NCBI GenBank assembly: GCA_043815505.1
Contig: JBDRIV010000002.1
Coordinates: 246,943 to 310,942, forward strand
Direction: 5' to 3'
From: a bacterium
Lineage (GTDB): Bacteria > Patescibacteriota > JABMPQ01 > JBDRIV01
DNA length: 64,000 nucleotides
How positions within the stretch are numbered: position 1 is the stretch's first letter; every line of letters starts with the position of its first letter. The notes under the pieces are model-generated. The model was given only the letters and a program-made list of their open reading frames with translations. It was not told the DNA's origin and did not search any database. Positions 1 to 64,000 of this stretch are shown one piece after another. The position numbers and the translations under genes were made by a program.

Positions 1-1208
1 TTTCTATTTTAGCTGGAATAGGTCTTATTTTAATAGCTTACTTTTTAACCAAAAAAATAACTGAGAGTAGAAGAACTTCTTTAGCCGCTGCTTTTGTTTT
101 TGCAGTCAATCCTTTCATTTTGCAGTATGCTACCGAAGCCAGAATGTATACTTGGGTAGCTTTATTTGTATTAGTTGGTTTTTATTTCTTTTTGGACGCA
201 ATAAAAGTTGAAAAATTAAAACCTGACAAGAACTGGTATTTAGCAACCTTGTTTTTTAGTTTAGCTTTTTTAACACATTACATTTCTGTTTTTGTAATAT
301 TTATTTTGTGGTTGGCCAGCTTATTTATCTTAAATAAAAAAGTAAAAGTATTTTCTAACTTAGGGAAATACTTTATTTTCTATTTCAGATCATATTTGCC
401 CCTTATAATCACACTTATTCTATGGGTCAGTTATTTTCATAATCATATTAAAAAAGCCATATTTTGGATACCACCAGTTAATATTTGGTCAATTCCAGAA
501 ATGTTTTATGCTTGGTTACTCGGAACAGAAGCAAAGGTTGCTGGTGTGCCGAAAGTAAATGAATTAGCTCTTACCTTAGATATAAAAGTAATTTTTGTGA
601 TCCTCACAGTTGTAATTGTTTGGTTGTTATCAGTATTAATCTTTCGTAATCATTCTGCCAATAGAAAAGATGTTATTCTATTAGCAGTTACTTGGCTATT
701 TCCTTTGTTGTTTCTATTTTTTGGATCTTGGTTTGGTATTTTTAATATGTTTGTGAGTAGATACTTTTTGCCAGTAGCATCGTTTTTCCTAATTAGTTTT
801 ATTATTTTACTGGCCAGATATTATAAAAAAGTTTTGCTATGGGTGTTTCTTTTCTTTTATATGATTGCTATGTTTTTGGTAAATTACAAATTACCAGAAA
901 CACATTTTGCTGAGCTGGCAGCTATTATAGAAGAAAATGCACCAGCAGAAAATTTAGTTTTTGGTGATGGCTACTCACTAGTTATAACCAAATATTATTT
1001 AGGTAATGATGATGAGGACAGAATTTTACTTTATAATATAGATGATCCTTATGAAGACTTTGATTCTTGGCAAGTTATAAATAATAAAATGAGGCTTTTA
1101 GAAGTTGAGGATATTCCGGAAGGAAGTTTAATAATAGCCCAAAAAGATTTTTCAGAAGAGTATTCAAAGATAAACGAGTTTTGGAATTACGGGTTTTATA
1201 AGAAATAA
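1..1208 (+). CDS. GT-C glycosyltransferase, PMT/ArnT-like (family 39/83); 5'-truncated by the window edge
   Basis: The frame is open from nt 3 (SILAGIGLILIAYFLTKKITESRRTSLAAAFVFAVNPFILQYATEARMY...). The protein is multi-TM and the conserved N-terminal loop is typical of PMT/ArnT enzymes. The ORF-track start at 120 is TTG. Stop is TAA at 1206-1208. Confidence 0.55.
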   Translation, partial: SILAGIGLILIAYFLTKKITESRRTSLAAAFVFAVNPFILQYATEARMYTWVALFVLVGFYFFLDAIKVEKLKPDKNWYLATLFFSLAFLTHYISVFVIFILWLASLFILNKKVKVFSNLGKYFIFYFRSYLPLIITLILWVSYFHNHIKKAIFWIPPVNIWSIPEMFYAWLLGTEAKVAGVPKVNELALTLDIKVIFVILTVVIVWLLSVLIFRNHSANRKDVILLAVTWLFPLLFLFFGSWFGIFNMFVSRYFLPVASFFLISFIILLARYYKKVLLWVFLFFYMIAMFLVNYKLPETHFAELAAIIEENAPAENLVFGDGYSLVITKYYLGNDDEDRILLYNIDDPYEDFDSWQVINNKMRLLEVEDIPEGSLIIAQKDFSEEYSKINEFWNYGFYKK

Positions 1209-1235
1209 TATTATTACTACAAAAATAACAAAAAC

Positions 1236-1261
1236 AAAACCACCATATAGGTGGTTTTTTT
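1236..1261 (+). terminator. Rho-independent terminator after the GT-C gene
   Basis: Stem ccacc/ggtgg (1240-1244 / 1250-1254) followed by a T6 tract. Confidence 0.6.
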
Positions 1262-1263
1262 AT

Positions 1264-1388
1264 GGCGGGATTTTCCCCCTTCAGGGGATCACCCGCAGGG
1301 TGAAAATCCCCTTTTCAAACAATTTCATCTGGCGGGGCGGACGGGATTTTCCCCCTTCGGGGGATCACCCGTAAGGGTGAGAACCCGC
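1264..1388 (-). repeat. Two degenerate copies of the tRNA-Asp 3' half (T-arm to acceptor), each with a ~30-nt hairpin insert in the T-loop
   Basis: Minus-strand reading of 1331-1388 is GCGGGTTC-[TCACCCTTACGGGTGATCCCCCGAAGGGGG]-AAATCCCGTCCGCCCCGCC, against the intact tRNA 3' end GCGGGTTCAAATCCCGTCCGCCCCG. The copy at 1264-1311 is more diverged (GGGGATTT-[TCACCCTGCGGGTGATCCCCTGAAGGGGG]-AAAATCCCGCC). Confidence 0.5.
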
Positions 1389-1391
1389 TAT

Positions 1392-1409
1392 TATTACATT
1401 TTGTTCTTT
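1392..1409. repeat. Left arm of an 18-bp perfect inverted repeat bracketing tRNA-Asp
   Basis: tattacattttgttcttt is the exact reverse complement of 1551-1568. Confidence 0.7.
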
Positions 1410-1430
1410 TGTAGATTCTAATTAGCTATG

Positions 1431-1505
1431 CGGGGCGGACGGGATTTGAACCCGCGACCTCCTGCGTGACAGGCAGGCGCTCTAACCGAGCTGAGCTACC
1501 GCCCC
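1431..1505 (-). tRNA. tRNA-Asp (anticodon GTC)
   Basis: Minus strand reads GGGGCGGTAGCTCAGC...CCTGCCTGTCACGCAGG...GCGGGTTCAAATCCCGTCCGCCCCG. The cloverleaf fits, with T8, G73 discriminator and a GTC anticodon loop CTGTCAC. No CCA is encoded. Confidence 0.85.
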
Positions 1506-1550
1506 GCAAAGACAATTAGAATTTGTTTAAGTATATAGAGATTTTTATCT

Positions 1551-1568
1551 AAAGAACAAAATGTAATA
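1551..1568. repeat. Right arm of the 18-bp inverted repeat bracketing tRNA-Asp
   Basis: aaagaacaaaatgtaata is the reverse complement of 1392-1409. Confidence 0.7.
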
Positions 1569-1569
1569 A

Positions 1570-1628
1570 CTCCTGCGCCTGACAGGCTTGTAATCATTCG
1601 GAATCTCCGAATGGTTACAATCAGGCGC
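1570..1628. repeat. Imperfect long hairpin that also contains a fragment resembling the tRNA-Asp anticodon arm
   Basis: ctcctgcgcctgacaggc (1570-1587) shares ctcctgcg and tgacaggc with tRNA-Asp residues at 1459-1480. The segment gcgcctga...tcaggcgc folds as an imperfect stem-loop. Confidence 0.35.
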
Positions 1629-1815
1629 TCATAACCTTGAGCCTAAGCTTCGTCGGAACAACATTCCAGCTTCCGCAACCAAGTAAACTTGATTGTTGCA
1701 GCTTGCATGTGGTTCCTCCTCTCAATCAAAATATGTGCTCATCTGCCTATCGGCGGATTCCGCCTCATATTTTGATTGTATTGCTACCAAACCATTATAA
1801 ATGGGTACTTCTATA

Positions 1816-2289
1816 CTAAATATAATAAGCGAATAATACTCCGTAGGCAAGGATGAAAACAAAAAGCTGAATAGTAAGTCCTGTTATAAAACTTCCTTGC
1901 GGTAAAACATTTTGAATATTGGAATGAAAATCCCAGAACTTTTCTAAAATAGAAATCTTCCAATTTTTGGTTTTAAAAAGAAAAATTGCACCAGTAATTA
2001 GATCAGGAAAGATACTACCAATTATTCCCCAAAACATTGCATCGGAGTATTCAATAACATTGAATGTTGAAGTGAATAAAATAATGAAGATTAAAATATA
2101 AGCATCAACCAAACCTTGTAATAAAATGCTGATTAATTTATTCTTATCACTAAATTCCATTTCTTCGTTTCCGTGCGGAAGAAGGTCAAAAATAAAATGG
2201 AATATAATTCCAAATATAAATGCTAGTATTGGATTTCCGGTGGCAGCGCCGATTACAGTACCGACAGCTGCGTGTGAAGTGCTGAACAT
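1816..2289 (-). CDS. Small polytopic membrane protein, possibly a DUF457-like membrane metal-dependent hydrolase
   Basis: 157 aa with 4-5 TM segments and His-rich N-terminal motifs (SHAAVG...HFIFDLLPHG). Confidence 0.3.
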   Translation of the reverse strand: MFSTSHAAVGTVIGAATGNPILAFIFGIIFHFIFDLLPHGNEEMEFSDKNKLISILLQGLVDAYILIFIILFTSTFNVIEYSDAMFWGIIGSIFPDLITGAIFLFKTKNWKISILEKFWDFHSNIQNVLPQGSFITGLTIQLFVFILAYGVLFAYYI

Positions 2290-2310
2290 TAAAATTCTTA
2301 TTTATTTCCG

Positions 2311-2384
2311 TAGCAGGGGTGGGGATCGAACCCACGACCTCGGGCTTATGAGTCCCGCGCTCTAACCAACTGAGCTACCCTGCC
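2311..2384 (-). tRNA. tRNA-Met (CAT), elongator type; tRNA-Ile2 (lysidine) cannot be excluded
   Basis: GGCAGGGTAGCTCAGTTGGTTAGAGCG-CGGGA-CTCATAA-GCCCG-AGGTC-GTGGGTTCGATCCCCAC-CCCTGCT-A. Positions 1-72 form a G-U pair. No CCA is encoded. Confidence 0.7.
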
Positions 2385-2454
2385 GTATTGGCATGTGGCC
2401 AATAGCTTATTGATTAGGGCACTTGATTTCTAAATTGAAAATGATTATAAACCG

Positions 2455-2491
2455 TAAGCTATTAGCTATATGCCATATGCTCTTTGCCATT
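2455..2491. repeat. Tandem heptamer repeats (tattagc|tatatgc|catatgc|tctttgc|catttgg)
   Basis: Seven-nucleotide periodicity with consensus about TWATRGC. The same family occurs at 10633-10672, 36838-36890, 61649-61679, 61855-61958, 62040-62108 and 62524-62600. Confidence 0.5.
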
Positions 2492-2567
2492 TGGTTGCGG
2501 GGCCCGGACTCGAACCGGGAACCTTGAGGTTATGAGCCTCACGAGCTGCCAATTGCTCCACCCCGCG
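2492..2567 (-). tRNA. Initiator tRNA-fMet (CAT)
   Basis: CGCGGGGTGGAGCAATTGGCAGCTCG-TGAGG-CTCATAA-CCTCA-AGGTT-CCCGGTTCGAGTCCGGG-CCCCGCA-A-CCA. There is a C1xA72 mismatch, A73, and an encoded CCA. Confidence 0.8.
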
Positions 2568-2576
2568 TCGTCGTCG

Positions 2577-2674
2577 CCCCGCTCCAGTTTTATAGAACTC
2601 GGAATATCTAGACTAGATAAAGATTAAAGTATTTCTAAACTTTAAAAATTTGAGTTCTGCAAAACTGGGGCGGG
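2577..2674. mobile_element. MITE-like palindromic element, family 2 (termini CCCGCTCCAGTTTT ... AAAACTGGGGCGGG)
   Basis: About 98 bp with imperfect terminal inverted repeats of about 20 bp (ccgctccagttttatagaactc / gagttctgcaaaactggggcgg). A homologous copy lies at 56769-56867. Confidence 0.5.
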
Positions 2675-2778
2675 ACTCCTCTAAAATTAAATACGTGCTC
2701 GTTTCGCTATGCTCAACTTGCGCACCATATTTAATTTTGACTTTCGCCTATTCTTTCTCATACGAAATCCGTACTAAC

Positions 2779-2818
2779 CAGCTCCAGTTTTCAAACTGGG
2801 GCTGGGCTCCTCTAAAAT
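2779..2818. mobile_element. Internally deleted minimal copy of the family-2 MITE (hairpin gctccagtttt-caa-aactggggc) with the flanking repeat ctcctctaaaat
   Basis: cagctccagttttcaaactggggctgggctcctctaaaat. The flanking direct repeat (g)ggctcctctaaaat also follows copy A at 2675-2687. Confidence 0.45.
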
Positions 2819-2949
2819 ATTTAATAGACTTTAAATAGTATAACGATATTCTAAAAATTTATCAAGTTTTATCGTATATTAATCAAAGTTTGGGGAAATG
2901 GCTAATTTTAGCTATAATTAAAAGGAAATTAGCCAATATTCTCTAATAA

Positions 2950-4593
2950 ATGAAGATAATCCCATTAATCAAAAAGCATTGGTATTTAGTGGCCCTAATT
3001 ACTTTTTTTATTGTCATTACAAGCATAATAAACATTTTCACTCCTCCTTGGGCATTTCCAGATGAATCAGCCCATTTTTCTTATACTGAATTTATTATTG
3101 AACACCATACTTTACCATCATATTTAACTAGCTTAGATTTTTGGGAAGCTCATCAACCGCCGCTCTATTATTCACTGGGGGTCTTAATAAAATTACCAAT
3201 TCAAAATCTGGCAGTATCCTTGCAACTTATTGTTTTAAGATTATTTTCAACACTATTGGCAGTGGGTACAATAATGGTTTCTTATTTAATAGGAAAGAAA
3301 ATTTTCAAAAATAAATATTTAATATTATTAGTACCGACATTGGTTGCACTTTTGCCGATGCAGATTTATATTGCCAGTTCGTACAACAATGATAATTTGG
3401 CAAATTTGCTCGGAGCTCTGCTAATATATTTCTTTTTAATATTTTGGCGAGAAAAGATATCTCAAAAAAACATCATTTGGTTTTCCGTGATTGTTACAGC
3501 TTCGATTTTAACAAAAGTCGGTTTATATCCGATTGTGGCTATTGTTTTCATATTTCTAATTTATAAATTAATTAGACAGAAAAATTGGAGGTTGTTGTCA
3601 ATTATAATTATGGTCCCACTTATTTTAAGTGGCTGGTGGTTTGTTAGAAACTATTTTGTTTACGGCGATCTGTTTGGCTGGTCTCAGACTGAAAAATTGT
3701 GGGCTTTACAGAAACAAGATATTTGGCAACGAGATATTTTTATAAGATGGTGGCGAACAACTTACGAAAGCTTTTGGGGAATATTTGGTGGTTTAAATAT
3801 TGCCATGCAACCTTGGGTTTACAAAATCTTAAAAATTATTGGTGTGCTAGCATTTTTTGGCAATCTGATTTTCTTCTGGCAAAAAGAAAATTCTAAAAAT
3901 ATTAAAACCAAACTAATTTGGTTGTACGGAATATTTGGTATCACACTTCTCAGCGTTTTTGTTTACAGTATAAAATTTTATCAACCACAAGGAAGATATT
4001 TATTTATTGCTCTCATTTCAGCTGTGATATTTCTGGTTGTTGGTTTGGGAATGATTACAAAAAATAAAAATTATAGAATGTTTGTTTTAATTCTGGCAAT
4101 ATTGTTTTTTGGAAATCTCAGTTTTACCAACACAGAGTTGTTAAGAGATTATAATCAAAAGAAATATAAACCAATGACCGAATATGAAATTACCGACAAA
4201 GCTACTTTTGCAGTTGGCGAAGAAAGATTCAAAAAAGAAGGTCCGGCTACAATAACAATTAAGGATTCTGAAAATGTTTTACTGGAAACAATGTTTTCCA
4301 ACACCAGAGCTGATACTTCTAAAATTAAGCAAGTAGAACTGGAAATAGAATCTTACAGCGAAATAGAGGCAAAATTGCTATATAGAAATTTGGTTGAAAA
4401 GGAATTTATGCTGGAAAATAGTACAGATTTCACGGTAAAAGAAGGTGTAAATACTTATACACTAGCGCTACCTGACAATAGAGGTTATCCTAATATTACT
4501 AGGGAATTTGCCATATATTTAGATGGTCAAATTGGGCAATTTAATTTAAACAAATTCAAACTAGTTTTTAATGAAGAAGTAAGATCGTTATGA
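2950..4593 (+). CDS. GT-C glycosyltransferase, PMT/ArnT-like (family 39/83), with a C-terminal soluble domain
   Basis: 547 aa with about 11 TM segments. The first loop carries a DE motif (AFPDESAHFSY), and N-terminal similarity to the ORF at 1-1208 suggests a paralog. Its stop overlaps the sbcD start (ATGA). Confidence 0.55.
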   Translation: MKIIPLIKKHWYLVALITFFIVITSIINIFTPPWAFPDESAHFSYTEFIIEHHTLPSYLTSLDFWEAHQPPLYYSLGVLIKLPIQNLAVSLQLIVLRLFSTLLAVGTIMVSYLIGKKIFKNKYLILLVPTLVALLPMQIYIASSYNNDNLANLLGALLIYFFLIFWREKISQKNIIWFSVIVTASILTKVGLYPIVAIVFIFLIYKLIRQKNWRLLSIIIMVPLILSGWWFVRNYFVYGDLFGWSQTEKLWALQKQDIWQRDIFIRWWRTTYESFWGIFGGLNIAMQPWVYKILKIIGVLAFFGNLIFFWQKENSKNIKTKLIWLYGIFGITLLSVFVYSIKFYQPQGRYLFIALISAVIFLVVGLGMITKNKNYRMFVLILAILFFGNLSFTNTELLRDYNQKKYKPMTEYEITDKATFAVGEERFKKEGPATITIKDSENVLLETMFSNTRADTSKIKQVELEIESYSEIEAKLLYRNLVEKEFMLENSTDFTVKEGVNTYTLALPDNRGYPNITREFAIYLDGQIGQFNLNKFKLVFNEEVRSL

Positions 4594-5711
4594 AAATAAT
4601 TCATACAGCCGACATACATTTGGGAAGAAAATTTACCAAGCTGGGCGAAAAAGCAGGTGAGCAACGTCAACTATTACGCGACGCTTTTACAAAAGTGGTT
4701 GATTTAGCTTGCGCCGATGACGTGGACTTATTGCTGATCGCTGGCGACTTGTTTGATTCCAATAAAGTTTCGAAAGCAGAGATAGAATTTGCGCGCGAAC
4801 AATTTGAAAAATTGGCCAGCCACGAAAAATGGGTTTGTATTTCTCATGGAACTCACGATGCTAATGACGGTTTGTCGGTTTTAAATCGCGACAAGTTTTT
4901 AAATACATTTAATAATGTGATATTGTTCGACAACAAAAAACAAAGTCATAATTTCCCCCATTTAGATTTAACAGTTTATGGAATTTCTAATTCAGCTAAC
5001 AAGGGAAAAGATGACCCGCTAGCTAAAGTTCAAAAAGATGATAAAGCAAAATATCATATTGCTATGATTCACGGCTCGGTAGCAATTGAATCTAAACATG
5101 CACCCGACGATTGGCCAATTGATCCCGAGAAAATAAAAAATAGTGAATTAAATTATATTGCGCTTGGTCATTGGCATTCCACGCAAGACATGAGCCAGGG
5201 GAAAGTTCAAGCTTGGTATGCCGGGGCCCCAGAAAGTATTGATTATGATGAAAAGGGTGGTAATGCGTTAGAAGTTTCTATAACAGACAAGGAAACAAAA
5301 GTTAAGGAAATCAAAGTTGGACAAAGGAATTTTGACAAAATAGAAATTGACGTTGCAGAATTTGCTGATTACAAAGATTTGAAAAAAGCCATGATAAAAG
5401 GAGCTAACAAAAATTTAGCCAGACAAATTATTTTAAAAGGTTTGGTTGGTCCCGAAAAAATGGTTGATAAAAAAATGCTCCAAGAAGAATTAGCAGCAAA
5501 TTTCTATCAAGTAAATATTGATATCAAAAATCTTCATTTAGATATAGATAACATAAACGAAAAAGATTATCCGGAAGAATTGGTAATAGGTCAGTATGTT
5601 AGAGCTTTAAAAAAGGAATTGTCCAGCGCTAAAAATGATGAAGAAAAAGCAATTTTAGAAAAAGCTTTGCATAAAGGCGTGGCTCTGCTTTCTGGAAAGG
5701 AGATTCTGTAA
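4590..5711 (+). CDS. sbcD: DNA repair exonuclease SbcD/Mre11 (calcineurin-like phosphoesterase)
   Basis: The phosphoesterase motifs are present: MKIIHTADIHLG, LLLIAGDLFD, SHGTHD, MIHG, GHWH. Confidence 0.85.
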   Translation: MKIIHTADIHLGRKFTKLGEKAGEQRQLLRDAFTKVVDLACADDVDLLLIAGDLFDSNKVSKAEIEFAREQFEKLASHEKWVCISHGTHDANDGLSVLNRDKFLNTFNNVILFDNKKQSHNFPHLDLTVYGISNSANKGKDDPLAKVQKDDKAKYHIAMIHGSVAIESKHAPDDWPIDPEKIKNSELNYIALGHWHSTQDMSQGKVQAWYAGAPESIDYDEKGGNALEVSITDKETKVKEIKVGQRNFDKIEIDVAEFADYKDLKKAMIKGANKNLARQIILKGLVGPEKMVDKKMLQEELAANFYQVNIDIKNLHLDIDNINEKDYPEELVIGQYVRALKKELSSAKNDEEKAILEKALHKGVALLSGKEIL

Positions 5712-7757
5712 ATGTTTATAAAACTTTTACAACTTAGACGTTTTAAAAAGTTTGATGAGTTGGAACTGTTTTTTACTTCAGGAATTAACGTTATCAAAGG
5801 TCCAAATGAAGAGGGGAAGTCAACTTTGGTAGCCGCTCTATTGGCTGGACTCTTTTTAGATCCTAAATCTCGTTCGCAAAGCAAAGTTCTGCCCTTAAAA
5901 TCTTGGCATCACGAACAGCTTTTTGAAACCAATACGGTTTTTGTGACTGATGCCAACAAACAATATTTATTGCAAAAAGATTTTGAAAATAAAGAAATTT
6001 TGTTACGTGATGAAAACAAAAAAAATGAATGGAAGACTTTTGATGAAGTGAGAGAAATTATTGCCACAGAAACTGGACTTTCATCGCCAGAGTTGTTTGC
6101 AGCTACCGCCATGATTGAACAAGACAAAGTGGCAGAAATTTCATCGGGCAAAAAGGAATTGGAAAAATCTTTACAAATCTTGGTAACGGCTGGCCAAGAT
6201 AGTGCCAATGTTCAGGATATTTTAAAAAGTTTAGATAAAGAAATTAAAAATTATAATCGCGGAGTGGATAGACCAGTTTCTAATCCCGGATTAATAAGAA
6301 AAATCTCAGATGAATTAACCAGTGTAACAGCCGAAATTTCTAAAGAAGCTGGAGGAGTGCAAACAATTGATAAAGTGAGATCAGAAAACGACGAGTTGGT
6401 TAAAAGAACAGAACAGAACAAAAAAGATTTAGATCAAAAGAAGGAATTAAAAGATTTGAATTTGCAGTTTAGAGATTTAAGTGGCAAGTTGGAAAAATAC
6501 GAAAAAGATCTAACAGACGTTACAACTACAATTTCTGAACTTGAAAAAATAAATAATGAATTAAGAAATAATAAAAAATCCTTAAGTATTTTTAAAGATT
6601 GGGAAAAAAGGAATTTGGATAAAGATGAAGACAGTTTAACCAGACTCTCCGAACGGGTAGCAATGGCTAAAAGTATTGTTACCGAAGAAATAAAAGCTAA
6701 ACGACCAACTTGGCCCTGGCTGGTTGGTGGCGCGTTAATCGTTTTAGGCTTGATAGGTTTAGCCATTTATTGGTATACAAGCTTGTTAGCTCTCATCGGA
6801 ATTGCGGTTATCATATTTGGTTTTACTCAAAAATCTCAAAAACAAGTTGCCATTCATGATAAACATGAAGCTGACAAGGAAGATAAAAAGTTGGCAGAAC
6901 TTTTAAAAGACTTGGGTGTTAAAACGTTAGAAGAGTTTAAAAAGAAGAAAGAAGAAATGGTAAGTATACATAACAAAGAACAAGAATTAATGTCGGAACG
7001 TAAAGGAATTTTAAGAGATCGCAAAGAAAATGATTTGGAAAAACAAAAAACAGTCTTGGCCAGAGATATTGCTGTAACTGAAGCTAAAATTACTGATGAA
7101 ATGAAACAAGCTAAGCTTTCACCAGAAGAATGGCATAAGCTGGATAAAGATATTGAAGAATTGGACAGACAATTTAGAAATGATCGCGAACATTACGAAA
7201 AAAATCTAGGAATAATTGAACAGTATGAAAAAAGTAGTCATGATCTGGTTGCGATGGAGGAAAGGCAAGAACAACTACAAGGAAAATTAGATTTCGTGAA
7301 AGAACAAGAGCAAGTTCTAGAAACTGTAAAAAACTTTATGCTAAATTCCAGTGTTGATGTTGTGAAAACAAGTAAAACCAGATTACAAAAGAATTTAAAT
7401 GAAATATTGCCAACTATTACGAATGGAAAATACAAGAAAGTTGAAGTCGCCGATGATTTATCTTTTACTGTTTTTTCAGATGAAGCGGGGGATAAAATTG
7501 TTCCCGAGAAATCACTTTCTCGAGGAGCGATTGATCAATTTTATTTAGCAGTGCGGTTTGCTTTTATTGATTTAATATCTGAAGGAAAAAAACCACCAAT
7601 TATTTTAGATGATCCCTTTGTAACTTTTGATAAAAGTCGGCGCGCTGCCACTATGGGATTATTAAAAGATTTAGCCAAAGATTATCAAATATTTTTATTT
7701 ACTGCATCTGATGATTATGACAAATATGCCAATAAAGTAATTGCTCTCAATGGATAA
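5712..7757 (+). CDS. sbcC: SbcC/Rad50-like ATPase with a central transmembrane hairpin
   Basis: Walker A (GPNEEGKST), coiled-coil regions, signature LSRGAIDQ, and Walker B IILDDPF. The coiled-coil apex (about aa 335-375) holds two hydrophobic helices (WLVGGALIVLGLIGLAIYWY / LLALIGIAVIIFGF), and there is no CxxC zinc hook. Confidence 0.75.
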   Translation: MFIKLLQLRRFKKFDELELFFTSGINVIKGPNEEGKSTLVAALLAGLFLDPKSRSQSKVLPLKSWHHEQLFETNTVFVTDANKQYLLQKDFENKEILLRDENKKNEWKTFDEVREIIATETGLSSPELFAATAMIEQDKVAEISSGKKELEKSLQILVTAGQDSANVQDILKSLDKEIKNYNRGVDRPVSNPGLIRKISDELTSVTAEISKEAGGVQTIDKVRSENDELVKRTEQNKKDLDQKKELKDLNLQFRDLSGKLEKYEKDLTDVTTTISELEKINNELRNNKKSLSIFKDWEKRNLDKDEDSLTRLSERVAMAKSIVTEEIKAKRPTWPWLVGGALIVLGLIGLAIYWYTSLLALIGIAVIIFGFTQKSQKQVAIHDKHEADKEDKKLAELLKDLGVKTLEEFKKKKEEMVSIHNKEQELMSERKGILRDRKENDLEKQKTVLARDIAVTEAKITDEMKQAKLSPEEWHKLDKDIEELDRQFRNDREHYEKNLGIIEQYEKSSHDLVAMEERQEQLQGKLDFVKEQEQVLETVKNFMLNSSVDVVKTSKTRLQKNLNEILPTITNGKYKKVEVADDLSFTVFSDEAGDKIVPEKSLSRGAIDQFYLAVRFAFIDLISEGKKPPIILDDPFVTFDKSRRAATMGLLKDLAKDYQIFLFTASDDYDKYANKVIALNG

Positions 7758-10632
7758 TATTGCTGTCAAGAAACTGAATCGCGAGCAAAGAAGGGCCGTA
7801 ACCGCAGGAGGTGGCCCACTTTTAATCGTGGCTGGCGCTGGTACTGGTAAAACGACAGTTATTACTCAACGTTTTGCTTGGCTTTTAAAAAACAAGAAAT
7901 TAGAACCAAAAAACATTTTAGCCGTAACTTTTACCGAAAAAGCGGCGGGAGAAATGGAGGAGCGCATCGATCAGCTTTTGCCACTGGGTTATTCTGATTT
8001 ATGGATTCACACTTTCCATGGCTTTGCTGATAGAGTTTTACGTTCTCATGCCTTAGAAATTGGCCTGGATCCATTTTATAAAGTTTTAACTCAATCCGAT
8101 CAGTGGCTTTTCTTACGCAAACATATTTTTGATTTCAACATTGATTATTATCGGCCCCTGGGCAATCCTACAAAATTCTTGCAGGAAATTATAAAACACA
8201 TTAGTCGTGCCAAAGATGAAAATGTTACGCCAGCAGATTATAAAAAGTATGCCAATACCAAACACAAAGATAAAGATGGAGAAGAAATAAAAAGATTAAA
8301 AGAAATTGCTCATATTTATGCCAAATATCAGCAAAAAATGGCCAAGGCTGGATTCTTGGATTTTGGTGATCTTATTATGTACACCATGAAGCTTTTTAAG
8401 AAACGACCCAACATTTTAAAAGAATACCAGCAACAATTTAAATATATTTTGGTTGATGAATTTCAGGATACTAACTGGGCGCAATACGCCATGATGAAGA
8501 TGATGGCGCGTCCAGAAAACAATCTAACGGTTGTAGGTGATGACGACCAAGCAATTTTCAGGTTCCGAGGAGCTTCCGTTTCCAATATTCTACAATTCGA
8601 AAAAGATTTTCCCAAAGCAAAAAAAGTTGTGATGTTGCAAAACTACAGATCCACGCAAGAAATTCTGGATTTAGCATATAAATCAATCCAGTTTAATAAT
8701 CCTGATCGCTTGGAAGAAAAATATGGTATTAATAAAAAATTGCAAGCGCAAAAAAAGGATGAGAAATCTGTAAACTGGATTCATAAAAAAACTATGGAAC
8801 AAGAGGCGGTGGCTGTGGTTGAGGAAATAATTAAATTGAATAAAAAGCAAAAATCTTGGAATAAATTTTGTATTTTGGTACGCGCTAATGCCACGGCTGA
8901 TGTATTTTTAGCAGCTCTTAGCAAAAATAACATTCCCTATCAGTTTTTAGCTTCACGCGGTTTGTATCAACGCTCAGAAATAATAGATATTATGTCCTAT
9001 CTTAGAGTGTTAGCAGATTTTTATGACAACATAAATTTGCTAAGAGTTTTATCAATTGAAGTATTTGATATTCATATTTCTGATATCACAAAAATAATTC
9101 ACTATGCCAAAAAGAAAAACATTCCCCTTATTGATGTTTTGTTGAATATCGATAAATATTTGAAACTATCAAGCGAAACTAATCAAAAAGTAAATAAAGT
9201 TACCAATTTAATTGAAGAGCACAGTAATTTGGCCAAAAATCGTCCCGCTTCAGAAATCTTGGTTCACTTTTTAGAAGATTCTGGTTACATGAAAGATTTG
9301 CGCTCTCAAGACACGCCAGAAAATGACGAAATAATTTTAAATATTGGTCAGTTTTTCAAACAAGTTCAAGAATATCAGCTGACGGGTAATACTTTCTTGG
9401 TGCGAGATTTTATTGCGGAAGTGGATTTAGCAATAGAAGGGGGCGAAGATCCAGCGCCAGTTGTGCCCATGGAAGGACCAGAAGCTGTAAAAATTATGAC
9501 CATTCACGCAGCTAAGGGTTTAGAGTTTCCAGTAGTTTTTGTAGCTTCAGTTGTGGAAGAAAGATTTCCAGTGCGTCGGCGTTCCGATCTTATTCCTCTG
9601 CCCAATGATTTTGTAAAAGAAATACTACCAGAAGGAGATGAACACTTGGAAGAAGAGCGGCGTTTGTTCTACGTTGCCTGCACTCGGGCTAAAGAAAAAC
9701 TTTATTTTACAACCGCTGAAGACTACGGTGGTAAGCGCAGTAAAAAAATATCACGTTTTTTATCTGAAATTTCAAAACCTTTGACAAAATTTGTGAAAGA
9801 AGTACCACCAAAATTATCTCCGAAAGAAAAAGAAGAGGCTCTAGGGTTCATAAAACCTGAAGCAGCTGTAATAGTTAAAAGAACGGGAACTAAATTTGAA
9901 ATTCCCAAAAAGTTTTCCTATTCTCAAATTAGAGATTTTAATGATTGTCCGTTACGTTATAAATTTAAATATCTGTTAAAAATTCCTCAACGAGGTTCTC
10001 AGGTTTTTTCTTATGGTCAATCTTTACACGGCACGTTGCGAAAGTTTCATGAACAAATAAAATTGGGCAAGCAGCCAAAGGAGGAAGACTTACATAAATA
10101 TTTAAATCAAGAATGGGTGGGTGATTGGTATTCTTCTCGGGCTCATGAAAGAAAAAGAAAAAAGGAAGCCAAGGACACCTTAAAAAAATATTATCAAGAC
10201 AACAAAAGTAATTTCAAAAAGCCAGTTTATTTGGAAAAAGGTTTTAGTGTAAAAATAAACAAAACTTCATTTTCAGGATTCATTGATCGCGTAGATGATT
10301 TAGGTAAAGGGAAAGTGGAGATTATTGATTACAAAACCGGTTCTATGCCAAAAGCCAAAGCAGATATTGAACAAGCGAAAAGACAGCTTTATATTTATGG
10401 TTTAGCTATGAAAGAAGTTTTCAAATTACAGCCAGAAAAAGTAACCCTTTATTATTTAGACAAAGGAGAACAGATTTCAGATTCATTATTGCCAGAGAGA
10501 ATGAAGATAGAAATGAAGGAATTAGTGACTACAACAAAGGAAATCAAGAAAAGTAAATTTAATCCCACACCTGGTTATATGATTTGTAAATATTGTGACT
10601 TTCGTGATATTTGCGAAGCGAGACATAGATAG
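7741..10632 (+). CDS. UvrD/PcrA-family helicase fused to a C-terminal RecB/Cas4-like PD-(D/E)xK nuclease with an Fe-S cysteine cluster (AddA/AddB-like helicase-nuclease)
   Basis: The helicase motifs GAGTGKT and VDEFQDTN are present. The C-terminus carries GFIDRVDDLGKGKVEIIDYKTG plus C...CxxCxxxxxC (CPLRY...CKYCDFRDIC). The start overlaps sbcC by 17 nt. Confidence 0.8.
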   Translation: MLSMDNIAVKKLNREQRRAVTAGGGPLLIVAGAGTGKTTVITQRFAWLLKNKKLEPKNILAVTFTEKAAGEMEERIDQLLPLGYSDLWIHTFHGFADRVLRSHALEIGLDPFYKVLTQSDQWLFLRKHIFDFNIDYYRPLGNPTKFLQEIIKHISRAKDENVTPADYKKYANTKHKDKDGEEIKRLKEIAHIYAKYQQKMAKAGFLDFGDLIMYTMKLFKKRPNILKEYQQQFKYILVDEFQDTNWAQYAMMKMMARPENNLTVVGDDDQAIFRFRGASVSNILQFEKDFPKAKKVVMLQNYRSTQEILDLAYKSIQFNNPDRLEEKYGINKKLQAQKKDEKSVNWIHKKTMEQEAVAVVEEIIKLNKKQKSWNKFCILVRANATADVFLAALSKNNIPYQFLASRGLYQRSEIIDIMSYLRVLADFYDNINLLRVLSIEVFDIHISDITKIIHYAKKKNIPLIDVLLNIDKYLKLSSETNQKVNKVTNLIEEHSNLAKNRPASEILVHFLEDSGYMKDLRSQDTPENDEIILNIGQFFKQVQEYQLTGNTFLVRDFIAEVDLAIEGGEDPAPVVPMEGPEAVKIMTIHAAKGLEFPVVFVASVVEERFPVRRRSDLIPLPNDFVKEILPEGDEHLEEERRLFYVACTRAKEKLYFTTAEDYGGKRSKKISRFLSEISKPLTKFVKEVPPKLSPKEKEEALGFIKPEAAVIVKRTGTKFEIPKKFSYSQIRDFNDCPLRYKFKYLLKIPQRGSQVFSYGQSLHGTLRKFHEQIKLGKQPKEEDLHKYLNQEWVGDWYSSRAHERKRKKEAKDTLKKYYQDNKSNFKKPVYLEKGFSVKINKTSFSGFIDRVDDLGKGKVEIIDYKTGSMPKAKADIEQAKRQLYIYGLAMKEVFKLQPEKVTLYYLDKGEQISDSLLPERMKIEMKELVTTTKEIKKSKFNPTPGYMICKYCDFRDICEARHR

Positions 10633-10672
10633 CATATGGCTTATGGCTTGTAGCGAATGGCTAATGGCACGG
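10633..10672. repeat. Tandem heptamer repeats (atatggc|ttatggc|ttgtagc|gaatggc|taatggc)
   Basis: Clear 7-nt periodicity. It contains ggcttgtagc, identical to the first 10 nt of the downstream tRNA-Ala. Confidence 0.5.
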
Positions 10673-10689
10673 ATTTGAGATGAAAATAA

Positions 10690-10897
10690 TTGTATAATAC
10701 AAAAATTAAATATGGTGCGTAGCTAGCGAAGTGAAGCGAGCACGTGTTTCAACTAAAGAAAGTAATACAATTTGAATTTGGAGCGCATCCGCCAGCTGGC
10801 GGAGAGCACGGATTCAAATTGAGAGGACAAACAATGTGTAAGCTGAAGAGATTCAACCTGTTGAATTTCGTAAGCTGGAAAGTTGTTTGGACGAAGA
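10690..10897 (+). ncRNA. Candidate structured leader or small RNA upstream of tRNA-Ala (unclassified)
   Basis: A TGTATAAT extended -10-like element at 10691-10698 is followed by about 190 nt with several inverted repeats (caatttgaatttgg...ggattcaaattg; cgccagctggcg; gattcaacctgttgaatttc). No credible ORF is present. Confidence 0.25.
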
Positions 10898-10968
10898 GGG
10901 CTTGTAGCACAGTGGTAGTGCACCGCATTCGCATTGCGGAGACACGGGTTCGATTCCCGTCAAGTCCA
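10898..10968 (+). tRNA. tRNA-Ala (anticodon CGC)
   Basis: GGGCTTGTAGCACAGTGGTAGTGCA-CCGCA-TTCGCAT-TGCGG-AGAC-ACGGGTTCGATTCCCGT-CAAGTCC-A. The G3:U70 alanine identity pair is present. No CCA is encoded. Confidence 0.8.
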
Positions 10969-11137
10969 TTTATTATACAATAAATCTTTACTACAATAGC
11001 CTTATATAAGCCTAATAGTGGCGTAGAGCTTGACAGGAATTATATTATGGTGTAGTATTGGACATAAGTAATTTGTACCTAAATATCAAGTTTCAGGAAA
11101 ATGCTAAAGAAATCTAGCACAAACAAGGAGATCTATC

Positions 11138-11362
11138 ATGGCCAAAATGGTGCAGTGCATTGTGTGTATGGAAATGTATCGCGAAGGGAGTGGGCACATA
11201 AATCAACACAATAACATGGACATCGAGCTTGCGATCCTTCGCGAGCAAAAGACGACCGGAACTGTACTCAAAACACGGCGCCAGTTGTTCGAGGAGAACG
11301 CTTCTCAAAATGGCCGTCACGCCGGCTCGATCGGCCACACCGGCGACGACAGCGACCGTTAG
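11138..11362 (+). CDS. Small hypothetical CxxC protein encoded in a locally GC-rich island
   Basis: A strong SD (AAGGAG, 7 nt before the ATG) sits in a genome that mostly lacks SD sequences. Overlapping ORFs on both strands arise from the high local GC content, and this is the only one with a ribosome-binding site. Confidence 0.3.
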   Translation: MAKMVQCIVCMEMYREGSGHINQHNNMDIELAILREQKTTGTVLKTRRQLFEENASQNGRHAGSIGHTGDDSDR

Positions 11363-11484
11363 GTCGCAGTCCATCAAATCCAGCCGTACCTTTCGAAAGG
11401 CGAACCGAGTACATCATGTGCACGGAACGCCTTTTTTCTTTGCCAAGATTTCTAAAATTTCTCAAAATAAGTTAAAATGTATTT

Positions 11485-12039
11485 ATGACAAACGAAACTA
11501 CATTTTTAATACTGCATGGTTATCAAGGCTCAGGAACAAAGCACTGGCAAACTTGGTTAGCATCAGAATTAGAAAAAGCTGGTAAACAAGTTTTGTATCC
11601 AGCTTTACCCAGTAAAGATCAGCCCAGTAAAAATGCTTGGCTACAAAAACTGACAGAAACCATAAAAGACATTGATTCCGAATCTTTGGTTGTTTTAGCT
11701 CACAGTATAGGTTGTTCGCTGTGGCTTCATTATGCAAATAAAAATATTACCAAAGTTCCTAAAATGGTTTATCTGGTTTCTCCCACCACACCTGACGATA
11801 GAGGAATTGAAGAAATAAGTTCTTTTTTCCCTTTACCAAAAATTAATCTGTTTCCCCAAAGAGAACATTATTTAATGGTTGCTTCGGACAATGATCCTTA
11901 TATGGATATAAAAGAATTTAAAAATTTGGAATTAAGTTTATCTATTCCATTTTTATTTATACCAGACGCTGGTCATATAAACGTGGATGCTGGATATGGT
12001 GAGTGGCCTTGGATTTTAGAAGAGTGTTTAAAACATTAA
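11485..12039 (+). CDS. Alpha/beta-fold serine hydrolase, RBBP9/YdeN family
   Basis: N-terminal FLILHGYQGSG, a GxSxG nucleophile elbow (AHSIGC) and a C-terminal GHINVDAGYG match the PF06821-like fold. Confidence 0.6.
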   Translation: MTNETTFLILHGYQGSGTKHWQTWLASELEKAGKQVLYPALPSKDQPSKNAWLQKLTETIKDIDSESLVVLAHSIGCSLWLHYANKNITKVPKMVYLVSPTTPDDRGIEEISSFFPLPKINLFPQREHYLMVASDNDPYMDIKEFKNLELSLSIPFLFIPDAGHINVDAGYGEWPWILEECLKH

Positions 12040-12048
12040 AGCAAAAGA

Positions 12049-12090
12049 AAACTCCGCCACAAATCATTTTTGTAGGAACGGAGTTTTTTA
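12049..12090 (+). terminator. Rho-independent terminator
   Basis: Stem aactccg...cggagtt followed by TTTTT. Confidence 0.55.
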
Positions 12091-12454
12091 TTGGGCACAG
12101 ATATTTATTTGGTAAAAATGGAAAGAAGTAAGATTCCAGTGATGAAAATCACAACGGTACAGTCAGCACAAAAATCGAGGAGAGTGTATTTCATAAATAT
12201 TCTACCTCCGAAGATTTAGAAGACATGCACAGCAAAAATCCCAAAAACTTCATTTAACAGAATAAGTACAATAAAAATTAATAAACAAACACAACCAATT
12301 GCGTCACCAACATTTCTTTTCGATTTTTCTTTTTGCTCACTCACCACACTTACCTTAAATAAGCCAAAATGTGTACCTATGTTTAAATCTAAAGAGCATT
12401 TTTCAATATTTGAATTTTACCTTAAACTAGCTAAAAAAGTCAATTTATATCAAC

Positions 12455-12483
12455 TTGCCACGCTCCAAAAAACTTGGTAAAAT
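12455..12483 (+). promoter_or_regulatory. Sigma70-like promoter (TTGCCA-17-TAAAAT)
   Basis: Near-consensus -35 and -10 with a 17-bp spacer, about 30 nt upstream of the 12516 ORF. Confidence 0.4.
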
Positions 12484-12515
12484 ACTCTTACAGTAAACTA
12501 AAATAAACATAAAAT

Positions 12516-12902
12516 ATGAGACTGAGAAGTTATTTAATAGGCATGGCGCTCGCAACTGCATTTTGTTCGTTTTCTTTTGGATTAATTCTATTCTATGTAG
12601 ATCCGAATGAATCGGGAATTGTGGGAGTCATTTCGTTTTATGCCAGCTTACTATTTGCCAGCATTGGAACATTTACCATTTTAGGTTTCTATTTACGCTT
12701 GTTTTTTTCCAAAAACGAAATAGTATTTGCCCATGTTGCACCAGCCTTCAGGCAAGCTGTACTACTCGCCTTAGCCTTAATCGGCTCGCTGTTACTGCAA
12801 GCGTTTCGTTTGTTAACTTGGTGGGATGCGGCCCTTCTCGTTTTAACTCTGGCGTTATTTGAATTTTATTTTTTATCAAGAAAAATAGGTGTTAAGAACT
12901 AG
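12516..12902 (+). CDS. Hypothetical small membrane protein (4 TM)
   Basis: 128 aa and hydrophobic. No recognisable motif. Confidence 0.4.
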   Translation: MRLRSYLIGMALATAFCSFSFGLILFYVDPNESGIVGVISFYASLLFASIGTFTILGFYLRLFFSKNEIVFAHVAPAFRQAVLLALALIGSLLLQAFRLLTWWDAALLVLTLALFEFYFLSRKIGVKN

Positions 12903-13260
12903 ATTAAAAAGAACTGTCATTGCCAGTTGTGTGAAAGTTCAAGAGCTTATTGGATCTGCTCAAAGAGAACAGATGTACAAAAAAGCTCTCACCTTTGATT
13001 TACGCAAAAATGGTTTTAAAGTAGATACCAACAAAAGATTTTCAGTTGGTATTAATGACGAAAATTTGTTTTATTACAATTTGGATTTGATTGTAAATGA
13101 AGAAATGATTATTAAAATTGCCGCCCATCCTGGTGAATTACCAAAAGAAATTGTGACAGAAGTTTTAAAGCAACAACAAATTTCCGATCTGCCTGTAGCT
13201 GTGGTGGTGAATTTTGCCAATACAGAATTAGATATTAGAATTTTTGAGAATGAAAAATGA
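12889..13260 (+). CDS. GxxExxY-family protein (PD-(D/E)xK-like)
   Basis: LIGSAQREQMYKKALTFDLRKNGFKV ... DLIVNEEMIIKIAAH ... VVVNF matches my memory of the GxxExxY family pattern. It overlaps both neighbouring genes. Confidence 0.45.
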   Translation: MLRTRLKRTVIASCVKVQELIGSAQREQMYKKALTFDLRKNGFKVDTNKRFSVGINDENLFYYNLDLIVNEEMIIKIAAHPGELPKEIVTEVLKQQQISDLPVAVVVNFANTELDIRIFENEK

Positions 13261-14296
13261 ACTAAATAAAATTCGTAAAGAAGCTAAAGAAAAAATATTT
13301 CAAGCTAAAAACGAAAAAGAATTGAATTCTTTGCGTGTTTTGTATTTGGGACGCAAAGGAGAAGTTAGCAAGTTGCTAAAATCCATTAGTCAATTGAATA
13401 AAACCGAGCGACCAAAAATGGGAGCAGCTATAAATGAATTAAAAACATTCATCCAAGAAACTTTAGCAGAAGCAGTAAGAGATTTGGAAATGGCTAAGTT
13501 TTCCCATTTGGCAAAAAGCGAAAGATTAGATGTTACAAAACCGGTAGGAAAAATAACTGGTGAAAATCATTTGGTTACAGACATGACTCATAAAATCTGG
13601 CAAACATTTCAATTGCTTGGTTTTAAAGTCGTGTTGGGGCCAGAGATAGAAACGGACGAAATGAATTTTAAAGCTTTAAATGTTCCGGACGATCATCCTG
13701 CTCGTGATATGCAAGACACTTTTTATTTATCAAATAATTTATTACTCAGAACTCACACTTCTTCTGTGCAAGGAAGAATTATGCAGAAAGAAGATCCACC
13801 ATTACGTGTAATTTCTACCGGCAAATGTTTTCGCCGTGATGATGACATGACGCACACGCCAATGTTCCACCAGTTTGAAGGTTTTGTGATTGATAAAAAT
13901 ATAACCATGGCCGATTTAAAAGGAACGCTCACGCAAGCCATGCGCCTTTTGTTAAACGACGACAAGTTGAAAGGTCGGTTCAGAATTTCTTATTTTCCTT
14001 TTGTAGAACCGGGAGCAGAATTTGATGTCACTTGCACAATTTGTGGAGGTAAGGGCCTACCCGCGGGCGCGGGGCGCGACCAGGGTTGTCGCACCTGCAA
14101 AGGAACTGGTTGGATTGAAATGGGCGGTTGCGGTATGGTGCATCCTAATGTATTGGAATATGTTGGTTATGAAAAAGGCAAATGGCAAGGTTTTGCGTTC
14201 GGATTTGGCATCGAAAGACCACTTATGATAAAACACAGAATTCCAGATTTGAGAATGTTTTACGAAAACGATATCAGATTTTTATCTCAATTTTAA
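13244..14296 (+). CDS. pheS: Phenylalanine--tRNA ligase alpha subunit
   Basis: N-terminal helical arm, class II motifs (FRRDDD, GCGMVHPNVL, GFAFGFGIERPLM), and an extra CxxC...CxxC insertion. Confidence 0.9.
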   Translation: MRMKNELNKIRKEAKEKIFQAKNEKELNSLRVLYLGRKGEVSKLLKSISQLNKTERPKMGAAINELKTFIQETLAEAVRDLEMAKFSHLAKSERLDVTKPVGKITGENHLVTDMTHKIWQTFQLLGFKVVLGPEIETDEMNFKALNVPDDHPARDMQDTFYLSNNLLLRTHTSSVQGRIMQKEDPPLRVISTGKCFRRDDDMTHTPMFHQFEGFVIDKNITMADLKGTLTQAMRLLLNDDKLKGRFRISYFPFVEPGAEFDVTCTICGGKGLPAGAGRDQGCRTCKGTGWIEMGGCGMVHPNVLEYVGYEKGKWQGFAFGFGIERPLMIKHRIPDLRMFYENDIRFLSQF

Positions 14297-14298
14297 AG

Positions 14299-14402
14299 CC
14301 CGGTAGTACAATCCGGGTCAGAAAATAGAATAAGTCTTTCTATAAGTAATTAATTTATAAGATAGTCAAACATAATAATAATCATTAAATTGTACTACCG
14401 GG
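14299..14402. mobile_element. Inverted-repeat MITE-like element, family 1, copy 1 (cccggtagtacaa ... ttgtactaccggg); the right arm abuts the pheT ATG
   Basis: 13-bp perfect terminal inverted repeats at 14299-14311 and 14390-14402 around an AT-rich core. It lies 2 nt after the pheS stop and immediately before the pheT start. Confidence 0.6.
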
Positions 14403-16826
14403 ATGATTGTTTCTCTTAACTGGTTAAAAGAATATACGGATTCAAAACTTCCAATTAACAAATTGGTAGAAGAATTAACTATGCGTTCAATTGAAGTTAA
14501 TAGTGTAACTAAATTGGGCAAATATTTGGATAAAATAATAATTGGTCAAGTTAAAGAAATGAAAAAACATCCTAACGCTGATCTACTTAATCTGGCTAAA
14601 GTTGATATTGGCAACAAAACTTTGGAAATTGTTTGTGGCGGCAAGAATTTAAAACCAGGACAAAAAGTAGCCGTAGCACAAGTTGGAGCTAAAGTAAATT
14701 TTGATGGCGAGGAATGTAAAATTTCCCCAACCAAAATTAGAGGAGTAGAGAGCATTGGTATGATTTGTTCGGCAAAAGAAATTGGTTTGAGTGATGAATC
14801 TGAAAATCCTAATAACGAACCGCGTATAATGGTGCTTAATGATGACGCACCGGTTGGAACTGAACTAAAAAAATATGGTAGCTTCAACGATAAAATTTTA
14901 GATTTAGATATTCAAGCCAATCGTTCTGATTTAATGGGGCACATTGGCATAGCTAGAGAAATTGCTGTTTTAAATAAACAGAAACTTTCTGTTCATGAAT
15001 ATAAATTGCCATCAACTGTCAATTCCAAGTTGCCTTTAAATATCTCTGTAACTGCCAAGGAATATGTACCACGTTATTCAGCGCTGATAATTTCTGGTTT
15101 AAAAAATATTGCTACTCCTAAATGGATGAAGGACAGACTGGAAGCAATCGGGCAGCGTAGTATTAATTATGTTGTCGATCTGACCAATTATTTGATGCAT
15201 GATACCGGCCAACCACTTCACGCCTTTGATTATGATAGAATTGCTGGTCACCAAATGACAGTTAGAGAAGCTGAGGAAGGAGAAGTAGTACAAACTTTGG
15301 ACGGTGAAAAAAGAAAATTGCAAAAAGGAATGCTCGTTATTACTGACGGCAAGGGTCTAATTGATCTAGCAGGAATTATGGGTGGTAAGAATAGCGAGGT
15401 TGATATCAATACTAAAACAATTGTTTTGCAAGCAGCAATTTTTGATCCTATTAGAATTAGAAAAACTTCTAGGTTGCTTGGACACAGAACTGACGCTGTT
15501 GCTCGTTATGAAAAATCAGTTGATGTTACCGGCACTTTAAATGTTTTAGCTAAAGCTTTAAATATAATTAAAAAAGATCAACCCGGAGCTAAGTTAGAAA
15601 AAATTATTGACCATGACCTTTCGACTTACCAAGAAAATGTAATAAAATTTGACTCAGCTATGGTGAAAAAATTAGGCGGAGTGGATGTTTCTAACAATGA
15701 AAGTAAAACAATTCTTACACAACTGGGAATGAAAGTGGCAGCCAAACAAAATTTATTGCACGTTACTGTTCCATCATTCAGATCAGACATTACTAAACAA
15801 GAAGATTTAGTTGAAGAAATATTAAGAATTTACGGTTATGATAAAATTCCTGAAACCAATTTGGTTCATGATACATCAGCTTCGCATTTAGACAAAGATT
15901 TAGAAGTAAAAAAAGCTATTCATTCATTTTTGTCTGCTCGAGGAGCATACGAAGTTATAAATTATTCTTTCGTTGGTAATAAAGAAGTTATAGATCTAGG
16001 ACTTGATCCCAATAAACATATTCGTATAACTAATCCAATTGATGAGCGCCAGAGCATAATGCGCTCGGAATTAATTTCGGGATTACTTAAAAACACTAAA
16101 GATAATTTACGCTTCCAAGAAAAGTTTTTTATTTATGAACTTGGTAATACTTTTATTCCGCAAACAGACGACGATGTCAGAGAAATTGAAATGTTAGCTG
16201 GAGTTTGTGCGATCGCAAACAGCGAAAAGAAAAAAGGAGAAGTATTTTATAAAGCCAAAGAGACAATTGAAGAATTACTTAATCATTTGAATTTTGAAGA
16301 TATAAGATTTGTTCCGAAAAACTTTTCTAAAGATGAAAAATCAGAAGATTATATTTATCATCCTGGACGCACAGCAGAAATTTGGGCAGGCAACAAATAT
16401 TTAGGTCTAATAGCTGAAGCTCATACCATTGCTTTGAAGAATTTTGGTATAAAAAGCCGAGTTGCAATTTTTGAATTAGAGCTGGAAAAACTAGTACCTT
16501 TAGCCATGAATTACAAAGTATATAAAGAAATCTCAAAATACCCTCCAATTTCCCTTGATTTAGCCTTTTTATTACCGCAAAAAACCTTGATTTCTGATGT
16601 AAAAAGTGCTATGCTTAAAGCAGGTAAACCTCTGCTTGTACAAGCAGATTTATTTGACGAATATTTTGGTCAGAGTGTTCCCCGAAGTGCAAAAAGCTTA
16701 GCTTTCCACTTGTATTTTCAAGACATGAAAAAAACTTTAAATGAAAATGATGTGGCCGGGGTTAAGAAAAATATTATAAGTGAATTAAAGAAATTATTTG
16801 GTGCAACCTTGCGCCAAAAAAAGTAA
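14403..16826 (+). CDS. pheT: Phenylalanine--tRNA ligase beta subunit
   Basis: MIVSLNWLKEYTD N-terminus, B3/4 and B5 domains, 807 aa. Confidence 0.9.
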   Translation: MIVSLNWLKEYTDSKLPINKLVEELTMRSIEVNSVTKLGKYLDKIIIGQVKEMKKHPNADLLNLAKVDIGNKTLEIVCGGKNLKPGQKVAVAQVGAKVNFDGEECKISPTKIRGVESIGMICSAKEIGLSDESENPNNEPRIMVLNDDAPVGTELKKYGSFNDKILDLDIQANRSDLMGHIGIAREIAVLNKQKLSVHEYKLPSTVNSKLPLNISVTAKEYVPRYSALIISGLKNIATPKWMKDRLEAIGQRSINYVVDLTNYLMHDTGQPLHAFDYDRIAGHQMTVREAEEGEVVQTLDGEKRKLQKGMLVITDGKGLIDLAGIMGGKNSEVDINTKTIVLQAAIFDPIRIRKTSRLLGHRTDAVARYEKSVDVTGTLNVLAKALNIIKKDQPGAKLEKIIDHDLSTYQENVIKFDSAMVKKLGGVDVSNNESKTILTQLGMKVAAKQNLLHVTVPSFRSDITKQEDLVEEILRIYGYDKIPETNLVHDTSASHLDKDLEVKKAIHSFLSARGAYEVINYSFVGNKEVIDLGLDPNKHIRITNPIDERQSIMRSELISGLLKNTKDNLRFQEKFFIYELGNTFIPQTDDDVREIEMLAGVCAIANSEKKKGEVFYKAKETIEELLNHLNFEDIRFVPKNFSKDEKSEDYIYHPGRTAEIWAGNKYLGLIAEAHTIALKNFGIKSRVAIFELELEKLVPLAMNYKVYKEISKYPPISLDLAFLLPQKTLISDVKSAMLKAGKPLLVQADLFDEYFGQSVPRSAKSLAFHLYFQDMKKTLNENDVAGVKKNIISELKKLFGATLRQKK

Positions 16827-16860
16827 GGGGTCAATCTTTTGCTTTTTAAATTGAATTATG

Positions 16861-16963
16861 CCCGGTAGTACAAACCGGGTAAAAGAAAGAAATAATTCAT
16901 TTTGCAGAGAATCATAATAAAATAAGTATTAATTTATAAAAATCAGTAAGTTGTACTACCGGG
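16861..16963. mobile_element. Family-1 inverted-repeat element, copy 2; flanked by direct ATG repeats and abutting the gyrB start
   Basis: ATG-cccggtagtacaa...ttaagttgtactaccggg-ATG(gyrB). Its internal core shares aagtattaatttataa with copy 1. Confidence 0.6.
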
Positions 16964-19087
16964 ATGCCCAAGAAAAAAACTACAAAGAAAAAACCGGCAA
17001 AGCGTAAACCGGCTAAGAAGAAAGTTTCTCGAACTAAAAAACCAAAAAAAGCTACTATTAAAAAAGTAAGTAGTAAATCTTCGTATTCTGCTAAAGACAT
17101 CACAGTTTTAAAAGGTTTAGAACCTGTGCGTAAAAGACCAGGAATGTATATTGGTGGAACTGGGGTTGAAGGTTTGCATCATTTGATTTGGGAAGTGGTA
17201 GATAACTCCATTGATGAAGCGATGGCCGGATATTGTACCGAAATTGAAGTAGTGATGGAAAAAAACAATCGTGTGAAAATTTCTGATAATGGTCGTGGTA
17301 TTCCAGTGGAAAAACATAAAGCTACCAGAAAAAGTGCTCTCGAAACGGTTTTAACAACTTTACATGCTGGTGGAAAATTTGGTGGCAGTGGTTATAAAGT
17401 TTCTGGTGGTTTGCATGGCGTTGGTGTTTCGGTTGTTAATGCCCTATCTGTTTGGCTCAAGGCCGAAGTTAGAAGAGACAACAAAGTTTATGTACAAGAA
17501 TATAAAAGAGGCAAAGCTCAAGGAAAATTAAAAACTGATGGTAAATCGGATCATACTGGAACCATAATTTCTTTTGAACCTGACCCAGAAATATTTGATA
17601 CCATTGAATTTTCTTGGAAATCAATTCTTACTCATTTACGTCAACAATCTTATTTAACTAAAGGCGTAAAAATTACTATCATTGATGAACGCGGAGAAGA
17701 ACCTAATTCCTATAGTTTTTATTTTGAAGGAGGAATTAAATCTTATGTGAATCATTTGAATCGCAAAGCCAAAGTGGTTCACCAAACTCCTTTTTATGTT
17801 GAAAAAGAGCAAGATAAAATTATGGTGGAGACAGCTTTGCAATATCGGGAAGATGTAAAAAGTAACGAAGTAAGTTTTGCTAATAACATTCATACGGTTG
17901 ATGGCGGGATGCATTTGGTGGGATTTAGAACTGCTCTTACTCGCGTGCTAAATGACTATGCGCGTAAAAATGGCTTAATTAAGGACAAAGACGAGAATCT
18001 TACCGGAGAAGATATGCGCGAAGGACTAACAGCGGTAGTTTCTGTAAAATTGCAAAATCCTCAATTTGAAGGTCAAACTAAAGCCAAGCTTGGGAACCCA
18101 GAAGCTAGAACTGCTGTTAACGGAATTATTGGCGAAGAGTTTGCTAACTTTTTAGAAGAACATCCAGCTGAAGCTAGAGCTATGATCGGCAAAGTTTTAA
18201 TTGCTGCAAAGGCGCGCATGGCTGCCAAGGCTGCTAAAGATGTTGTGTTAAGAAAAGGTGCTTTAGACGGATTTGCTCTTCCTGGAAAACTGGCGGACTG
18301 TTCCACCAAAGATAGTTCTCGGGCAGAATTGTTTATCGTTGAGGGAGACTCGGCTGGCGGTTCTGCCAAGCAAGGCCGCGACAGAATGTTTCAAGCAATT
18401 TTGCCGTTACGCGGAAAAATTTTGAATGTAGAACGTGCTCGTATTGATCGTATGCTTTCGAATAAAGAAATTAAATCAATTATAATTGCTCTAGGCACTG
18501 GAGTAGGTGAAGAAGTTGATTTAAATAAACTGCGTTATAACCGAATTGTAATTATGACAGATGCTGATGTTGATGGTGCTCACATTAGAACTTTGTTGTT
18601 AACGCTTTTCTATCGTTATTTCCCAGAACTAATTGAGGCTGGCCATTTGTATATTGCTCAACCACCATTATTTAGAATTCAAAAGGGGGCCAAATTTGAA
18701 TATGTATATTCTGAGAATCAAAAAGATGATGTGGTAGCTAAGTTTGAAAAGGATGCTTCGACAAGCTTAGCACAAGATGCTAAAAAAACTATAGAAGAAG
18801 AACAAACAGAAGAAAATGAAGAAGGTGAAAAAACAGAAGAGGGAGAAGAAGAGATAAAGAAAAAATCTGGAGTTTCTATTCAACGCTACAAAGGTTTAGG
18901 TGAAATGAATCCAACCCAATTATGGGATACTACCATGGATCCAGAAACACGTTCTATGTTGCAAGTAAAAGTAGATGACGCGGAAGCAGCTACAGAAAAT
19001 TTTGAAATTCTTATGGGTGATGAAGTTGAGCCACGCAAACGTTTCATTCAAACTCACGCTAAAAAAGTAAAAAATCTGGACGTCTAA
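16964..19087 (+). CDS. gyrB: DNA gyrase subunit B with an N-terminal lysine-rich tail of about 45 aa and a C-terminal acidic insertion
   Basis: GHKL ATPase, Toprim and GyrB C-terminal motifs (EGDSAGGSAKQGRDR, PLRGKILNVE, QRYKGLGEMN), with a PKKKTTKKKPAKRKPAKKK N-terminus. Confidence 0.9.
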   Translation: MPKKKTTKKKPAKRKPAKKKVSRTKKPKKATIKKVSSKSSYSAKDITVLKGLEPVRKRPGMYIGGTGVEGLHHLIWEVVDNSIDEAMAGYCTEIEVVMEKNNRVKISDNGRGIPVEKHKATRKSALETVLTTLHAGGKFGGSGYKVSGGLHGVGVSVVNALSVWLKAEVRRDNKVYVQEYKRGKAQGKLKTDGKSDHTGTIISFEPDPEIFDTIEFSWKSILTHLRQQSYLTKGVKITIIDERGEEPNSYSFYFEGGIKSYVNHLNRKAKVVHQTPFYVEKEQDKIMVETALQYREDVKSNEVSFANNIHTVDGGMHLVGFRTALTRVLNDYARKNGLIKDKDENLTGEDMREGLTAVVSVKLQNPQFEGQTKAKLGNPEARTAVNGIIGEEFANFLEEHPAEARAMIGKVLIAAKARMAAKAAKDVVLRKGALDGFALPGKLADCSTKDSSRAELFIVEGDSAGGSAKQGRDRMFQAILPLRGKILNVERARIDRMLSNKEIKSIIIALGTGVGEEVDLNKLRYNRIVIMTDADVDGAHIRTLLLTLFYRYFPELIEAGHLYIAQPPLFRIQKGAKFEYVYSENQKDDVVAKFEKDASTSLAQDAKKTIEEEQTEENEEGEKTEEGEEEIKKKSGVSIQRYKGLGEMNPTQLWDTTMDPETRSMLQVKVDDAEAATENFEILMGDEVEPRKRFIQTHAKKVKNLDV

Positions 19088-19110
19088 TTTGATCGTGGGC
19101 AAATTCTTGA

Positions 19111-19207
19111 CCCAGCAGTACAACGCTTTATATTTTCAAAGTCTCGGACAATTGATATTTATTTCTATGTTATAAGTTGATTATGCAGTAAAAGTTGTAC
19201 TACTGGG
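19111..19207. mobile_element. Family-1 inverted-repeat element, copy 3 (cccagcagtacaa ... ttgtactactggg), flanked by a TTGA direct repeat
   Basis: One mismatch between the arms. The right flank TTGACA doubles as the -35 of the downstream promoter. Confidence 0.5.
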
Positions 19208-19235
19208 TTGACAAAAAAAACTTATCTTGTAGAAT
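19208..19235 (+). promoter_or_regulatory. Consensus sigma70 promoter (TTGACA-16-TAGAAT) upstream of secE-nusG
   Basis: Near-consensus hexamers. It is followed by the hairpin aagcccgcggccaaagggctt at 19248-19268. Confidence 0.45.
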
Positions 19236-19247
19236 AAAGATAAATAA

Positions 19248-19274
19248 AGCCCGCGGCCAAAGGGCTTTTAAAAA
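19248..19274 (+). promoter_or_regulatory. GC-rich hairpin in the secE leader (terminator- or attenuator-like)
   Basis: Stem agccc/gggct with loop gcggccaaa, followed by tttta. Confidence 0.3.
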
Positions 19275-19286
19275 TCAAAAATTATG

Positions 19287-19353
19287 CCCGGTAGTACAAC
19301 AATTGTTGCTCTACTAAGGTATAATCCAAAAAAAATTAAGTTGTACTATCGGG
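19287..19353. mobile_element. Family-1 inverted-repeat element, copy 4 (short, 67 bp); flanked by ATG repeats and abutting the secE start
   Basis: ATG-cccggtagtacaa...ttaagttgtactatcggg-ATG(secE). Confidence 0.55.
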
Positions 19354-19545
19354 ATGAGTATTTTCAATAAAATTACAGATTTCTTTAAGGAATCTTACAT
19401 CGAACTTAAAAAAGTAGTCTGGCCATCGCGCTCAGAAGTTATTCGCCATACTTTAATAGTAATTGGCGTTAGTCTGGTTGTGGCTATAATTCTAGGAGTT
19501 TTTGACTACGTTTTCACTTATTTAGCAGAAATTACCCTAATTTAA
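19354..19545 (+). CDS. secE: Preprotein translocase subunit SecE
   Basis: 63 aa with a single C-terminal TM. The secE-nusG-rplK-rplA gene context matches. Confidence 0.8.
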   Translation: MSIFNKITDFFKESYIELKKVVWPSRSEVIRHTLIVIGVSLVVAIILGVFDYVFTYLAEITLI

Positions 19546-19549
19546 ATTT

Positions 19550-20095
19550 ATGCCAAAACAAATTGGGAAAAAGGAAAAAAATTGGTACGTTTTACATACC
19601 TATTCAGGTTATGAAGAAAATGTGGCGCAAAATTTGCGTCAACGTATCGATTCTATGGATATGGAAGATAAAATCTTCCAAGTTTTAGTACCTAAAGAAA
19701 AGAAAATTAAGATTAAAAATGGTAAACGTTCAGTTGTTGAAGAAAAGATTTTCCCCGGATATGTTTTAGTAGAAATGATTGTAACAGATGATTCTTGGTA
19801 TGTGGTTAGAAATACTCCTAACGTTACAGGTTTTGTCGGGTCAGGAACTACGCCAACTCCAATTTCCAATGATGAGGTTTCAACCTTGCAGAAAAGAATG
19901 GGTGTTAAAGAACCTAAATATAAAGTTGATGTGGTGGTTGGTGAAGCTGTAAAAATTACTGATGGTCCCTTTAAAGATTTTGATGGCAAAGTTAACGCGG
20001 TTGATAATGAAAAAGGTAAAATTAAAGTTTTAGTTTCAATATTTGGTCGCGAAACACCTGTCGAACTAGATTTTTTACAAGTAAAAAAGATTTAA
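19550..20095 (+). CDS. nusG: Transcription termination/antitermination factor NusG
   Basis: NGN domain (NWYVLHTYSGYEENV) and KOW motif (GEAVKITDGPFKDFDGKV). Confidence 0.9.
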   Translation: MPKQIGKKEKNWYVLHTYSGYEENVAQNLRQRIDSMDMEDKIFQVLVPKEKKIKIKNGKRSVVEEKIFPGYVLVEMIVTDDSWYVVRNTPNVTGFVGSGTTPTPISNDEVSTLQKRMGVKEPKYKVDVVVGEAVKITDGPFKDFDGKVNAVDNEKGKIKVLVSIFGRETPVELDFLQVKKI

Positions 20096-20099
20096 ACAA

Positions 20100-20645
20100 G
20101 TGTGGTTATTTTTTCTCCAATGCTTTTATCTGATTCTACCTGGAGGATTTGCCAATGCTGTACCACCGGTCGGGAAAGATATTTTAAAACCTCTAGCGCA
20201 ACCAATTGATAGAGGTAAAACCTGGCGTGGTCAACCATTGTTGGGTAAAAACAAGACTTGGCGTGGCGTGTTGCTAGCAATAATTACCTCAGTATTATTT
20301 GTTTATCTGCAAGCGTATCTTTACAAGTTTGAAGTGTTTCAAAAAATCTCATTTATAAATTATAACGAAGTAAATTTATTGTTATTAGGTATCTTGATTG
20401 GTTTGGGCGTGATGCTCGGCGATGCGGTTGAAAGTTTAATAAAGCGACAAATGAAGATTGCTCCGGGCACAAAATTCTTTCCTTGGGATCAAATTGACTC
20501 TTTGATTGGTGGCCTGGCATTAATGGCTTTCGTGTATGTTCCTCCTTGGGAAGCAATACTATTTCTAGTGTTCTTTGCTCCTGCTCTGCATGTAGCCGTA
20601 AAACATTTTGGATATTTAATTGGTGTGAATAAAGCGCCTTGGTAG
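20100..20645 (+). CDS. Polytopic membrane protein, possibly DUF46/CDP-archaeol-synthase (CarS)-like
   Basis: 181 aa with about 5 TM segments and a duplicated GKTWRG motif. It is inserted between nusG and rplK. Confidence 0.35.
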   Translation: MWLFFLQCFYLILPGGFANAVPPVGKDILKPLAQPIDRGKTWRGQPLLGKNKTWRGVLLAIITSVLFVYLQAYLYKFEVFQKISFINYNEVNLLLLGILIGLGVMLGDAVESLIKRQMKIAPGTKFFPWDQIDSLIGGLALMAFVYVPPWEAILFLVFFAPALHVAVKHFGYLIGVNKAPW

Positions 20646-20704
20646 TTCTTCGACAAGTTCAGGATAAACACAATAAAGAACAAAGCTTATAATTTAACAA
20701 ATAT

Positions 20705-21130
20705 ATGGTAAAAGAAATTAAAACAATTGTAAAATTACAAATTCCTGCTGGTAAAGCAAATCCAGCTCCTCCTGTTGGTCCAGCTCTTGGTCAGCATGGT
20801 CTTAACATCCAAGAATTTTGTACTGCTTTTAATAATCAAACACAAGATAAGGGTGGCGACGTTATTCCGGTTGAAATTACCATTTATGAAGACCGATCCT
20901 TTGATTTTATTTGTAAAACTCCACCAGCAGCAGAATTAATTAAAAAAGCGCTGAAATTGAAAAAAGGTTCTGGTGTTCCTCAAAAAGATAAAGTAGGAAA
21001 ACTCACTAAAGCTCAAGTTAAAGAAATCGCCGAAATTAAAATGGTAGATTTAAACGCTCGTGATATAGAAGAAGCTATGAAAGTTATTGCTGGCACAGCT
21101 CGTAGTATGGGTGTTGAAGTTGAAGAATAA
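20705..21130 (+). CDS. rplK: 50S ribosomal protein L11
   Basis: [39 protein letters not shown]. Confidence 0.95.
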
Positions 21131-21235
21131 ATATTATTAATCTGTGGGACCCCACCCCAGTTTTGATTTCACAAATCAAAACTATATAAATGATTTTTGA
21201 AAACTGGAGAGGGGGTTCGCACCACGGAGAAAACA
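21131..21235 (+). promoter_or_regulatory. rplK-rplA intercistronic leader with a stable hairpin (candidate L1 autoregulatory site)
   Basis: cagttttgatttcacaaatcaaaactg forms a perfect 10-bp stem, followed by GGAG and the rplA ATG. Confidence 0.3.
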
Positions 21236-21916
21236 ATGAACAAAAGCAAACGCTTAAAAGATTTAGTGAGTAAGATTGAAAAAAAACCTTACTCGGTAGA
21301 CGAAGCAACAAAACTTGTTATTGAATCAGCTTTGGAAAAGTTTGATGCTTCAATAGAACTTCATATTCGTTTAGGAATTGACCCCAAACAATCAGATCAA
21401 AATGTCCGCGGCACCGTTTCCTTGCCTCATGGTACAGGTAAAGAAAAACGGGTGGCGGTTTTTGTTGCCGATGAAAAAAAGAAAAAAGAAGCCAAAGATG
21501 CTGGCGCTGATGTAATTGGTGGCGAAGAACTAGTGGAAAAAATAAAAGAAACTGAAAAATGCGATTTCGAAGTTGCCATTGCTGAACCAGCTATGATGAA
21601 ACATGTTGGAAAAATCGGCAAGGTTCTTGGTGTTAAAGGTTTAATGCCAAATCCTAAAACTGAAACTGTAACCGATGATATTGCTAAAGCTGTTAAGGAA
21701 CAAAAATCTGGCAAGACTGCTTTCAAAATGGATGCTTCAGGAAATGTTCATCAGGTGATTGGTAAAAAATCTTTTAAGCCCGAACAAATAAAAGAAAATT
21801 TAGAAATCTTTGTAGAAGCGGTAAAAAAAGTTCGTCCCGACGGAGTAAAAGGAGAATATATTAAAAAAGTTTCTCTGTCATCAACTATGGGACCAGGAAT
21901 CGTGGTAAATATTTAA
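21236..21916 (+). CDS. rplA: 50S ribosomal protein L1
   Basis: Starts at MNKSKRLKDL, with ggag 7 nt upstream. The ORF-track start at 21197 is a TTG inside the leader. Confidence 0.9.
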   Translation: MNKSKRLKDLVSKIEKKPYSVDEATKLVIESALEKFDASIELHIRLGIDPKQSDQNVRGTVSLPHGTGKEKRVAVFVADEKKKKEAKDAGADVIGGEELVEKIKETEKCDFEVAIAEPAMMKHVGKIGKVLGVKGLMPNPKTETVTDDIAKAVKEQKSGKTAFKMDASGNVHQVIGKKSFKPEQIKENLEIFVEAVKKVRPDGVKGEYIKKVSLSSTMGPGIVVNI

Positions 21917-21925
21917 TACAAAAAC

Positions 21926-22357
21926 ATGACCAAGGCAAAACTTAAATTCAAGAAGTTAAAAGACGATGTTAAACTTCCAAGTTATGCCAATCCAGGTGAT
22001 GCCGGAATGGATATCTATTCTCTTGAAGACAAAGTTTTAAAACCAGGGGAGCGTTATGCTTTTCAGGTTGGTTTCACAACAGAATTTTCAGACGACTTTG
22101 TGGTTTTAATTAAAGATAAAAGTGGTTTAGCAGCTAAATCAGGAATAACAATTCTGGCTGGAGTAATTGACTCTGGTTATAGGGGAGAATATGGAATTGT
22201 AATGTTAAATACAGGTGATCAACCACACGAAGTTAGACAAGGAGACAAAATTGCCCAAATGCTAATTATGCCACTTGTAACAGCTGAAATTGAAGAAGAT
22301 TTAAATTTAGGAGATAGCGAACGCGGAAAAGGTGGTTTTGGTAGTACGGGAAAATAA
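21926..22357 (+). CDS. dut: dUTP diphosphatase
   Basis: Dut motifs AGMDIYS, GVIDSGYRGE, RGKGGFGSTG. Confidence 0.9.
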   Translation: MTKAKLKFKKLKDDVKLPSYANPGDAGMDIYSLEDKVLKPGERYAFQVGFTTEFSDDFVVLIKDKSGLAAKSGITILAGVIDSGYRGEYGIVMLNTGDQPHEVRQGDKIAQMLIMPLVTAEIEEDLNLGDSERGKGGFGSTGK

Positions 22358-22372
22358 ATTAAACAAAATATT

Positions 22373-23029
22373 GTGGCGAAACCAAAAGGAAAACTTATCG
22401 TCATTGAAGGTTCTGACGGGGCTGGTAAAAGTACTCAAATAGAACTGCTTATTTCCAGACTTAAAAAATCTGGAAGAAAAGTTTACAAAATTCATTTTCC
22501 TAATTACAAATCCTACTACGGACAACAAATTAAAAAGTTAGCTCATAAAAGCACAGGGTACTTTCGGAAATTAGATCCGCATTATACCGCTGTGCTTTAT
22601 GCTTTGGATAGATACAAACTTTCTGATAAAATAAGAAGTGAGATTAAAAAAGGCAATATTGTAGTTTGTGATAGATATGCATCAGCTGGTTTTGCCTATC
22701 AAGCCGCGCAAAACAAAGTTGGTAAAGCTAGAAATGATTTTCGGAAATGGCATATCGATTTTGAATATAATCATTTACAAATCCCCAAACCTAACATGGT
22801 CTTTTATCTGTATGTTCCCCTAATAAAATCAGCAGCTTTAATAAAGAAATATAGAAAACAAGACGGAGTGGAAAGTGATAAGAAGTATCTGAAAGAAGTT
22901 GAAAAAGAAATGCTGAACTTAACTAAAATGCAGAAGTGGCAAAAAGTTAATTGCTTAAAGAAAAATGAACTAATGCCAATTTCAGAAATTCACGAATTAA
23001 TTTGGCAGAAAGTAAAAAGGTATATCTAA
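22373..23029 (+). CDS. tmk: Thymidylate kinase
   Basis: P-loop IEGSDGAGKSTQ. GTG start. The stop overlaps the gatB ATG (TAATG). Confidence 0.8.
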   Translation: MAKPKGKLIVIEGSDGAGKSTQIELLISRLKKSGRKVYKIHFPNYKSYYGQQIKKLAHKSTGYFRKLDPHYTAVLYALDRYKLSDKIRSEIKKGNIVVCDRYASAGFAYQAAQNKVGKARNDFRKWHIDFEYNHLQIPKPNMVFYLYVPLIKSAALIKKYRKQDGVESDKKYLKEVEKEMLNLTKMQKWQKVNCLKKNELMPISEIHELIWQKVKRYI

Positions 23030-24498
23030 TGCAACCAGTAATTGGTCTGGAGATTCACGTCCAGCTAAAAACTAAATCAAAAATGTTTTGTTCTTGTTCC
23101 AATAATGCAGAAGGAGCTGAGCCAAATACTTTGGTTTGCCCAGTTTGTATGGGTCATCCGGGAACTTTACCTGTTTTAAATAAGCAGGCTTTTGAATATG
23201 GTTTAATGATGGCGCTAGCACTAGAATGTGAAATTCCTACAGAAACAAAATTTGATCGCAAGAATTACTTTTATCCCGACCTTCCTAAGGGATATCAAAT
23301 TTCACAACATAAAAGTCCAATTGGAAATAAAGGAAAATTAGAGTTTGCTTTTAACGGCGGTCACGAAACGGTTAATTTTGATCACATCCATTTAGAAGAA
23401 GATGCTGGAAAATTAATTCATGAGGGAGGAGATAGTTTGGTAGATTACAATCGTTCTAGTACACCACTTTTAGAAATGGTTACCAAGCCTGTTATTCAAT
23501 CACCAGAAGTGGCTAAAGCCTTTTTACAATCTCTAAAAACTCTGGTTAAAACTTTGGGAATTTCTGATGCTGATATGGAAAAAGGTCATTTGCGTTGTGA
23601 TGCTAATGTTTCTTTGCAGGAAGATGTTAAAGTATTAAAGAATCCAAAAGCAGAAATCAAAAATTTAAATTCATTTAAAGCCATTGAAAAAGCTCTCAGA
23701 TATGAAATAAAAAGGCAGAAGGAGATATATAGGCTTGCAAAAATACCTAATACTTCAACAATGGAATGGGATACAAAACTAGATATAACAAAGGAAATGC
23801 GTAGTAAAGAAGATTCACCAGATTATAGATATTTCCCTGAACCAGATTTACCGCCAATTGTAATTGCTCAAGGTGAAGACACGAAAGAAAAAGTTTTTAT
23901 AAATTTAGAAGTAATAAAAACTCATATGCCAGAATTACCTCAAGATAAAATCAAAAGAATGAAGGATGAATATGGTTTGAAAGAACAAGATATTGTAACA
24001 ATAACCTCAGATCCAAAATTAGCAGAATTCTTTGAGCAGGCATTAAGTGAAGCATATGAGTGGGGAGACAAAGATGACAAGGAAATTCCTAAGTTAGTAA
24101 GTAACTGGTTGTTGTCAGAAATGCTTGGAGTTTTGAAAGATAAAAAAATGTCATTAACAGATTTGCCAATGACACCGGAAAACTTTGCAGAGTTGGTAAT
24201 TATGGTTAAAAATGGAGACGTGAACAGCTCAGCTGGTCAAAGTATACTTCTGGAAATGATTGAAAACGGTGGTGACCCATCGCAAATTGTGGAAGAAAAA
24301 GGTTTGAAACAAGTGAGTGATGAGGGTGAATTAGAAACAATAATTTCTAAAGTGATTAAAGCTAATGGTGGGCCAGTTGAAGATTACAAAAACGGCAAAG
24401 AAGCTGCTCTTCAATTTTTAGTAGGGAAAGTAATGAAAGAGAGTAAAGGTTCTGCCAATCCACAGAAAGTGATGGAAATGCTGAAAATGAAGCTCTAA
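23029..24498 (+). CDS. gatB: Asp/Glu-tRNA amidotransferase subunit B
   Basis: MQPVIGLEIHVQL N-terminus and a C-terminal YqeY-like domain. Confidence 0.9.
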   Translation: MQPVIGLEIHVQLKTKSKMFCSCSNNAEGAEPNTLVCPVCMGHPGTLPVLNKQAFEYGLMMALALECEIPTETKFDRKNYFYPDLPKGYQISQHKSPIGNKGKLEFAFNGGHETVNFDHIHLEEDAGKLIHEGGDSLVDYNRSSTPLLEMVTKPVIQSPEVAKAFLQSLKTLVKTLGISDADMEKGHLRCDANVSLQEDVKVLKNPKAEIKNLNSFKAIEKALRYEIKRQKEIYRLAKIPNTSTMEWDTKLDITKEMRSKEDSPDYRYFPEPDLPPIVIAQGEDTKEKVFINLEVIKTHMPELPQDKIKRMKDEYGLKEQDIVTITSDPKLAEFFEQALSEAYEWGDKDDKEIPKLVSNWLLSEMLGVLKDKKMSLTDLPMTPENFAELVIMVKNGDVNSSAGQSILLEMIENGGDPSQIVEEKGLKQVSDEGELETIISKVIKANGGPVEDYKNGKEAALQFLVGKVMKESKGSANPQKVMEMLKMKL

Positions 24499-24511
24499 TA
24501 TATTTAAGAGT

Positions 24512-24541
24512 CAGGGATGGCTTTCATCCCTGGTTTTTTTA
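24512..24541 (+). terminator. Rho-independent terminator after gatB
   Basis: cagggatg-gctttc-catccctg followed by T8. Confidence 0.65.
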
Positions 24542-24557
24542 TCTCAAAAATTGGAGA

Positions 24558-25487
24558 CTAATTAGCTAAGAACTTTTCTACAAGATTATCAGCCTCGGAC
24601 AAATCACCAACCCAATGAATGTTTTTATTTCGTTTAAACCAAGTCATTTGGCGTTTGGCATATTGTTTGGTGCGAGTGGACATTCTTATTTTTGCTTCAT
24701 CTAAATCAATAGCACCCTGTAAATATTCAGCTATTTCTTTATAACCAATACCAGACATTGATGGAAGCATTAGTGAATAATTTTCATCTAACAGCTGCTT
24801 CGTTTCCATAATTAAATCAGTATTAGTTTTATTATTCTCATTAACATTTCCGACTTCTATCATCTCATCAATCCTTTTGTCAATCCTGTTATAAAGTTCT
24901 TCTTTAGAAATATCAAGCCCTATTTCCAACAAATCATATTTTGGTTTCCCTTGTTTTCTTTGTTCAGAATAGGGACGACCAGATTCAAGACAAATTTCAA
25001 GAGCGCGAATAAGGCGACGCTTATTTTTTAAATCAATCGTTTTAATAATCTCTGGATCAAGAGTTTCCAGTTGTTTATGCAACTCTTCAAATGATTTATT
25101 TTCCAATTCAGAACGAAGTTCATTATTTGGTTTAATTTTAGGAATAGTTAAGTTTTTGCAAACCGCATCAATATAAAGACCTGTGCCACCAACCAAAAAG
25201 GGGAGCCTTTTTTTTGAAGAAATAATCTTTTCAGCTTCTTTTTTAAATTGACCAACAGTAAATTCTTCATCCGGTTTTACAAAATCTAACATAAAATGGC
25301 GAACATTATCAATTTCTTCTTTAGTGATTTTTCCAGTGCCCACATCCATGCCTTTGTAGATTTGCCGAGAATCAGCTGAAATCACATAACCATCGTACTT
25401 TTTGGCTAACTTAACGCCTAAAAAAGACTTCCCAGAAGCGGTGGGACCGGTAATAATTACTAGTTTTTGTTTATTTGTTGGGGTCAT
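24558..25487 (-). CDS. miaA: tRNA dimethylallyltransferase
   Basis: P-loop ITGPTASGKS followed by ADSRQIYKGMDVGTGK. Confidence 0.9.
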   Translation of the reverse strand: MTPTNKQKLVIITGPTASGKSFLGVKLAKKYDGYVISADSRQIYKGMDVGTGKITKEEIDNVRHFMLDFVKPDEEFTVGQFKKEAEKIISSKKRLPFLVGGTGLYIDAVCKNLTIPKIKPNNELRSELENKSFEELHKQLETLDPEIIKTIDLKNKRRLIRALEICLESGRPYSEQRKQGKPKYDLLEIGLDISKEELYNRIDKRIDEMIEVGNVNENNKTNTDLIMETKQLLDENYSLMLPSMSGIGYKEIAEYLQGAIDLDEAKIRMSTRTKQYAKRQMTWFKRNKNIHWVGDLSEADNLVEKFLAN

Positions 25488-25593
25488 AGCCTTGACAAAA
25501 TTATAGTTTTATTATAGTATATTTGCACCCAGATTTCCATTTCAAGTTGTACGTTAATTCAAGTTGGCCGCAAAAAAGAAGGGGAGGTATAGT

Positions 25594-25971
25594 ATGAGAA
25601 TTTTGTTAGTTGATGATGAAGATTGTGTGCGTGGATTTGTCAAAGACATGTTGACTGAAAATGCGCACGAAGTAGTTGATGTCAATAATGCTTCTAAGGC
25701 ACTGGATGTAATTAAAGGAGGAGAGAAATTTGATGCGGTTGTGACAGACCTAATAATGCCAGGAATGGATGGGGTGGAATTAACAAAGGAGCTTCTGCAA
25801 TACGGAATTGATAATTCCTCGGTCATTATGATCTCTGGCGGTGCACCCGATGGCAAGGAAGAACTTTTTAAAATTGCTAAGGGATTCTTTGGCAAAAGAT
25901 TTCTTAAAAAGCCATTCGAAATTGATGATCTTTTTATACTTCTCGATGAAATCGGGGAGAATATCGGCTAA
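25594..25971 (+). CDS. Single-domain response regulator (CheY-like receiver)
   Basis: MRILLVDDE...D (phospho-acceptor in VVTDLIMPGMDG)...KP. GGGGAGG sits 8 nt before the ATG. Confidence 0.7.
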   Translation: MRILLVDDEDCVRGFVKDMLTENAHEVVDVNNASKALDVIKGGEKFDAVVTDLIMPGMDGVELTKELLQYGIDNSSVIMISGGAPDGKEELFKIAKGFFGKRFLKKPFEIDDLFILLDEIGENIG

Positions 25972-26097
25972 ACCTTGGTCGCGGCGCGTTTTGGAATATA
26001 TACCTGTAATAACCCCCACAGGCAAAAATCCATTACGTCGTCGCGACCTTCTAATTTCCGAGCGATGCAGGCGACAAAGAGTAGTCGAAAGATTAAG

Positions 26098-27420
26098 TTA
26101 AGATTCAATACCCTTTATTTTGCCAAATAACGAAAGGGGCAAAGCTTTTGTAACTAGGATGTTTTGCCAACTACCAACTAATTTTGGGAAGCCTTCAAAT
26201 TGAATTGATTTAAAATTCTGAGTCTTTCCTTGTAATAAAACTTGACCATTTTTATGTTTAGCCATTTCTACCAGAACTTTGAATTCTTTTCCCACATAGC
26301 TTTTATTAATTTCGAAGGCATGTTTTTTTAAAACTTTGGTTAACTCCAATTCTCTTCTCTTTTTCTCTTCTTTAGAAACATCATCGGGAAATACTTTAGC
26401 TGAAGCCGTTCCGGGGCGAGGGGAATACATGGCTGTATAAGCCATATCAAATTTAACATTATTAAAAAGCTTTAAGGAATCCTCGAATTCCTTTTTAGTT
26501 TCCCCAGAAAAGCCAACAATTAAATCGGTAGAGAGATTGAGATTGGGAATTTGTTTTTTAAGTATTTTCACAATTTCTAAATAGTGTTCTATAGTATATC
26601 GTCTGTTCATTCTATGAAGTACGTTGTTGTTTCCAGCTTGAACTGGAAGATGAACAAAATTACCAATTTTAGGTTCAGTTGCAATAATATCAATGAGTTC
26701 ATCGGAGAAATAATTGGGATGAGAGGTGAAAAAGCGAATCCAATAGTCACCAGAAAATTTTGTACAAGCTTTAAACAAATCGGCTAGGTTTTCAAGGGAG
26801 CTATTTTTATCAGGATTCTCATATTTATCTATTGTTTGCCCCAGCAGTGTAATCTCCTTATAACCTTTTTTCACTAAATCTTCAAATTCAGCAAGAATTT
26901 CAGATGCGGGACGAGAAACCTCGCGACCACGAGTAAAAGGAACGGCACAATATGTACAAAACTGATCACAACCGGTCATGATGGGCAAATAGGCTTGAAA
27001 AGAAGATTTATATTTAGGAAATATTTTAAAATAATCAGAATCGGGATTTATATCATCAAATGTATCAGTTAGCTTGGAGAGAGAGGTGGGAAGAGAGGGT
27101 ATGTCTTTAATGTCCAAAATAATATCAAAATTGCTTTTCATTTTTACTTTGTCAGTTGGTAGAACACAACCAGAAAGAATTGTTATGAGTTCACGGCGAC
27201 GTCGACGCTTCTGCCAATTTCTAGATTTGCCAACAATTCTATCAACTGCTTTCTGACGGACTGAGCAGGCGATAACCACAATAATACCAGCCTCTTTTTC
27301 TGAGGTGGTTTTAGAATAACCTATTTGTTCAAGCAAAGAGGAAATTCGTTCGGCATCAGACTCATTCATTTGACATCCTAGCGTAAATAGGTAATATTGC
27401 TTAGATAATTGCTTTTGCAT
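26098..27420 (-). CDS. miaB: Radical-SAM methylthiotransferase, MiaB family (tRNA-i6A37 methylthiotransferase)
   Basis: UPF0004 N-terminal domain (LGCQMNESD), radical SAM CDQFCTYC, C-terminal TRAM domain. Confidence 0.85.
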   Translation of the reverse strand: MQKQLSKQYYLFTLGCQMNESDAERISSLLEQIGYSKTTSEKEAGIIVVIACSVRQKAVDRIVGKSRNWQKRRRRRELITILSGCVLPTDKVKMKSNFDIILDIKDIPSLPTSLSKLTDTFDDINPDSDYFKIFPKYKSSFQAYLPIMTGCDQFCTYCAVPFTRGREVSRPASEILAEFEDLVKKGYKEITLLGQTIDKYENPDKNSSLENLADLFKACTKFSGDYWIRFFTSHPNYFSDELIDIIATEPKIGNFVHLPVQAGNNNVLHRMNRRYTIEHYLEIVKILKKQIPNLNLSTDLIVGFSGETKKEFEDSLKLFNNVKFDMAYTAMYSPRPGTASAKVFPDDVSKEEKKRRELELTKVLKKHAFEINKSYVGKEFKVLVEMAKHKNGQVLLQGKTQNFKSIQFEGFPKLVGSWQNILVTKALPLSLFGKIKGIES

Positions 27421-27487
27421 CCCGGTAGTACAATTAATACTAAATAAATATAAAACTTTGTAATTTACCCCGGATTGTACTACCGGG
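27421..27487. mobile_element. Family-1 inverted-repeat element, copy 5 (67 bp); flanked by CAT repeats and abutting the miaB start codon
   Basis: CAT(miaB start)-cccggtagtacaa...ccccggattgtactaccggg-CAT. Confidence 0.55.
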
Positions 27488-27538
27488 CATAAGTAGAAGT
27501 AAGTTTATCACATATAAGCGAACAAGCAACGCGCACTG

Positions 27539-27567
27539 TTGACTAGGATTTGATATTATGCTATAAT
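27539..27567 (+). promoter_or_regulatory. Consensus sigma70 promoter (TTGACT-17-TATAAT)
   Basis: Perfect -10 and near-perfect -35. It is followed by a terminator-like hairpin at 27578-27606. Confidence 0.5.
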
Positions 27568-27577
27568 TAGTACAGAT

Positions 27578-27606
27578 AATCCTGCAGTGCCAGGATTCTT
27601 ATTTTT
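27578..27606 (+). promoter_or_regulatory. Terminator/attenuator-like hairpin plus T tract in the leader
   Basis: atcctg-cagtgc-caggat followed by tcttattttt. Confidence 0.35.
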
Positions 27607-27628
27607 AAGGGAATATCCCTTAAAAAAG

Positions 27629-27733
27629 CCCAGTAGTACAACAAAAAGAGATAATTATTGTTAAAATTAGAAGATTTAATTATCTTAGGTTTATAGAAAA
27701 CATTAATAAATCAATTTGGTTGTACTATCTAGG
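27629..27733. mobile_element. Family-1 inverted-repeat element, copy 6 (degenerate right arm)
   Basis: cccagtagtacaa ... ttgtactatctagg. Confidence 0.4.
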
Positions 27734-27756
27734 AAACCAATATATAACAAAATATT

Positions 27757-29268
27757 ATGCCAATAAACCCGTTTTCAGGAAATAGAGGTGGTGGAGCTAT
27801 TCGCCCTGGACAACCAATCCAAGGTGGTAGTTTTGGTAATTCAGATAATAAAAAGAAGGATGATATTGATAAAGAGCCAGGTTCCGTTATTGGTTCTACG
27901 CAAGTAATGCCAGGTTTGGGTAGTGCACCTCAATCACAACCTGAGAAAAAGACAGCTAGAAGTTTTAATTTTGGTCAGTTTGGTCATAAAGATAAAAAGG
28001 ATGATCAACCAAATTTCAAACCTAAAGCCGCTTTTAATTTGCCTAAAAAAGAAATTCCAACAAGTCCACCAGTGAAACCACAAGAACCTTCTTCTCCAAA
28101 GAAGTCTTCGGGGCTAGGAAAAACTCTTTTAACAATACTAATAATTGTTGCTTTACTGGCTGGCTTTGTTTATTTATGGTTTGACCTAAGCAGTTTGAAG
28201 AATAATTTGGATATAGATAGTATTAAGGAATTAAATAAGGTTACTGCCGAATTAAGAGATAATATTGAATCTCTAACAACTTCTGCTGAACTTGATAATC
28301 GAATAGATCAATTGGAAGGAGATATGGATAATGTAAAAGAAGCATTAGGTGACACTTCTGAAGATAGTTTAGCTAGCGTAATCGCTTTGCTTAAACAATA
28401 TGACACCGACGGTGATGGTTTGAATGATTATGAAGAACAAGTTACTTATAGAACTGATATAAATAATAAAGACACCGACGGTGATGGTTATGAAGACGGT
28501 GTGGAAGTTGACAATGGCTATAATCCTAATGGCGAAGGTCGTTTGGATGAAGGAACAGAAGAAAACAACACTGAGGAAAATGAAGATACCGATGCAGCCA
28601 CAGCTGCCAGAACTGCATATGAAAATTTTATGGATTACAGACGTCAGCAAAAGCAAACTGAAACAGAAAATTTAATGACAGTAGCTGCTTTAGAGGCAAT
28701 TTCCGACAATGATTCTTTATATGGTCCAGGCAACGGTGTTACCTTTGCTGAATATGAAATAACTTCGGCTGTAGGTGAAAGTAAAACAAAAGCTAAATTT
28801 ATTGCGAAAGAATATTTATCAAATGCTTCCGATGCCGAAGATTATGAGTTGCACGAAACTACTTTAGAGAAAATAAATGGTTCTTGGCTGGTTACAAATT
28901 ATAATGAAGAGGCTATAGAAAAAACAACTCAAAGTGAAAGTGCTGTTGTGCAAGAACAGACAAGTAAGTTTATGAATGCGCGTATGGTTTCCAATCGCGC
29001 TACTGCTTTAGAATTTTTGACCGATGCAGCTAAGAACAAATATCAGTTTTCTGATATTTTACTTGGTCAGTCTGATCCGCATTATGAATCATACCGAATT
29101 ATGAAAATTGAAAATTCTGGCAATAACAAATATACTATAAATATTGAAATAAGTGAGGCTTCAAATGGAACGGTAACAAGAACTTTTGAAGAAACTTTAT
29201 CTGTAGAATTAGTTTCATCTGAGTGGTTGGTCAGTGCCATAAGTGGTAATATATATGATGCCAGCTAA
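27757..29268 (+). CDS. Membrane-anchored protein with thrombospondin-type-3-like Ca-binding repeats
   Basis: A single TM helix, repeated DTDGDGLNDYEE / DTDGDGYEDGVEVDNGYNPNGEG motifs, and a C-terminal domain. Confidence 0.5.
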   Translation: MPINPFSGNRGGGAIRPGQPIQGGSFGNSDNKKKDDIDKEPGSVIGSTQVMPGLGSAPQSQPEKKTARSFNFGQFGHKDKKDDQPNFKPKAAFNLPKKEIPTSPPVKPQEPSSPKKSSGLGKTLLTILIIVALLAGFVYLWFDLSSLKNNLDIDSIKELNKVTAELRDNIESLTTSAELDNRIDQLEGDMDNVKEALGDTSEDSLASVIALLKQYDTDGDGLNDYEEQVTYRTDINNKDTDGDGYEDGVEVDNGYNPNGEGRLDEGTEENNTEENEDTDAATAARTAYENFMDYRRQQKQTETENLMTVAALEAISDNDSLYGPGNGVTFAEYEITSAVGESKTKAKFIAKEYLSNASDAEDYELHETTLEKINGSWLVTNYNEEAIEKTTQSESAVVQEQTSKFMNARMVSNRATALEFLTDAAKNKYQFSDILLGQSDPHYESYRIMKIENSGNNKYTINIEISEASNGTVTRTFEETLSVELVSSEWLVSAISGNIYDAS

Positions 29269-29276
29269 GAGCTCGT

Positions 29277-30257
29277 TTGAGAAATAGGTTTTCACGAACT
29301 CTAAATATCATGACAGACAAACCAAACAACAATCCATTAAACAATGCTGCGCCGCCGTCAAATCTACCAATTGATGAGGGGCGTAATTTGAATAAAGAAG
29401 AAAAACCTCAATCAATACCAAATAATATTCCCGAACCGAATAAAAACAATGAAAATCCTAAAGATAATTTTCGTCAGATTCCTGTTAAAGGAGAATACAA
29501 AATTCTTCGTCCTGCCAATGTTCCACAAACTCCTTTTTCTAAAGTTGTTAAAGCTGACGATAAACCTATTCAAGCTAAATTTGGTCAAGGGGAACTTAAA
29601 AAGACCCACAAAGGACTATTTCGAAATATAGCATTATTGGTGGTAGCAATTCTAATCATTTTTGGCTTAATTGCTAGTTTTAGGTCTTTCTATCCTAAAT
29701 ATATTCAACCTATGTTTTCTGATTTACCATCCATTTTTGGTGGTAATTCTGAAAATTCAACTGAAGAAACTCCAACAGAAACTGCAACTGAAGAAACACC
29801 GGTTGTTAATAATGAAGGCGATGATGATAATGATGGTTTATTAAACGAAGAAGAAACACAATATAAAACTGACCCCAATGACCCAGACTCCGATAATGAT
29901 ACTTTACTTGATGGTTGGGAAGTATTCTATGATTTAGATCCTAAATCTGCTAAAGATGCCGATTCTGATAAGGATAATGACGGATTAACTGCCATTAAAG
30001 AATCACAAAACGGAACGGATCCGACTGATTCTGACTCCGATAATGATAAACTTCCCGATGGCTATGAAGTTGAACAAGGTTTGGATCCTTTAAGTGATTC
30101 CAACACTGATGCTGATGATGACGATGATGGATTAAAAAATGCCCAAGAATATATTTTTGGCACTGATCCAACAAATCCCGATACTGATGGTGATGGTTTT
30201 GAGGATGGACAAGAAGTTTTCTATGGCTTTAATCCTAATGGGGAGGGGAATTTGTAA
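29277..30257 (+). CDS. Paralogous membrane-anchored protein with about six TSP3-like Dx[DN]xDGxxD Ca-binding repeats
   Basis: Repeats such as TDPNDPDSDNDTLLDGWE and TDPTNPDTDGDGFEDGQEVFYGFNPNGEG, the same C-terminal motif as the upstream gene. Confidence 0.5.
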   Translation: MRNRFSRTLNIMTDKPNNNPLNNAAPPSNLPIDEGRNLNKEEKPQSIPNNIPEPNKNNENPKDNFRQIPVKGEYKILRPANVPQTPFSKVVKADDKPIQAKFGQGELKKTHKGLFRNIALLVVAILIIFGLIASFRSFYPKYIQPMFSDLPSIFGGNSENSTEETPTETATEETPVVNNEGDDDNDGLLNEEETQYKTDPNDPDSDNDTLLDGWEVFYDLDPKSAKDADSDKDNDGLTAIKESQNGTDPTDSDSDNDKLPDGYEVEQGLDPLSDSNTDADDDDDGLKNAQEYIFGTDPTNPDTDGDGFEDGQEVFYGFNPNGEGNL

Positions 30258-30299
30258 GATGTAACCCAGCACTTTCTAAAATAAAACGACAATATGATA

Positions 30300-30326
30300 A
30301 AAAATGTACTAGATTAGTACATTTTT
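30300..30326. terminator. Bidirectional terminator (perfect palindrome aaaaatgtacta-gat-tagtacattttt) between convergent genes
   Basis: 12-bp stem with A/T runs on both sides. Confidence 0.6.
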
Positions 30327-30357
30327 ATTGTTTAGAATCTACAAGAAAGGCTGGGTT

Positions 30358-32127
30358 TTATTCTCTATTATCCCTTTCTTTTACAACTTCTTTCACAAAC
30401 GAGGTTGTTTTTTTAATTCCAATGTCACCATCTTGCAAATGACGAACGGCCACAGAATCAGCTTTCATTTCTTTCTCGCCAACAATCAACATATAGGGAA
30501 TTTTGGCCAGTTCCGCTTCACGAATTTTCTTGCCTAAAGATTCTGAGCGATCATCAATTTCTACTCGCAAATTTTCTTTCACAAATTTCTCTTTTACTTT
30601 CTTGGTATAATCATTAAACTTGTCTGAAATTGGAATTATTTGAATCTGAACAGGGGACAGCCACAAGGGAAAAGCTCCACCAAAGTGTTCTATCATAATA
30701 CCAATAAATCTTTCCAAGGAACCAAGAATTCCGCGATGAATCATAATCGGACGAACTTCCTTGTTTTTATCGTCGGTATATTTAAGTCTAAATCTTTCTG
30801 GCAAACTGTAATCAATTTGAATTGTTGTTAGTTGCCATTCTCGACCCAGAACATCAGTTACCAGAAAATCTATTTTTGGTCCGTAGAAGGCTGCCTCACC
30901 AAGAATTTCCTCAGATTGCAATTCGTTATTTTTCACAGCCTCACGTAAATCGTTTTCTGCTTTTTCCCAGAGCTTATCATCACCAATATAGTTCTTCTTA
31001 TTTTTAGGATCGCGCAAACTTAAAGTCACTCTGAAATTTGTGAATTGCAAAGCTTTATAAGTATCTTTCGTTATTTTTATTAGATCGTTTAATTCATTTT
31101 GCAGCTGATCAGGTGAAACAAAATGATGAGCATCATCAATAGTAATGCTGCGCACTCGAGTTAAACCGGAAAGTTCACCAGATTTTTCGTTGCGATAAAC
31201 TGTGCCAAATTCTGCCAAGCGCAAAGGAAGTTCACGGTAGGATCTTTTCTGTGACTTATAAATTTCAATATGATGAGGGCAGTTCATTGGTTTTAGCATC
31301 AGTTCTTCACCATCAACCTTAATGGGTGGAAACATGGTGTCAGAATATTTTTGGTAATGTCCGGAAGTTTTATAAAGTTCTAAATTTCCCACGTGCGGAG
31401 TGGTAACAAATTTATAATCTTGCTGCAAGAGTTGTTCTCGCATCAGTTTTTCTAACTCTTGGCGAATTATTGTTCCTTTAGGAGTTAGAAGGGGGAAGCC
31501 AGAACCGACATTTTTAGAAAGCACAAACAAATTTAATTCTTTGCCCAGTTTTCTGTGGTCTCGCTTTTTGGCTTCAGCTAGAAGTTCTAAGTGTTTTTTC
31601 AGCTCCTTATCCGTAGCAAAAGCGACGCCGTAAATTCTTTGTAACATTGGCTTATTTTCATCACCGCGCCAATAAGCACCACTAATTTTTGTGAGTTTAA
31701 AAGCCTTAATTTCGCCAGTAGAATCTAAATGTGGTCCGCGACATAGATCAACAAAATTACCAGTTTTATAAACAGAAACTTTCTTCTCACCCAACTTACT
31801 TAGTTCCTCAATTAGTTCAACTTTGTAATTTTGGGAAGCTTCAGAAAATAATTTTTTTGCTTCTGCTATAACAACTTCTTCTTTATCAAAAGGATGATTA
31901 CCGCCGATAAGTTTTTTCATTTTCTTTTCTAAAATGGGCAAGTCTTCGGGAATCAAAGTTCGGGGCAAATCAAAATCATAATAAAAACCATTGTCTATTA
32001 TTGGACCAGTGCCAATTTTAGCTTCAGGAAACATTTGCAAAACTGCAGCTGCCAAAACGTGCGCGGTTGAATGGCGCATAATTTCAATTTTATTCATCTT
32101 TTTTGGACTTGGGTCTATTTCTGACAT
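30358..32127 (-). CDS. thrS: Threonine--tRNA ligase (short form)
   Basis: ThrRS editing and second additional domain (HSTAHVLAAAV), class II core, C-terminal anticodon-binding domain. Confidence 0.9.
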   Translation of the reverse strand: MSEIDPSPKKMNKIEIMRHSTAHVLAAAVLQMFPEAKIGTGPIIDNGFYYDFDLPRTLIPEDLPILEKKMKKLIGGNHPFDKEEVVIAEAKKLFSEASQNYKVELIEELSKLGEKKVSVYKTGNFVDLCRGPHLDSTGEIKAFKLTKISGAYWRGDENKPMLQRIYGVAFATDKELKKHLELLAEAKKRDHRKLGKELNLFVLSKNVGSGFPLLTPKGTIIRQELEKLMREQLLQQDYKFVTTPHVGNLELYKTSGHYQKYSDTMFPPIKVDGEELMLKPMNCPHHIEIYKSQKRSYRELPLRLAEFGTVYRNEKSGELSGLTRVRSITIDDAHHFVSPDQLQNELNDLIKITKDTYKALQFTNFRVTLSLRDPKNKKNYIGDDKLWEKAENDLREAVKNNELQSEEILGEAAFYGPKIDFLVTDVLGREWQLTTIQIDYSLPERFRLKYTDDKNKEVRPIMIHRGILGSLERFIGIMIEHFGGAFPLWLSPVQIQIIPISDKFNDYTKKVKEKFVKENLRVEIDDRSESLGKKIREAELAKIPYMLIVGEKEMKADSVAVRHLQDGDIGIKKTTSFVKEVVKERDNRE

Positions 32128-33270
32128 TTATTTAACTTTAATATCAATATGATCTTCTAAGGTAGGAACTGTTTTTACCCAGAAAGGGGAGAAAGATACT
32201 TCAATATCTTTTATATCCTTGTACTCTTCATAATACTGTTTTATTTCCATTTCGTTAAGGCCTTTAAGCTTTTCTTTTTCAAACAACTGATTGGAAAGCT
32301 TAGCAATTACATCAGCCGTTAAGGTGGCTTCAACTTTAGCTGTTCCGGCCACTAAATCATAGTCGGTAATTTTATAGGTAAAACTATCATCTTGAATTTG
32401 GACCAATTCTTGGTCAGCAGGAATAGAGGCTTCTAAATTATTTTTGGCATATTCTTTTAGAGTTTCTTCATCGTAAGTAATAACGGTGATTTTGGCTTTA
32501 ACTGTAACATCGAAAGTATCTGCTTCAGTATCCTTAGGTACACTAAATTCCTTAGAAATAAGCTCTTTTTGCGCTTCTACTTCAAATATTGCTTCACCCG
32601 ATTTTAAGTCTTTAGAGAGTTCTTTGATGGCATCTGTAGCTGCCTGATCGAGTGCTTCTTCTTCACCACGAGCCATTTCTTTTTCCGTTACAACTTTGGC
32701 TTCGCGGTAACCGCCGGTGGTAGCAGTTTTAGTTTCTCCATAAATTTTTTTTTGCCAATCGGGGAAGAGTTTTATGATATTAAATCTTTGGGGATCCAAA
32801 TTTCCTGTTTTTCCCGGTTGATCAGCTGTGATGTCTACTGTAACTTCTTCACCGGCTTTAGCAACAATGCGCTCGTCAGTTCTAAACAAAACATTATTTT
32901 CTGACATTAATTGCGAATTAGGAAGTAGAGGTTGGTCTTTATCACGCTTATTATAAATAGTAATTGTACCGGTGGCTTTTTCATCAAGGCCAATAGTTTC
33001 TACATTATTTACTGTGTAGGTGGATTTAACTTCAGTGGTAAGAACTCGGCCGGTAATAGTAACTCCCAGTTGTTCGGAATCATTTATATTATCTGGTGCA
33101 ATCATAGCATTAAAAGAACTTGTTAAAGTATCGTCTTGAGGAACAAGATTAATAGCTGCCCTAGAAAAAGAAGCATAAATTACAAAAGCAATTAAAAGAA
33201 GACTAGCGAGCACAAAAAATACAAGCAGCTTTTTATATGATTTACCGGTTTCGATTTTTCCTATATACAT
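32128..33270 (-). CDS. Hypothetical membrane-anchored protein, in an operon between dnaE and thrS
   Basis: 380 aa with an N-terminal TM. No recognisable motif. Confidence 0.4.
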   Translation of the reverse strand: MYIGKIETGKSYKKLLVFFVLASLLLIAFVIYASFSRAAINLVPQDDTLTSSFNAMIAPDNINDSEQLGVTITGRVLTTEVKSTYTVNNVETIGLDEKATGTITIYNKRDKDQPLLPNSQLMSENNVLFRTDERIVAKAGEEVTVDITADQPGKTGNLDPQRFNIIKLFPDWQKKIYGETKTATTGGYREAKVVTEKEMARGEEEALDQAATDAIKELSKDLKSGEAIFEVEAQKELISKEFSVPKDTEADTFDVTVKAKITVITYDEETLKEYAKNNLEASIPADQELVQIQDDSFTYKITDYDLVAGTAKVEATLTADVIAKLSNQLFEKEKLKGLNEMEIKQYYEEYKDIKDIEVSFSPFWVKTVPTLEDHIDIKVK

Positions 33271-33279
33271 ATGTTTATT

Positions 33280-36200
33280 TTACGATACTGTGCCCTGCCC
33301 GACAACCACCTCAATATTTTTAATCAATTCATCGTTGCGGTTGATGGCGAGCGAAGTAGTAACTTCTTTATACTTACCATTTTTCGTAGGAATTTTCAAA
33401 ATTACAGGTTGTTCACCAGGGTAACGTTGCAGAATCTCTTTCAGTTGATAAAAAGTGTCTTTTTTAGTGTAAGGGGGGACGGTAATTTGCAGAGGGTCGC
33501 CACCAGTGGCACTAATAGGTCGGGGATTGTTATTTGCAGAGTGAGAATAGGAAGGGATATTGGAATCAAAGGAAAAACCTCTTTTTTCATCCTGGATTTC
33601 TTCCGTAGTTAAAACTTTAACTTTATTAGCTAGAATTTTAGGTATAGAATCACGAGCGGAAATTTTTCCAGAAACCATGACAAAATTATCTTCTTGCCAA
33701 ACATTAGGAGTTTCCGCATAGAGATTAGGGAAAACCACAATTTCTATGGCTGAAGTAGGATCTTCAATGGTAACAAAAATCATTGGGTCACCCTTTTTAG
33801 TTACAATTCTCTGAACAGTAGTAATTAATCCTCCCACTACCAATTCGCGCGCCCCTTTTACTTCCTGCTTAATTATATTGTTTAGCGGTGTGGTGTATTT
33901 ATCTAAAAATGGCTTAAATTCTGATGTTGGATGTTCCGTTACATATAAACCGAGCAATTCTTTTTCCCAATTTAGGCGTTGTCTTTTGGGCGCGTGGGGT
34001 GCATCAGCTAGTTGTAATTTAGGAATTTCGGATTGGCCAGTTAAAGCAAAAATAGTTTCTTGGCCTGATTCCTTATCCTTATGAATTTGTTTAGAATATT
34101 TTAAAATTCTGTCCATATTTTCCAGCATTTGATTGCGTCGACCAAAAAAATCCATGGTCCCACATTTAATTAAACTTTCCAGCGATTTTTTATTGATAGC
34201 TTCGGGTGGAATACGATGTAAAAATTCTTCTAAATTGGCAAATTGTTTTTCTTTTCTTTCATCAACAATTATATCCACCAAATTGTGACCAACATTTTTT
34301 ACAGCATCCAAACCGAAACGAATTCCTTCTTTTCCTTCCTTAGTTTCTATGACAGTAAAACCACCATAACTTTCATTAACATTTGGGGGGAGAACAGATA
34401 TTCCCATTTGTTCACATTCATTTACTTCAATAGCGACGCGGTCAATATTTTCTTGGTCAGAAGTTAAAAGTGAAGCCATAAATTCAGTAGGGAAGTTGGC
34501 TTTTAAATATGCTGTTTGGTAGGCAATCATGGCATAACAGGCAGCGTGAGCACGATTGAAGCCGTAACCAGCAAACGGTTCAATAAAAGCAAAAACTTTT
34601 TCTGCCACCGATTTATCCACACCATTATTTATACAACCGGAAATGAATTTAACTTTTTGTTCAGCTAAAAGTGAAGCAATCTTTTTACCAACCGCTTTAC
34701 GTAAAATGTCAGCTTCCCCAAGTGAGAAGCCAGCCAAGTCTCGGGCAATCTGCAAAACTTGCTCCTGATAAACAGCTACACCATATGTTGGTTCCAAAAT
34801 TGGTTTTAATTTTTCGTGTAAATATGAGGCCGAGCGCTTCCCGTGTTTACCGGAAATGTAATCGGGAATCAATTCCATTGGACCTGGCCGGTAAAGGGCT
34901 ACCATGGCAATAATATCTTCAATATCAGTTGGTTTAAGTTGTTTCAAATATCTTTTCATTCCAGCTGACTCCAATTGAAACACACCAGTAGTCAAAGCTT
35001 TTTTAAGCAGCTGATAAGTTATTTTATCATCCAGGGGAATATTATCTAAATCAATATCAACGTCTTTGTTGCGTTTAATAATTTTTAAAGTTCTATCAAC
35101 AATAGTTAAGTTTTTCAGTCCCAAGAAATCCATTTTCAAGAGTCCCATATCTTCTACCGGATGCAGAGAAAATTGAGTAACGATGGTTTTGTCGCTAGCT
35201 GAAGCATATTGGCGGGGCATGTAAGTATCAATCGGATCTTTGGTAATAACGACGCCACAAGCATGAGTTGAGGCATGACGAGCCACACCCTCAAGTTTTT
35301 TCGCCAGATCCAGTAGTCTTTTAGCTTGAGGATCAGTTTCGTACATATCTTTCAATTCGGGAACAGTTTCTAAGGCTTTAGCTAAGCTGGAAAACATTGG
35401 GATGAGTTTGGCAACTTTGTCGCAATAAGCATAAGGATAAGCCAAAACACGTCCAGTGTCGCGCACCGCAGCTCTAGCCGCCATAGTTCCAAAAGTTATA
35501 ATTTGTGCCACCTTGTCACTACCATATTTTTCGGAAACATAATCAATAACTTCGTCGCGGCGATCATCAGCAAAATCAATATCAATATCAGGCATAGAAA
35601 TTCTTTCTGGATTCAAAAAACGCTCAAAAACCAAATTGTATTTTATGGGATCGATGTTGGTAATGTTCAAAAGATAGGCGACAATACTACCAGCAGCAGA
35701 TCCTCGTCCCGGTCCCACCACAATACCATTATTTTTAGCAAAGTTAACGAAGTCAGAAACAATTAAAAAGTAGTCAGCATAACCAGTTTTGGCAATAACT
35801 CCCATTTCGTACTCAAAACGGTCCAAGATTTCTTGTTTATCCTTTTTTTGTTCTTCGGATAAATCTTTTCCTGGAAACAAATCAGGAAACCTAATTGGCA
35901 AAGCTTCTTCGCAAACTTGGCGCAAATATCCTTCATGATCATCTCCGGGAACTTCAAAATGAGGTAGTTTTATTTTTCCCAGTTCAATTTCCAAATTACA
36001 CATCTCTGTAATTTTTTGGGTATTGGCAATGGCTTCGGGCAAATCAGAAAAAAGTTCTTGCATTTCCTCCTCAGACTTTAAATCCAAATCTGATTCCATC
36101 ATTGTTAAACGATTTTGCTCATTTACTGTTCTTTGGGTTTGAATGCAAACTAAAATATCTTGTACTTCTTTGTCGGCGGGGCGCAAATAGTGAACATCGT

Positions 36201-36813
36201 TAGTGGCAACTAGGGGAATTTCTAATTCCTTAGATAGTTTTACCAATTGCTGATTAATATTTTGTGAGAGTTCATCATTAGTATGTCGCTGGATTTCAAT
36301 AAAAAAAGAATCTTTGCCAAAAATGTTTTGCAGTTCTAAAGCTTTATTTTGAGCTGCTTCCTCATCATCTTTATGAAAAGTTTGACTTAAGGGACCTTGT
36401 AAACATCCTGACAAAGCGATTAAGCCTTCACTATGTTCTTTTATTAATTCCATATCAATTCGAGGTTTGTAATAAAATCCCTCCAAATGAGCAATGGTAG
36501 TTAGTTTAACTAAATTTTTATAACCGGTTTCATTTTTACAAAGAAGAGTAAGGTGATAAGGAGAGGAGTCTAATTTGGAGGATTTTGATAAATGGCTTCC
36601 TTTAGTTAAATAAATTTCAGAGCCAATTATTGGTTTGATATTTTTTTCCTGGCAGGCTTGATAAAATTCGATGGCCGAATACATGTTGCCATGTTCTGTT
36701 AAAGCTAACGCTTTAAAACCCTGATCTTTGGCATAGGAAACTAACTCCCCAATTTTGGGGAGTCCATCTAATAAACTGTAATGACTGTGAACGTGAAGGT
36801 GGGTGAAGGGCAT
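33280..36813 (-). CDS. dnaE: DNA polymerase III alpha subunit
   Basis: PHP domain (MPFTHLHVHSHYSLLDG), polymerase core, OB fold. 1177 aa, so no intein. Confidence 0.95.
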   Translation of the reverse strand: MPFTHLHVHSHYSLLDGLPKIGELVSYAKDQGFKALALTEHGNMYSAIEFYQACQEKNIKPIIGSEIYLTKGSHLSKSSKLDSSPYHLTLLCKNETGYKNLVKLTTIAHLEGFYYKPRIDMELIKEHSEGLIALSGCLQGPLSQTFHKDDEEAAQNKALELQNIFGKDSFFIEIQRHTNDELSQNINQQLVKLSKELEIPLVATNDVHYLRPADKEVQDILVCIQTQRTVNEQNRLTMMESDLDLKSEEEMQELFSDLPEAIANTQKITEMCNLEIELGKIKLPHFEVPGDDHEGYLRQVCEEALPIRFPDLFPGKDLSEEQKKDKQEILDRFEYEMGVIAKTGYADYFLIVSDFVNFAKNNGIVVGPGRGSAAGSIVAYLLNITNIDPIKYNLVFERFLNPERISMPDIDIDFADDRRDEVIDYVSEKYGSDKVAQIITFGTMAARAAVRDTGRVLAYPYAYCDKVAKLIPMFSSLAKALETVPELKDMYETDPQAKRLLDLAKKLEGVARHASTHACGVVITKDPIDTYMPRQYASASDKTIVTQFSLHPVEDMGLLKMDFLGLKNLTIVDRTLKIIKRNKDVDIDLDNIPLDDKITYQLLKKALTTGVFQLESAGMKRYLKQLKPTDIEDIIAMVALYRPGPMELIPDYISGKHGKRSASYLHEKLKPILEPTYGVAVYQEQVLQIARDLAGFSLGEADILRKAVGKKIASLLAEQKVKFISGCINNGVDKSVAEKVFAFIEPFAGYGFNRAHAACYAMIAYQTAYLKANFPTEFMASLLTSDQENIDRVAIEVNECEQMGISVLPPNVNESYGGFTVIETKEGKEGIRFGLDAVKNVGHNLVDIIVDERKEKQFANLEEFLHRIPPEAINKKSLESLIKCGTMDFFGRRNQMLENMDRILKYSKQIHKDKESGQETIFALTGQSEIPKLQLADAPHAPKRQRLNWEKELLGLYVTEHPTSEFKPFLDKYTTPLNNIIKQEVKGARELVVGGLITTVQRIVTKKGDPMIFVTIEDPTSAIEIVVFPNLYAETPNVWQEDNFVMVSGKISARDSIPKILANKVKVLTTEEIQDEKRGFSFDSNIPSYSHSANNNPRPISATGGDPLQITVPPYTKKDTFYQLKEILQRYPGEQPVILKIPTKNGKYKEVTTSLAINRNDELIKNIEVVVGQGTVS

Positions 36814-36837
36814 AATATTGCTTAGAGCTTATAGCAG

Positions 36838-36890
36838 GGAGCAAATAGCAACGGCATAACTATTAGCCATTTGCCATATGCTAGATGCCA
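36838..36890. repeat. Tandem heptamer repeats upstream of dnaE
   Basis: ttatagc|agggagc|aaatagc|aacggca... then tagccat|ttgccat|atgctag|atgccag. Confidence 0.4.
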
Positions 36891-36891
36891 G

Positions 36892-37512
36892 TTACTCTTC
36901 TGTTCTAATTTTTGCTTTCTTTTTTCTACCTTCAAAAAAGAAAATGCTGCCAATTATAATTCCGAGGATGCTGACGATTAGTAGGGCAGTTAGTAAAAAC
37001 CAACTAAAAATGAAATTGGCGATAGCGACAACCAAATTAACTACACTTAAACCGATAGCAGTTTTATTTAGCAACCAAACAACAAAGAAAAATATTATTA
37101 GATAAACAGAAAACTTCTTCCAGTTAAAACTTTCTTGATGGAAAAGATTGTTCCAAAACAGTTTAAATTTCAAAGAAATTGTTTTTCCATGCTTCTTGTT
37201 TTTCATAATATCTCGGATGGCTTCATAATAGGCTTCCAGTAACTTATCAGCTTCTTTGGTAGTAACAGTAATATCAGTTTCTTCTTTTACTTTCTTTACC
37301 AAATCGTGGCTAATTTTTAAATCTTTATAATTTAAAATTAAAGGTTTGGCCAATTGAATATTTTCATCAACAGTTTTTCCTGGGTAACCAAGTTTAGAGA
37401 AAATTTGTGCTAATATTTTCTCTGTCTCCAGCAGAGCCATAGCCGCACTACCATTTGACTTTTCCGCTAAAAATTCTTCTACTTTTTTCCACGATAAGTT
37501 TTTTTCAGTCAT
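36892..37512 (-). CDS. Hypothetical protein with C-terminal TM helices
   Basis: 206 aa. No recognisable motif. Confidence 0.4.
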   Translation of the reverse strand: MTEKNLSWKKVEEFLAEKSNGSAAMALLETEKILAQIFSKLGYPGKTVDENIQLAKPLILNYKDLKISHDLVKKVKEETDITVTTKEADKLLEAYYEAIRDIMKNKKHGKTISLKFKLFWNNLFHQESFNWKKFSVYLIIFFFVVWLLNKTAIGLSVVNLVVAIANFIFSWFLLTALLIVSILGIIIGSIFFFEGRKKKAKIRTEE

Positions 37513-37650
37513 GTAATTGTAATAATGTATATAAATAACCTACCTTGTATAATACAACACAAAAACAGGGTTGTGAACCACCTAATAGTTTATTGTGGTC
37601 ATCCTCTGTGAGGAGGGTAAAAACCCTGTTTTTGTATTTAATACGTAATA

Positions 37651-37872
37651 TTAGCTATCGAACTTTTTCTTGATTTGCTTAACTTTTTTATTCACCTTGC
37701 CTTTGGCTGATTCTGCTTCCTCCTTTATTTCTTCCAATTTTTCAAGCAAGGCTTTTCTAGCTTCTTTACCAGTCATAGGAGCCATAAGAAGAGCTGATAG
37801 AGCTCCAACAACAGCTCCGAATATGGCGCCGGCGGCAAATCCTTTGCCATTGTGTTCACTCTTCTTGGTCAT
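37651..37872 (-). CDS. YtxH-like (DUF948) small membrane-associated protein
   Basis: GFAAGAIFGAVVGALSALLMAPMTGKEARKAL followed by a coiled coil. Start reassigned to MTKKSEH. Confidence 0.5.
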   Translation of the reverse strand: MTKKSEHNGKGFAAGAIFGAVVGALSALLMAPMTGKEARKALLEKLEEIKEEAESAKGKVNKKVKQIKKKFDS

Positions 37873-37876
37873 ATAT

Positions 37877-38071
37877 TTAGATAAAACTTTCGCCGTAGCG
37901 CATTGCGAATATGAAGGCATTGAAAGCAATACCTAAAGATCCGGCAAACGCAAACAGTGTTAAAGCTCCTATCAAAACCTGAATTTTGTCTTGCACCTTT
38001 ACAGGTGCTTCAGTTTCGTTAGCAACTTTGTTGATTTCTGGAACTGGCTGTTCCATAGTCTCATTTTGCAT
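37877..38071 (-). CDS. Hypothetical small membrane protein
   Basis: 64 aa with a single TM. Confidence 0.3.
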   Translation of the reverse strand: MQNETMEQPVPEINKVANETEAPVKVQDKIQVLIGALTLFAFAGSLGIAFNAFIFAMRYGESFI

Positions 38072-38087
38072 GGGGTTTTATTAATAA

Positions 38088-38417
38088 TTATTTGTTTTTG
38101 TTTTTACTGGACTTTATTTTTTTAGCAGTTTTTACAATATTGTTAACTCCCTTAATAACAGAGGAAACATTGGTTAGGGGACGCAAGATGTTATTATTAA
38201 TCATTTGCACAGTTTTATTAACATCAGCAATTGTGTCACCAGTTTCTTCAACGGCATCATCTAAATGACGCAATTTATTATTAACATTACGAACAGTTTT
38301 TCTGGATTCTTGAATTACCTTAGTTAGATTGAAAATAAGGTGAGTTGTATAGCCTCCTAAAGCCAAAATTACTATAGCTAGGGCAATCCACAGCAGGTCT
38401 GTGCTAGTTTCTAACAT
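38088..38417 (-). CDS. Hypothetical N-terminal-TM protein (DUF948-like)
   Basis: 109 aa. Confidence 0.35.
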   Translation of the reverse strand: MLETSTDLLWIALAIVILALGGYTTHLIFNLTKVIQESRKTVRNVNNKLRHLDDAVEETGDTIADVNKTVQMINNNILRPLTNVSSVIKGVNNIVKTAKKIKSSKNKNK

Positions 38418-38568
38418 ATAAATATATTACCAATTATACATTAATTTTAGCATATTTTGATATATTTGTCAAAGGCAATTGGCACATTTAGGCTTAAATA
38501 AAGGAATTATATTATCTATGGCTTTTTTCTTAAATATTAAGTAAAATATAAGTATATTAAACAAACAT

Positions 38569-39528
38569 ATGGTGGAAAAAAAGAAGCCAATATTACCTTC
38601 TCCCAAAGATCTGTTCAAAGCATCTACAAAAAAGAATCAGGACAAGCCAACAGAAATTTCTCCTGAAGATAAGAGAAGGGATGACATAAAAAAGAAAATA
38701 CAATCGGTTGAGGGTGAATATAAAAAAATGATTTACCGCGAAACTCACAAAGATCAAATTGTGAGAAATTGGATTGTCATTATTATTGGTGTAGGCTTAG
38801 CTTTAATGATGTTGATTGGCATTGGAATTGCCGTACGTTACATTCCTTTCATAAAAGAATTACTGGAACCACCACCTCCACCACCGCAAATTGAGCAACC
38901 ACCAGATGATTATGCTTTGGAAATTCAGGAAGTAACATTATTACCACGAACCAATCAAGAAGGTTTCTTCGATTTTGTGGCTAAAGTTTATGATAACAAC
39001 GTGGAGTGGGGAGCCAGTGAGTTTGATTATAGGATTACATTACTGGATGATAGTAAAAACGAAGTGGGGTTAGAAACGGGCAATAATTACATTTTACCAA
39101 GTCAAACAAAATACATCACGAGGTTTGGAATTAATGCTAAGGGAGCAACGAGTGCAGAAATGGAAATAGTTTCTTTAACTGCTCAGAAAATGACAGAGGA
39201 AAGAGACTTAGGTGTAGAAATTTATGGTTTAGATGTTAAAGCCTCGGCCTTAGAAACTTCAATATTTGGTTTTGTGGAGAATAAAGGAATTTATGATCTT
39301 GATGAAATAAAATTCATAATTCTTTTACTAGATACTGAAGGAAAAATTGTAGGAATAAACACAACTACTAAAAACACCTTTTTGCATGGAGAAAAGAGAG
39401 AATTCTTTCTAACTTGGCCATATCAAATCAATTCCAGTTTGGCTGTTGTAGAATCATATGTGAACGTATATAATTCAAATACTTTCGCTGATATTCTTTC
39501 AGGTAAATCAGTGGATCTTGAATACTAA
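38569..39528 (+). CDS. Hypothetical membrane-anchored protein with a polyproline linker
   Basis: 319 aa, with PPPPPPQIEQPP. Confidence 0.4.
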   Translation: MVEKKKPILPSPKDLFKASTKKNQDKPTEISPEDKRRDDIKKKIQSVEGEYKKMIYRETHKDQIVRNWIVIIIGVGLALMMLIGIGIAVRYIPFIKELLEPPPPPPQIEQPPDDYALEIQEVTLLPRTNQEGFFDFVAKVYDNNVEWGASEFDYRITLLDDSKNEVGLETGNNYILPSQTKYITRFGINAKGATSAEMEIVSLTAQKMTEERDLGVEIYGLDVKASALETSIFGFVENKGIYDLDEIKFIILLLDTEGKIVGINTTTKNTFLHGEKREFFLTWPYQINSSLAVVESYVNVYNSNTFADILSGKSVDLEY

Positions 39529-39536
39529 ATTCTAAA

Positions 39537-40640
39537 ATGGCCAGAACAACTCTATGGTTTCGACAATTTGATTTTTGGTTGTTGGGAGCAATAACTTTAT
39601 TGGTGGGACTAGGGATGTTAGTAATATTTTCTACCACCGTTAGTGATGAGGGTTACCGCTCAATTAATGTCCAAGGACTGGCTTTAGTTCTTGGTATTTT
39701 TGTTTTGTCTTTTTTAAGTGCCCTGGATTATAGGTATTTAAAAAATCTTTCTTATATTTTATACGTCCTTACAATAGTGGTTTTGGTTTTGTTATTATTT
39801 TTTGGAAAAACTGTTAAAGGAACAACAGGTTGGTTTAATTTAGGATTCATTCAAGTTCAACCATCTGAGTTTGCTAAAGTTACTATGTTGCTAGTGCTCG
39901 CGCGCTATTTTTCCTGGTGCGTAGGCCGTCCTTCTCGTCTTCAGTTTGTTATTGTTTCCGGAATTTTAGTGGGAATTCCCACTATAATTACCATGTTACA
40001 ACCAGAATTTGGGTCAGCTCTGTTACTTGTTTTTATGTGGTTGGGAATGTTGCTTTTTACGGGTATAAAAAGAAACTATGTTATTGCTTTAGTGGTGGTG
40101 TTTTTAGTAACCGCTTTACTTGGTTGGAATTTCTTTTTGCAGGATTATCAAAAAGAAAGAATTATGACTTTTATGCAACCACAAGATGATCCCTTGGGTG
40201 CGGGCTGGAACATGAATCAAGCTATTATTGCTGTGGGTTCTGGCGGTTTAATTGGGCGTGGGTTAGGGGAGGGCTCGCAAAGCCAGTTAGATTTTTTACC
40301 TGAACAACACACCGATTTTATTTTTGCTGTTATCGCTGAAGAGCTAGGTTTAGTAGGAACATTAGCTGTGATAATTTTATTTGCCTTTCTTTTATACAGG
40401 ATGTTGCGCATTGCTTATCGGGCGCGTGATGATTTTGGATTAATGTTAGCCATTGGAGCTAGTGTACTTTTAATAGCTCAGATTACTTTAAATATTGGTA
40501 TGAACTTAGGCATTTTACCGATTGCCGGTGTACCTTTGCCACTTGTAAGTTCTGGTGGTTCAGCCTTACTTGCTATGATGATGATTTTTGGCATTTTGCA
40601 AAGTGTGATAATTCGACACAAAGGAGTGGTTTTTAAATAA
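39537..40640 (+). CDS. SEDS-family peptidoglycan glycosyltransferase (FtsW/RodA)
   Basis: 367 aa, 10 TM, conserved SEDS motifs. Confidence 0.85.
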   Translation: MARTTLWFRQFDFWLLGAITLLVGLGMLVIFSTTVSDEGYRSINVQGLALVLGIFVLSFLSALDYRYLKNLSYILYVLTIVVLVLLLFFGKTVKGTTGWFNLGFIQVQPSEFAKVTMLLVLARYFSWCVGRPSRLQFVIVSGILVGIPTIITMLQPEFGSALLLVFMWLGMLLFTGIKRNYVIALVVVFLVTALLGWNFFLQDYQKERIMTFMQPQDDPLGAGWNMNQAIIAVGSGGLIGRGLGEGSQSQLDFLPEQHTDFIFAVIAEELGLVGTLAVIILFAFLLYRMLRIAYRARDDFGLMLAIGASVLLIAQITLNIGMNLGILPIAGVPLPLVSSGGSALLAMMMIFGILQSVIIRHKGVVFK

Positions 40641-40672
40641 TATAAAGAACAATTCTATTGCTCAAGGATGAT

Positions 40673-40700
40673 TGACTTGAGGGTCGCAATTTGATATAAT
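40673..40700 (+). promoter_or_regulatory. Consensus sigma70 promoter (TTGACT-16-TATAAT)
   Basis: Upstream of the 40729 ORF. Confidence 0.45.
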
Positions 40701-40728
40701 AAAGTTAGAAACAAAAATAAAAATACAT

Positions 40729-41073
40729 ATGAATAAATCAGATTTAAATAATCTATCAGAAGAGGAACGCTTTTTATCAGCGTGCCCATTGTGTAATACG
40801 CGTTATGAACCTGAAGAGGCTAAAATTGTTGAGGAAAAAGACGACGCGTATTTATTGTATACAATTTGTGAAAAATGTGGTTCCAATATTGTGGCAACTT
40901 TGACAACCAATTCTTTGGGCGTAAGTTCTATTGGGTTGGTTACAGATTTAACATATGAAGATGTGGTGTTGTTTAAAGATGGTGACGGAATATTTGCTAA
41001 CGATGTTGTAGAATTATATGAACATCTAAAAGCCAACGACGGTGATATGAAATTTTTGACCAGCGAAGCATAA
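40729..41073 (+). CDS. Hypothetical zinc-ribbon protein (CxxC...CxxC)
   Basis: 114 aa. Confidence 0.45.
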   Translation: MNKSDLNNLSEEERFLSACPLCNTRYEPEEAKIVEEKDDAYLLYTICEKCGSNIVATLTTNSLGVSSIGLVTDLTYEDVVLFKDGDGIFANDVVELYEHLKANDGDMKFLTSEA

Positions 41074-41086
41074 ATATAAATTTGCA

Positions 41087-41122
41087 AACCTCTGTAAGTC
41101 AAGTGGCCAGCAGAGGTTTTTT
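41087..41122 (+). terminator. Rho-independent terminator
   Basis: aacctctg...cagaggtt followed by TTTT. Confidence 0.6.
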
Positions 41123-41219
41123 GTTTGTAAAAATAGTAGAAAAACAGCAAAATTTAGCGTTTAGAATAACATTGACTAATATAATAAATTAGTTCCTAAT
41201 ATAATATTTAACGAAACCC

Positions 41220-41247
41220 TTGCAATTATTCAAAAAATCGCTATAAT
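41220..41247 (+). promoter_or_regulatory. Sigma70 promoter (TTGCAA-16-TATAAT) for rplY
   Basis: Near-consensus hexamers. Confidence 0.4.
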
Positions 41248-41283
41248 AAATTCTGAATTTTTAAAACAGATTGGATAAATATT

Positions 41284-42072
41284 ATGGACATAATTACCTT
41301 AAATATAAAGACACGAGAATTGTCTACAAAAGAGAAAAAAGCTCTTCGAAAAACAGGCAGAGTTCCTGCTATTGTTTATGGTAAAGAAGCCAAAAACATG
41401 CCGATTTCTGTTGATGCCAAGGAATTTAATAAGGTCTTTAAAGAAGCTGGAGAAAGTACAATTTTGGAGCTTACAACAGACGATAAAAAGAAGAAAAATG
41501 CGGTCGTAAAAGATTTTCAAAGAGATCCTGTTCGTGATGACTTTATCCACATCGATTTTTTGGAAGTAAGCATGACTGAAAAGATGACCGCTGAAGTGCC
41601 ACTAAAATTTGTTGGTATTTCAAAGGCAGTTAAAGACGATGCTGGAATTTTAGTTAAAAACGTATCTGAGGTTGAAGTAGAATGTTTACCAGCTGATTTG
41701 CCCCGAGAAATTAAAGTTAGCATTTCTTCTCTAGATACTTTTGATGATGTTATTAAAATTAAAGATATTGAGGTTCCGGAAGGCGTAGAAATTTTAGAAA
41801 AACCAACTGAAACCATTGTTGTTGTTACTCCACCTCGATCTGAAGAAGAATTGGAAAGTCTGGAAGAAGAAGTGGAAGAAAAAGTTGAAGATGTTGAAGG
41901 TGTAACTAAAGAAGAAGAGGGTGAAGAAGGAGAAGAAGGTGAAAAGAAAGAAGATGGTTCGGCAGGTTCACCACAAGATAAAGATGCTCTCAAAGAAGAT
42001 GGTTCGGCAGGCTCACCACAAGATGGTTCGACAAGCTCACCACAGGGCAAGAAGGAAGATAGTTCGAAATAA
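41284..42072 (+). CDS. rplY: 50S ribosomal protein L25 / general stress protein Ctc, with an acidic low-complexity C-terminal extension
   Basis: L25 N-terminal and Ctc domains. The tail contains tandem KEDGSAGSPQD repeats. Confidence 0.85.
   Translation: MDIITLNIKTRELSTKEKKALRKTGRVPAIVYGKEAKNMPISVDAKEFNKVFKEAGESTILELTTDDKKKKNAVVKDFQRDPVRDDFIHIDFLEVSMTEKMTAEVPLKFVGISKAVKDDAGILVKNVSEVEVECLPADLPREIKVSISSLDTFDDVIKIKDIEVPEGVEILEKPTETIVVVTPPRSEEELESLEEEVEEKVEDVEGVTKEEEGEEGEEGEKKEDGSAGSPQDKDALKEDGSAGSPQDGSTSSPQGKKEDSSK
41950..42060 (+). repeat. Tandem ~33-bp coding repeats in the rplY tail
   Basis: gaagatggttcggcaggttcaccacaagat occurs about 2.5 times. Confidence 0.6.
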
Positions 42073-42122
42073 CTCACCTCGATAAACTCGGGGCAAGCAC
42101 CACAAGTAAATAATAGAATTAC

Positions 42123-42437
42123 ATGACAGTAAAAGATACAATTCAAAAAGTTAAAGATGCCGAAATTAAGGCCCGTAAAAATATTTCTAATTCTGAAGAA
42201 GAGGCCAAGAAAATTATTCTCGAAGCTAAAGAAAAAGCAGTTAATAGACTTGAGAGTGTAAAAAAAGATGCTAATAAACAAATGGGTAGCATTGTTGATG
42301 ATGCTAAGAAAAATGCTGAATTAGAACTCAAAAAAATGAAGGAAGAAAAACAAGCTGGGATTGATAAAACAACCGCTAAAATTTCTAGTAACAAAAAAGA
42401 AGCAGTAAATTATATTTGGGAGAAACTTATAAACTAA
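42123..42437 (+). CDS. V/A-type ATPase peripheral-stalk subunit H (NtpF-like)
   Basis: 104 aa, fully helical, first gene of the H-I-K-E-C-F-A-B-D operon. Confidence 0.6.
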   Translation: MTVKDTIQKVKDAEIKARKNISNSEEEAKKIILEAKEKAVNRLESVKKDANKQMGSIVDDAKKNAELELKKMKEEKQAGIDKTTAKISSNKKEAVNYIWEKLIN

Positions 42438-44405
42438 ATGGCAGTAGCAAAACTACAAAAAATCAGGCTCATATGTCACAAGCAGAAAAAGGAAGAAGTG
42501 CTTGATTTTTTACATACGGTTGGTGTTATGCACGTTGAATTGGAGACAAAAGAAGGAGAAGTAGTTGGTGAAGCTTCAACTTTAGAATACGATTTGGCAG
42601 AAGTAAAATTTGCTATTGATTTTCTAACCCCTTTTGAAGTTATACCTAAGCAATCTTTGTCCCAAAAACTTGATGGCAAGAAAATTCGTTTAACCAAAAA
42701 AGAATTTAAGAAAGCAGTTTCCGGATTTGATTGCAAAAATCTATTAGTTGAGATTAAGAAAGTTGATGAGGATTTAAATTATGCAGAATCAGAAAGTATA
42801 AGCGAGCAAGAAAAAGTGACTACCTACAAAAAATGGATTCCTTTGCACGAAAAGCTATCTGCTATAAAAGATAATGGTTCAACAAAGTTTATACTGGCCG
42901 AAGTTCCCCAAGTGCATTACGATTTCTTTTTGGAAAAGTTTGATCAAGAGGTGAAATTGGCTGAAGTTAAAAAAGTTAATAGTCTGGATGGATTTGAACA
43001 ACTTCTAATTATTGTAAACGAGAAGTTTAGAGAACAAGCTGTTAATGTGCTTTCTGAATTTGCAGGATTGGAAGTTGATTTACCAAAAAATGGCAAAACA
43101 CCAAAGGAATTGGTCGATATTCATTCCAGAAGAGCAAAGTCTTCTAAAAAGGAAATCGAGAAATTAAATGAACATGCCATTAATTTGGCAGAAAATTTGC
43201 AGAGTTTTAGAATTTTATTTGATTATTTAACTTGGCAACAAGAAAAAGAGGAAGTGCAAAAGGGGAGCGTAATGACAGATAGTACGGTGGCCATGACCGG
43301 TTGGATTCGTGCTAAAGCTTACGGAGATATAAAAAAGGATTTAGCCAAGATTACCAAATTGCTAACATTAAAGAAGATTAAGCCTAAAAAAGACGAAGAG
43401 ACTCCAGTTTTACTTGAGAATAAATCTGTTATTAGACCCTTTGAAGCAGTTACAAATATTTATGGTGCACCAAAATCATCTGAGATTGACCCGACATTTT
43501 GGTTGGCACCATTTTTTATAGTTTTCTTTGGACTAGCTTTAACTGATGCTGGTTACGGAATTGTTTTAGCCCTATTTGCTTTTATTGGTATGAAAGTAAT
43601 GAAAGTTCCTGGAGAAAAACAGCGTTTATGGAGACTTTTAATTTATGGTGGTATTTCCACTTTTGTAATTGGAATTCTGTTTGGTGGTTGGTTCGGAATC
43701 GTGTTGGATGACTTACCAGATTCAATTGGCTTTATAAGAGATTTCCTATTATCACTCAGAATGATTGACCCAGTAGCTGATCCAATTACCTTTATGATCT
43801 TATCTTTTGCCCTAGGAATTCTGCATGTTCTAACTGGAATCGCTATTGATATTGTCTGGAAGATTAAAAACAAAGATTATGTTGATGCTATTTTGGACAG
43901 CGGATTGTGGTTCTATTTCATTGTAGTATTATTACTTTTCGCTCTAGCAGCTGTTGGTGTTTTGCCAGAGAGTTTCTCCGGACCTGCAAAAATCGCCGTC
44001 CTAATTGGCGCTGGATTACTGGTTGTAACACAAGGTAGAAAGAGTAAAAATATTGTAGCCAAAGCTGGTATTGGTGCTCTTAGTCTTTATAATATTGTTG
44101 GCTATTTTTCTGACATCCTTTCTTATTCTCGTTTGCTAGCCTTAGGATTGGCCACCGGAATAATTGCTATGGTAGTTAACCTAATTGCTGTTATGTTTAA
44201 AGAGATGATTCCAGTTGTTGGCTGGGTAGTTATGATTCTAGTTTTGGTCGGTGGACATTTGTTTAATTTAACGATTAACGCCCTCGGAGCTTTTATTCAC
44301 TCCGGTCGTTTGCAGTTTGTAGAATTCTTTCCGAAATTTATGGAAGGTGGCGGCAGTCGTTTCAAACCGTTTGTCAGAGAAGGGAAGTATGTCATTGTTA
44401 GCTAA
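42438..44405 (+). CDS. V/A-type ATPase subunit I (a subunit, membrane)
   Basis: 655 aa with an N-terminal soluble domain and a C-terminal domain of about 8 TM. Confidence 0.8.
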   Translation: MAVAKLQKIRLICHKQKKEEVLDFLHTVGVMHVELETKEGEVVGEASTLEYDLAEVKFAIDFLTPFEVIPKQSLSQKLDGKKIRLTKKEFKKAVSGFDCKNLLVEIKKVDEDLNYAESESISEQEKVTTYKKWIPLHEKLSAIKDNGSTKFILAEVPQVHYDFFLEKFDQEVKLAEVKKVNSLDGFEQLLIIVNEKFREQAVNVLSEFAGLEVDLPKNGKTPKELVDIHSRRAKSSKKEIEKLNEHAINLAENLQSFRILFDYLTWQQEKEEVQKGSVMTDSTVAMTGWIRAKAYGDIKKDLAKITKLLTLKKIKPKKDEETPVLLENKSVIRPFEAVTNIYGAPKSSEIDPTFWLAPFFIVFFGLALTDAGYGIVLALFAFIGMKVMKVPGEKQRLWRLLIYGGISTFVIGILFGGWFGIVLDDLPDSIGFIRDFLLSLRMIDPVADPITFMILSFALGILHVLTGIAIDIVWKIKNKDYVDAILDSGLWFYFIVVLLLFALAAVGVLPESFSGPAKIAVLIGAGLLVVTQGRKSKNIVAKAGIGALSLYNIVGYFSDILSYSRLLALGLATGIIAMVVNLIAVMFKEMIPVVGWVVMILVLVGGHLFNLTINALGAFIHSGRLQFVEFFPKFMEGGGSRFKPFVREGKYVIVS

Positions 44406-44429
44406 TAAACCAAATTATTTGGTAGTTAG

Positions 44430-44933
<504 letters not shown>

Positions 44934-45488
44934 ATGGCACTTAAAAACGTCATAGAAAAAATTAGTCAAGATGCTAACACTGAAGCTTCTAAAAATATAA
45001 AAGAAGCTGGTCTTCAGGCTGACAAAATTTTGCAAGTGGCTGATAAAAAATCAGAAATGATAAGAACCAAAGTTTTGGAACAGGGAAGAGTGAAAGCTGA
45101 TAAAATTCATGAGCAAGCTGTGAGCGCTGCGGTTATGTGGGAGAGAAACGAAATTCTTAAAAGCAAACAAAAAACTTTGCAGGAAGTTTATGAAGAATTA
45201 TCAGCTAAGATGCAGAATCTATCTGACGAAGAACACAAGCAGTTGCTAAGCAAACTACTAAAAGGTTTACCAACTGAAGGTGAAATTGTAGCCACAAAGA
45301 AGAGTCAAAGTTTACTGCGTGATTTAGTTTCACAAGCTGGGCTAAATTTGGCCAGTGAAACTATTGCTGGCGATGGTGGCTTCATGTATCGATCTGATGA
45401 GATTGATATTGACCAAAGATTTGAAAGTGTTCTGAAATCTTTGCGCGAAGAAACTGAAGCCGGAGCAGCTAATAAACTTTTTAACTAA
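44934..45488 (+). CDS. V/A-type ATPase subunit E
   Basis: 184 aa, coiled coil. Confidence 0.7.
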   Translation: MALKNVIEKISQDANTEASKNIKEAGLQADKILQVADKKSEMIRTKVLEQGRVKADKIHEQAVSAAVMWERNEILKSKQKTLQEVYEELSAKMQNLSDEEHKQLLSKLLKGLPTEGEIVATKKSQSLLRDLVSQAGLNLASETIAGDGGFMYRSDEIDIDQRFESVLKSLREETEAGAANKLFN

Positions 45489-45494
45489 CTTAAG

Positions 45495-45567
45495 CCCAGT
45501 AGTACAACCATAAAGTTGTTCTGCTGGCAAAACCAGTAATTATTAATCATTAAGTTGTACTACTGGA
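45495..45567. mobile_element. Family-1 inverted-repeat element, copy 7, inside the ATPase operon and abutting the subunit C ATG
   Basis: cccagtagtacaa...ttaagttgtactactgga-ATG. Confidence 0.5.
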
Positions 45568-46575
45568 ATGGGTGTAACAAACGATAAATATTTGTTTGCC
45601 ACCGGCCGGTTGAGATCACTGGAGGCAAAAGTTTTGTCGCCAACTGACATTGATCGCATGGTGGATGCTAAAGATGCAGAAGAAGCATTGAAAGTTTTTA
45701 ATGACCTTTCTTTAGCAGACGAGCGAGTGGACATGAAAGACGCCACTTCTTTTGAGGCGGCTGTTATGCACGACTTGGGTCAATTAAAAGATGAAATCGC
45801 TGGTCTGACACCTGATAATGTTTTATTGGAATGGTTGTTTTTAGCAGAAGATGCTCACAATGTGAAGTTGCTTCTAAAACTAGCCAAAGGTGAGTTAGTT
45901 GAAGAAAAATATTTAGGTTCATTTTCCAACTTAGCTTTGTTACCACTGGAAAAACTAAAAATTCTTCTAGACGGTAAAAATGAAGAAGTAAGTGAAGTTT
46001 ATAGAAATTTTATTACTGAAGTTTTGGAGAACAAAGCAAAAGCAGAAGAAGCGATTCAAATTGATATGATGGTTGATAAGGCTTACACAAAAGCGCTTGG
46101 TGCCATGTCAAAAATAATCAGAAAAGATTTTGTTAAGAAAATTACCGAGTACAGAATTAATGCTGCTAACATTAAAACTTCTATTCGTCTAAAACTTATG
46201 GACAAACCAGTTGGAGTTTTAAATGAAGCATTTAATGAAGGTGGAAACCTAAAGTTAAATGATGTAGTAGAAGTGTATGGTGGACAAACAACAGACTTGG
46301 CTAAAGTTTTGCAATCTAGTATTGATGGTTCACTGAAAGAAAGTATCAGTAAAGCTTTGGAAGAAAAACAATTGAGCGAATTGGACAAAGCTTTGGAAGA
46401 ATATGAATTGCAACTCTGTGCCGAAACTACATACATAGCTTATGGACCAGAAATTGTTGTGGCTTACACAATTCTAAAACAAGCAGCGCTAAAAAATATT
46501 CGTTTAATAATGAGTGGCAAAGTAAATGACATTCAGCCAGCTGAAATCAGACAATACTTAAGAGTCAAGCAATAA
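45568..46575 (+). CDS. V/A-type ATPase subunit C (V0 d-like)
   Basis: 335 aa, helical. Confidence 0.7.
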   Translation: MGVTNDKYLFATGRLRSLEAKVLSPTDIDRMVDAKDAEEALKVFNDLSLADERVDMKDATSFEAAVMHDLGQLKDEIAGLTPDNVLLEWLFLAEDAHNVKLLLKLAKGELVEEKYLGSFSNLALLPLEKLKILLDGKNEEVSEVYRNFITEVLENKAKAEEAIQIDMMVDKAYTKALGAMSKIIRKDFVKKITEYRINAANIKTSIRLKLMDKPVGVLNEAFNEGGNLKLNDVVEVYGGQTTDLAKVLQSSIDGSLKESISKALEEKQLSELDKALEEYELQLCAETTYIAYGPEIVVAYTILKQAALKNIRLIMSGKVNDIQPAEIRQYLRVKQ

Positions 46576-46576
46576 A

Positions 46577-46906
46577 ATGACAGATTATAAATTAGCTATA
46601 ATTGGTTCCAAAGATGCCATCGCCGGGTTCTCAGCACTGGGTGTTGAAACTTTGAATGTTTTGGATGCCGACGGTGCTAAAAAAGCTTTGCTAGAAGTAA
46701 CTGAGAAAGATATGAACTTTGCTGTCGTTTTCATCACAGAGGAATTTGCCATGCAAGTTGAAGATGAAATTGCTGAAAATTCTAGCGGACCATTGCCAGC
46801 TATAGTTCCTATTCCTTCTTATCAGGGAAGTAAGGGAGCTGGCACAGCCAAACTCCGTCGCATAGTCGAGCAGGCGGTAGGTTCAGACATACTCTTTAAA
46901 AATTAG
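46577..46906 (+). CDS. V/A-type ATPase subunit F
   Basis: 109 aa, MTDYKLAIIGSKDAIAGFSALGVE. Confidence 0.75.
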   Translation: MTDYKLAIIGSKDAIAGFSALGVETLNVLDADGAKKALLEVTEKDMNFAVVFITEEFAMQVEDEIAENSSGPLPAIVPIPSYQGSKGAGTAKLRRIVEQAVGSDILFKN

Positions 46907-47088
46907 TGTGAGGTCGGCGAATTCATTTCGCGACCGAACTCCAAGGAAGGGGAGGAGCGAACTGCGATAGCAGTGAGCGAGTCGGAAGGGGAAACCCCGA
47001 TTGGGTTTCACCTCCGAGTGGATTTAAAGAATAAAACTTGTTTCTATTTGGAGACAGATTTAATTCCTTAAATTAGTAAAATTATATT
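46907..47088 (+). other. GC-rich structured intercistronic spacer between atpF and atpA
   Basis: About 55% GC against about 35% in the flanks. Hairpins gtcggcgaa/ttcgcgac and gaaaccc-cgatt-gggtttc. No ORF. Confidence 0.3.
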
Positions 47089-48858
47089 ATGAAAGAAGGT
47101 ACCATTATAAAAGTTTCAGGCCCTTTAGTAGTTGCTGAGGGTATGACCGACGTCAATATGTATGACGTTGTTAAAGTATCAGATAAAAAACTGGTTGGTG
47201 AAATTATTGAGCTGGATGGCGACAAAGCTTCAATTCAGGTCTATGAGGATACCGCAGGCTTAGGGCCGGGTGAGCCAGTTTTTGCTACAGGCGAACAACT
47301 TTCAGTTGAGCTCGGACCGGGAATCATTGAATCAATTTACGACGGTGTGCAAAGACCATTACAGAAAATTATGGAAGAATCTGGTGCGTTTATTGCCCGC
47401 GGAATTGATGTTCCTGGACTTGATAGAAAAAAGAAATGGAAGTTCGAACCGCAAGTTGAAACTGGTGCAGATGTCGTAGCTGGTGATATTTTAGGAATTG
47501 TGGCTGAAACTTCTTTGGTAGAACATAAAATTATGGTACCAGAAAAAATGGCTGGTAAAGTTAAAAGCATTGCCAAGGGTGAATTTACAGTTACCGATAC
47601 AGTTTGTGTAATCTCTGGCAAGGATGGAAAAGATTATGAAGTGCAAATGCTACAACGTTGGCCAATTCGTCGTCCCCGTCCCATCAATAAAAAACTTCTT
47701 TCTACTAAACCTCTAATCTCTGGTCAACGTGTTATTGATACTTTATTCCCAGTTGTAAAAGGTGGTGCCGCTTGTGTTCCTGGACCTTTCGGTGCTGGAA
47801 AAACTGTGGTGCAACATCAGATGTCCAAATGGGCTGATGCTGATATTATTGTTTTCATCGGTTGTGGTGAACGCGGAAATGAAATGACAGACGTGTTAAT
47901 GGAATTCCCAGAACTAAAAGATCCTCGCAGTGGTGAACCTCTAATGAAACGCACAGTTCTTATTGCCAACACTTCTAACATGCCGGTGGCCGCTCGTGAA
48001 GCTTCTGTTTACACTGGAATTACTATTGCTGAATATTTCCGCGATATGGGTTATGATGTAGCACTTATGGCCGACTCAACTTCTCGTTGGGCTGAAGCTA
48101 TGCGTGAAATTTCTGGACGTTTGGAAGAAATGCCTGGTGAAGAAGGTTACCCAGCTTATCTTGGTTCCCGAACAGCTTCTTTCTATGAAAGAGCCGGTTC
48201 GGTTGAATGTTTGGGAGCAGACAAAAGAAAAGGATCACTAACAGTTATTGGAGCAGTTTCTCCTCCTGGTGGTGACCTCTCAGAACCTGTTACCCAAAAC
48301 ACACTTCGTGTTACCAAAGTTTTCTGGGGACTGGATGCCAACCTAGCTTATCGTCGTCATTTCCCAGCCATCAACTGGTTAACCAGTTATTCTCTATATG
48401 TAGATGAATTAGAAGATTATTACAAAAATGAAGTGGCTGAAGAATGGCCAGCTCTAAGAACTAAAACGATGACATTGTTGCAGCAAGAAGCTTCTTTGCA
48501 AGAAATCGTGCGTTTGGTTGGTGTTGATGCGTTGTCTTCTAAAGAGCAGTTAGTTTTGCAAACTTCAAAATCAATTCGTGAAGATTATTTGATTCAAAAT
48601 GCTTTTGATGATGTTGATACTTATACTTCCATGAAAAAGCAGTACTGGATGTTAAAAGCCATTTTGACTTTTCACGATAAAGCTCTGGAAATGATTCAGA
48701 ATGATGTTCCGCTAGCAAAACTTATGGAATTGCCAGTGCGACAAAAAATGGCTCGTTCTAAAATGATACCTGAAGATAAAATAAAAGAACTGGAAAACAT
48801 TATTACTGAAATACAGAAAGAATTTGAAGGAGTTGCGATTCAAAAAACTAACGCTTAA
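47089..48858 (+). CDS. V/A-type ATPase catalytic subunit A
   Basis: P-loop GPFGAGKTV. 589 aa, so no intein. Confidence 0.95.
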
Positions 48859-48876
48859 TAGAAAGGACTACATACT

Positions 48877-50256
48877 ATGTTAAAAGAATATAAAACAGTA
48901 AAAGAAATTGCCGGACCACTAATGATTGTGGAAAAGGTTAAAGACGTTAAATATGAAGAGCTGGTAGAAGTGGAACTGGCAAATGGAGATCGTCGTCGCG
49001 GAAGAGTTCTCGAAATAACTGACACTCAAGCGGTGGTGCAGATGTTTGAAGACACGCGCGGTGTGTCAGTTGCAGGAACAAAAGCAAAATTTCTTGGTAA
49101 AGGAATGGAGATTGCTGTTTCTGAAGATATGCTCGGTAGAGTTTTTAATGGTGCGGGCCGACCAAAAGATGGGGGACCAGAACTGGTTTCATCTGAAACT
49201 CGCGACATCAACGGCAGTCCAATTAATCCCTATGCTCGTGATTATCCCAACGACTTTATTCAAACCGGAGTTTCTACCATTGATGGTATGAACACTTTGG
49301 TGCGCGGACAAAAACTACCAATATTTTCTGGCGCTGGACTTCCTCATTCAGAATTGGCTGCTCAAATTGCTCGTCAAGCAAAAGTTATGAGCAAAGATGG
49401 AGAAGGGGAATTTGCTGTGGTTTTTGGAGCCATGGGAATTACCTTTGCAGAAGCAGAGTATTTTATCAATCAGTTTAAAGAAACTGGGGCTATTGAAAGA
49501 GCCGCTGTTTATATTAACTTAGCAGATGACCCTGTTGTAGAACGTATTACTCTTCCTCGCATGGCTTTAACCGCTGCTGAGTATTTGGCTTTTGAAAAAG
49601 GAAAACACGTGCTAGTAATTTTAACTGATCTTACCAACTACTGTGAGGCTTTGCGCGAAGTTTCTGCTGCCCGTAAAGAAGTTCCTGGACGTCGTGGTTA
49701 TCCCGGTTATTTGTATACCGACCTTTCAACCATCTATGAAAGAGCAGGAAGAATTAAAGGAAAGCCGGGTTCAATTACTCAGATTCCAATTCTAACCATG
49801 CCTGAAGATGATAAAACTCATCCGATTCCAGATTTAACCGGTTACATTACCGAAGGACAGATTATGCTTTCTCGCGAACTTCATAAGGGTGGAATTTTTC
49901 CTCCCGTTGATGTGTTGCCATCACTTTCTCGTTTGAAGGATAAAGGAATTGGTGAAGGAAAAACAAGAGAAGATCATTCTGGAGTTCTCAATCAGTTATT
50001 TGCAGCTTATGCCCAAGGAAAAGAAGCGAAAGAGTTAGCAATAATCTTAGGTGAAGCTGCTCTATCTGATGCTGACAAAAAATATGCTAAGTTTGCTGAT
50101 GAATTTGAAAACAGATTTGTAAGACAAGCTGAAATTGAAGATAGAACAATTGAGGAAACTCTAAATCTTGGTTGGGAATTATTGTCCATTCTACCAATGG
50201 AAGAATTGAAGCGTGTAAAACCAGAGCAAATTGAAAAATATCTACCAAAAAAGTAA
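48877..50256 (+). CDS. V/A-type ATPase subunit B
   Basis: 459 aa, noncatalytic nucleotide-binding fold. Confidence 0.95.
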
Positions 50257-50337
50257 AAGAGCAAATAGAAAAGAGTAAAACATCGGCCGGTATAATAGTT
50301 TCTTTACTCTTTAATCTTCAAATTTTAATCTTTCTAA

Positions 50338-50961
50338 ATGGCTAAACTAAACGTCAATCCAACACGAATGGAGCTACTGAAGTTACGTAAGCGCGTAACT
50401 ACTGCTAAACGTGGTCACAAACTGCTTAAAGAAAAGCGTGATGGTTTGATGAAAAAATTTATGGCCATAATCAGAGAAGCAAAAGAAGCACGCGAGCAAA
50501 TTGAAGTAGGACTGGCAGATGCCTTCAAAAAATTCTTATTTGCTTCAGCTTCCATGCGCTCAGATGTTTTAACAGAAGCTTTGGTTCTGCCATCACAAAA
50601 AATATCTCTGACAACTGATACAGAAAATGTGATGAGTGTAGAGATCCCCATATTTGATATAAAGCAAGAAGGCGATTTCTTATCATACGGATTAATAAAC
50701 ACAGCCTCAGGACTTGATAATTCTTTACAGAAGTTTTCTGATAATTTATCGCAAATGGTAAAGTTAGCACAAATTGAACACTCGGCTTTATTGCTGGCTC
50801 AAGAAATTGAGAAAACCAGGCGCAGAGTAAATGCCTTAGAATATGTTCTTATTCCCAATTTGGAAGAGACGGTTAAATATATTGAAATGAAACTAGCTGA
50901 GCAAGAAAGAGCCAATGTTGCTAACGTCATGCGCGTCAAGGAACTCATTTCCCAAGAATAA
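50338..50961 (+). CDS. V/A-type ATPase subunit D
   Basis: 207 aa, MAKLNVNPTRMELLKLRKR. Confidence 0.85.
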   Translation: MAKLNVNPTRMELLKLRKRVTTAKRGHKLLKEKRDGLMKKFMAIIREAKEAREQIEVGLADAFKKFLFASASMRSDVLTEALVLPSQKISLTTDTENVMSVEIPIFDIKQEGDFLSYGLINTASGLDNSLQKFSDNLSQMVKLAQIEHSALLLAQEIEKTRRRVNALEYVLIPNLEETVKYIEMKLAEQERANVANVMRVKELISQE

Positions 50962-51009
50962 CGACTTTTGCTATAATTTAGCTAGTTAAAATAAAATTAA
51001 ATTATTTCT

Positions 51010-52077
51010 ATGAATAAATTCTTTCAAAAAATTAAGGAGGATAAGAGATGGCAAATGGGTTTAGTTATTGCCATCGTTTTATTAATTACTATAATTGTAT
51101 TTCTCTACTTCAGGTTTAGTGATACTGATAATCCTTTTGAGCGACTCGTAAGTGGTGATACCTATCGCAAGCTTGACGGTGTTATGGTTGATAAGGAAAA
51201 AGTTAATCCGCCAATTGTAGCGGTGATGATTGAAAATTTATCTACTATCAGAGACACTCAAGCTGGACTTGATACAGCGCCGGTTGTTTATGAGGCTTTG
51301 GCTGAAGGTGGTATAACCAGGTTTTTAGTCATCTTCCCAGACTTAGATGTTGCCGATATTGCAGCGACTAGAATTGGTCCAGTACGTTCTGCTCGTCCTT
51401 ATTATTATGAATGGTCATCAGAATATGATGCTCTCTACACTCATGTTGGTGGTAGCCCAGAAGCTTTGGCGGGAATTAGTGGTCTGGGAATTCCCGACCT
51501 AAACGCTATGTATTCTGATTCAGTTTATTTCTGGCGCGATACTGCCCTGGCTGCTCCCCATAATTTGTTCATCAATGGCCAAAATTTAAGTTTTGCTCTG
51601 CGTGACAAAGATATGCTTGATTTGCAGCCTGACTATCAAGGTTGGAAATATGAAGATGAAGCAAGTTCAGATGATCGAGGAAGTGGTGAAAATGATGTCA
51701 CAATTGATTTCTCTTCTATTGGCTATGTTGTTAAATGGGATTATGATCAGAATGATAATGAATACTATCGTTTTAATGCTGGTGAAAAACATATAGATTT
51801 CAATACTGGTCAGCAAATTACTGCCGATAATGTAATTGTGCAATATGTAAACGCAACTGACACTGGAGACAATGGTCGTTTATCTATGGACGTTACTGGT
51901 AATGGCACCGCCGTGATGTTTAGAAACGGTATGACATATGAAGGAACTTGGGAAAAAGATTCACGAGAAGACAGAACTTTGTTTTACACTGAAGACGGCA
52001 AAGAATATACCTTAAACCGTGGTACTACCTGGGTGGAAATTATTCCTCCCGACCGCGATGTCGAATATAGTCTTTAA
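51010..52077 (+). CDS. Hypothetical secreted/anchored protein, DUF3048 (YerB)-like
   Basis: N-terminal TM. VAVMIENLSTIRDTQAGL...VYEALAEGGITRF...GPVRSARPYYY. Confidence 0.4.
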   Translation: MNKFFQKIKEDKRWQMGLVIAIVLLITIIVFLYFRFSDTDNPFERLVSGDTYRKLDGVMVDKEKVNPPIVAVMIENLSTIRDTQAGLDTAPVVYEALAEGGITRFLVIFPDLDVADIAATRIGPVRSARPYYYEWSSEYDALYTHVGGSPEALAGISGLGIPDLNAMYSDSVYFWRDTALAAPHNLFINGQNLSFALRDKDMLDLQPDYQGWKYEDEASSDDRGSGENDVTIDFSSIGYVVKWDYDQNDNEYYRFNAGEKHIDFNTGQQITADNVIVQYVNATDTGDNGRLSMDVTGNGTAVMFRNGMTYEGTWEKDSREDRTLFYTEDGKEYTLNRGTTWVEIIPPDRDVEYSL

Positions 52078-52091
52078 AATCTAAAACCAAA

Positions 52092-53210
52092 ATGGCAGAA
52101 GAAAAACCAAAAAAGAAATCTAAAATAAAAGAATTTTTTAAGAAACTGGGCGAGGATAGACGCTTACAAATTTATGTCAGCGTGGCAGTTTTAGTAATTG
52201 TCGTGGCTGTAACTTGGGGGATTGTGATCGCCGTGAACGACAAAGATGATGATGACGTAAAAATAAGTTCTAAAAAAGTTGTAGAAGAAGATGTTAATAT
52301 TAACGAACGTCGTTTGGATGGCATGATAGTTGCTCCCGAAGATGCCAATAAATGGCCAGTAGCTATTATGATTGAAAATCTAATTGCTGCCAGACCACAA
52401 GCTGGTTTGATTGATGCGCAACTTGTTTATGAAACATTAGCTGAATCTGGAATAACTCGTTTTATGACAATATTTTCTGGTGATATGCCAGACAAAATTG
52501 GACCAGTGCGATCATCAAGGCGATACTATTTAGAATGGGCACAACCCTTAGATCCTGTTTATGCTCATGCTGGTGGCAGTCCACAAGCCCTGGAACATAT
52601 TAGTGCTTTTGGGATTAAAAATCTAAATGCTATTGCTAGCGCCGCCGCTTATTTCTGGCGCGGTGAAGGTAGTGCTCCGCACAATCTTTATACTAGTTGG
52701 GAAAAAATGACCTTTGCAGTACGCGATAAAGAATTAACGAATGCTACACCAGAATATACCAAATGGTTATTTAAAGATGCCACAGAGGATTTACCCACAG
52801 AAGAAAAAACAATTGATATAGAATTTTCTTCAGCCACTTACAATGTGCATTATGAATACGATTCAGCCACTAACGATTATAAAAGATTTCATTCTGATAC
52901 TCCGCACACCGATAGAAATACCGGAAATCAAATAAAAGTTAAAAACGTGGTGATACAAAAAGTCCCAGCTGAAGTAGGACTTAGTGAGAAGGGAAGAATT
53001 GATTTGGATTTGCATGGTACTGGTGAAGCGATACTTTGTTCTGACGGTGTTTGTGAGCAAGGTACTTGGAGCAAACCAGATTTAGATACACGTACTGTAT
53101 TCACAGGCGCCGGTGGTGAGGAATACGAATTCACACGAGGAAATATTTGGGTGGAAGTTGTTCCAGGAGAAAGAAATGTTAACTATACCGAATTACAAGC
53201 CACTGAATAA
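52092..53210 (+). CDS. Tandem paralog of the preceding DUF3048-like protein
   Basis: Same motifs (AIMIENLIAARPQAGL...VYETLAESGITRF...GPVRSSRRYY). Confidence 0.4.
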   Translation: MAEEKPKKKSKIKEFFKKLGEDRRLQIYVSVAVLVIVVAVTWGIVIAVNDKDDDDVKISSKKVVEEDVNINERRLDGMIVAPEDANKWPVAIMIENLIAARPQAGLIDAQLVYETLAESGITRFMTIFSGDMPDKIGPVRSSRRYYLEWAQPLDPVYAHAGGSPQALEHISAFGIKNLNAIASAAAYFWRGEGSAPHNLYTSWEKMTFAVRDKELTNATPEYTKWLFKDATEDLPTEEKTIDIEFSSATYNVHYEYDSATNDYKRFHSDTPHTDRNTGNQIKVKNVVIQKVPAEVGLSEKGRIDLDLHGTGEAILCSDGVCEQGTWSKPDLDTRTVFTGAGGEEYEFTRGNIWVEVVPGERNVNYTELQATE

Positions 53211-53211
53211 A

Positions 53212-54045
53212 CTACAAATTAACAACAAAAAGTCTTGGTCGTTTGGCCAAGTCTTTTTTTACTTTAATTTTAACGTTAGGGTAAAGTATTTTGATTTTTA
53301 GAGCAAAACGATTTATGTAACTCGGATCAATTTCCATATAAATTATGCCATCACGTTTTAATTTTTTAACTGCTTGTTGTAATAAATCTAAATATAGTTC
53401 AAAACCTCTTCGTCCACCAAGTAGTGCCTTAAAACTTTCATATCTTTTAATATCAGTGGGAAGATCTCCCCAACGGCGATTAGGAAGATAGGGGAGATTG
53501 GCAACTATAATATCAAATTTGCCGTAAATTGATTTTAGCAAATTGCTTTTTTTGAATTTGATGCGAGAAGAAACTTCATGTAGTTTAGCATTTTCTTTTG
53601 CTATGCGAAGTGAAATGTCATCTATATCGGAAGCAACTATTTTACTTTTTGGCATACTTTTTGCCAAAGCAATAGCAATGCAACCAGAGCCTGTGCCCAC
53701 ATCACAAATTTTAGATTTAGGACGCGAATTTTTTATAACCTCCTCAACCAGCAGTTCCGTTTCGGGTCGAGGAACTAAAACTCCACGGCGAATTATAAAT
53801 TCTAAACCATAAAATTCTTTCTTGCCGGTAATGAAAGCAACCGGTTCTCCTTTGCGGCGTCTCTTGATTACTCGGCGAAAATTTACAATTTCTTTTTTAG
53901 TCAGCTCGTTTTCCGGATGAGCTAATAAAAATTCTTTTGGTCTTTTCGTAATATAAGCTAAAAGAATTTCCGCATCTAAATCTGCCGAATCACTAATTTT
54001 AATTATTTTCTTCTCAGCGTAAGCCAAGGCTTCTTTAATTGTCAT
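53212..54045 (-). CDS. prmC: Release factor glutamine N5-methyltransferase
   Basis: VGTGSGCIAIALA SAM motif and a NLPY variant of NPPY. Adjacent to prfA. Confidence 0.8.
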   Translation of the reverse strand: MTIKEALAYAEKKIIKISDSADLDAEILLAYITKRPKEFLLAHPENELTKKEIVNFRRVIKRRRKGEPVAFITGKKEFYGLEFIIRRGVLVPRPETELLVEEVIKNSRPKSKICDVGTGSGCIAIALAKSMPKSKIVASDIDDISLRIAKENAKLHEVSSRIKFKKSNLLKSIYGKFDIIVANLPYLPNRRWGDLPTDIKRYESFKALLGGRRGFELYLDLLQQAVKKLKRDGIIYMEIDPSYINRFALKIKILYPNVKIKVKKDLAKRPRLFVVNL

Positions 54046-54054
54046 AAATATAAA

Positions 54055-55221
54055 TTATCCTACCCAATAATTATTTAGAAACATATTGAGGAACAGAGCG
54101 TACAGTAAAACTGATGTTACTAATACCATTATATACAAATATTCACGTTTTAACACCCTTGCCAAATAAATGAAGGCAGGGAAGAGAACAATGACATATC
54201 TGGTGGTGCTAATTAGTGTTCCGGTTACAGAACTGGCTAAGAGAAATAAAACCATCATTAAACCATAAGAAACTCGAAATCTAATGGCAATAATTATAGC
54301 CAATACAAAGAATAAAACAAAAGCAATAAAATCAAAACTGTTGGCCAAGTGATAAGCCTGCCCGCCAGTTAGCATGGTTAGAAAATCATTAAAATAAGTT
54401 GTCAGTGTTGAAAAGAAACCTATAATACCTTCACCAAGCTCCCGACTCCAAACTTTCTGCGCATTTATAAAAGTTAGGGGATCACCAAATTTGTTCCACA
54501 AAAAAATCATATAGGAAATTATCCCCAGTGGTATCAACAACAAGTTTAAAATATTTACTTTTATATCTCTAAATTTGAAATTTCTATATTCCAAATATTC
54601 CACCAGCAAAACTATCAGCATTAAAATTCCCACACTGCGGGTGGCGGCAGAAAACATCGCCAAAATTGAAGCCAGTAAATATTTATTCTTGCGAGCAAAA
54701 TAAAACGAACTGGCAATTAAAAACAAAAATAAACTTTCTGTATAAACGGATAGAAAGAAAAAAGCAGTGGGGAAAAGTAGTAAGAGAAAAACTGCTCGTA
54801 AAGATTTTTTCTGGTTTAAATCTAAATTCGCTAATTTATAAAGAAAAATAATTGCTCCGAACAAGGTCAGATGAGAAATTATTAAACCGGAAATTAAAGG
54901 ATCAATTCCAGTTAAAGATACAAACTTCATTAAAAGAGGGTAGAGGGGAAAGAAGGCGGTGTTGGAGGCAGTAGCAGTATAATAATAACCATGTTCTACA
55001 ATGGATAAATACCAACCCGAATCCCAATGAATCAAATGCGTCATCCAATCGGGTAAATAAGTTGGCAACCAAGGATTATCGGGAATCCAAGGATAAGCTT
55101 TGTCCAAAGAAACAAAAAGGCGGCTACTGGCCACCAAACTAAATATGAAAATTATTAGGCGATAAAAAACAAATAGAATTGAAATCTCTAACCATTCTTT
55201 ACGGGAGAGAAATTTAGACAT
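54055..55221 (-). CDS. GT-C fold membrane glycosyltransferase, PIG-V/DUF2029-like mannosyltransferase family
   Basis: 388 aa, about 10 TM, WDSGWYLSIVEHGY motif. Confidence 0.45.
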   Translation of the reverse strand: MSKFLSRKEWLEISILFVFYRLIIFIFSLVASSRLFVSLDKAYPWIPDNPWLPTYLPDWMTHLIHWDSGWYLSIVEHGYYYTATASNTAFFPLYPLLMKFVSLTGIDPLISGLIISHLTLFGAIIFLYKLANLDLNQKKSLRAVFLLLLFPTAFFFLSVYTESLFLFLIASSFYFARKNKYLLASILAMFSAATRSVGILMLIVLLVEYLEYRNFKFRDIKVNILNLLLIPLGIISYMIFLWNKFGDPLTFINAQKVWSRELGEGIIGFFSTLTTYFNDFLTMLTGGQAYHLANSFDFIAFVLFFVLAIIIAIRFRVSYGLMMVLFLLASSVTGTLISTTRYVIVLFPAFIYLARVLKREYLYIMVLVTSVLLYALFLNMFLNNYWVG

Positions 55222-55326
55222 CCCGGTAGTACAACTTAATGATTAATTTAATTGTCAGACGTTTTGCCAAGCAATACATTTGTAAAGAAATTAACTAGTA
55301 AAATATTTTAGGGTTGTACTACCGGG
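55222..55326. mobile_element. Family-1 inverted-repeat element, copy 8; flanked by CAT repeats and abutting the start of the GT-C gene
   Basis: CAT-cccggtagtacaacttaa...ttgtactaccggg-CAT. This copy shows the full 18-bp terminal repeat CCCGGTAGTACAACTTAA. Confidence 0.6.
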
Positions 55327-55330
55327 CATA

Positions 55331-56395
55331 TTATTTATCTGTTAATCTCTGTTTTTTGAATTCTTCTTTTACAGCTTCCAGCATTTCGGAAATATCTCCA
55401 CCCAAATACTTCTCAACATCATGCATAGTTTTTTTAATACGATGATCGGTAATTCTATCTTGAGGGATGTTATAAGTACGAATTTTTTCCGAACGGTCAC
55501 CAGTACCAATTTGAGCTCTTCTTTTGCTACCTTCTTCCTCGGCGTGTTTTTCTTCTTCAGAAGCTTTTAAACGAGAGCGCAAAACTTTCATGGCTTTATC
55601 ACGATTTTTATGCTGAGATTTTTCATCCTGACAAGTTACCACAATTCCTGTTGGCACGTGAGTTAAACGGACAGCAGAATCGGTGGTGTTAACACTTTGG
55701 CCACCAGGACCTGAAGAACGAAAAACATCCAAACGAACATCTTCTAACTTTATTTCAAATTCTACATCTTCCACTTCGGGCAAAACTGCCACTGTAACAG
55801 TTGAGGTGTGAATGCGACCATTCTTTTCTGTTTCAGGAATGCGTTGCACGCGGTGGACACCAGACTCATGGCGCAAATCTTTATAAACTTTTTCACCTCG
55901 GACAGCAAAAATAATTTCTTTAAATCCACCCACACCACTTTTATGTGAATTCATAATTTCAATTTTCCAACCTTTGTCTTCGGCAAAACGTGAGTACATG
56001 CGAAAAAGATCAGTCGCAAAAAGTCCAGCTTCATCACCACCGGCGCCAGCTCTAATTTCCATAATAACGTCTTTGTTTTCATCGGGATCGGACGGTAATA
56101 ATGCTTCTTCAACGTCCTTTGCTAACAATAATTCTTTTTCTTTTAGGGTTCCCAATTCTTCTTCTGCTACCATTCTCATTTCCTCGTCAGTTTCTGAAGC
56201 TACCATTTCTTCTGCCTCACTAATTTGTTTTTTAATACTCTCAAATTCTTGCAAAGGTTTCAACTTTGCTTCTAAGTCGGAGTATTCCTGCGAAAGCTCT
56301 TTATATTTAGCGGGATTAGAAGAAGTCGCAGGATCGGCTAAATCCTTATTTATTTCTTCCAAACGCTTACTAAATAATTCTATTTTATCCTGCAT
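55331..56395 (-). CDS. prfA: Peptide chain release factor 1
   Basis: GGQ motif ([12 protein letters not shown]). RIPETE sits at the PxT position. Confidence 0.85.
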
Positions 56396-56445
56396 TAGAT
56401 AGGGGATTAAAAAATCAGCCTATTCGAGAATAAGCTGACCTTTGG

Positions 56446-56712
56446 TTATTTTTTGGCTGTAGTTTTCTTGTTCTTATTCGGTTTTGCTTTTTTTTCTGTT
56501 TTTTTTATAGCTTCTGTTTTAGCAAAACGTTCGCGGAATTTGTCCACCATTCCGGCGGTGTCTACCAATTTTTGTTTGCCAGTATAAAAAGGATGACAAG
56601 CAGAACAAATTTCTACTTGAATGTCTTTTTGAGTTGAGCCAGTCTTGAAAGTGTTACCGCAAGCACAAGTTACAGTAGCTTCAAAGTAATCTGGATGAGT
56701 TTTTTGCTTCAT
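56446..56712 (-). CDS. rpmE: 50S ribosomal protein L31 (zinc-binding type) with a lysine-rich C-terminal tail
   Basis: [22 protein letters not shown]...[12 protein letters not shown]. Confidence 0.85.
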
Positions 56713-56768
56713 AATTAAATTCTAAATATCAAGACGAATAATATCACAGTATTTTAAGTTTGGCAAGA

Positions 56769-56867
56769 CCCGCTCCAGTTTTATAAAACTAGGCATAATT
56801 TTGTATTATATTGCTAAATAGTACTATTAAACTAAAATCTTTGAGTTCAATGAAACTGGGGCTGGGC
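56769..56867. mobile_element. Family-2 MITE-like element, copy C
   Basis: cccgctccagttttataaaact...gagttcaatgaaactggggctgggc, homologous to 2577-2674. Confidence 0.5.
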
Positions 56868-56875
56868 AAGAGTCT

Positions 56876-57124
56876 TTAATTTTGTAGGTATTCTTCGGCC
56901 AATCTTTTTACAGCCTTTTTGTCAGTTTCAGAAATGGCGTTTTGTTTGCGTAAATCCATCAAAATTTCGCGCAATTCCCAGGATGAAACTCCGCCAGAAT
57001 CAAGCTGTTTTTTTAGGGCTCCCAAAACCAATTCTCTCTCGGTTTGTTTTAGGGATGGGGCAGCGGAAATTAGGCGCCTTTCCATCTGTTTTAGCTCGTC
57101 GTAATCTATTTTACCGTCTTCCAT
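56876..57124 (-). CDS. Hypothetical small helical protein
   Basis: 82 aa. Divergent from the downstream nuclease gene. Confidence 0.35.
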   Translation of the reverse strand: MEDGKIDYDELKQMERRLISAAPSLKQTERELVLGALKKQLDSGGVSSWELREILMDLRKQNAISETDKKAVKRLAEEYLQN

Positions 57125-57234
57125 AAATTTAAGTTAATTGTGGCTAAATTATAGCAGAATAAGGGAAATTTGCTAGTTTGCACAACGTATAGATTAGCGG
57201 TAGTATATAAGCAATTAGTAAACAAATATACAAA

Positions 57235-58287
57235 ATGAATAAGGTTATTAAGACAAAGAGTGTTGGTATGGGCATAACAGAGGTCACAGAGGATTTCATT
57301 CTTTCTGAGGAGCCTATGTCTCGTCTAGTGTTTCAAGCAAAAATGCATAGCAAAGGAATAAGGGGCAGAATTGTTAGACAACGAAGAGAATCCACTAATG
57401 ATGTATGGATTTCTGAAAAAGCGATGCACATACGTGATTTGGGTAAAAATGAAACAATCAATTTAGATTTATGCACAGATGCTGTAAATAAATTATACTC
57501 AGCAATAGTTAGGCTTGCTAATATTTTGAAAGAAAAAGGAATAGAATATGGGGAAAATTCTTATGCCGTTGTTGATCCTGAGTCTATAGTTATCACCGAT
57601 AAAAATAAAGTTCAGTATATTAAAAAGATTGTTGATGCTGGACACGATGAAGATGTGTGGAGACAATTAGTTGAAGCCAATCCAACACTAGTAACAAAAC
57701 TATCGTATGCCAGAATACTTGATACAAAGAATAGCACATTAAAAGAATTAAATGATCGATTAGAGAAAGGTGGCTATCTCGAAACCTCAGGTGATGATTC
57801 ATGGCAGAAATGGATATACGATAACAATTGGTTGTTTGGAGTTAATTACAGAGATCCAATACAAAAGGAAAAAATAAACATTTCAGGAATAATGCCTGAT
57901 TATTTATTTCCAACACTAGATAATTTTGTAGACATTCTAGAAATAAAGCTTCCTCATGATGAGGTTATAGTGGCTGACTCTAGTCATCCTGGTTCTTGGA
58001 AGTTCACATTGCAAACAAATTTAGCTATTGGTCAAGTTGTAAATTATTTAGGCGAGATAGATAGATTGAGAAGAGAAATAGAACCTGAAGTAAAAAAGCA
58101 ATATGGATATGAGGTTTATTTTCTGAAGCCCCGAGCATACATTTTAATTGGTGATAGTGATAAATGGGAAGATGACAAAAAAGAAGGCTTGAGGAAATTA
58201 AATCATGCTCTTCACGGAATTGAAATTCTCACATACAGAGACCTATACGATAGAGGAAAAAGATCTTTAGAAATCAAAAATGAATGA
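57235..58287 (+). CDS. Shedu-like (DUF4263) PD-(D/E)xK nuclease, candidate antiphage defence protein
   Basis: The motif block reads DNNWLFGVNY, then MPDYLF (the D motif), then VDILEIKLP (the ExK motif), then IGQVVNY (QxxxY). I recall this order for the SduA nuclease domain. Confidence 0.5.
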   Translation: MNKVIKTKSVGMGITEVTEDFILSEEPMSRLVFQAKMHSKGIRGRIVRQRRESTNDVWISEKAMHIRDLGKNETINLDLCTDAVNKLYSAIVRLANILKEKGIEYGENSYAVVDPESIVITDKNKVQYIKKIVDAGHDEDVWRQLVEANPTLVTKLSYARILDTKNSTLKELNDRLEKGGYLETSGDDSWQKWIYDNNWLFGVNYRDPIQKEKINISGIMPDYLFPTLDNFVDILEIKLPHDEVIVADSSHPGSWKFTLQTNLAIGQVVNYLGEIDRLRREIEPEVKKQYGYEVYFLKPRAYILIGDSDKWEDDKKEGLRKLNHALHGIEILTYRDLYDRGKRSLEIKNE

Positions 58288-58741
58288 CATACTCTTAAAA
58301 TGTAATACATGTGAAAAGATATTTTCTTCTGGTATAGCAATGACCGTAGGATCTTCAGCCACTTTTGAAAACAACAAATCTCAATGTGCTTTTTGTGGTT
58401 CCATGGAAAGCATTCCTGATGGGACATTTAAATCAACTGTAAAAGGTATAATTAAAATATTAAATACAAGTGAGAATCGAAAAGAGCAGGCCGAAGAATT
58501 ATATACAGAGCTAAAGAGTGCTAGAACAAAAGAAGATTTGACCACTTTAAAGGGGTCGTCAAAACTATCAAAATTTAAGAACTGGATTCCTGATTCCCCA
58601 GAAAAAATAGCTGCATATCTTATAATAATTCAAGTGTTTATACAGCTATGTTCAAAATCACCAGAAGTTAATATTGAATACAATAATTTTGTGTCTGAAT
58701 ACAATATAGTTTTAGACAATGATAAGGAGTCTAGAAAGTGA
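58280..58741 (+). CDS. Zinc-ribbon protein, operonic partner of the Shedu-like gene
   Basis: CNTC...CAFCGS, then helical. It overlaps the upstream gene by 8 nt. Confidence 0.45.
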   Translation: MNDILLKCNTCEKIFSSGIAMTVGSSATFENNKSQCAFCGSMESIPDGTFKSTVKGIIKILNTSENRKEQAEELYTELKSARTKEDLTTLKGSSKLSKFKNWIPDSPEKIAAYLIIIQVFIQLCSKSPEVNIEYNNFVSEYNIVLDNDKESRK

Positions 58742-58795
58742 GTTTAATTGCAAAACAAGCCAAAAGGAGCCGCTATTCAAAATATACTGAAAAAC

Positions 58796-58823
58796 CTTGA
58801 CTACCATAAATTAAGTGGTATAC
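58796..58823 (+). promoter_or_regulatory. Sigma70 promoter (TTGACT-16-TATACT) for rpsB-tsf-pyrH
   Basis: Followed by the hairpin agcc-aataaaac-ggct plus TTTTT at 58833-58855 (attenuator-like). Confidence 0.4.
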
Positions 58824-58977
58824 TTATTTCTAGCCAATAAAACGGCTTTTTATTAATAACACACATTTTCTGATTGGTTGGTTCCTGCCAAAACTCTTGC
58901 AAAAGAGCGTGGTCACCAAGCAAAATGACGAAAATGTTAGCTGGGTTCAGAAAAATCACCCAATAAAGGATAAACAA

Positions 58978-59697
58978 ATGAATAAAGTAGAGAAAGTAGA
59001 AATGCTCAAAGCAGGTGTTCATTTTGGCCACAGAACTTCTAAGTGGAATCCCAAAATGGAGCCTTTTATTTTTACCAATCGCCAAGGTGTTCACATCATC
59101 GATTTGGATAAAACTGAAGAGTATTTAAATCGTGCCTTAGAATTTGTGGCACAAATTGCTGCCAAAGGTGGTACTGTTTTGTTTGTTGCAAGCAAAAGAC
59201 AGGCTAAAGATTTGGTAAAGAAAGCAGCCGAAGACTGCAACATGCCTTATGTAACAGAACGTTGGTTGGGTGGAACGTTCACTAATTTTCTAACCATTTC
59301 CAAACGCACCAGAAAATTACGCGATTTGGAAGCAGCCGAGCGAACGGGAGAACTCAAAAAATATACCAAAAAAGAACAGTTGGTGAAAAAGGAAGAGATT
59401 AAAAAATTGAATCATTTTATGGGTGGAATTAAAAATATGACCAGTCTTCCCGATGCAGTTTTCTTAATTGATGTTATAAAAGAAAAAGTGGCAGTTAGCG
59501 AAATTAAAAAAGCCAAAGTGCCTTTAATTGCTCTAATTGATACTAATGCTGATCCAGCGATTGCTGAATATCCCATTCCTTCTAATGACGACGCCATTAA
59601 AGTTATTGAGTTGATGGTTAATGCCGTGCGTGATGCTGTTAAAGACAATTTCAAAACACCAATTGTAAAAAATGATAATCAACCAAACAAAAAATAA
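58978..59697 (+). CDS. rpsB: 30S ribosomal protein S2
   Basis: Starts at MNKVEKVEMLKAGVHFGHRTSKWNPKM, not at the upstream in-frame Met. Confidence 0.9.
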   Translation: MNKVEKVEMLKAGVHFGHRTSKWNPKMEPFIFTNRQGVHIIDLDKTEEYLNRALEFVAQIAAKGGTVLFVASKRQAKDLVKKAAEDCNMPYVTERWLGGTFTNFLTISKRTRKLRDLEAAERTGELKKYTKKEQLVKKEEIKKLNHFMGGIKNMTSLPDAVFLIDVIKEKVAVSEIKKAKVPLIALIDTNADPAIAEYPIPSNDDAIKVIELMVNAVRDAVKDNFKTPIVKNDNQPNKK

Positions 59698-59712
59698 TTA
59701 ATTATTAAAAAA

Positions 59713-60297
59713 ATGATCAAAGCAACTGAAGTACAAGAATTAAGAGCCAAAACCGGCGCCGGTTTAATGGATTGTAAAAAAGCCTTAACGGAAGCAAAAG
59801 GGGACATGGCCAAAGCCTTAGAAGTTTTAAAAAAGAAAGATGCTAAAATTGCTGCTAAAAAATCTGATCGCGATGCCAGCGAAGGTGTTGTTGGAACTTA
59901 TCTTCATACTAATCACAAAATTGGTGTGCTGGTTGAAGTAAATTGTGAAACAGATTTTGTAGCCAGAAATGAAGAGTTTAGAACTTTCGTTCATGATTTA
60001 GCTGTGCACATTGCAGCGGCTAATCCCCAGGTCATAAAACCTGAAGACGTAACTGCTGAAATGCTAACCGAACAAAAAAAGATTTGGGAACAGGAAATGG
60101 CAAAAGATAATAAACCCAAAGAAATTATGGAAAAAGCTATGGCTGGAAAAGAAAAGAAGTATAAAGAAGAAATTGCTCTACTTACGCAATCATTTTATAA
60201 AGACCAAGAAAAAACTGTTGGTGATGTGGTAACCGAAAAAACTGGTAAAATTGGTGAAAGAATTGAAGTTGCTCGCTTTGTTCGTTACCAAATGTAA
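59713..60297 (+). CDS. tsf: Elongation factor Ts (short form)
   Basis: UBA-like N-terminus TGAGLMDCKKAL. Confidence 0.9.
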   Translation: MIKATEVQELRAKTGAGLMDCKKALTEAKGDMAKALEVLKKKDAKIAAKKSDRDASEGVVGTYLHTNHKIGVLVEVNCETDFVARNEEFRTFVHDLAVHIAAANPQVIKPEDVTAEMLTEQKKIWEQEMAKDNKPKEIMEKAMAGKEKKYKEEIALLTQSFYKDQEKTVGDVVTEKTGKIGERIEVARFVRYQM

Positions 60298-61010
60298 TGA
60301 GTAAACTTTCGTACAAGAAAATTTTACTAAAAGCTAGTGGAACTCTTCTTGTTCGCGAAGCTGGTTTTGGTATCAGCTCGGCTGCCCTAGCCGAAATTGC
60401 GGGTGAGGTCAAAAAAGCTCAGGATCACAAGCTACAAATTGCAATTGAAATTGGTGGCGGTAATCTTTATAGATTTCGTAATGCTGATAAAGGAATAAAT
60501 CGCGTAACAGCTGACCAAGCAGGAATGATGGCTTCTATTATGAATGCTATTCATTTACGCGACGCTCTTCAATCTGAAGGATTAGAAGTTCTAATTCATT
60601 CCAGTTATTACTTACCAGAATTATTACCCCGCTACGACATGAAAGAAGTTAGAGATGCTTATGATGCTGGTAAAATTGTAATTTTTGCAGCTGGTACTGG
60701 CAAACCATATTTTACAACTGATACTGGCGCTGCTTTACATGCTGTAGCTATTGGAGCGGAAGTGATTATTAAAGCCACCGATGTTGATGGTGTTTATGAT
60801 TCAGATCCGGACGAAAACGTTGGTGCTAAACGTTATGACAAATTAACTTTTGCCGAGGCTATAGAAAAAAAATTGGCAGTGATGGATAAAACAGCTTTTG
60901 AATTGTGCCAACAAAACAATCTGCCAATAATAGTATTTAACGGAACCAAAGATAATTTTTTGGATAGTTTGATAAAAAATAAAGCGGAGGGGACATTAGT
61001 AACAAATTAA
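60297..61010 (+). CDS. pyrH: UMP kinase
   Basis: KASGTLL...GGGNLYRFR. TAATG overlap with tsf. Confidence 0.9.
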   Translation: MSKLSYKKILLKASGTLLVREAGFGISSAALAEIAGEVKKAQDHKLQIAIEIGGGNLYRFRNADKGINRVTADQAGMMASIMNAIHLRDALQSEGLEVLIHSSYYLPELLPRYDMKEVRDAYDAGKIVIFAAGTGKPYFTTDTGAALHAVAIGAEVIIKATDVDGVYDSDPDENVGAKRYDKLTFAEAIEKKLAVMDKTAFELCQQNNLPIIVFNGTKDNFLDSLIKNKAEGTLVTN

Positions 61011-61011
61011 A

Positions 61012-61644
61012 ATGACATTTTCATTTTGGCCACAAATTATACTGATTCTATCTATAGTTGTACTCTTAGTGATTATTGGGAAAAAATATTCTAATCTTCA
61101 AAAAACACCAACCATAGAGGTTATTGCTCGTAAAAAGAATAAAAAGAATAGACAGAAAAAATTTGATTGGAAATCATTTTTGATTAATATCTGGAAGAAT
61201 ATATACACTTTGATTAGGGGACTCGGACGATATGTAGTTAAACTAATGGCAACTCTAATTACTTGGCTAGGAAAAATTACCGGCCGAAAATTAGTGGTAA
61301 AATCTGAACATGAAGTTGGTGACAAGATAGTGGAAACACCGCTTGTTGACGAAGTAACAGATGATGAATCGGTACCTTTAATGCAAAGCAAAGCTCAAAA
61401 ACATTTAGAAAATAGTGAATTGGATAAAGCAGAAGAATTGTATATCAAAATTGTAGCCATTGAACCAAAAAGCACTGAAGCTTATATGGGATTAGGAAAG
61501 ATTAATGCTCTGAGAAAAAATTTAGGAGATGCAAAAGCTTCATACCGACAAGTTATGAAACTTGATCCAGAAAATAAGGATGCTCAAACAGAATTGACTC
61601 GATTAAATGAAGCTGAAGATAAAATGGAGAACGGCGAAAAGTAA
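61012..61644 (+). CDS. TPR-repeat protein with an N-terminal TM anchor
   Basis: 210 aa with C-terminal TPR motifs. Confidence 0.5.
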   Translation: MTFSFWPQIILILSIVVLLVIIGKKYSNLQKTPTIEVIARKKNKKNRQKKFDWKSFLINIWKNIYTLIRGLGRYVVKLMATLITWLGKITGRKLVVKSEHEVGDKIVETPLVDEVTDDESVPLMQSKAQKHLENSELDKAEELYIKIVAIEPKSTEAYMGLGKINALRKNLGDAKASYRQVMKLDPENKDAQTELTRLNEAEDKMENGEK

Positions 61645-61648
61645 TTTG

Positions 61649-61679
61649 CATAGAGCTAATAGCTTATGGCGAATGGCAC
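61649..61679. repeat. Tandem heptamer repeats (atagagc|taatagc|ttatggc|gaatggc)
   Basis: Same family as 10633-10672. Followed by an extended -10-like TGTTATAAT at 61693-61701. Confidence 0.5.
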
Positions 61680-61731
61680 AAGGAAATGTATTTGTTATAA
61701 TATAATTAGCTATTGGTAATAAGCCAACCTA

Positions 61732-61773
61732 CCGAAGTAGCTCAGTGGCTAGAGTCCCGCTCCAGTTCACTTT
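61732..61773 (+). repeat. Partial duplicate of the tRNA-Thr(TGT) 5' end (23 nt) fused to a family-2 MITE terminus (tcccgctccagtt)
   Basis: ccgaagtagctcagtggctagag is identical to residues 2-24 of the tRNA at 61774. Confidence 0.5.
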
Positions 61774-61846
61774 GCCGAAGTAGCTCAGTGGCTAGAGCAG
61801 CTGTTTTGTAAACAGCAGGTCGTGGGTTCGAATCCCACCTTCGGCT
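61774..61846 (+). tRNA. tRNA-Thr (anticodon TGT)
   Basis: GCCGAAGTAGCTCAGTGGCTAGAGCA-GCTGT-TTTGTAA-ACAGC-AGGTC-GTGGGTTCGAATCCCAC-CTTCGGC-T. Confidence 0.8.
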
Positions 61847-61854
61847 AAAATAGC

Positions 61855-61958
61855 TTATAGAAAATGGCTAATAGTTAATAGCGAATGGAATAATGTAAAT
61901 TAGGTGAAAGATCATTACAGATACAATATGCAATTAGTTATAGGCTATAAGCCAATTA
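61855..61958. repeat. Heptamer-repeat-rich spacer between the two tRNA-Thr genes
   Basis: aaaatagc|ttataga|aaatggc|taatagt|taatagc|gaatgga... and ggctataagccaattagc. Confidence 0.35.
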
Positions 61959-62033
61959 GCCGATGTAGCTCAGGGGTAGAGCAACTCCATGGTAAGGAGT
62001 AGGTCGGCGGTTCAATTCCGCCCATCGGCTCCA
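61959..62033 (+). tRNA. tRNA-Thr (anticodon GGT), CCA encoded
   Basis: GCCGATGTAGCTCAGGGGTAGAGCA-ACTCC-ATGGTAA-GGAGT-AGGTC-GGCGGTTCAATTCCGCC-CATCGGC-T-CCA. Confidence 0.8.
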
Positions 62034-62039
62034 GGAATT

Positions 62040-62108
62040 AGCATATTGCTTATAGCATGTAGCTAATAGCAAATACTATTCGCTATAAGCTATTGGTCAT
62101 AAGCCAAT
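62040..62108. repeat. Tandem heptamer repeats (tattgct|tatagca|tgtagct|aatagca|aatacta|ttcgcta|taagcta|ttggtca|taagcca)
   Basis: Nine consecutive 7-nt units. Confidence 0.5.
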
Positions 62109-62110
62109 GT

Positions 62111-62213
62111 GGGCAGGTGGCAGAGCGGTCAAATGTATCAGACTGTAAATCTGACGTCTTACGACTACGGGGGTTCTCACCCTGCGGGTGATCAGCCTTT
62201 GGCTGAGAATCCC
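62111..62213 (+). pseudogene. Pseudo-tRNA-Tyr: exact copy of tRNA-Tyr nt 1-66, then a 30-nt hairpin insert in the T-loop, then a degenerate 3' end
   Basis: 66 nt identical to 62268-62333, then TCACCCTGCGGGTGATCAGCCTTTGGCTGA, then GAATCCC, then divergence. The insert hairpin matches the one in the tRNA-Asp fragments at 1264-1388. Confidence 0.55.
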
Positions 62214-62267
62214 AATAGTAAAATAATACTAAGTGCTAATAATATAAATTCAAAATATATCTTATGT

Positions 62268-62350
62268 GGGCAGGTGGCAGAGCGGTCAAATGTATCAGAC
62301 TGTAAATCTGACGTCTTACGACTACGGGGGTTCGAATCCCTCCCTGCCCA
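62268..62350 (+). tRNA. tRNA-Tyr (anticodon GTA), long variable arm
   Basis: GGGCAGGTGGCAGAGCGGTCAAATGTATC-AGACTGTAAATCTGA-CGTCTTACGACTACG-GGGGGTTCGAATCCCTC-CCTGCCC-A. Confidence 0.85.
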
Positions 62351-62381
62351 TAGATAAATCAATTATTAGAAAGTAAATTAA

Positions 62382-62537
62382 ATGTCACAAGACAATCTAA
62401 TCAAATTTGAATGCATGGAATGCAAAAGAGTTAACTATCATTCTCAAAAGAATAAAAAAACTATCAAAGATCGTTTACACATGAACAAGTATTGTAAATG
62501 GTGCAAAAAACATACTGAACACAAAGAAACTAAATAG
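62382..62537 (+). CDS. rpmG: 50S ribosomal protein L33 (Zn-ribbon form); not in the supplied ORF track because it is under 60 aa
   Basis: [51 protein letters not shown]. It lies between tRNA-Tyr and tRNA-Trp, a classic neighbourhood. Confidence 0.75.
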
Positions 62538-62603
62538 CATATGGCTTAGGGCGTATGGTGTAGAGCACAATAAATCTATTTGTTCTTAGCTATATGCCAA
62601 TTA

Positions 62604-62677
62604 GGGAGCTTAGTTAAGTGGTATAATTGTGGACTCCAAATCCACAGTCGGGGGTTCGATTCCCTCAGCTCCTGCCA
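62604..62677 (+). tRNA. tRNA-Trp (anticodon CCA), CCA encoded
   Basis: GGGAGCTTAGTTAAGTGGTATAATT-GTGGA-CTCCAAA-TCCAC-AGTC-GGGGGTTCGATTCCCTC-AGCTCCT-G-CCA. Confidence 0.8.
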
Positions 62678-62847
62678 ATATAAAAAACAATGTGTACGGC
62701 ATTGTTTTTATGTTAGATTTAAATTAAATAAAAGTGTATAATAATGCTAGAAAATGTTAAATAACAAATCAATGGTTTAATCATTATAAAGAATTGGCAT
62801 TTAAAAAAGTTATCATTAACATAATAAATAATTAATAAAAAACAAAA

Positions 62848-64000
62848 ATGAACAACCTAAAAAAATATTTAGTAGGTCACTCAGTTTTTCTTGTTTTATT
62901 TTTAATTGCTGTTCTGTTAATTGCTTTTGGAATCTGGTATGTCAATATAAAACCAGACGGGAAGTCTAGTGAATATGAATCTGTAGTCCTGACCGGCGTA
63001 CTTAATCCTGATGGTCAAATTACGTTGAATGGTCAGACAAATATCACGGGACCAATTGACATTGTTGGAAAACTTCAGCCAGATGGTACATTCTTGTTGG
63101 AAAGTGCAGATAGTGATGTGACTTTTAGTGGGACGGTGAATTTGATAGGTAATACAGAATTGAAAGAATTAGGTTACATTGGCGTAACGGATGAAATCAG
63201 CTTGACTGGCCAAGTCGGGCCAGATGGTAAGATTGGCCTGACTGGCAATATTGGCATACAAGGCCCACAAGGTCTTATTGGTTTAACGGGTGAAATCGGA
63301 CCAGGGGGTGAGGTTGGTTTAGTTGGTAGTATCGGTTCACAAGGTTCACAAGGCCCAATTGGTTTAACCGGACAGATTGGACCAGGGGGTGAGGTTGGCT
63401 TGGTTGGTCCTCAGGGCATCATTGGTTTAACCGGACAGATTGGACCAGAAGGAAAAAATGGTCTAGAAGGTGCTCAGGGTAAGATTGGTTTAACCGGACA
63501 GATTGGACCAGAAGGCGAAGTTGGTCTTACAGGTGGTTTTGGACCAGAAGGTCCAATTGGCCTGACAGGAGATATTGGCTTAACTGGCCCAATTGGCCTG
63601 ACAGGAGATATTGGTATAACTGGTGATATTGGTTCTCAAGGACCCCAGGGCGAAATCGGACCCCAAGGTACAACTGGTGACATTGGTCCTCAAGGACCCC
63701 AAGGTGCAACTGGTGACATTGGTTCTCAAGGACCCCAGGGCGAAATCGGACCCCAAGGTACAACTGGTGACATTGGTCCTCAAGGACCCCAGGGCGAAAC
63801 CGGACCTCAAGGACCCTCTAGTGGATCAGTTATAGTTGTTGGAACAACAGTCACTTCTACCCCAGTTTCTCCTATTGGATATATAATGACAGCAACTGCT
63901 TCATGCGCTCCAGACAAAAATGTATTAGGAGGAGGGGCAAAGATAACCACCACAGATTCTGCGAAAGGAAAAGTTGTTTTACGATCATCATATCCAAGTT
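62848..64000 (+). CDS. Membrane-anchored collagen-like (Gly-X-Y) repeat protein, 3'-partial (runs off the window)
   Basis: The ATG at 62848 opens a frame with no stop to nt 64000. There is an N-terminal TM, then about 250 aa of G-X-Y triplets (GLTGQIGPEGEVGLTGGFGPEGPIGLTGDIG...GPQGPQGETGPQGP). It is absent from the ORF track because it has no stop. Confidence 0.6.
   Translation, partial: MNNLKKYLVGHSVFLVLFLIAVLLIAFGIWYVNIKPDGKSSEYESVVLTGVLNPDGQITLNGQTNITGPIDIVGKLQPDGTFLLESADSDVTFSGTVNLIGNTELKELGYIGVTDEISLTGQVGPDGKIGLTGNIGIQGPQGLIGLTGEIGPGGEVGLVGSIGSQGSQGPIGLTGQIGPGGEVGLVGPQGIIGLTGQIGPEGKNGLEGAQGKIGLTGQIGPEGEVGLTGGFGPEGPIGLTGDIGLTGPIGLTGDIGITGDIGSQGPQGEIGPQGTTGDIGPQGPQGATGDIGSQGPQGEIGPQGTTGDIGPQGPQGETGPQGPSSGSVIVVGTTVTSTPVSPIGYIMTATASCAPDKNVLGGGAKITTTDSAKGKVVLRSSYPS
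63631..63800 (+). repeat. About 1.9 tandem copies of a 90-bp coding repeat in the collagen-like gene
   Basis: ggttctcaaggaccccagggcgaaatcggaccccaaggtacaactggtgacattggtcctcaaggacccca recurs at 63631 and 63721. Confidence 0.6.

Follow-up and report, generated by a model that had tools for sequence, protein, structure and literature searches.

A putative double-hairpin insertion element in the T loops of bacterial tRNA pseudogenes

Short palindromic repeats and the module described here

Double-hairpin elements (DHEs) have been described in the mitochondrial genomes of Allomyces, other chytrids and fission yeasts; like the yeast mitochondrial GC clusters, they are very short, GC-rich and composed of two adjacent hairpins (PMC10085805). 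DHEs are scattered in AT-rich compact genomes, where they occupy intergenic sites as well as sites inside structural RNA genes, near-identical copies occur in different species, and the elements are thought to be mobile though no enzyme is known (PMC10085805). Related mitochondrial hairpin elements are treated in two further papers (PMC2800124, PMC4478555). REP sequences are palindromic repeats of 20-40 bp which behave as non-autonomous mobile DNA acting via single-stranded hairpins; they have a GTAG or CGTC tag, are usually abundant and are linked to RAYT transposases (PMC3733652). REP sequences and Rickettsia palindromic elements (RPEs) are sometimes located in frame inside genes, often genes of replication or repair (PMC3733652; PMC2229807).

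Here we describe a module of 30-31 nt that interrupts the T loop of partial tRNA gene copies. By analogy, it appears to belong with the small palindromic mobile repeats, the DHEs and the REP/RPE sequences being its closest analogues. No description of a T-loop-specific double hairpin was found in the searchable literature or in Rfam 15, and the literature searched for T-loop insertions, for tRNA fragments with hairpins and for Patescibacteria tRNA contained nothing directly relevant. The module was recognized in a stretch of 64,000 nt, which was analysed as a whole and is called the window below. Intact tRNA genes are referred to as live, their module-bearing partial copies as dead.

Module-bearing tRNA copies in the window

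The window has a GC content of 36% and contains eight tRNA genes (ARAGORN, Rfam). Pfam searches with its 40 largest ORFs detected housekeeping genes (PheRS, GyrB, NusG, L1, GatB, MiaA/B, ThrRS, DnaE, FtsW, the V/A-ATPase operon, S2, Tsf and PyrH) and a few defence or repair genes (SbcCD-like, AddA-like and Shedu SduA-like proteins) only; no integrase, transposase, serine recombinase, RAYT-like gene or TnpA was among these 40 ORFs. The ribosomal protein S2 is at most 62% identical to any other, with named neighbours that are overwhelmingly Patescibacteria, and the only match of the protein encoded next to tRNA-Asp was in an NCBI MAG labelled 'bacterium'. Judged from the sequence (class II tRNA-Tyr, S2 closest to Patescibacteria), the host is a bacterium of the Patescibacteria type. 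The features of the two module-bearing loci are listed in Table 1.

Table 1. Features of the tRNA-Tyr and tRNA-Asp loci, in window coordinates
Feature	Position	Strand	Basis or remark
Live tRNA-Tyr (GTA, class II)	62268-62350	+	ARAGORN, Rfam
Dead tRNA-Tyr 5' copy	62107-62176	+	4 leader bases and positions 1-56
30-nt module in Tyr copy	62177-62206	+	between C56 and G57; covariance model R1, 65.6 bits
Tyr hairpin 1, TCACCC-TGC-GGGTGA	62177-62191	+	
Tyr hairpin 2, TCAGCC-TTT-GGCTGA	62192-62206	+	
GAATCCC, T-loop positions 57-60 and three T-stem bases	62207-62213	+	dead copy ends near position 63
Live tRNA-Asp (GTC)	1431-1505	-	ARAGORN; Rfam tRNA, 72.8 bits; reference for the two dead 3' copies
Dead tRNA-Asp 3' copy 2	1331-1388	-	sequence; R1, 70.1 bits
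Module in Asp copy 2	1350-1380	-	perfect 6-bp stems; folds into a three-way junction (RNA and DNA)
Asp copy 2 hairpin 1, TCACCC-TTAC-GGGTGA	1365-1380	-	
Asp copy 2 hairpin 2, TCCCCC-GAA-GGGGGA	1350-1364	-	
Dead tRNA-Asp 3' copy 1, more decayed	1263-1311	-	sequence; R1, 59.7 bits
Intrinsic-terminator-like hairpin and T run	1236-1258	-	closes the tRNA-Asp unit beyond the dead copies
19-bp perfect inverted repeat, arms	1391-1409 and 1551-1569		no further copy in the window
Decayed tRNA-Asp-like 5' piece, about positions 8-46	1570-1649	-	local alignments

At the tRNA-Tyr locus the dead copy sits upstream of the live gene, behind a leader motif (ATAAGCCAAT) that is common to other tRNAs of the cluster. 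The first-pass annotation had described an exact copy of 66 nt; exactness was confirmed, but the identity is longer, comprising 70 nt (62107-62176 and 62264-62333, 100%) with four leader bases included. Beyond C56 the copy continues with TCACCCTGCGGGTGA (62177-62191), TCAGCCTTTGGCTGA (62192-62206) and GAATCCC, after which it diverges, and positions 64-76 are missing. The placement of a 30-nt insert precisely between GGTTC and GAATCCC was correct: the insert separates C56 from G57. With the module in place, the arm folds into a three-way junction (z = -3.1 as RNA and -4.2 as DNA).

Two tandem 3' copies of the same architecture had been noted beside tRNA-Asp, and both are present, copy 1 being more degenerate than was implied. 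Copy 2 reads GCGGGTTC, then the module TCACCCTTACGGGTGA plus TCCCCCGAAGGGGGA, then AAATCCCGTCCGCCCCGCCA; it consists of the T-stem 5' strand with TTC (1381-1388), the 31-nt module, and a remainder (1331-1349) in which AAAT is followed by the 3' strands of T stem and acceptor and by CCA. It contains an 18-nt exact repeat of the 3' end of the live gene, and alignment to that gene leaves a clean 31-nt gap. Copy 1 reads GGGGATTT, then a 30-nt module (1274-1303) composed of TCACCCTGCGGGTGA and TCCCCTGAAGGGGGA, then AAATCCCGCCA, and is 91% identical to copy 2 over 35 nt. Positions 1-48 are missing from both copies. Reverse transcription of a mature tRNA was considered, since copy 2 ends with GCCA as opposed to GCA in the live gene, and was rejected as a general rule: at two of the loci described below (L010 and L055) the identity continues past the tRNA end into the trailer.

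The live tRNA-Asp gene is enclosed by the 19-bp inverted repeat, which parts it from the dead 3' copy and in the predicted fold carries the tRNA at the tip of the stem. On the other side of the live gene lies the diverged 5' piece, in which a 34-nt AT-rich hairpin (approximately 1587-1620) is found between positions 31 and 32, at the border of the anticodon loop. This 5' piece and the module-bearing copy 2 thus bracket the live gene, an arrangement suggesting that the two may have been parts of one old tRNA-Asp gene, split by a cassette carrying the live one.

Two relatives, L082 (GCA_030603885.1) and L084, share the gene order S2-Tsf-...-TPR with the window at about 60% S2 identity. Behind TPR both have a compact tRNA-Thr/Tyr/Thr cluster, in which neither a dead copy nor a module nor flanking repeats were found; the Tyr structure of the window is therefore a derived gain, although with relatives this distant presence or absence is weaker evidence for mobility than a strain-level polymorphism would be.

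All three modules of the window interrupt the T loop at exactly the same point, between C56 and R57. Each is 30-31 nt long and consists of two tandem hairpins of 15-16 nt, which have perfect 6-bp stems and belong to one family, TCNNCC-N3-4-GGNNGA. Their GC content is about 60% (36% for the window), the units start with TC and end with GA, no GTAG or CGTC tag is conserved in the module alignment, and there is no visible duplication of the target. The motif TCACCC-N3-GGGTGA was observed twice, against 0.03 occurrences expected, and none of 100 shuffled sequences reached two; in the third copy the loop of hairpin 1 has 4 nt. A covariance model of the module found only these three sites in the window (60-70 bits), the next matches being plain T arms with scores not exceeding 17 bits. 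With three modules and a single isolated hairpin in 64 kb, copies are few. The first-pass annotation had reasoned that occurrence at two different tRNAs points to a sequence- or structure-specific process, and that argument holds.

As the same annotation had stated, hairpin 1 is conserved between the Asp and Tyr copies and hairpin 2 varies; the differences in hairpin 2 are compensatory. In an alignment of 14 copies, collected from the window and from other genomes, hairpin 1 is nearly invariant and the loops are not conserved. Two pairs of hairpin 2 covary, each changed on both sides in 7 of the 14 sequences (CG 7, AU 6 and GC 1 for one pair; CG 6, GC 5 and UA 2 for the other). Over the three helices 92.9% of the cells are paired, compared with 42-56% when the partners are slid. 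The three wobble pairs in the hairpins are all G.U on the tRNA-sense strand, a weak sign of a constraint specific to one strand (RNA or single-strand).

With the insert in place, TTC and RAA, the two halves of the T loop, form base pairs, and the T arm thereby becomes a fully paired three-way junction. The junction folds as RNA and, from either strand, as DNA. The whole unit is quasi-palindromic about a central GATC, a covariance model built for one strand scores the opposite strand with 38-50 bits, and in the module GGG and CCC blocks alternate in continuation of the T stem. The bulge-helix-bulge-like motif that had been envisaged was not found: the minimum-free-energy folds were fully paired three-way junctions with no 3-nt bulges. 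Rfam 15 (gathering threshold for the whole window; E<=10 for 1150-3000) returned only tRNAs and chance miRNA/sRNA matches, and with an insert of 30 nt in the T loop this bears out the statement that the position is not that of a bacterial group I intron. A hammerhead or other small-ribozyme core was looked for in the junction by eye and rejected, as there is no unpaired conserved core.

Modules in other genomes and outside T loops

A scan of 185,579 species-representative genomes with the pattern GTTCTCACCC-N3-4-GGGTGATC yielded 75 loci, mostly chance matches inside GC-rich ORFs. About 12 instances had the full architecture (GGTTC, hairpin 1, hairpin 2, RAWTCC, 3' part of a tRNA), and each of them adjoined a tRNA gene on the same strand. 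The carriers are about ten genomes and at least eight tRNA species, with the module exactly between C56 and R57. Most carrier loci belong to Patescibacteria. They include tRNA-Arg in Jacksonbacteria (L006), tRNA-Ser (L018) and tRNA-Gly (L046) in Patescibacteria, tRNA-Gly in CPR2 (L028) and tRNA-Met in Moranbacteria (L055). Four carriers are MAG contigs of 39-45% GC, whose assignment to Gammaproteobacteria is given as labelled in the source; in these the module was found at tRNA-Met (L010), at tRNA-Gly in tandem 79-nt units (L032), at tRNA-Ile in two copies (L056), and after tRNA-Leu (L065). The proposal that the hairpin should be sought near tRNA genes of other genomes was thus productive, with occurrences beside Arg, Met, Ser, Gly, Ile and Leu genes. 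In a stricter scan of metagenome contigs four of the loci were found again and a new tRNA-Ser locus was added, with the same architecture in two independent metagenome samples (L077, L079). A scan of viral contigs for the module gave no match. Both large scans required the prefix GTTC and one of them also RAWTC behind the module, so that outside the window the association with the T loop is partly built in by the search; the unbiased evidence for it consists of the window (three modules of three) and of a few additional modules detected in the loci retrieved.

The loci have one of two layouts. In the 3' type the live tRNA is followed by a short spacer, (G)GGTTC, the module, and the rest of the T loop with the 3' portions of T stem and acceptor, frequently including CCA. 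In the 5' type, seen at tRNA-Tyr of the window and at tRNA-Ile of L056, a leader and the tRNA 5' part up to GGTTC are followed by the module, RAATCCN to about position 63, a spacer and the live tRNA. The spacers between live and dead copies measure 9-62 nt, with the exception of L046, where a GIY-YIG pseudogene of about 240 nt intervenes between the live and the dead tRNA-Pro; a link to a GIY-YIG homing endonuclease was rejected, as tblastn found none in the window or at any other locus. A few variants of hairpin 2 recur at different loci: TCAGCC (Tyr of the window, L006, L056), TCCCCC (Asp of the window, L010, L018, L046) and TCCGCC (L032, L065).

Every module-bearing tRNA copy adjoins an intact gene. 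The dead copies are pseudogenes in the course of decay; they differ in extent and have additional lesions, and several of the 3' type (L055, L046, L018) reach upstream of the T arm in decayed form. Their end points are nevertheless regular, 5' copies stopping at about position 63 and 3' copies beginning near the T stem, and random decay does not account for this consistency. The 3' part differs from the live gene at L006, L018, L046, L065 and L077. At L046 the T stem of the dead copy is TGGG/CCCA and that of the live copy CGGG/CCCG; at L056 the respective stems are ATGG/CCAT and GTGG/CCAC. Each of these stems is internally complementary, and it follows that the dead T arm and the module form one contiguous piece of a once-functional allele, as opposed to a hybrid generated by crossover inside the T loop. 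The permanent adjacency of an intact copy could reflect a mechanism that couples insertion to duplication.

When the fetched loci were searched again with the covariance model and with a regular expression free of flanking sequence, further modules were detected. At L046 TCGCCCAGAGGGCGA plus CCGCCCTTTGGGCGG occupies the D loop of two tRNA-Pro copies, a 5' fragment and a dead copy of full length; the latter has a second module type, TCCCCCTACGGGGGA plus CCACCCGTAGGGTGG, in its T loop. In polA (L006/L076) TCAGCCAGAGGCTGA plus TCAGCCTTCGGCTGA lies in frame, making up 10 codons that encode approximately LQPKADQPLAE. The site is a length-variable linker, in which the two closest homologues are 12 residues shorter, the comparison extending to homologues of 47-48% identity only; the closest homologue, P0002, was rejected as an empty site because it begins after the insertion point. 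To the left, modules are flanked by GGTTC in T loops; in the D loop the flank is CAGTT, in polA it is GCTTT or AGGCT. The D-loop and polA modules show that the module is not strictly tRNA-specific. The first-pass proposal of a small tRNA-targeting insertion module therefore stands with regard to the C56/R57 site, and has to be relaxed with regard to tRNA specificity. Other hairpin insertions were seen in the D arm of L056 copy b, in the T-stem 3' region at L077, and in the anticodon loop of the dead Gly copy of L046.

Origin of the module and comparison with known systems

The explanation that we favour, with moderate confidence, is that the module is a miniature palindromic double-hairpin insertion element which targets hairpin loops and survives only in redundant tRNA pseudogenes. 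Such a GC-rich palindromic element, built of two tandem hairpins, would have propagated inside small AT-rich genomes of Patescibacteria type and passed from one such genome to another, with the loop of an existing short DNA hairpin as its landing site. The favoured target would be the palindromic T arm of tRNA genes, entered exactly between C56 and R57, with the fully paired three-way junction as the product. Insertion there should destroy the tRNA, and the element would consequently be seen only in redundant copies beside a working gene, where selection spares it. Dead copies would also gather other hairpin insertions in their D and anticodon loops. The element would move as DNA, probably via single-stranded hairpin intermediates and with the help of a putative trans-acting enzyme; the copies may already have been redundant when hit, or else duplication or replacement of the tRNA rescued the cell.

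Several observations speak for an element: the three window copies, all at C56/R57, with 0.03 occurrences of the motif expected; the repeated presence of the module in different tRNAs and genomes; the covariation in the hairpins and the hairpin variants common to unrelated loci; the absence from two syntenic relatives; related modules outside T loops; the decay of the dead copies and their self-consistent T stems; and the fact that both DNA strands fold into the same junction and match the model, with no Rfam family. Against it are the low copy number, the regular end points of the dead copies, the G.U wobbles confined to the tRNA-sense strand, the modest identity (47-48%) of the polA homologues, and that no transposase or other enzyme is linked to the module. 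It is possible, if rather doubtful, that we are dealing with a new class: an ultra-small (30 nt), structure-homing element of candidate-phyla-radiation bacteria, which would recognize a DNA or RNA hairpin loop, above all the T arm at C56/R57, and insert with single-nucleotide precision and no target duplication by means of a putative host or trans-acting enzyme, driving tRNA turnover, duplication and xenologous replacement, or whose junction would have been co-opted as a functional RNA.

Integrases that target tRNA genes characteristically leave a partial tRNA copy beside an intact gene, and a P4-like integrase class, as Williams is said to have described in 2002, crosses over in the tRNA T loop. 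The loci might accordingly be read as scars or miniature non-autonomous derivatives of integrative elements that target the T arm; the hairpins would then be the part of attP contributed by the element, and the partial tRNA the half-gene that integration displaced or brought in. The 3' copies, which begin at the T arm and extend to the 3' end, CCA frequently included, fit this interpretation; so do the five loci whose 3' part differs from the live gene (L006, L018, L046, L065, L077), as if one half were foreign, and the tandem 79-nt units of L032, which resemble repeated integrations. We nevertheless regard it as unlikely. The cognate integrase or recombinase that the first-pass annotation suggested looking for was not among the 40 largest ORFs of the window, nor was a transposase or serine recombinase; with the exception of the L046 pseudogene there is no cargo in the 9-62 nt between live and dead copies, and viral contigs had no matches. 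Both T-loop halves stand around the insert, an arrangement not to be expected of a simple attL or attR, and the dead T stems are self-consistent where a T-loop crossover would leave chimeras. Decayed sequence 5' of the T arm in the dead copies and the occurrence of such modules in polA and in a D loop also conflict with the att-site scars that the annotation had considered.

A further explanation of low probability is that the module derives from the T arm and functions as a structured RNA or as a signal in single-stranded DNA; the junction, transcribed together with the tRNA, would assist processing, termination or stability, or act as a decoy for a protein that binds T arms. Hairpin 1 is indeed conserved in sequence and hairpin 2 in structure, with covariation, the G.U wobbles are all on the tRNA-sense strand, and the T stems of the dead copies remain paired. 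The whole Asp region folds far better than its shuffled versions (z = -11), and, to judge from the position of the terminator, the dead copies would be co-transcribed within the tRNA unit. Weighing against a function are the variable context (5' or 3' pieces, one to three or more copies, unrelated spacers), the lack of an Rfam family, the equal palindromy of the module on both strands, its absence from the syntenic relatives, its presence in a coding region and in D loops, and the unconserved loops.

It is very unlikely that the palindromes are immobile products of template switching or hairpin-primed synthesis at the T arm, homogenised later by gene conversion. The T arm is itself a quasi-palindrome, from whose stem the GGG/CCC blocks run on, and unrelated palindromes such as the AT-rich hairpin at 1587-1620 do occur in loops of dead copies. 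The hairpin sequences, however, are not derived from the local T stem, and the same hairpin 1 with a few hairpin-2 variants recurs across tRNAs and genomes, as independent local origins would not. Introns in the T loop or split tRNA halves as in archaea, also raised in the first-pass annotation, share with the module only the tRNA-loop position and the hairpin nature of the insert, and can practically be dismissed in a bacterial host in which there is no bulge-helix-bulge, all copies either miss an acceptor strand or show other decay, and the intact gene lies alongside.

For annotation, the module-bearing fragments should be treated as pseudogenes, and neither as phage attachment sites nor as split tRNAs. 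If the interpretation as a mobile element homing to T loops is true, the module would be among the smallest site-specific insertion elements known and a bacterial counterpart of the mitochondrial DHEs, whose mechanism is likewise unsolved. It would provide a handle on the gain and loss of DNA in the tiny, streamlined Patescibacteria genomes, and would explain their unusual litter of partial tRNAs, which can confuse tRNA annotation and the prediction of genomic islands.

Among known insertions in tRNA genes, archaeal non-canonical introns and split tRNAs are similar in having extra sequence in a tRNA loop other than the anticodon loop; the module differs from them by the missing bulge-helix-bulge, the bacterial host, the incomplete copies and the functional gene next to them. 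The group I introns of bacterial tRNA genes are about 200-300 nt long and occupy the anticodon loop, whereas the module has 30 nt, is in the T loop and has no Rfam match. Remnants of attL or attR type likewise comprise a partial tRNA, from the T arm to the 3' end, adjoining an intact gene; module loci differ in having no element body, in keeping both T-loop halves and in T stems that are not chimeric, and no integrase is among the 40 largest ORFs of the window.

IS1397 and ISKpn1, which insert in the loops of REP sequences, are IS elements of full size that encode a transposase and duplicate their target site. Their target, like the one proposed for the module, is a DNA hairpin loop and not a plain sequence; in contrast to them, the module is an insert of 30 nt with no visible duplication. 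PATE, a miniature element derived from IS200/IS605, inserts immediately 3' of one fixed target of 4-5 nt and has hairpins at both ends; the left flank of the module is GGTTC in T loops and CAGTT, GCTTT or AGGCT at the other sites, and no TnpA is among the 40 largest ORFs of the window.

With REP sequences the module shares the short hairpin-forming palindromes (units of 15-16 nt, 30-31 nt for the pair), and its polA copy in L006 parallels the in-frame gene insertions of RPE and REP. It differs from REP sequences in having no GTAG or CGTC tag and a low copy number, from BIMEs and REPINs, in which a REP pair is inverted, in that its two hairpins are in tandem, and from RPEs in that these are much longer. 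The 40 largest ORFs of the window include no RAYT-like gene. Compared with the DHEs, the module is bacterial, prefers the T loop with single-nucleotide precision and is tied to partial tRNA copies, and neither such precision nor an association with partial tRNAs was found reported for DHEs. The likeness to DHEs is one of architecture: as in those elements, two adjacent GC-rich hairpins form one short unit in an AT-rich genome, the unit is absent from relatives (L082, L084), and hairpin variants are common to different genomes.

Repeats that flank and bracket the tRNA genes

In the genome of the window, tRNA genes are bracketed by leader-trailer inverted repeats, three of which are listed in the table. 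The repeat around tRNA-Asp is perfect, and as a result the predicted fold has a long stem with the tRNA at its tip (z = -11, positions 1225-1660). In appearance, the bracketing repeat resembles a stem used in processing or the boundary of a cassette. It is absent from L082 (GCA_030603885.1) and L084, two syntenic relatives that do not carry the double-hairpin module.

The tRNA genes are also flanked on both sides by clusters of a short repeat, AATAGCTTATRGC, which was counted 17 times, variants included, against 4 expected occurrences. This repeat could be a promoter signal, a processing signal or a member of another repeat family.

Repeats associated with tRNA genes (window positions)
Feature	Position	Location	Remark
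tRNA-bracketing inverted repeat	1391-1409 / 1551-1569	around tRNA-Asp	perfect, 19 bp
tRNA-bracketing inverted repeat	61921-61952 / 62048-62079		
tRNA-bracketing inverted repeat	2389-2416 / 2448-2475		
AATAGCTTATRGC repeat and variants	2401-2484, 10628-10668, 61658-62545		

Partial tRNA copies and solitary hairpins

Positions 61732-61754 repeat exactly the 5'-terminal 23 nt of tRNA-Thr(TGT), extending through the D arm and preceded by the shared leader motif. After the fragment comes TCCCGCTCCAGTTCACTTT, similar to a tRNA-Gly 3' end with its trailer as found in L028, a module-bearing CPR2 locus, and then the intact gene. An analogous 23-nt fragment, of tRNA-Phe, is present in the module-bearing Patescibacteria locus L046. 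The tRNA-Gly-like motif is matched by a stem half of two hairpins built on CC(C/A)GCTCCAGTTTT / AAAACTGGGGC(G/T)GG, which lie upstream of the initiator-type tRNA-Met (2575-2677 and 2778-2806), are each followed by the repeat CTCCTCTAAAAT, and for which no matching Rfam family was found.

The 260-nt gap on the upstream side of tRNA-Ala contains a lone hairpin of the module family, TCCGCC-AGCT-GGCGGA (10788-10803, inside 10769-10830), nested within a larger inverted repeat (CAATTTGAAT...ATTCAAATTG). The stem of this hairpin is that of hairpin 2 in the module-bearing loci L032 and L065. A decayed tRNA-Asp-like 5' piece (1570-1649, minus strand) carries a near-perfect AT-rich palindrome of 34 nt (about 1587-1620) on the 5' edge of its anticodon loop; this is a kind of hairpin insertion distinct from the GC-rich module.

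The region 4590-10632 encodes an SbcD/SbcC-like pair and, after it, an AddA-like helicase-nuclease. DNA hairpins are a substrate attacked by SbcCD-type enzymes, and such attack may have a bearing on the fate of palindromic inserts. The window also encodes a protein with a Shedu SduA C-terminal domain (57235-58287) and a long ORF of collagen-like Gly-X-Y repeats (62849-64000, with tandem periods of 36, 54, 63 and 81 nt), which continues past the window end.

A putative promoter in the tRNA-Tyr module

The live tRNA-Tyr has lost the shared leader motif. A sigma-70-like match, TTGGCT-17-AATAAT, was found at 62199-62227; hairpin 2 of the Tyr module contains the -35 hexamer. This putative promoter, a match to the consensus only, could drive the live tRNA-Tyr.

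Modules outside the window

At 4330-4910 of L046 (minus strand), a live tRNA-Pro is followed by the pseudogene of a GIY-YIG nuclease, which has a stop codon in frame. Next comes a dead tRNA-Pro of full length, whose D loop and T loop each contain a double-hairpin module. The T-loop insert of a nearby tRNA-Phe 3' fragment is of different sequence (CTGTCATCCTGAGCGAAGCGAAGGG). In the Jacksonbacteria locus L006, a double-hairpin module (91-120, equivalent to 11331-11360 of the polA region L076) lies in frame within DNA polymerase I, in a linker of the 3'-5' exonuclease domain. This polA module is reminiscent of REP and RPE, for which insertions in replication and repair genes are known.

Follow-up and report, generated by a model that had tools for sequence, protein, structure and literature searches.

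The second and third genes of a compact cassette probably encode a membrane-tethered, Mre11/Rad50-like complex of the SbcF/SbcE (YhaO/YhaN) type, which would act in DNA-end processing together with the helicase-nuclease encoded by the fourth gene. The cassette lies at positions 2950-10632 of the window (the whole 64-kb stretch of DNA that was analysed), where the ORF list gives four closely packed reading frames on the plus strand: gene 1 (2950..4593, 547 aa), for a DUF2142/GT-C-like polytopic membrane protein; gene 2 (4590..5711, 373 aa), for a SbcD/Mre11-family nuclease of the YhaO/SbcF type; gene 3 (5712..7757, 681 aa), for a short-form SMC/Rad50-like ABC ATPase of the SbcE/YhaN type; and gene 4 (7750..10632, 960 aa), for a PcrA/UvrD-type SF1A helicase with a C-terminal RecB-family nuclease. 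Genes 1 and 2 share an ATGA start/stop overlap, and the TAA of gene 2 is directly followed by the ATG of gene 3. The helicase gene could open at TTG 7741 (ORF 7741-10632, 963 aa), overlapping the ATPase gene by 17 nt, or at ATG 7750, with an overlap of 8 nt (ATGGATAA); the latter is the likelier start, because the N-terminal length of the protein then equals that of its orthologue in the relative L002. The overlapping four-gene arrangement with SbcD, ATPase and UvrD-type helicase described in the first-pass annotation is thus confirmed by reading frames, junctions and domain matches. Overlap or abutment is the norm in the window, where neighbouring genes are at most 10 nt apart at 17 of the 39 same-strand junctions and tight junctions also join plainly unrelated genes, such as a PDDEXK_3 ORF and pheS, and the overlaps within the cassette therefore tell little by themselves about function.

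By its sequence, the ATPase is classed as a short-form member of the known, poorly studied SbcEF (YhaO/YhaN) family, since it passes the threshold of the Pfam model AAA_27 (33 bits, cut-off 22), its homologues carry the name YhaN (JGI), and it shares with the SbcD-like protein a direct homology to the pair encoded in the Listeria yhaO-yhaN-yhaM operon. The family comprises 10,781 representatives at E <= 1e-30. Further Pfam matches are to AAA_23, AAA_15 and SMC_N; against the PDB, the family profile matches Rad50 heads (3.7e-24), and the best Foldseek match of the ATPase model is also Rad50 (7zr1). Domain, PDB and fold matches thus support the original recognition of a Rad50/SbcC-like ATPase with a SbcD partner. 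The likeness to Bacillus YhaN/SbcE, initially described as one of concept, holds but was understated, the protein being a true member of a family in which the hairpin described below is general. The head comprises a Walker A motif, GPNEEGKS (aa 30-37; 5799..5822, plus strand), whose N32, E33, G35 and K36 are invariant in the alignment, and a C-terminal portion that runs from the signature LSRG (aa 602-605) to the Walker B motif IILDD (aa 630-634; 7515..7613, plus strand). Walker B carries Asp where Glu is usual, as in 137 of 148 family representatives, and the position of the H-loop His, present in the 'FFTCH' of Listeria YhaN, is occupied by other residues in the subfamily of ~700 aa ('FLFTAS' in the window). 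The Asp after Walker B and the absence of this His suggest slow hydrolysis.

Two long helical arms, the N-terminal one of ~130 residues, are to be recognised in the sequence of the ATPase, joined by two hydrophobic helices and not by a zinc hook; the protein has no cysteine among its 681 residues and therefore no CxxC hook, as had been claimed. The central hydrophobic helical hairpin, predicted to anchor the tip of the coiled coil in the membrane, spans aa 332-375 (PTWPWLVGGALIVLGLIGLAIYWY-TS-LLALIGIAVIIFGFTQ; 6705..6836, plus strand). At mid-length, residues 332-373 form an unbroken run of 42 uncharged residues, which, with 34.5% of all residues charged, would be expected ~1e-5 times. Only aa 332-375 give Kyte-Doolittle values as high as 2.1-2.2 (19-residue windows), and on the biological scale the two 17-mers of the hairpin have summed insertion energies of about -1.7 and -1.4 kcal/mol, against +9.3 kcal/mol or more elsewhere in the protein. 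AlphaFold2 (mean pLDDT 80.5) places short helices at 334-350 and 354-371, flanked by long helices at 194-325 and 376-569, with a confidence of only 59-73 within the hairpin. The two mid-protein hydrophobic helices noted initially are therefore confirmed by hydropathy and by AlphaFold2.

The hairpin recurs well beyond this locus: 138 of 149 full-length family representatives and 57 of 62 distinct metagenomic homologues have it, and in neither set does any protein have a central CxxC. The hairpin's site falls at 0.45-0.58 of protein length and its uncharged span has a median of 44 aa; position is conserved and sequence is not. On the sequences compared, such a hydrophobic hairpin characterises the SbcE/YhaN family (Pfam AAA_27). 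Over the 12 residues on either side, K+R averages 3.0 and 3.2 and D+E 1.7 and 1.5, with averages of 2.06 and 2.54 for the coiled-coil arms, a charge distribution that fits the positive-inside rule on both sides. From sequence and model together, the hairpin is best read as a membrane anchor, and membrane anchoring in this family appears to be under-appreciated in the literature searched.

Judged by sequence, the partner of this SMC-like ABC ATPase is a phosphoesterase of the SbcD family. It matches the profiles Metallophos (5.5e-12), Mre11_Sulfo (1.4e-23) and sbcd (2.4e-20), its PDB matches are Mre11 and SbcD, and it aligns to Listeria YhaO with 24% identity over 320 aa (E 1e-16). The motifs DIHLG (aa 8), GDLF (52), GTHD (87), HG (161) and GHWH (193) are present, as is a conserved C-terminal tail of helix-loop-helix-like character. 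In motif III (GTHD), Thr replaces the usual Asn, a metal ligand in Mre11, and nuclease activity is therefore not assured; in the relative L004, the SbcD-like nuclease is clearly degenerate. Where a locus has room for it, a SbcD-like homologue almost always lies directly 5' of the ATPase gene.

The product of gene 4 matches the Pfam models UvrD-helicase (1e-85), UvrD_C (3e-57) and PDDEXK_1 (1e-35), while its score for pcrA TIGR01073 (557 bits) falls under the cut-off of 911. Its PD-(D/E)xK nuclease domain (9913..10632, plus strand) displays an AddB/Cas4-type four-cysteine pattern (C736 ... C949-x2-C952-x5-C958) and the putative active-site motifs IDRVD, IIDYK and QLYIY; homologues of this domain occur both fused to PcrA and as stand-alone 'RecB family exonuclease' proteins. 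Domain matches and cysteine pattern thus uphold the description of a UvrD-type helicase with an AddB/Cas4-like Fe-S nuclease beside the ATPase. The accompanying term 'AddAB-like' is apt as a concept but not as a family assignment, the core being PcrA/UvrD-like (PDB matches to PcrA at 4e-111, AdnB at 3.5e-44, AddA at 1e-33 and RecB at 1.6e-12), and the protein could simply be the organism's housekeeping PcrA. Orthologues in relatives are 46-49% identical; in the closest relative, L091, the first 267 aa are 70% identical.

The order SbcD, ATPase, helicase-nuclease, whose conservation had been proposed as a check, is kept in all seven close relatives of Patescibacteria type, each with the helicase-nuclease downstream of the ATPase gene. 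The two genes adjoin in the window and in L002, L091, L092 and L093; in L087 and L088 they lie 1-2 kb apart with other genes between them, so that co-transcription is not obligatory, and their adjacency could in part be synteny inherited within one clade. In an unrelated lineage (L016), AddB and then AddA directly follow the YhaO-YhaN pair, and in L019 an AddB-like gene lies 2.3 kb downstream of it. The genes pheST are found downstream of the cassette both in the window and in relatives, with gyrB, dnaE, thrS and gatB nearby. The 64-kb window contains no other SMC-like ORF.

Gene 1 stands apart from this conserved order. Its product has numerous hydrophobic segments, matches Pfam DUF2142 (3e-12) and, weakly, the putative glycosyltransferase LA_3751/3752; domain searches returned no GT39/PMT match, so that the label 'GT39-like' was only loosely right. 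It is hardly credible that all four genes form one functional unit in which the GT-like protein partners the anchored nuclease complex physically or functionally. The ATGA overlap of the first two genes and the predicted membrane location of both partners speak for such a unit, but overlapping unrelated genes are common in the window, and the supposed coupling to a membrane glycosyltransferase is retained by no relative: in L002, L087 and L088 the slot upstream of the SbcD-like gene holds a Na/Ca exchanger gene (Na_Ca_ex), spaced as tightly as the DUF2142 gene is here, in L093 it holds other genes, and no match to the gene 1 protein was found among the loci searched. Synteny comparison has already effectively refuted this reading; gene 1 is a chance, unrelated neighbour in a tightly packed genome, outside the conserved system, and the functional unit therefore consists of two genes, or three in this clade, and not of four.

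Two further readings concern the hairpin and the role of the cassette. The hairpin might not cross the bilayer. Within a soluble complex it could serve as a buried four-helix dimerisation core that stands in for the hinge or hook, or else it could be monotopic, an in-plane anchor that enters one leaflet only. At 17-18 residues its predicted helices are rather short for a bilayer span, the turn contains Pro or Gly in many members (Pro in the middle third in 70 of 148), and the Bacillus subtilis domain was treated as of soluble type, insoluble on over-expression, with SbcE-YFP foci seen both at the poles and on the nucleoid (PMC2811018), which is not obviously a membrane pattern. This reading is nevertheless unlikely, as a stretch of ~40-45 consecutive residues that is uncharged and exceeds 2 on the Kyte-Doolittle scale is of the lipid-embedded type and atypical of soluble cores, the sequence drifts freely while hydrophobicity and length are kept, as in lipid-facing helices, and K/R enrichment on both flanks and negative predicted insertion energies point the same way. 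A role in anti-phage or anti-plasmid defence, where a membrane SMC-like sensor and nucleases would destroy foreign DNA by a Lamassu-, Gabija- or Wadjet-like logic, is very unlikely. PADLOC does match LmuB across the whole ATPase (4e-15) and GajB for the helicase (4e-103), and Foldseek of the ATPase also returns Lamassu LmuB and JetC, but these PADLOC matches reflect generic SMC-head and UvrD-helicase similarity, and the helicase scores far better as PcrA/UvrD. A membrane site would suit the interception of injected DNA, and on a Sphingomonas plasmid a YhaN-family gene of the non-hairpin kind lies two genes downstream of an AbiEii toxin gene; phage and plasmid collections, however, give only weak, partial matches. 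LmuA/LmuC, a GajA-type TOPRIM protein and other system-specific partners are absent, the YhaO-YhaN pair occurs in many lineages (including the Listeria operon), and the B. subtilis phenotype is one of DNA repair and transformation (PMC2811018). The earlier suggestion of a defence module thus finds little support in a setting of core-genome synteny (near pheST, gyrB and dnaE) that is kept across relatives and is not a variable island.

In the preferred reading of a tethered SbcEF-type complex, the hairpin would sit in the cytoplasmic membrane with both coiled-coil arms on the cytoplasmic side, and the ATPase-nuclease head would hang roughly 20 nm below it on a flexible stalk. Contacts between hairpins within the bilayer could replace the zinc hook in dimerisation. 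ATP-driven engagement of the heads may clamp DNA ends, or DNA near the membrane, for processing by the SbcD-like nuclease, and in the Patescibacteria-type clade the PcrA-like 3'-5' helicase/Fe-S nuclease would most likely unwind and resect the ends opened by the complex. The SbcD-like protein, the ATPase and the helicase-nuclease would thus constitute a compact core-genome module for processing double-strand breaks and DNA ends.

Among known systems, Lamassu (LmuB) and Gabija resemble the cassette in having an SMC-like ATPase with a short coiled coil or a UvrD-family helicase; apart from the partners and genomic context discussed above, neither system accommodates the hairpin tip or the obligatory SbcD partner. 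With AddAB, AdnAB and RecBCD, the helicase-nuclease shares an SF1A UvrD-like motor and a RecB-family PD-(D/E)xK nuclease with AddB/Cas4-type Fe-S cysteines, but it unites one motor and one nuclease in a single chain, has no gene for a second subunit, and scores under every NCBIfam equivalog cut-off. SbcCD/Mre11-Rad50, the best PDB match in both sequence and structure, has the same ABC head (Walker A, Q-loop, signature, Walker B, D-loop) at the ends of an antiparallel coiled coil and a calcineurin-like nuclease partner; the window ATPase differs in its hydrophobic tip in place of a Zn-binding CxxC, its much shorter arms, a Walker B ending in DD and not DE, and its missing H-loop His, and the NCBIfam Rad50 and SbcD equivalog scores of the pair are all far under the cut-offs. 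Compared with the Bacilli SbcE/SbcF system (PMC2811018), the window ATPase is shorter (681 aa as opposed to 907-963 aa, and ~130-residue arms in place of heptad regions of roughly 300 residues) and lacks the H-loop His kept in Listeria YhaN; the SbcD-like protein has Thr in motif III where Bacilli YhaO has Asn, and the downstream gene encodes the PcrA-like helicase-nuclease in place of the OB+HD exonuclease YhaM. In both systems the gene just before that of the AAA_27-type, SMC-like ATPase is SbcD-like, and the ATPase lacks CxxC, has Asp after Walker B, and has its two helical arms separated by a hydrophobic central domain, the hairpin of which lies at aa 426-471 of 907 in Listeria YhaN. B. 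subtilis SbcE, which has a SbcD-like partner and a role in double-strand-break repair and transformation and which forms foci at the poles of competent cells (PMC2811018, PMC3384303), was likewise described as devoid of CxxC and as possessing a conserved "unique, hydrophobic, insoluble central domain" (Krishnamurthy et al. 2010, also dated 2009; PMC2811018).

Four open reading frames on the forward strand make up the locus at 2950-10632, encoding proteins of 547, 373, 681 and 963 aa: a polytopic membrane protein (gene 1, 2950-4593), an SbcD-like protein (gene 2, 4590-5711), a Rad50-like ATPase (gene 3, 5712-7757) and a helicase-nuclease (gene 4, ending at 10632). The junctions between them are, in order, an ATGA, a TAA followed immediately by ATG, where the SbcD-like frame ends at 5711 and abuts that of the ATPase at 5712, and an overlap of the ATPase and helicase frames, as the first-pass annotation had described. 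The overlap measures the reported 17 nt if the helicase begins at TTG 7741 and 8 nt if it begins at ATG 7750, the latter being the likelier start because the resulting N-terminus equals in length that of the orthologue in L002, the comparison locus that carries the closest named ATPase homologue (annotated Patescibacteria group bacterium). Junctions of this type are common in the window, where gaps of at most 10 nt, or overlaps, occur at 17 of 39 same-strand junctions, including that of two unrelated neighbours, a small PDDEXK_3-family ORF (12889-13260, + strand) that runs 17 nt into pheS (13244-14296, + strand). Tight packing is a property of this genome, and the overlaps are therefore no evidence of a functional operon, for which the relevant test is conservation in relatives. 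In scans of this AT-rich DNA, promoter-like sites (46, against approximately 30 expected) were uninformative, and terminator-like sites occurred at chance level. A 380-aa Baseplate_J-like ORF (32128-33270, - strand; match 4e-8) is packed between thrS (0-nt gap) and dnaE (9-nt gap), an odd site for a phage-baseplate-like protein.

The idea of a four-gene unit that includes a glycosyltransferase-like gene is rejected on the basis of synteny. Gene 1 encodes a polytopic membrane protein, for which the 'GT39-like' label is at best loosely right: profile searches gave no GT39/PMT match, DUF2142 alone scores above threshold (46.5 bits vs 30.1), and the only glycosyltransferase match is to the putative LA_3751/3752 family, far below threshold. 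A PDE motif after TM1 can be read directly in the sequence. No DUF2142 gene was found beside the SbcD-like/ATPase pair in the other loci compared, and the same slot holds a Na/Ca exchanger gene in L002, L087 and L088; with the slot not conserved in relatives and overlaps routine in the genome, the 'coupling' to a glycosyltransferase is incidental. The order SbcD-like, ATPase, helicase-nuclease is retained, gene 1 being absent from it, in 7/7 closest relatives examined. The helicase-nuclease lies directly downstream of the ATPase gene in the window and in the relatives L002, L091, L092 and L093; in L087 and L088 it comes 1-2 kb downstream, past inserted genes. Where a contig extends far enough, pheS-pheT follow beyond the helicase-nuclease. 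The SbcD-like (YhaO/SbcF) gene directly precedes the ATPase gene in nearly all related loci with room for it, and in Listeria. Type IV pilus genes (PilM, N_methyl pilins) are present in L002 (1-2516), about 5 kb upstream of the cassette.

The ATPase matches AAA_27, AAA_23, AAA_15 and SMC_N in profile searches, with an N-terminal AAA_27 (PF13514) P-loop domain at 33.0 bits against a gathering threshold of 22, while its best score against the NCBIfam Rad50/SbcC equivalogs, 83 bits, is below the cut-off of 700. Its head contains Walker A, Q137, an LSRG signature, the Walker B Asp and a D-loop; the catalytic Glu after Walker B is replaced by Asp and the H-loop His is absent, a combination that suggests a slow, switch-like ATPase. 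An AlphaFold2 model built on an 11-sequence alignment (mean pLDDT 80.5) has a split head of the Rad50 type, with long helices spanning 194-292 and 302-325, linkers of low confidence, a pair of short helices (334-350 and 354-371), and helices at 376-569 that return to the head; the N-terminal arm is of approximately 130 residues, which the C-terminal arm exceeds by about 60 (helices 376-434). Among PDB entries, Rad50 heads come nearest to the family in both sequence and fold. No second SMC-like gene was found in a profile search of all ORFs in the window.

The short helices of the model coincide with the only hydrophobic stretch in the protein (aa 332-375, at 49-55% of its length), and here the first-pass annotation, which had recognised two hydrophobic helices mid-protein and the lack of a CxxC hook, was borne out on both counts. 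The summed insertion energy, estimated on a biological scale, is negative for both halves of the hairpin, and nowhere else in the ATPase does it drop below +9 kcal/mol; given 34.5% charged residues in the protein, an uncharged run of 42 residues would be expected approximately 1e-5 times. The hairpin helices are short, and AlphaFold2 confidence there is modest. The protein contains 0 Cys, and hence no CxxC.

Word-indexed homologue searches reached few relatives, and a search of genome contigs with the single protein yielded a single weak match to the N-terminal region, from a Lachnospiraceae genome, that was useless for synteny; the family survey consists of an exhaustive profile search and a metagenome scan. 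Homologues at 26-35% identity occur in Patescibacteria, Actinobacteria and other lineages, including a clostridial contig and one with LpxC and LptE genes; they carry PF13514, are labelled at source as AAA family ATPase or "uncharacterized protein YhaN" (JGI), and all have the mid-protein hairpin, while none has CxxC. Run against 1.84 billion proteins, an 11-member profile matched 10,781 cluster representatives with E <= 1e-30, the best 150 being mostly of about 700 aa. With length set at 600 aa or more, the 149 best-scoring representatives include 138 in which 34 or more central residues form a hydrophobic stretch, and none with a central CxxC; Walker B could be recognised in 148, and is followed by Asp instead of Glu in 137 of these. 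The metagenome scan provided 80 loci; in those retrieved, the hairpin lies at 0.45-0.58 of the length in 57 of 62 distinct complete proteins. Across the family the hairpin varies in sequence but keeps its hydrophobicity and its length, with a median of 44 uncharged residues, and its 12-residue flanks favour K/R over D/E (3.0/1.7 and 3.2/1.5), opposite to the coiled-coil arms (2.06/2.54). Basic flanks, together with free sequence drift under constant length and hydrophobicity, form the pattern expected of a helical hairpin whose two ends both lie in the cytoplasm.

A direct link to a named family is provided by Listeria monocytogenes (L089, NZ_CP030101.1, a 2.9-Mb record with 12 annotated features, labelled 'plasmid unnamed' but evidently the chromosome), where consecutive genes encode Metallophos (411 aa), AAA_27 (907 aa) and OB+HD (328 aa) proteins; as assigned from these domains, the order is that of yhaO-yhaN-yhaM in B. 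subtilis (PMC2811018). Listeria YhaN has a hairpin at aa 426-471 of 907 and lacks CxxC. By BLASTP, the window ATPase aligns with it at 38% identity over 112 aa of the C-terminal head (E 1e-17) and also in the Walker A region, while the SbcD-like protein and Listeria YhaO share 24% identity over 320 aa (E 1e-16). The B. subtilis protein, SbcE (YhaN), likewise has no CxxC, and carries a "unique central domain" that is hydrophobic in its first half and includes a conserved proline (PMC2811018). On expression this domain was wholly insoluble, and neither SbcE nor its partner SbcF (YhaO) could be solubilised; the authors did not term it transmembrane (PMC2811018). Searches of the available literature, including that published after 2009, revealed no paper describing YhaN/SbcE or a Rad50-like protein as transmembrane or membrane-anchored. 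Sequence databases probably flag such hydrophobic segments automatically. SbcE-type proteins are probably membrane-anchored Rad50 analogues, as judged from their sequences, and seem to be under-recognised as such.

The first-pass annotation had treated the ATPase as a short SbcC, similar in concept to the YhaN/SbcE-like proteins; that it is a novel SbcC derivative is ruled out by the AAA_27 score, the YhaN homologues, the Listeria alignment and the family-wide occurrence of the hairpin, which is a defining trait of a named and very large family. With 681 aa and an N-terminal arm of about 130 residues, the protein falls outside the usual pattern of approximately 900-960 aa, heptads of about 300 aa and yhaM downstream; its smaller size and the helicase-nuclease that follows it point to a short-form subfamily, and on sequence grounds the ATPase is a short-form (~700 aa) member of SbcE/YhaN. 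The observation behind the earlier note was correct and its core interpretation largely right, although the feature was already a family trait (hairpin in 138/149) and the glycosyltransferase link is incidental. SbcE/YhaN is represented here by an ordinary member, not by a one-off invention; what is new is the short-form, candidate-phyla SbcE/YhaN with its clade-specific three-gene arrangement. Other arrangements were encountered in the wider AAA_27 family. A plasmid of Sphingomonas sp. NBWT7 (L090, 1989-5474) encodes a 'YhaN family protein' of 1161 aa that matches AAA_27 strongly and lacks the hairpin (maximum Kyte-Doolittle 1.57), after a 'DNA repair exonuclease' gene that itself follows an AbiEii toxin gene; AAA_27 therefore has hairpin and non-hairpin branches, some of the latter on mobile elements. 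Long-form YhaN genes of 882 and 905 aa are followed by a small Metallophos gene of about 230 aa (L039, 3019-3717; L071, 5358-6047), which in L071 is present in addition to the upstream SbcD-like gene. A literature search on Rv1277/Rv1278 found no functional information.

Gene 2 has Metallophos and SbcD/Mre11 similarity in profile searches. Of the five phosphoesterase motifs of SbcD/Mre11 (DxHxG, GDxxD, GNHD, H and GHxH), motifs I, II, IV and V are kept, as DIHLG, GDLFD, HG and GHWH; the protein deviates at motif III, where GTHD places Thr at the position of a metal-ligand Asn, and Thr and Asn alternate at this site among family members. A C-terminal helix pair (PEELV.GQFVR ... LEKAL.G.ALLQG) is conserved in the SbcD-like proteins, and may correspond to the domain through which Mre11 binds Rad50. 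In another fetched locus (L004, 5926-6999) the SbcD-like partner has degenerate motifs (DINLG, GNLFD, GSNET, GGRPD) beside an intact, hairpin-bearing YhaN-like protein; judged by its sequence, it has probably lost nuclease activity and been retained in a structural role.

Gene 4 combines UvrD-helicase, UvrD_C and PDDEXK_1 domains (profile search) with AddB/Cas4-type cysteines (C736 ... C949-x2-C952-x5-C958). The suggestion of a single-polypeptide, AddAB-like machine holds in that motor, nuclease and Fe-S cysteines are on one chain, but PcrA/UvrD (4e-111) gives a closer match to the core than AdnB, AddA or RecB, and equivalog scores are below cut-off for AddA (208 vs 708) and RecB (174 vs 696). 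Relatives of the nuclease domain also occur stand-alone, as "RecB family exonuclease" proteins. The helicase-nuclease (46-49% identity) is better conserved than the ATPase (approximately 35% in L002 and L087). The distant YhaN loci examined contain no PcrA-like helicase-nuclease. Two loci show an independent association with end-resection enzymes: L016 (4901-13893), where AddB (ADDB_N and PDDEXK_1, 1114 aa) and an AddA-like helicase directly follow the YhaO-YhaN pair, and L019 (4624-8160), with an AddB-like gene 2.3 kb downstream of the pair.

A defence function, also raised by the first-pass annotation in the form of a 'defence-type nuclease module', draws on PADLOC matches of the ATPase to LmuB (4e-15) and of the helicase to GajB (4e-103). 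These similarities are generic, to an SMC head and to UvrD, and PADLOC returned no matches to the Lamassu- or Gabija-specific partners (the LmuA effector, LmuC, the GajA ATPase-TOPRIM). The window is core chromosome of an organism of low GC (approximately 35%), probably of Patescibacteria affinity, with pheST, gyrB, gatB, thrS, dnaE, tRNA genes and A/V-type ATPase subunits nearby, and phage and plasmid collections gave only weak, partial matches. Generic similarity without partners, a conserved housekeeping neighbourhood and weak phage and plasmid matches make a defence role unlikely, and it was rejected on context. Within the same neighbourhood, the ATPase subunits (I, A and B; 42438-50256, + strand) are of the archaeal/vacuolar type, not of F-type ATP synthase, and a 503-aa ORF (27757-29268, + strand), whose sole Pfam match is the bacterial TSP3 (thrombospondin type 3) repeat, may encode a secreted or surface protein.

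The sequences show an ABC head of the Rad50 type with an SbcD partner, helical arms that meet in a hydrophobic hairpin and not in a zinc hook, and, within the clade, a conserved link to a helicase-nuclease; a possible mode of action can be proposed from them. The hairpin would insert in the cytoplasmic membrane with in/in topology, so that the head would hang roughly 20 nm under the membrane (approximately 130 residues of coiled coil) on flexible linkers; paired hairpins in the bilayer may stand in for hook dimerisation, and the longer C-terminal arm (helices 376-434) may form an extra membrane-adjacent element. The SbcD-like nuclease would open or trim DNA ends, which the PcrA-like helicase-nuclease would then unwind and resect. 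Double-strand-break and DNA-end processing appears to be the setting that best fits these components, and is supported by data from B. subtilis, where SbcE has been connected with sensitivity to double-strand breaks and with lower transformation, and forms foci in competent cells at the pole where DNA enters (PMC2811018, PMC3384303); nucleoid foci have also been reported (PMC2811018). The recurrent helicase-nuclease linkage, as a PcrA-nuclease fusion in this clade and AddBA elsewhere, likewise connects the family with end resection. In Patescibacteria the Com/type IV pilus uptake system is conserved, and Saccharibacteria show natural competence (PMC10633639); these facts, together with the polar SbcE foci, make a role at the site of DNA uptake an attractive possibility.

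The role of SbcEF was described as "poorly characterized" in a 2019 survey (PMC6452273), and the pair is among the least understood bacterial double-strand-break factors. The "unique central domain" of SbcE corresponds to a membrane-type hairpin conserved in most of the about 150 top-scoring representatives and 62 metagenomic homologues examined, the family as a whole comprising over 10,000 protein clusters from many lineages. The structural idea that emerges is that of a Rad50-like machine tethered by lipid and not by zinc, and such a tether could explain the insolubility that stopped biochemistry in 2009; the recurrent linkage, in turn, points to a minimal toolkit for repair or DNA processing in ultra-small bacteria. 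A wider proposal, advanced here tentatively and with low confidence, is that SbcEF could constitute a widespread membrane-tethered Mre11/Rad50 class, unrecognised as such in searchable papers, whose TM hairpin would replace the zinc hook through dimerisation in the bilayer and would place the head under the membrane; that it might handle DNA ends arising or arriving there, for instance through ComEC/type IV pilus uptake; and that end resection in the clade, with its reduced genomes, might depend mainly or solely on the SbcF-SbcE-PcrA/nuclease trio.

The components can be compared with two known systems. The helicase-nuclease resembles AddAB and AdnAB in joining an SF1 UvrD-like motor to a RecB-family nuclease that is C-terminal and shows the cysteine pattern of an Fe-S cluster, but unlike these heterodimers it is encoded by a single gene, with a tRNA gene downstream of it. 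The ATPase, like SbcE as described in B. subtilis (PMC2811018), has no CxxC and a hydrophobic centre between helical arms; it differs from SbcE/YhaN proteins of approximately 900-960 aa in its length of 681 aa and in being followed by a helicase-nuclease instead of yhaM.

Follow-up and report, generated by a model that had tools for sequence, protein, structure and literature searches.

Start-codon-abutting inverted repeats in Patescibacteria as probable nuclease-less derivatives of a small mobile element with a GIY-YIG gene

Eight inverted-repeat elements of 67-105 nt lie in the window, by which we mean the whole 64-kb stretch of patescibacterial DNA analysed here. The neighbouring genes were confirmed with Pfam: pheS, pheT, gyrB, secE, a MiaB-type radical SAM enzyme gene, V-ATPase subunits E and C, a PIG-V-like glycosyltransferase gene and prfA. 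The elements and one promoter-like site are as follows:

14299..14402, + strand: copy 1, 104 nt, preceded by the pheS stop codon (TAA 14294-14296) and followed by the pheT ATG (14403)
16861..16963, + strand: copy 2, 103 nt, with ATG 16858-16860 on one side and the gyrB start ATG 16964-16966 on the other
19111..19207, + strand: copy 3, 97 nt, with variant arms CCCAGCAG.../...CTACTGGG and TTGA at 19107-19110 and 19208-19211
19208..19235, + strand: promoter-like site TTGACA-16-TAGAAT (11/12), placed after copy 3 and before copy 4, with a conserved counterpart in the relative L141
19287..19353, + strand: copy 4, 67 nt, lying between ATG 19284-19286 and ATG 19354-19356, the start codon of secE
27421..27487, - strand: copy 5, 67 nt, with CAT on both sides, at 27418-27420, where the minus-strand MiaB-type gene starts, and at 27488-27490
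27629..27733, + strand: copy 6, 105 nt, decayed, with right arm GTTGTACTATCTAGG and AAG as distal flank
45495..45567, + strand: copy 7, 73 nt, in the V-ATPase operon, 6 nt past the subunit E stop codon (45486-45488) and abutting the subunit C ATG (45568)
55222..55326, - strand: copy 8, 105 nt, with CAT on both sides, at 55219-55221, where the minus-strand gene for the PIG-V-like glycosyltransferase starts, and at 55327-55329

The motif CCCGGTAGTACAA and its complement, searched with at most two mismatches, gave 17 matches in the window against 0.38 +/- 0.63 in shuffled sequences, none of 100 shuffles reaching 17. Fifteen of these are arms of the eight elements, at the positions given by an earlier, sequence-only reading of this DNA; the two others, at 14001 and 52020, fall within genes and are chance-like. 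The right arm of copy 6 has diverged too far to be picked up. All eight copies close a terminal stem of 13-14 bp (dG -21 to -30 kcal/mol, z -3.6 to -5.8), and 0 of 200 shuffles folded as well. The arms also co-vary: 10 identical both-arm changes were counted where about 0.26 are expected by chance, copy 7 for instance carrying the same G-to-A change at position 4 of both arms. The eight elements and their terminal inverted repeats are thus real, as that reading had it, and the copies placed between pheS and pheT and inside the V-ATPase operon (E/C) keep both their positions and their genes. The 18-bp terminal repeat ascribed to copy 8 did not hold: its own inverted repeat measures 14 bp, and CCCGGTAGTACAACTTAA finds its complement at the gene-proximal ends of copies 4 and 7 rather than in the other arm of copy 8. 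The distal arms of copies 1, 2 and 5 are small hairpins in themselves (CCCGGTAGTACAATCCGGG in copy 1). The interiors have little sequence in common, and the window copies are old.

Six copies abut a start codon without spacer, those of pheT, gyrB, secE, the MiaB-type gene, V-ATPase subunit C and the GT-C glycosyltransferase. A seventh had been proposed, but copy 6 ends 23 nt upstream of ATG 27757 and abuts none. All 6 ATG-flanked copies are on true starts, in a window that holds 45 ATG starts and 153 other intergenic ATG/CAT trinucleotides (p about 1e-4), and their orientation relative to the ATG is constant (6/6). The direct repeats previously noticed were recovered: ATG...ATG at copies 2 and 4, CAT...CAT at copies 5 and 8, and TTGA...TTGA at copy 3. 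Copies 1, 6 and 7 have AAG at the distal flank in place of ATG. Copy 3 sits in the -35 box of the secE promoter, where the duplication gives back TTGACA (19208-19213). The prfA stop codon lies 1 nt beyond copy 8, from which an ancestral junction TAA-T-ATG can be deduced.

Stems placed in this way could be host regulatory RNA, ancestral or exapted, acting as RNase III-type processing sites, from which mRNAs with short leaders would result, or as translational gates on the AUG, and kept because they are useful. A stable stem is present in every copy, its 3' arm ending at the AUG in the abutting ones, and the operon copies (pheS-pheT, V-ATPase E-C, prfA-glycosyltransferase) must be transcribed, as must copy 4, which lies downstream of the promoter at 19208-19235 and so should be transcribed whole. 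The copies are old yet persist before essential genes, and they resemble the Correia elements of Neisseria, which are co-transcribed and cut by RNase III. Against this explanation, the repeats matched no Rfam family, and their interiors are unconserved. Only one near-consensus sigma70 promoter, that before copy 4, lies upstream of a copy, where two had been claimed, and promoter-like matches in 14200-19600 are not enriched (21 against 18.6 expected). Shine-Dalgarno (SD) sequences are missing at the element-bearing genes, but this is not peculiar to them, an SD-like 4-mer preceding only 4 of 44 ATG genes in the window. Upstream ORFs can be read through some copies, one of 19 codons (MPGSTN...) from the upstream ATG of copy 2 and one of 28 codons overlapping the secE start in copy 4, which also contains an internal TATAAT. 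The stops of such uORFs are scattered from -101 to +104 nt around the host ATG, so that simple termination-reinitiation gains no support.

Comparison with L141, the closest relative in the databases and our sole comparison genome, bears directly on ancestry. It is distant (PheT 51% identical), with the order pheS-pheT-gyrB-secE-nusG as in the window. None of the four elements found here from pheS to secE is present in L141, where the repeat has no match at all: pheS/pheT, pheT/gyrB and gyrB/secE are element-free, and the secE promoter is an intact TTGACA-N16-TATAAT. The orthologous loci, whose comparison the sequence-only reading had called for, are therefore empty at all four positions. At the pheS/pheT junction L141 reads TTTTAATG and the window TTTTAAAG[element]ATG; at the gyrB start, ...CAGTT|ATGCCCAAGAAAAAA faces ...GAATTATG[element]ATGCCCAAGAAAAAA. 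Host N-termini are kept across the junction, as in GyrB, which begins MPKKK in both. These empty sites, together with the target duplications, contradict an ancestral host signal, though inserted copies may have been exapted secondarily; overall we regard a host regulatory RNA as quite improbable.

The same repeat is present in many Patescibacteria, of 37-63% GC. Some carriers have an SD upstream of the captured ATG and the window has almost none, which, with the GC range, makes one host mechanism common to all unlikely. Outside the window an ORF start is abutted by 22-23 of 30 elements, among them those at rpsL (twice), EF-P and S21; the metagenome sample was retrieved with a pattern demanding two perfect arms and is biased to young copies. 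Flanks elsewhere are mostly YATG...YATG (or the complement CATR...CATR) and occasionally other 4-mers, such as the CAAG/CAAG around the L132 element; at L107 two elements in tandem have one flank in common. In one Uhrbacteria MAG, two copies of a 138-nt subfamily occupy different gene starts and align without gaps, with 115 of 146 columns identical. The length of the duplication is uneven: the window shows 3 bp (GGG|ATG), while elsewhere the right flank is almost always T+ATG, the left flank having C where the right has T in at least 5 cases outside the window.

The repeats could also be of REPIN or IS200/IS605 type, hairpins that an HUH (Y1) transposase transfers in single-stranded form to sites beside an invariable TATG, without true duplication. 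In keeping with this, they form hairpin doublets some 100 nt long, GTAG, a feature of REP sequences, occurs in the motif, the orientation to the ATG is constant in the window and some distal arms are hairpins of their own. Yet the ends are inverted rather than direct copies of one another, none of the loci read showed a Y1 transposase gene, the enclosed gene described below being of GIY-YIG type, and the non-ATG direct repeats (TTGA at copy 3, CAAG at L132) argue for true duplications. We consider this origin very improbable.

The repeat also occurs in a full-length form, new here, of about 290-345 bp, in which terminal inverted repeats of 14-20 bp (CCCGGTAGTACAAC[TTCGAA]...) enclose one gene for an Slx1-like GIY-YIG nuclease of ~94 residues. 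Nine different loci were read, and in 9/9 this gene is the sole ORF between the repeats. In eight the order is TIR-ORF-stop-TIR, then T-ATG and the host ORF: L057 (adenylate-kinase-like gene), L138, L139 (def), L140, L142 (POR operon), L145, L150, with AGGAGG 7 nt upstream of the captured ATG, and L151, which lies at the L18 start in the spc ribosomal-protein operon. L146, the ninth, is a variant without ATG flank. The nuclease gene lacks its own start codon and is opened by the duplicated host ATG, the left repeat encoding residues 2-6 (MPGSTT). Among homologues, 54 of 71 start MP[GSD][SRTG]T, 48 of these 54 lacking an internal Met before strand 1, and repeat variants co-vary with the N-terminus (TCG/TGG/TAG at position 16-18 giving S/W/stop). 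The ORF matches PF01541 (GIY-YIG) over residues 9-78 of the 94-aa query, and the columns invariant in 48 sequences are mostly in that region or in a C-terminal GGRRFLAKR block. The AF2 model (pLDDT 84.7) has UPF0213 BH0048 and Slx1 as best PDB matches. We found no matching description of a nuclease element inserting at start codons and borrowing their ATG in the searchable literature.

Taken together, the eight repeats are probably non-autonomous (MITE-type) derivatives, without nuclease gene, of a small start-codon-inserting mobile element of the ultra-small Patescibacteria. Empty sites, non-ATG duplications, paralogous copies and the full-length relative all support what the sequence-only reading had proposed: a non-autonomous element, with ATG as preferred target, whose 3-4 bp duplication re-creates the start codon. 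Sequence comparison shows the element integrating exactly on the host ATG and duplicating it, the duplication being ATG in the window and elsewhere ATG usually with a preceding T or C. The upstream ATG, still joined to host promoter and leader, opens the nuclease ORF, with codons 2-6 supplied by the left repeat, and the downstream ATG continues, immediately behind the right repeat, into the host ORF. In the window the nuclease gene has probably been lost from 8/8 copies, leaving six on starts, one in the secE -35 box and one decayed. Counting against this reading are the uneven duplication length, the AAG flanks of copies 1, 6 and 7, the age of the window copies, the scattered uORF stops and the distance of L141.

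The GIY-YIG protein may itself cut the element ends and the (T)ATG target, and so mobilise the MITEs. To our knowledge GIY-YIG enzymes are hydrolytic nucleases, and we know of no precedent for their making fixed-length target duplications. The movement could instead be due to a conventional transposase (e.g. DDE-type) encoded elsewhere, with the GIY-YIG gene as passenger or selfish cargo of one subfamily. A short target duplication of constant length beside terminal inverted repeats is a DDE hallmark, repeats beginning CC(C) with a duplication of about 4 bp resemble the IS1380 family and piggyBac, and our literature search found no GIY-YIG-driven transposition. Against this stand the GIY-YIG gene as sole ORF at all full-length loci and the encoding of its N-terminus by co-varying repeats in most family members. 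Moreover, no transposase gene adjoins any copy read, and tblastn of the 64-kb window bore out the earlier statement that it holds no transposase-like gene; no GIY-YIG nuclease gene was found there either. We think a conventional transposase unlikely, though less so than the two explanations weighed above.

Start-codon specificity may be maintained because insertion elsewhere than on an ATG would leave the nuclease unexpressed and the host gene without a start codon. The host gene would still be translated if ribosomes arriving from upstream melt the 13-14 bp stem that closes onto the AUG; they might be those translating the uORF that begins at the duplicated ATG, or those of a preceding cistron stopping 2-6 nt before the stem. 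T4 gene 38, the MS2 coat-replicase junction and the CaMV 35S leader have a stable hairpin at a start codon, and what this hairpin does is governed by translation or termination immediately ahead of it. Such split ribosome-binding sites, translational coupling and ribosome shunting can serve as functional analogies only: none is known to be made by a mobile element.

Among known repeats, REPIN/RAYT and IS200/IS605-derived palindromes, which use an HUH transposase, are likewise extragenic, hairpin-forming, ~100 nt long and of high copy number. They are not known to make a target duplication and lie mostly at gene 3' ends, whereas the present repeats have duplications and are placed at start codons. 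The enclosed protein has its best structural matches in prokaryotic Slx1-like stand-alone GIY-YIG proteins (UPF0213/COG2827; B. halodurans BH0048, PDB 1zg2) and eukaryotic Slx1, with a minimal GIY-YIG domain of the same length. Thousands of relatives start MFYVYVL... directly at strand 1. The Slx1-like lineage has been described as vertically inherited repair enzymes, selfish GIY-YIG members being derived from the UvrC-like lineage (PMC1564403). Unlike those repair enzymes, the clade found here sits between inverted repeats, is flanked by duplications and has an N-terminal extension encoded by the repeat.

Like free-standing GIY-YIG homing endonucleases (T4 seg/mob, I-TevI family), the full-length element would be a selfish GIY-YIG gene between or in front of host genes, often in essential operons. 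Those enzymes carry a large DNA-binding domain and spread by recombination into the same allele, and they are not known to have inverted repeats or target duplications; here the protein has about 94 aa, the target genes are many and unrelated, and there are MITE derivatives. The IS1380 family and piggyBac, with repeats starting CC(C) and a sequence-specific duplication of ~4 bp (TTAA for piggyBac, YATG here), encode a DDE transposase of several hundred residues, and no such gene lies between the present repeats. Correia/nemis elements of Neisseria are MITEs of about 100-150 bp with terminal inverted repeats and a TA duplication, many of them beside genes without being known to be tied to start codons; they are co-transcribed, form hairpins in the transcript and are cut by RNase III, and we know of no cognate autonomous element. 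The present repeats are likewise short, transposase-less, gene-adjacent and hairpin-forming, with inverted repeats and a short duplication, but what they duplicate is the start codon itself, and their probable cognate element encodes a GIY-YIG nuclease.

With up to 2 mismatches allowed, the window has 17 matches to CCCGGTAGTACAA or its complement, compared to 0.38 expected from shuffles. Fifteen of the 17 matches are the arms of eight elements, which coincide exactly in position with the eight MITE-like copies of a sequence-only reading. These copies are 67-105 nt long and present at a density of about 1 per 8 kb (eight in 64 kb). Pfam confirmed the flanking genes: pheS, pheT, gyrB, secE, a MiaB-type enzyme, V-ATPase E and C, a PIG-V-like glycosyltransferase and prfA. 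Seven copies have perfect or nearly perfect arms, 13-14 nt long; copy 6 has degenerate ones. Each element can form a terminal stem of 13-14 bp around an A+T-rich, unconserved interior, and the interiors do not align with each other. The terminal repeat of copy 8, earlier given as 18 bp, is 14 bp when that copy's own repeat is considered. Calculated fold energies range from -21 to -30 kcal/mol (z -3.6 to -5.8), none of 200 shuffles being as good. Coding content is limited to short uORFs of 12-28 codons, with no uORF in four copies, and no nuclease gene of the GIY-YIG type described below was found in the 64-kb window. Searching the window with Rfam 15 at the gathering score returned eight tRNAs as the only matches.

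Copies 1, 2, 4, 5, 7 and 8 (n=6) end exactly on the ATG of a long ORF. Seven copies had been proposed to abut a start codon with zero spacer; this holds for six and fails for copy 6, which is degenerate and 23 nt away from the next ATG. The same triplet (ATG or CAT) is also found on the far side of copies 2, 4, 5 and 8, and copy 3 is bounded by TTGA on both sides, so that the direct repeats already reported for these five copies are indeed present. Copies 1, 6 and 7 have no duplication: the upstream ATG is replaced by AAG, and two of the three lie inside operons. This AAG could, speculatively, reflect selection against a decoy start. The window contains 45 start ATGs and 153 other intergenic ATG/CAT triplets, and 6/6 of the ATG-flanked copies are on true starts, an outcome unlikely by chance (about 1e-4) if any tolerated ATG could serve. 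The elements have polarity: several copies read ...(A)ATCATTAAGTTGTACTACCGGG·ATG at the gene-proximal end (the dot marks the element boundary here and below), and copies 1, 2 and 5 terminate distally in a small hairpin, CCCGGTAGTACAA(A/T)CCGGG. An A/C asymmetry at arm position 9 (GTAC versus GTCC) was discarded as a polarity marker, being found on either arm.

For the window PheT, the best relative is only 51% identical; it belongs to L141 (GCA_964643415.1), and further matches, at 43% or less, come from Patescibacteria such as Kerfeldbacteria. Gene order in L141 is pheS-pheT-gyrB-secE-nusG as in the window, with no element and no repeat match at up to 2 mismatches. The three intergenic regions housing copies 1-4 in the window are empty there, which provides the empty orthologous sites that the sequence-only reading had looked to relatives for. 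At the pheS/pheT junction, the overlap TTTTAATG of L141 corresponds to TTTTAAAG, copy 1 and ATG in the window. At the gyrB junction, ...CAGTT·ATGCCCAAGAAAAAA corresponds to ...GAATTATG, copy 2 and ATGCCCAAGAAAAAA. Upstream of secE, a promoter (TTGACA-16-TATAAT in L141) and a short GC hairpin are common to L141 and the window; in the latter, copy 3 lies within the TTGA of the -35 box, the duplication restoring TTGACA, and copy 4 lies on the secE ATG. The alternative of a conserved untranslated region is disfavoured by the empty sites, which argue for insertion. Together with the duplications, they support the initial proposal of a non-autonomous transposable element with a short target duplication at ATG. 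As MITEs, the window elements are of a known kind: they are short, without a transposase gene, and display inverted repeats, a duplication with empty sites, and dispersed or paralogous copies.

The same comparison gave two side observations. Between its promoter and its start codon, secE has the GC hairpin with a T-run after it (AGCCCGCGGCCAAAGGGCTTTT; window 19248-19270, L141 about 6045-6070); kept in a relative at 51% identity, it could be a leader/attenuator structure or a 5′ stabiliser. The L141 gyrB carries an intein (2620-5979; 1119 aa, PF14890). The window gyrB (16964-19087, 707 aa) is without intein; its N-terminal tail is rich in Lys, and it contains a Glu-rich insertion. The window also contains another family of repeats, about 32 nt long and 69-81% identical, unrelated to the start-codon elements and located mostly beside tRNA genes and gene ends:

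2387-2422, ATAGCATATGGCTTATGGCTTGTAGCGAATGG-like repeat
10629-10660, ATAGCATATGGCTTATGGCTTGTAGCGAATGG-like repeat
36817-36848, ATAGCATATGGCTTATGGCTTGTAGCGAATGG-like repeat
61645-61676, ATAGCATATGGCTTATGGCTTGTAGCGAATGG-like repeat
61857-61888, ATAGCATATGGCTTATGGCTTGTAGCGAATGG-like repeat
62038-62069, ATAGCATATGGCTTATGGCTTGTAGCGAATGG-like repeat
62534-62565, ATAGCATATGGCTTATGGCTTGTAGCGAATGG-like repeat

In addition, GC-rich palindromic repeats (CGGGATTTTCCCCCTTCAGGGGATCACCCGCAGGG) adjoin tRNA genes at 1266-1300, 1342-1376 and 62169-62203, conspicuous in a 35% GC genome. A perfect 70-nt duplication (62107-62176 and 62264-62333, 157 nt apart) comprises most of the 5′ part of tRNA-Tyr; a GC-rich hairpin repeat follows the upstream partial copy, and the arrangement may be an integration or rearrangement scar at the tRNA. 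Finally, long degenerate tandem repeats coding for Gly-X-Y (collagen-like) run from 63230 to 63815 and past the window end.

Regarding expression signals, an SD-like 4-mer at -20 to -4 precedes 4 of the 44 ATG genes of the window, and leaders are 78% A+T. The lack of a Shine-Dalgarno sequence at the elements, as noted before, is real; it is not special to them, since 40 of the 44 genes are in the same case. Translation in this organism seems to start independently of Shine-Dalgarno pairing. Two copies had also been placed downstream of sigma70 promoters. The promoter scan revealed no enrichment of promoter-like sites, and only one strong site upstream of a copy (19208-19235), which contradicts that count. 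In other genes of the organism, a TATAAT box precedes the ATG by 20-38 nt, which indicates that leadered mRNAs are used. An internal promoter giving a near-leaderless mRNA was considered and rejected, no consistent -35/-10 pair being found at a fixed distance inside the elements.

The family extends beyond the window. In a scan with the single-arm 14-mer (one genome per species), the matches listed were mostly chance ones in unrelated phyla, and of those listed only the ones in Patescibacteria (Uhrbacteria, Saccharibacteria, Moranbacteria, Parcubacteria and Paceibacteria MAGs) had a partner arm, inverted and about 70-110 nt away. A metagenome sample drawn with the two-arm pattern provided 19 loci of 42-63% GC; viral contigs gave no match to this pattern. 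Oriented by the adjoining gene, nearly all read YATG·CCCGGTAGTACAAC...about 70 nt variable...GTTGTACTACCGGG·TATG-ORF. An ORF start is abutted by 22-23 of the 30 elements outside the window, including those of rpsL (two lineages), EF-P and S21. The repeat is often longer than its 14-nt core, with extensions that differ between elements and are mutually complementary within each, and ten changes are identical on both arms compared to about 0.26 expected by chance. Within the window, the duplication is limited to ATG (GGG·ATG). In the other loci, almost every right flank is T+ATG and the left flank is sometimes CATG, all four bases being duplicated at L132 and L124. Some flanks are not ATG (CAAG on both sides in L132, TCAA and TCGA in L136), L107 has a tandem pair of elements with a common flank, and L120 has three copies ahead of three consecutive genes within 1 kb. 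An Uhrbacteria MAG carries two 138-nt paralogues at different genes, aligned gap-free with 115/146 columns identical. Such flanks and arrangements are further signs of transposition. At L124 (9500-9597), the MITE is in frame without a stop; with the upstream ATG as start, EF-P would gain 34 N-terminal residues (MPGSTT...VVLPG).

In an Uhrbacteria MAG (L057), one copy is 302 nt long and contains an ORF that shares the reading frame of the left repeat and encodes a GIY-YIG domain (PF01541, E = 2e-14). Full-length elements with repeats identical to those of the MITEs enclose such a gene at nine loci, the sole ORF between the repeats being a 92-106 aa PF01541 GIY-YIG protein. Homologues of the L057 ORF (n=71) are 83-121 aa long, and 54/71 start with MP[GSD][SRTG]T, encoded by ATG + CCC GGT AGT ACA AC; 48 of these 54 have no further Met ahead of the first strand. 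Seven of the eight further contexts that we read have the arrangement ...TATG·CCCGGTAGTACAACTTCGAA...ORF...stop...TTCGAAGTTGTACTACCGGG·T ATG-host ORF. The nuclease stop lies 6-28 nt ahead of the host ATG in 5/7; in L140, where a palindrome is nested, the distance is 61 nt. The eighth context (L146) differs: repeat position 16-18 is TAG, a stop, the left flank is not ATG and the ORF starts from an internal ATG (MFWVYVLL). Normally, therefore, the element has no start codon of its own and borrows that of the host. Elsewhere, position 16-18 varies in the right arm and the protein alike (TCG to S, TGG to W). Among the host genes are def, a Wzy-type polymerase, DUF4178, one subunit ORF within a pyruvate:ferredoxin oxidoreductase operon and, at L151, rplR (L18), which lies midway in the spc ribosomal-protein operon. 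A canonical AGGAGG is located 7 nt 5′ of the captured ATG in L150.

Two of these loci show local alterations. The right end of the L140 element (3290-3320) contains a 31-nt arms-only palindrome (CCCAGTAGCACAAC-TTC-GTTGTCCTACTGGG), which, with CGAAG on both sides, would be a minimal derivative or a replication slip. In L142 (2501-2528), the called POR gamma-subunit gene now ends within the inserted element: the gene originally overlapped the next start, and its C-terminal residues have been altered.

With about 94 aa, the encoded protein consists of one domain. Its AF2 model (pLDDT 84.7) retrieved 1zg2 (UPF0213 BH0048) and the Slx1 chains 6sei, 7cq2 and 4xm5 as best Foldseek matches, at 21-35% identity, with I-TevI and UvrC next. 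The group I intron endonuclease model TIGR01453 reached 24 bits for a cut-off of 56. The predicted structure thus places the protein in the Slx1-like/UPF0213 stand-alone GIY-YIG clade. Among 48 sequences, most of the invariant columns belong either to the part matched by PF01541 or to a GGRRFLAKR block at the C-terminus. A profile search of 1.8 billion representatives detected 3,573 relatives at E <= 1e-10. Since most of them have no MPGSTT extension and start directly with strand 1, the repeat-bearing group is a small subclade within the stand-alone Slx1-like proteins. In PMC1564403, that family is viewed as vertically inherited repair enzymes, and selfish GIY-YIG members as derived from the other, UvrC-like lineage.

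Sequence comparison shows insertion on an ATG with duplication of that ATG, and the use of the upstream ATG to open the nuclease ORF, the downstream one remaining with the host gene; the gene-less derivatives have ends and target in common with the full-length element. We propose that the cuts are made by the nuclease. Being related to Slx1, it might recognise a hairpin or four-way junction that the repeats can form, with the duplicated ATGs at the base. GIY-YIG enzymes are hydrolytic nucleases and are not known to yield target duplications of fixed length. Start-codon specificity may persist because insertions elsewhere would neither express the nuclease nor spare the host gene. For host translation, ribosomes from the upstream ATG would melt the stem and free the AUG; at copies 1, 7 and 8, where the preceding cistron ends 2-6 nt from the stem, the ribosomes finishing it might do so. 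Simple termination-reinitiation was also considered; the stops of MITE uORFs are scattered over 101-104 nt on either side of the host ATG, which argues against it.

If the nuclease mobilises the element, the GIY-YIG fold would join the enzymes driving cut-and-insert mobile DNA in prokaryotes. It would also mean selfish behaviour within the Slx1-like lineage, in contrast to the vertically inherited repair family described in PMC1564403. The parasitic strategy, for which we found no description, dispenses with own expression signals and requires landing exactly on a host ATG. The genes concerned (pheT, gyrB, secE, rpsL, the L18 gene, EF-P, def) are essential, and their translation has to begin at an AUG without its native leader and closed by a 13-20 bp stem, in some cases in organisms that use no Shine-Dalgarno sequence. 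Gene calls in Patescibacteria MAGs are affected as well, by MPGSTT N-termini, uORFs and the occasional in-frame fusion (EF-P, L124). We give about even chances to the full proposal: that a unit of about 300 bp, made of inverted repeats and one Slx1-like GIY-YIG gene without own promoter or start codon, represents an unrecognised class of prokaryotic transposable element. It would integrate precisely on host start codons, including essential genes in ribosomal-protein operons, capture their initiation signals and return a duplicated ATG, its MITEs placing a stem on the AUG. If so, ribosomes would have an undescribed access to a stem-closed AUG, for example unmasking by upstream translation or stem-bridging initiation.

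Several unrelated readings were rejected on inspection. Arm pairing with 16S rRNA gave a weak resemblance only, to the 530 loop. Integron attC sites have their core sites at the wrong end, and the host genes here are housekeeping. An anticodon-stem mimic of initiator tRNA and RNA-level splicing were likewise set aside.

Among known systems, Correia elements resemble the window elements in size, closeness to genes and hairpin transcripts. DDE insertion sequences (IS1380/piggyBac-like) are defined by a DDE transposase gene, which is absent between these repeats, where a GIY-YIG ORF is found instead. REPIN/RAYT and IS200/IS605 have no target duplication, direct ends and an HUH Y1 enzyme, whereas CAAG and TTGA duplications and inverted ends are observed here and no Y1 transposase gene was seen in the loci read. 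In open-access papers and bioRxiv, no account was found of the motif or the MPGSTT signature, nor of any GIY-YIG transposase or Patescibacteria element targeted to start codons, and an earlier account may exist elsewhere. Free-standing GIY-YIG homing endonucleases have the GIY-YIG domain in common with the element protein. They carry an appended DNA-binding domain and home into one allele, without repeats or duplication, whereas the element protein is single-domain and the element occupies many unrelated genes, with repeats and duplications. The element is probably a new type of mobile element, which captures host start codons.
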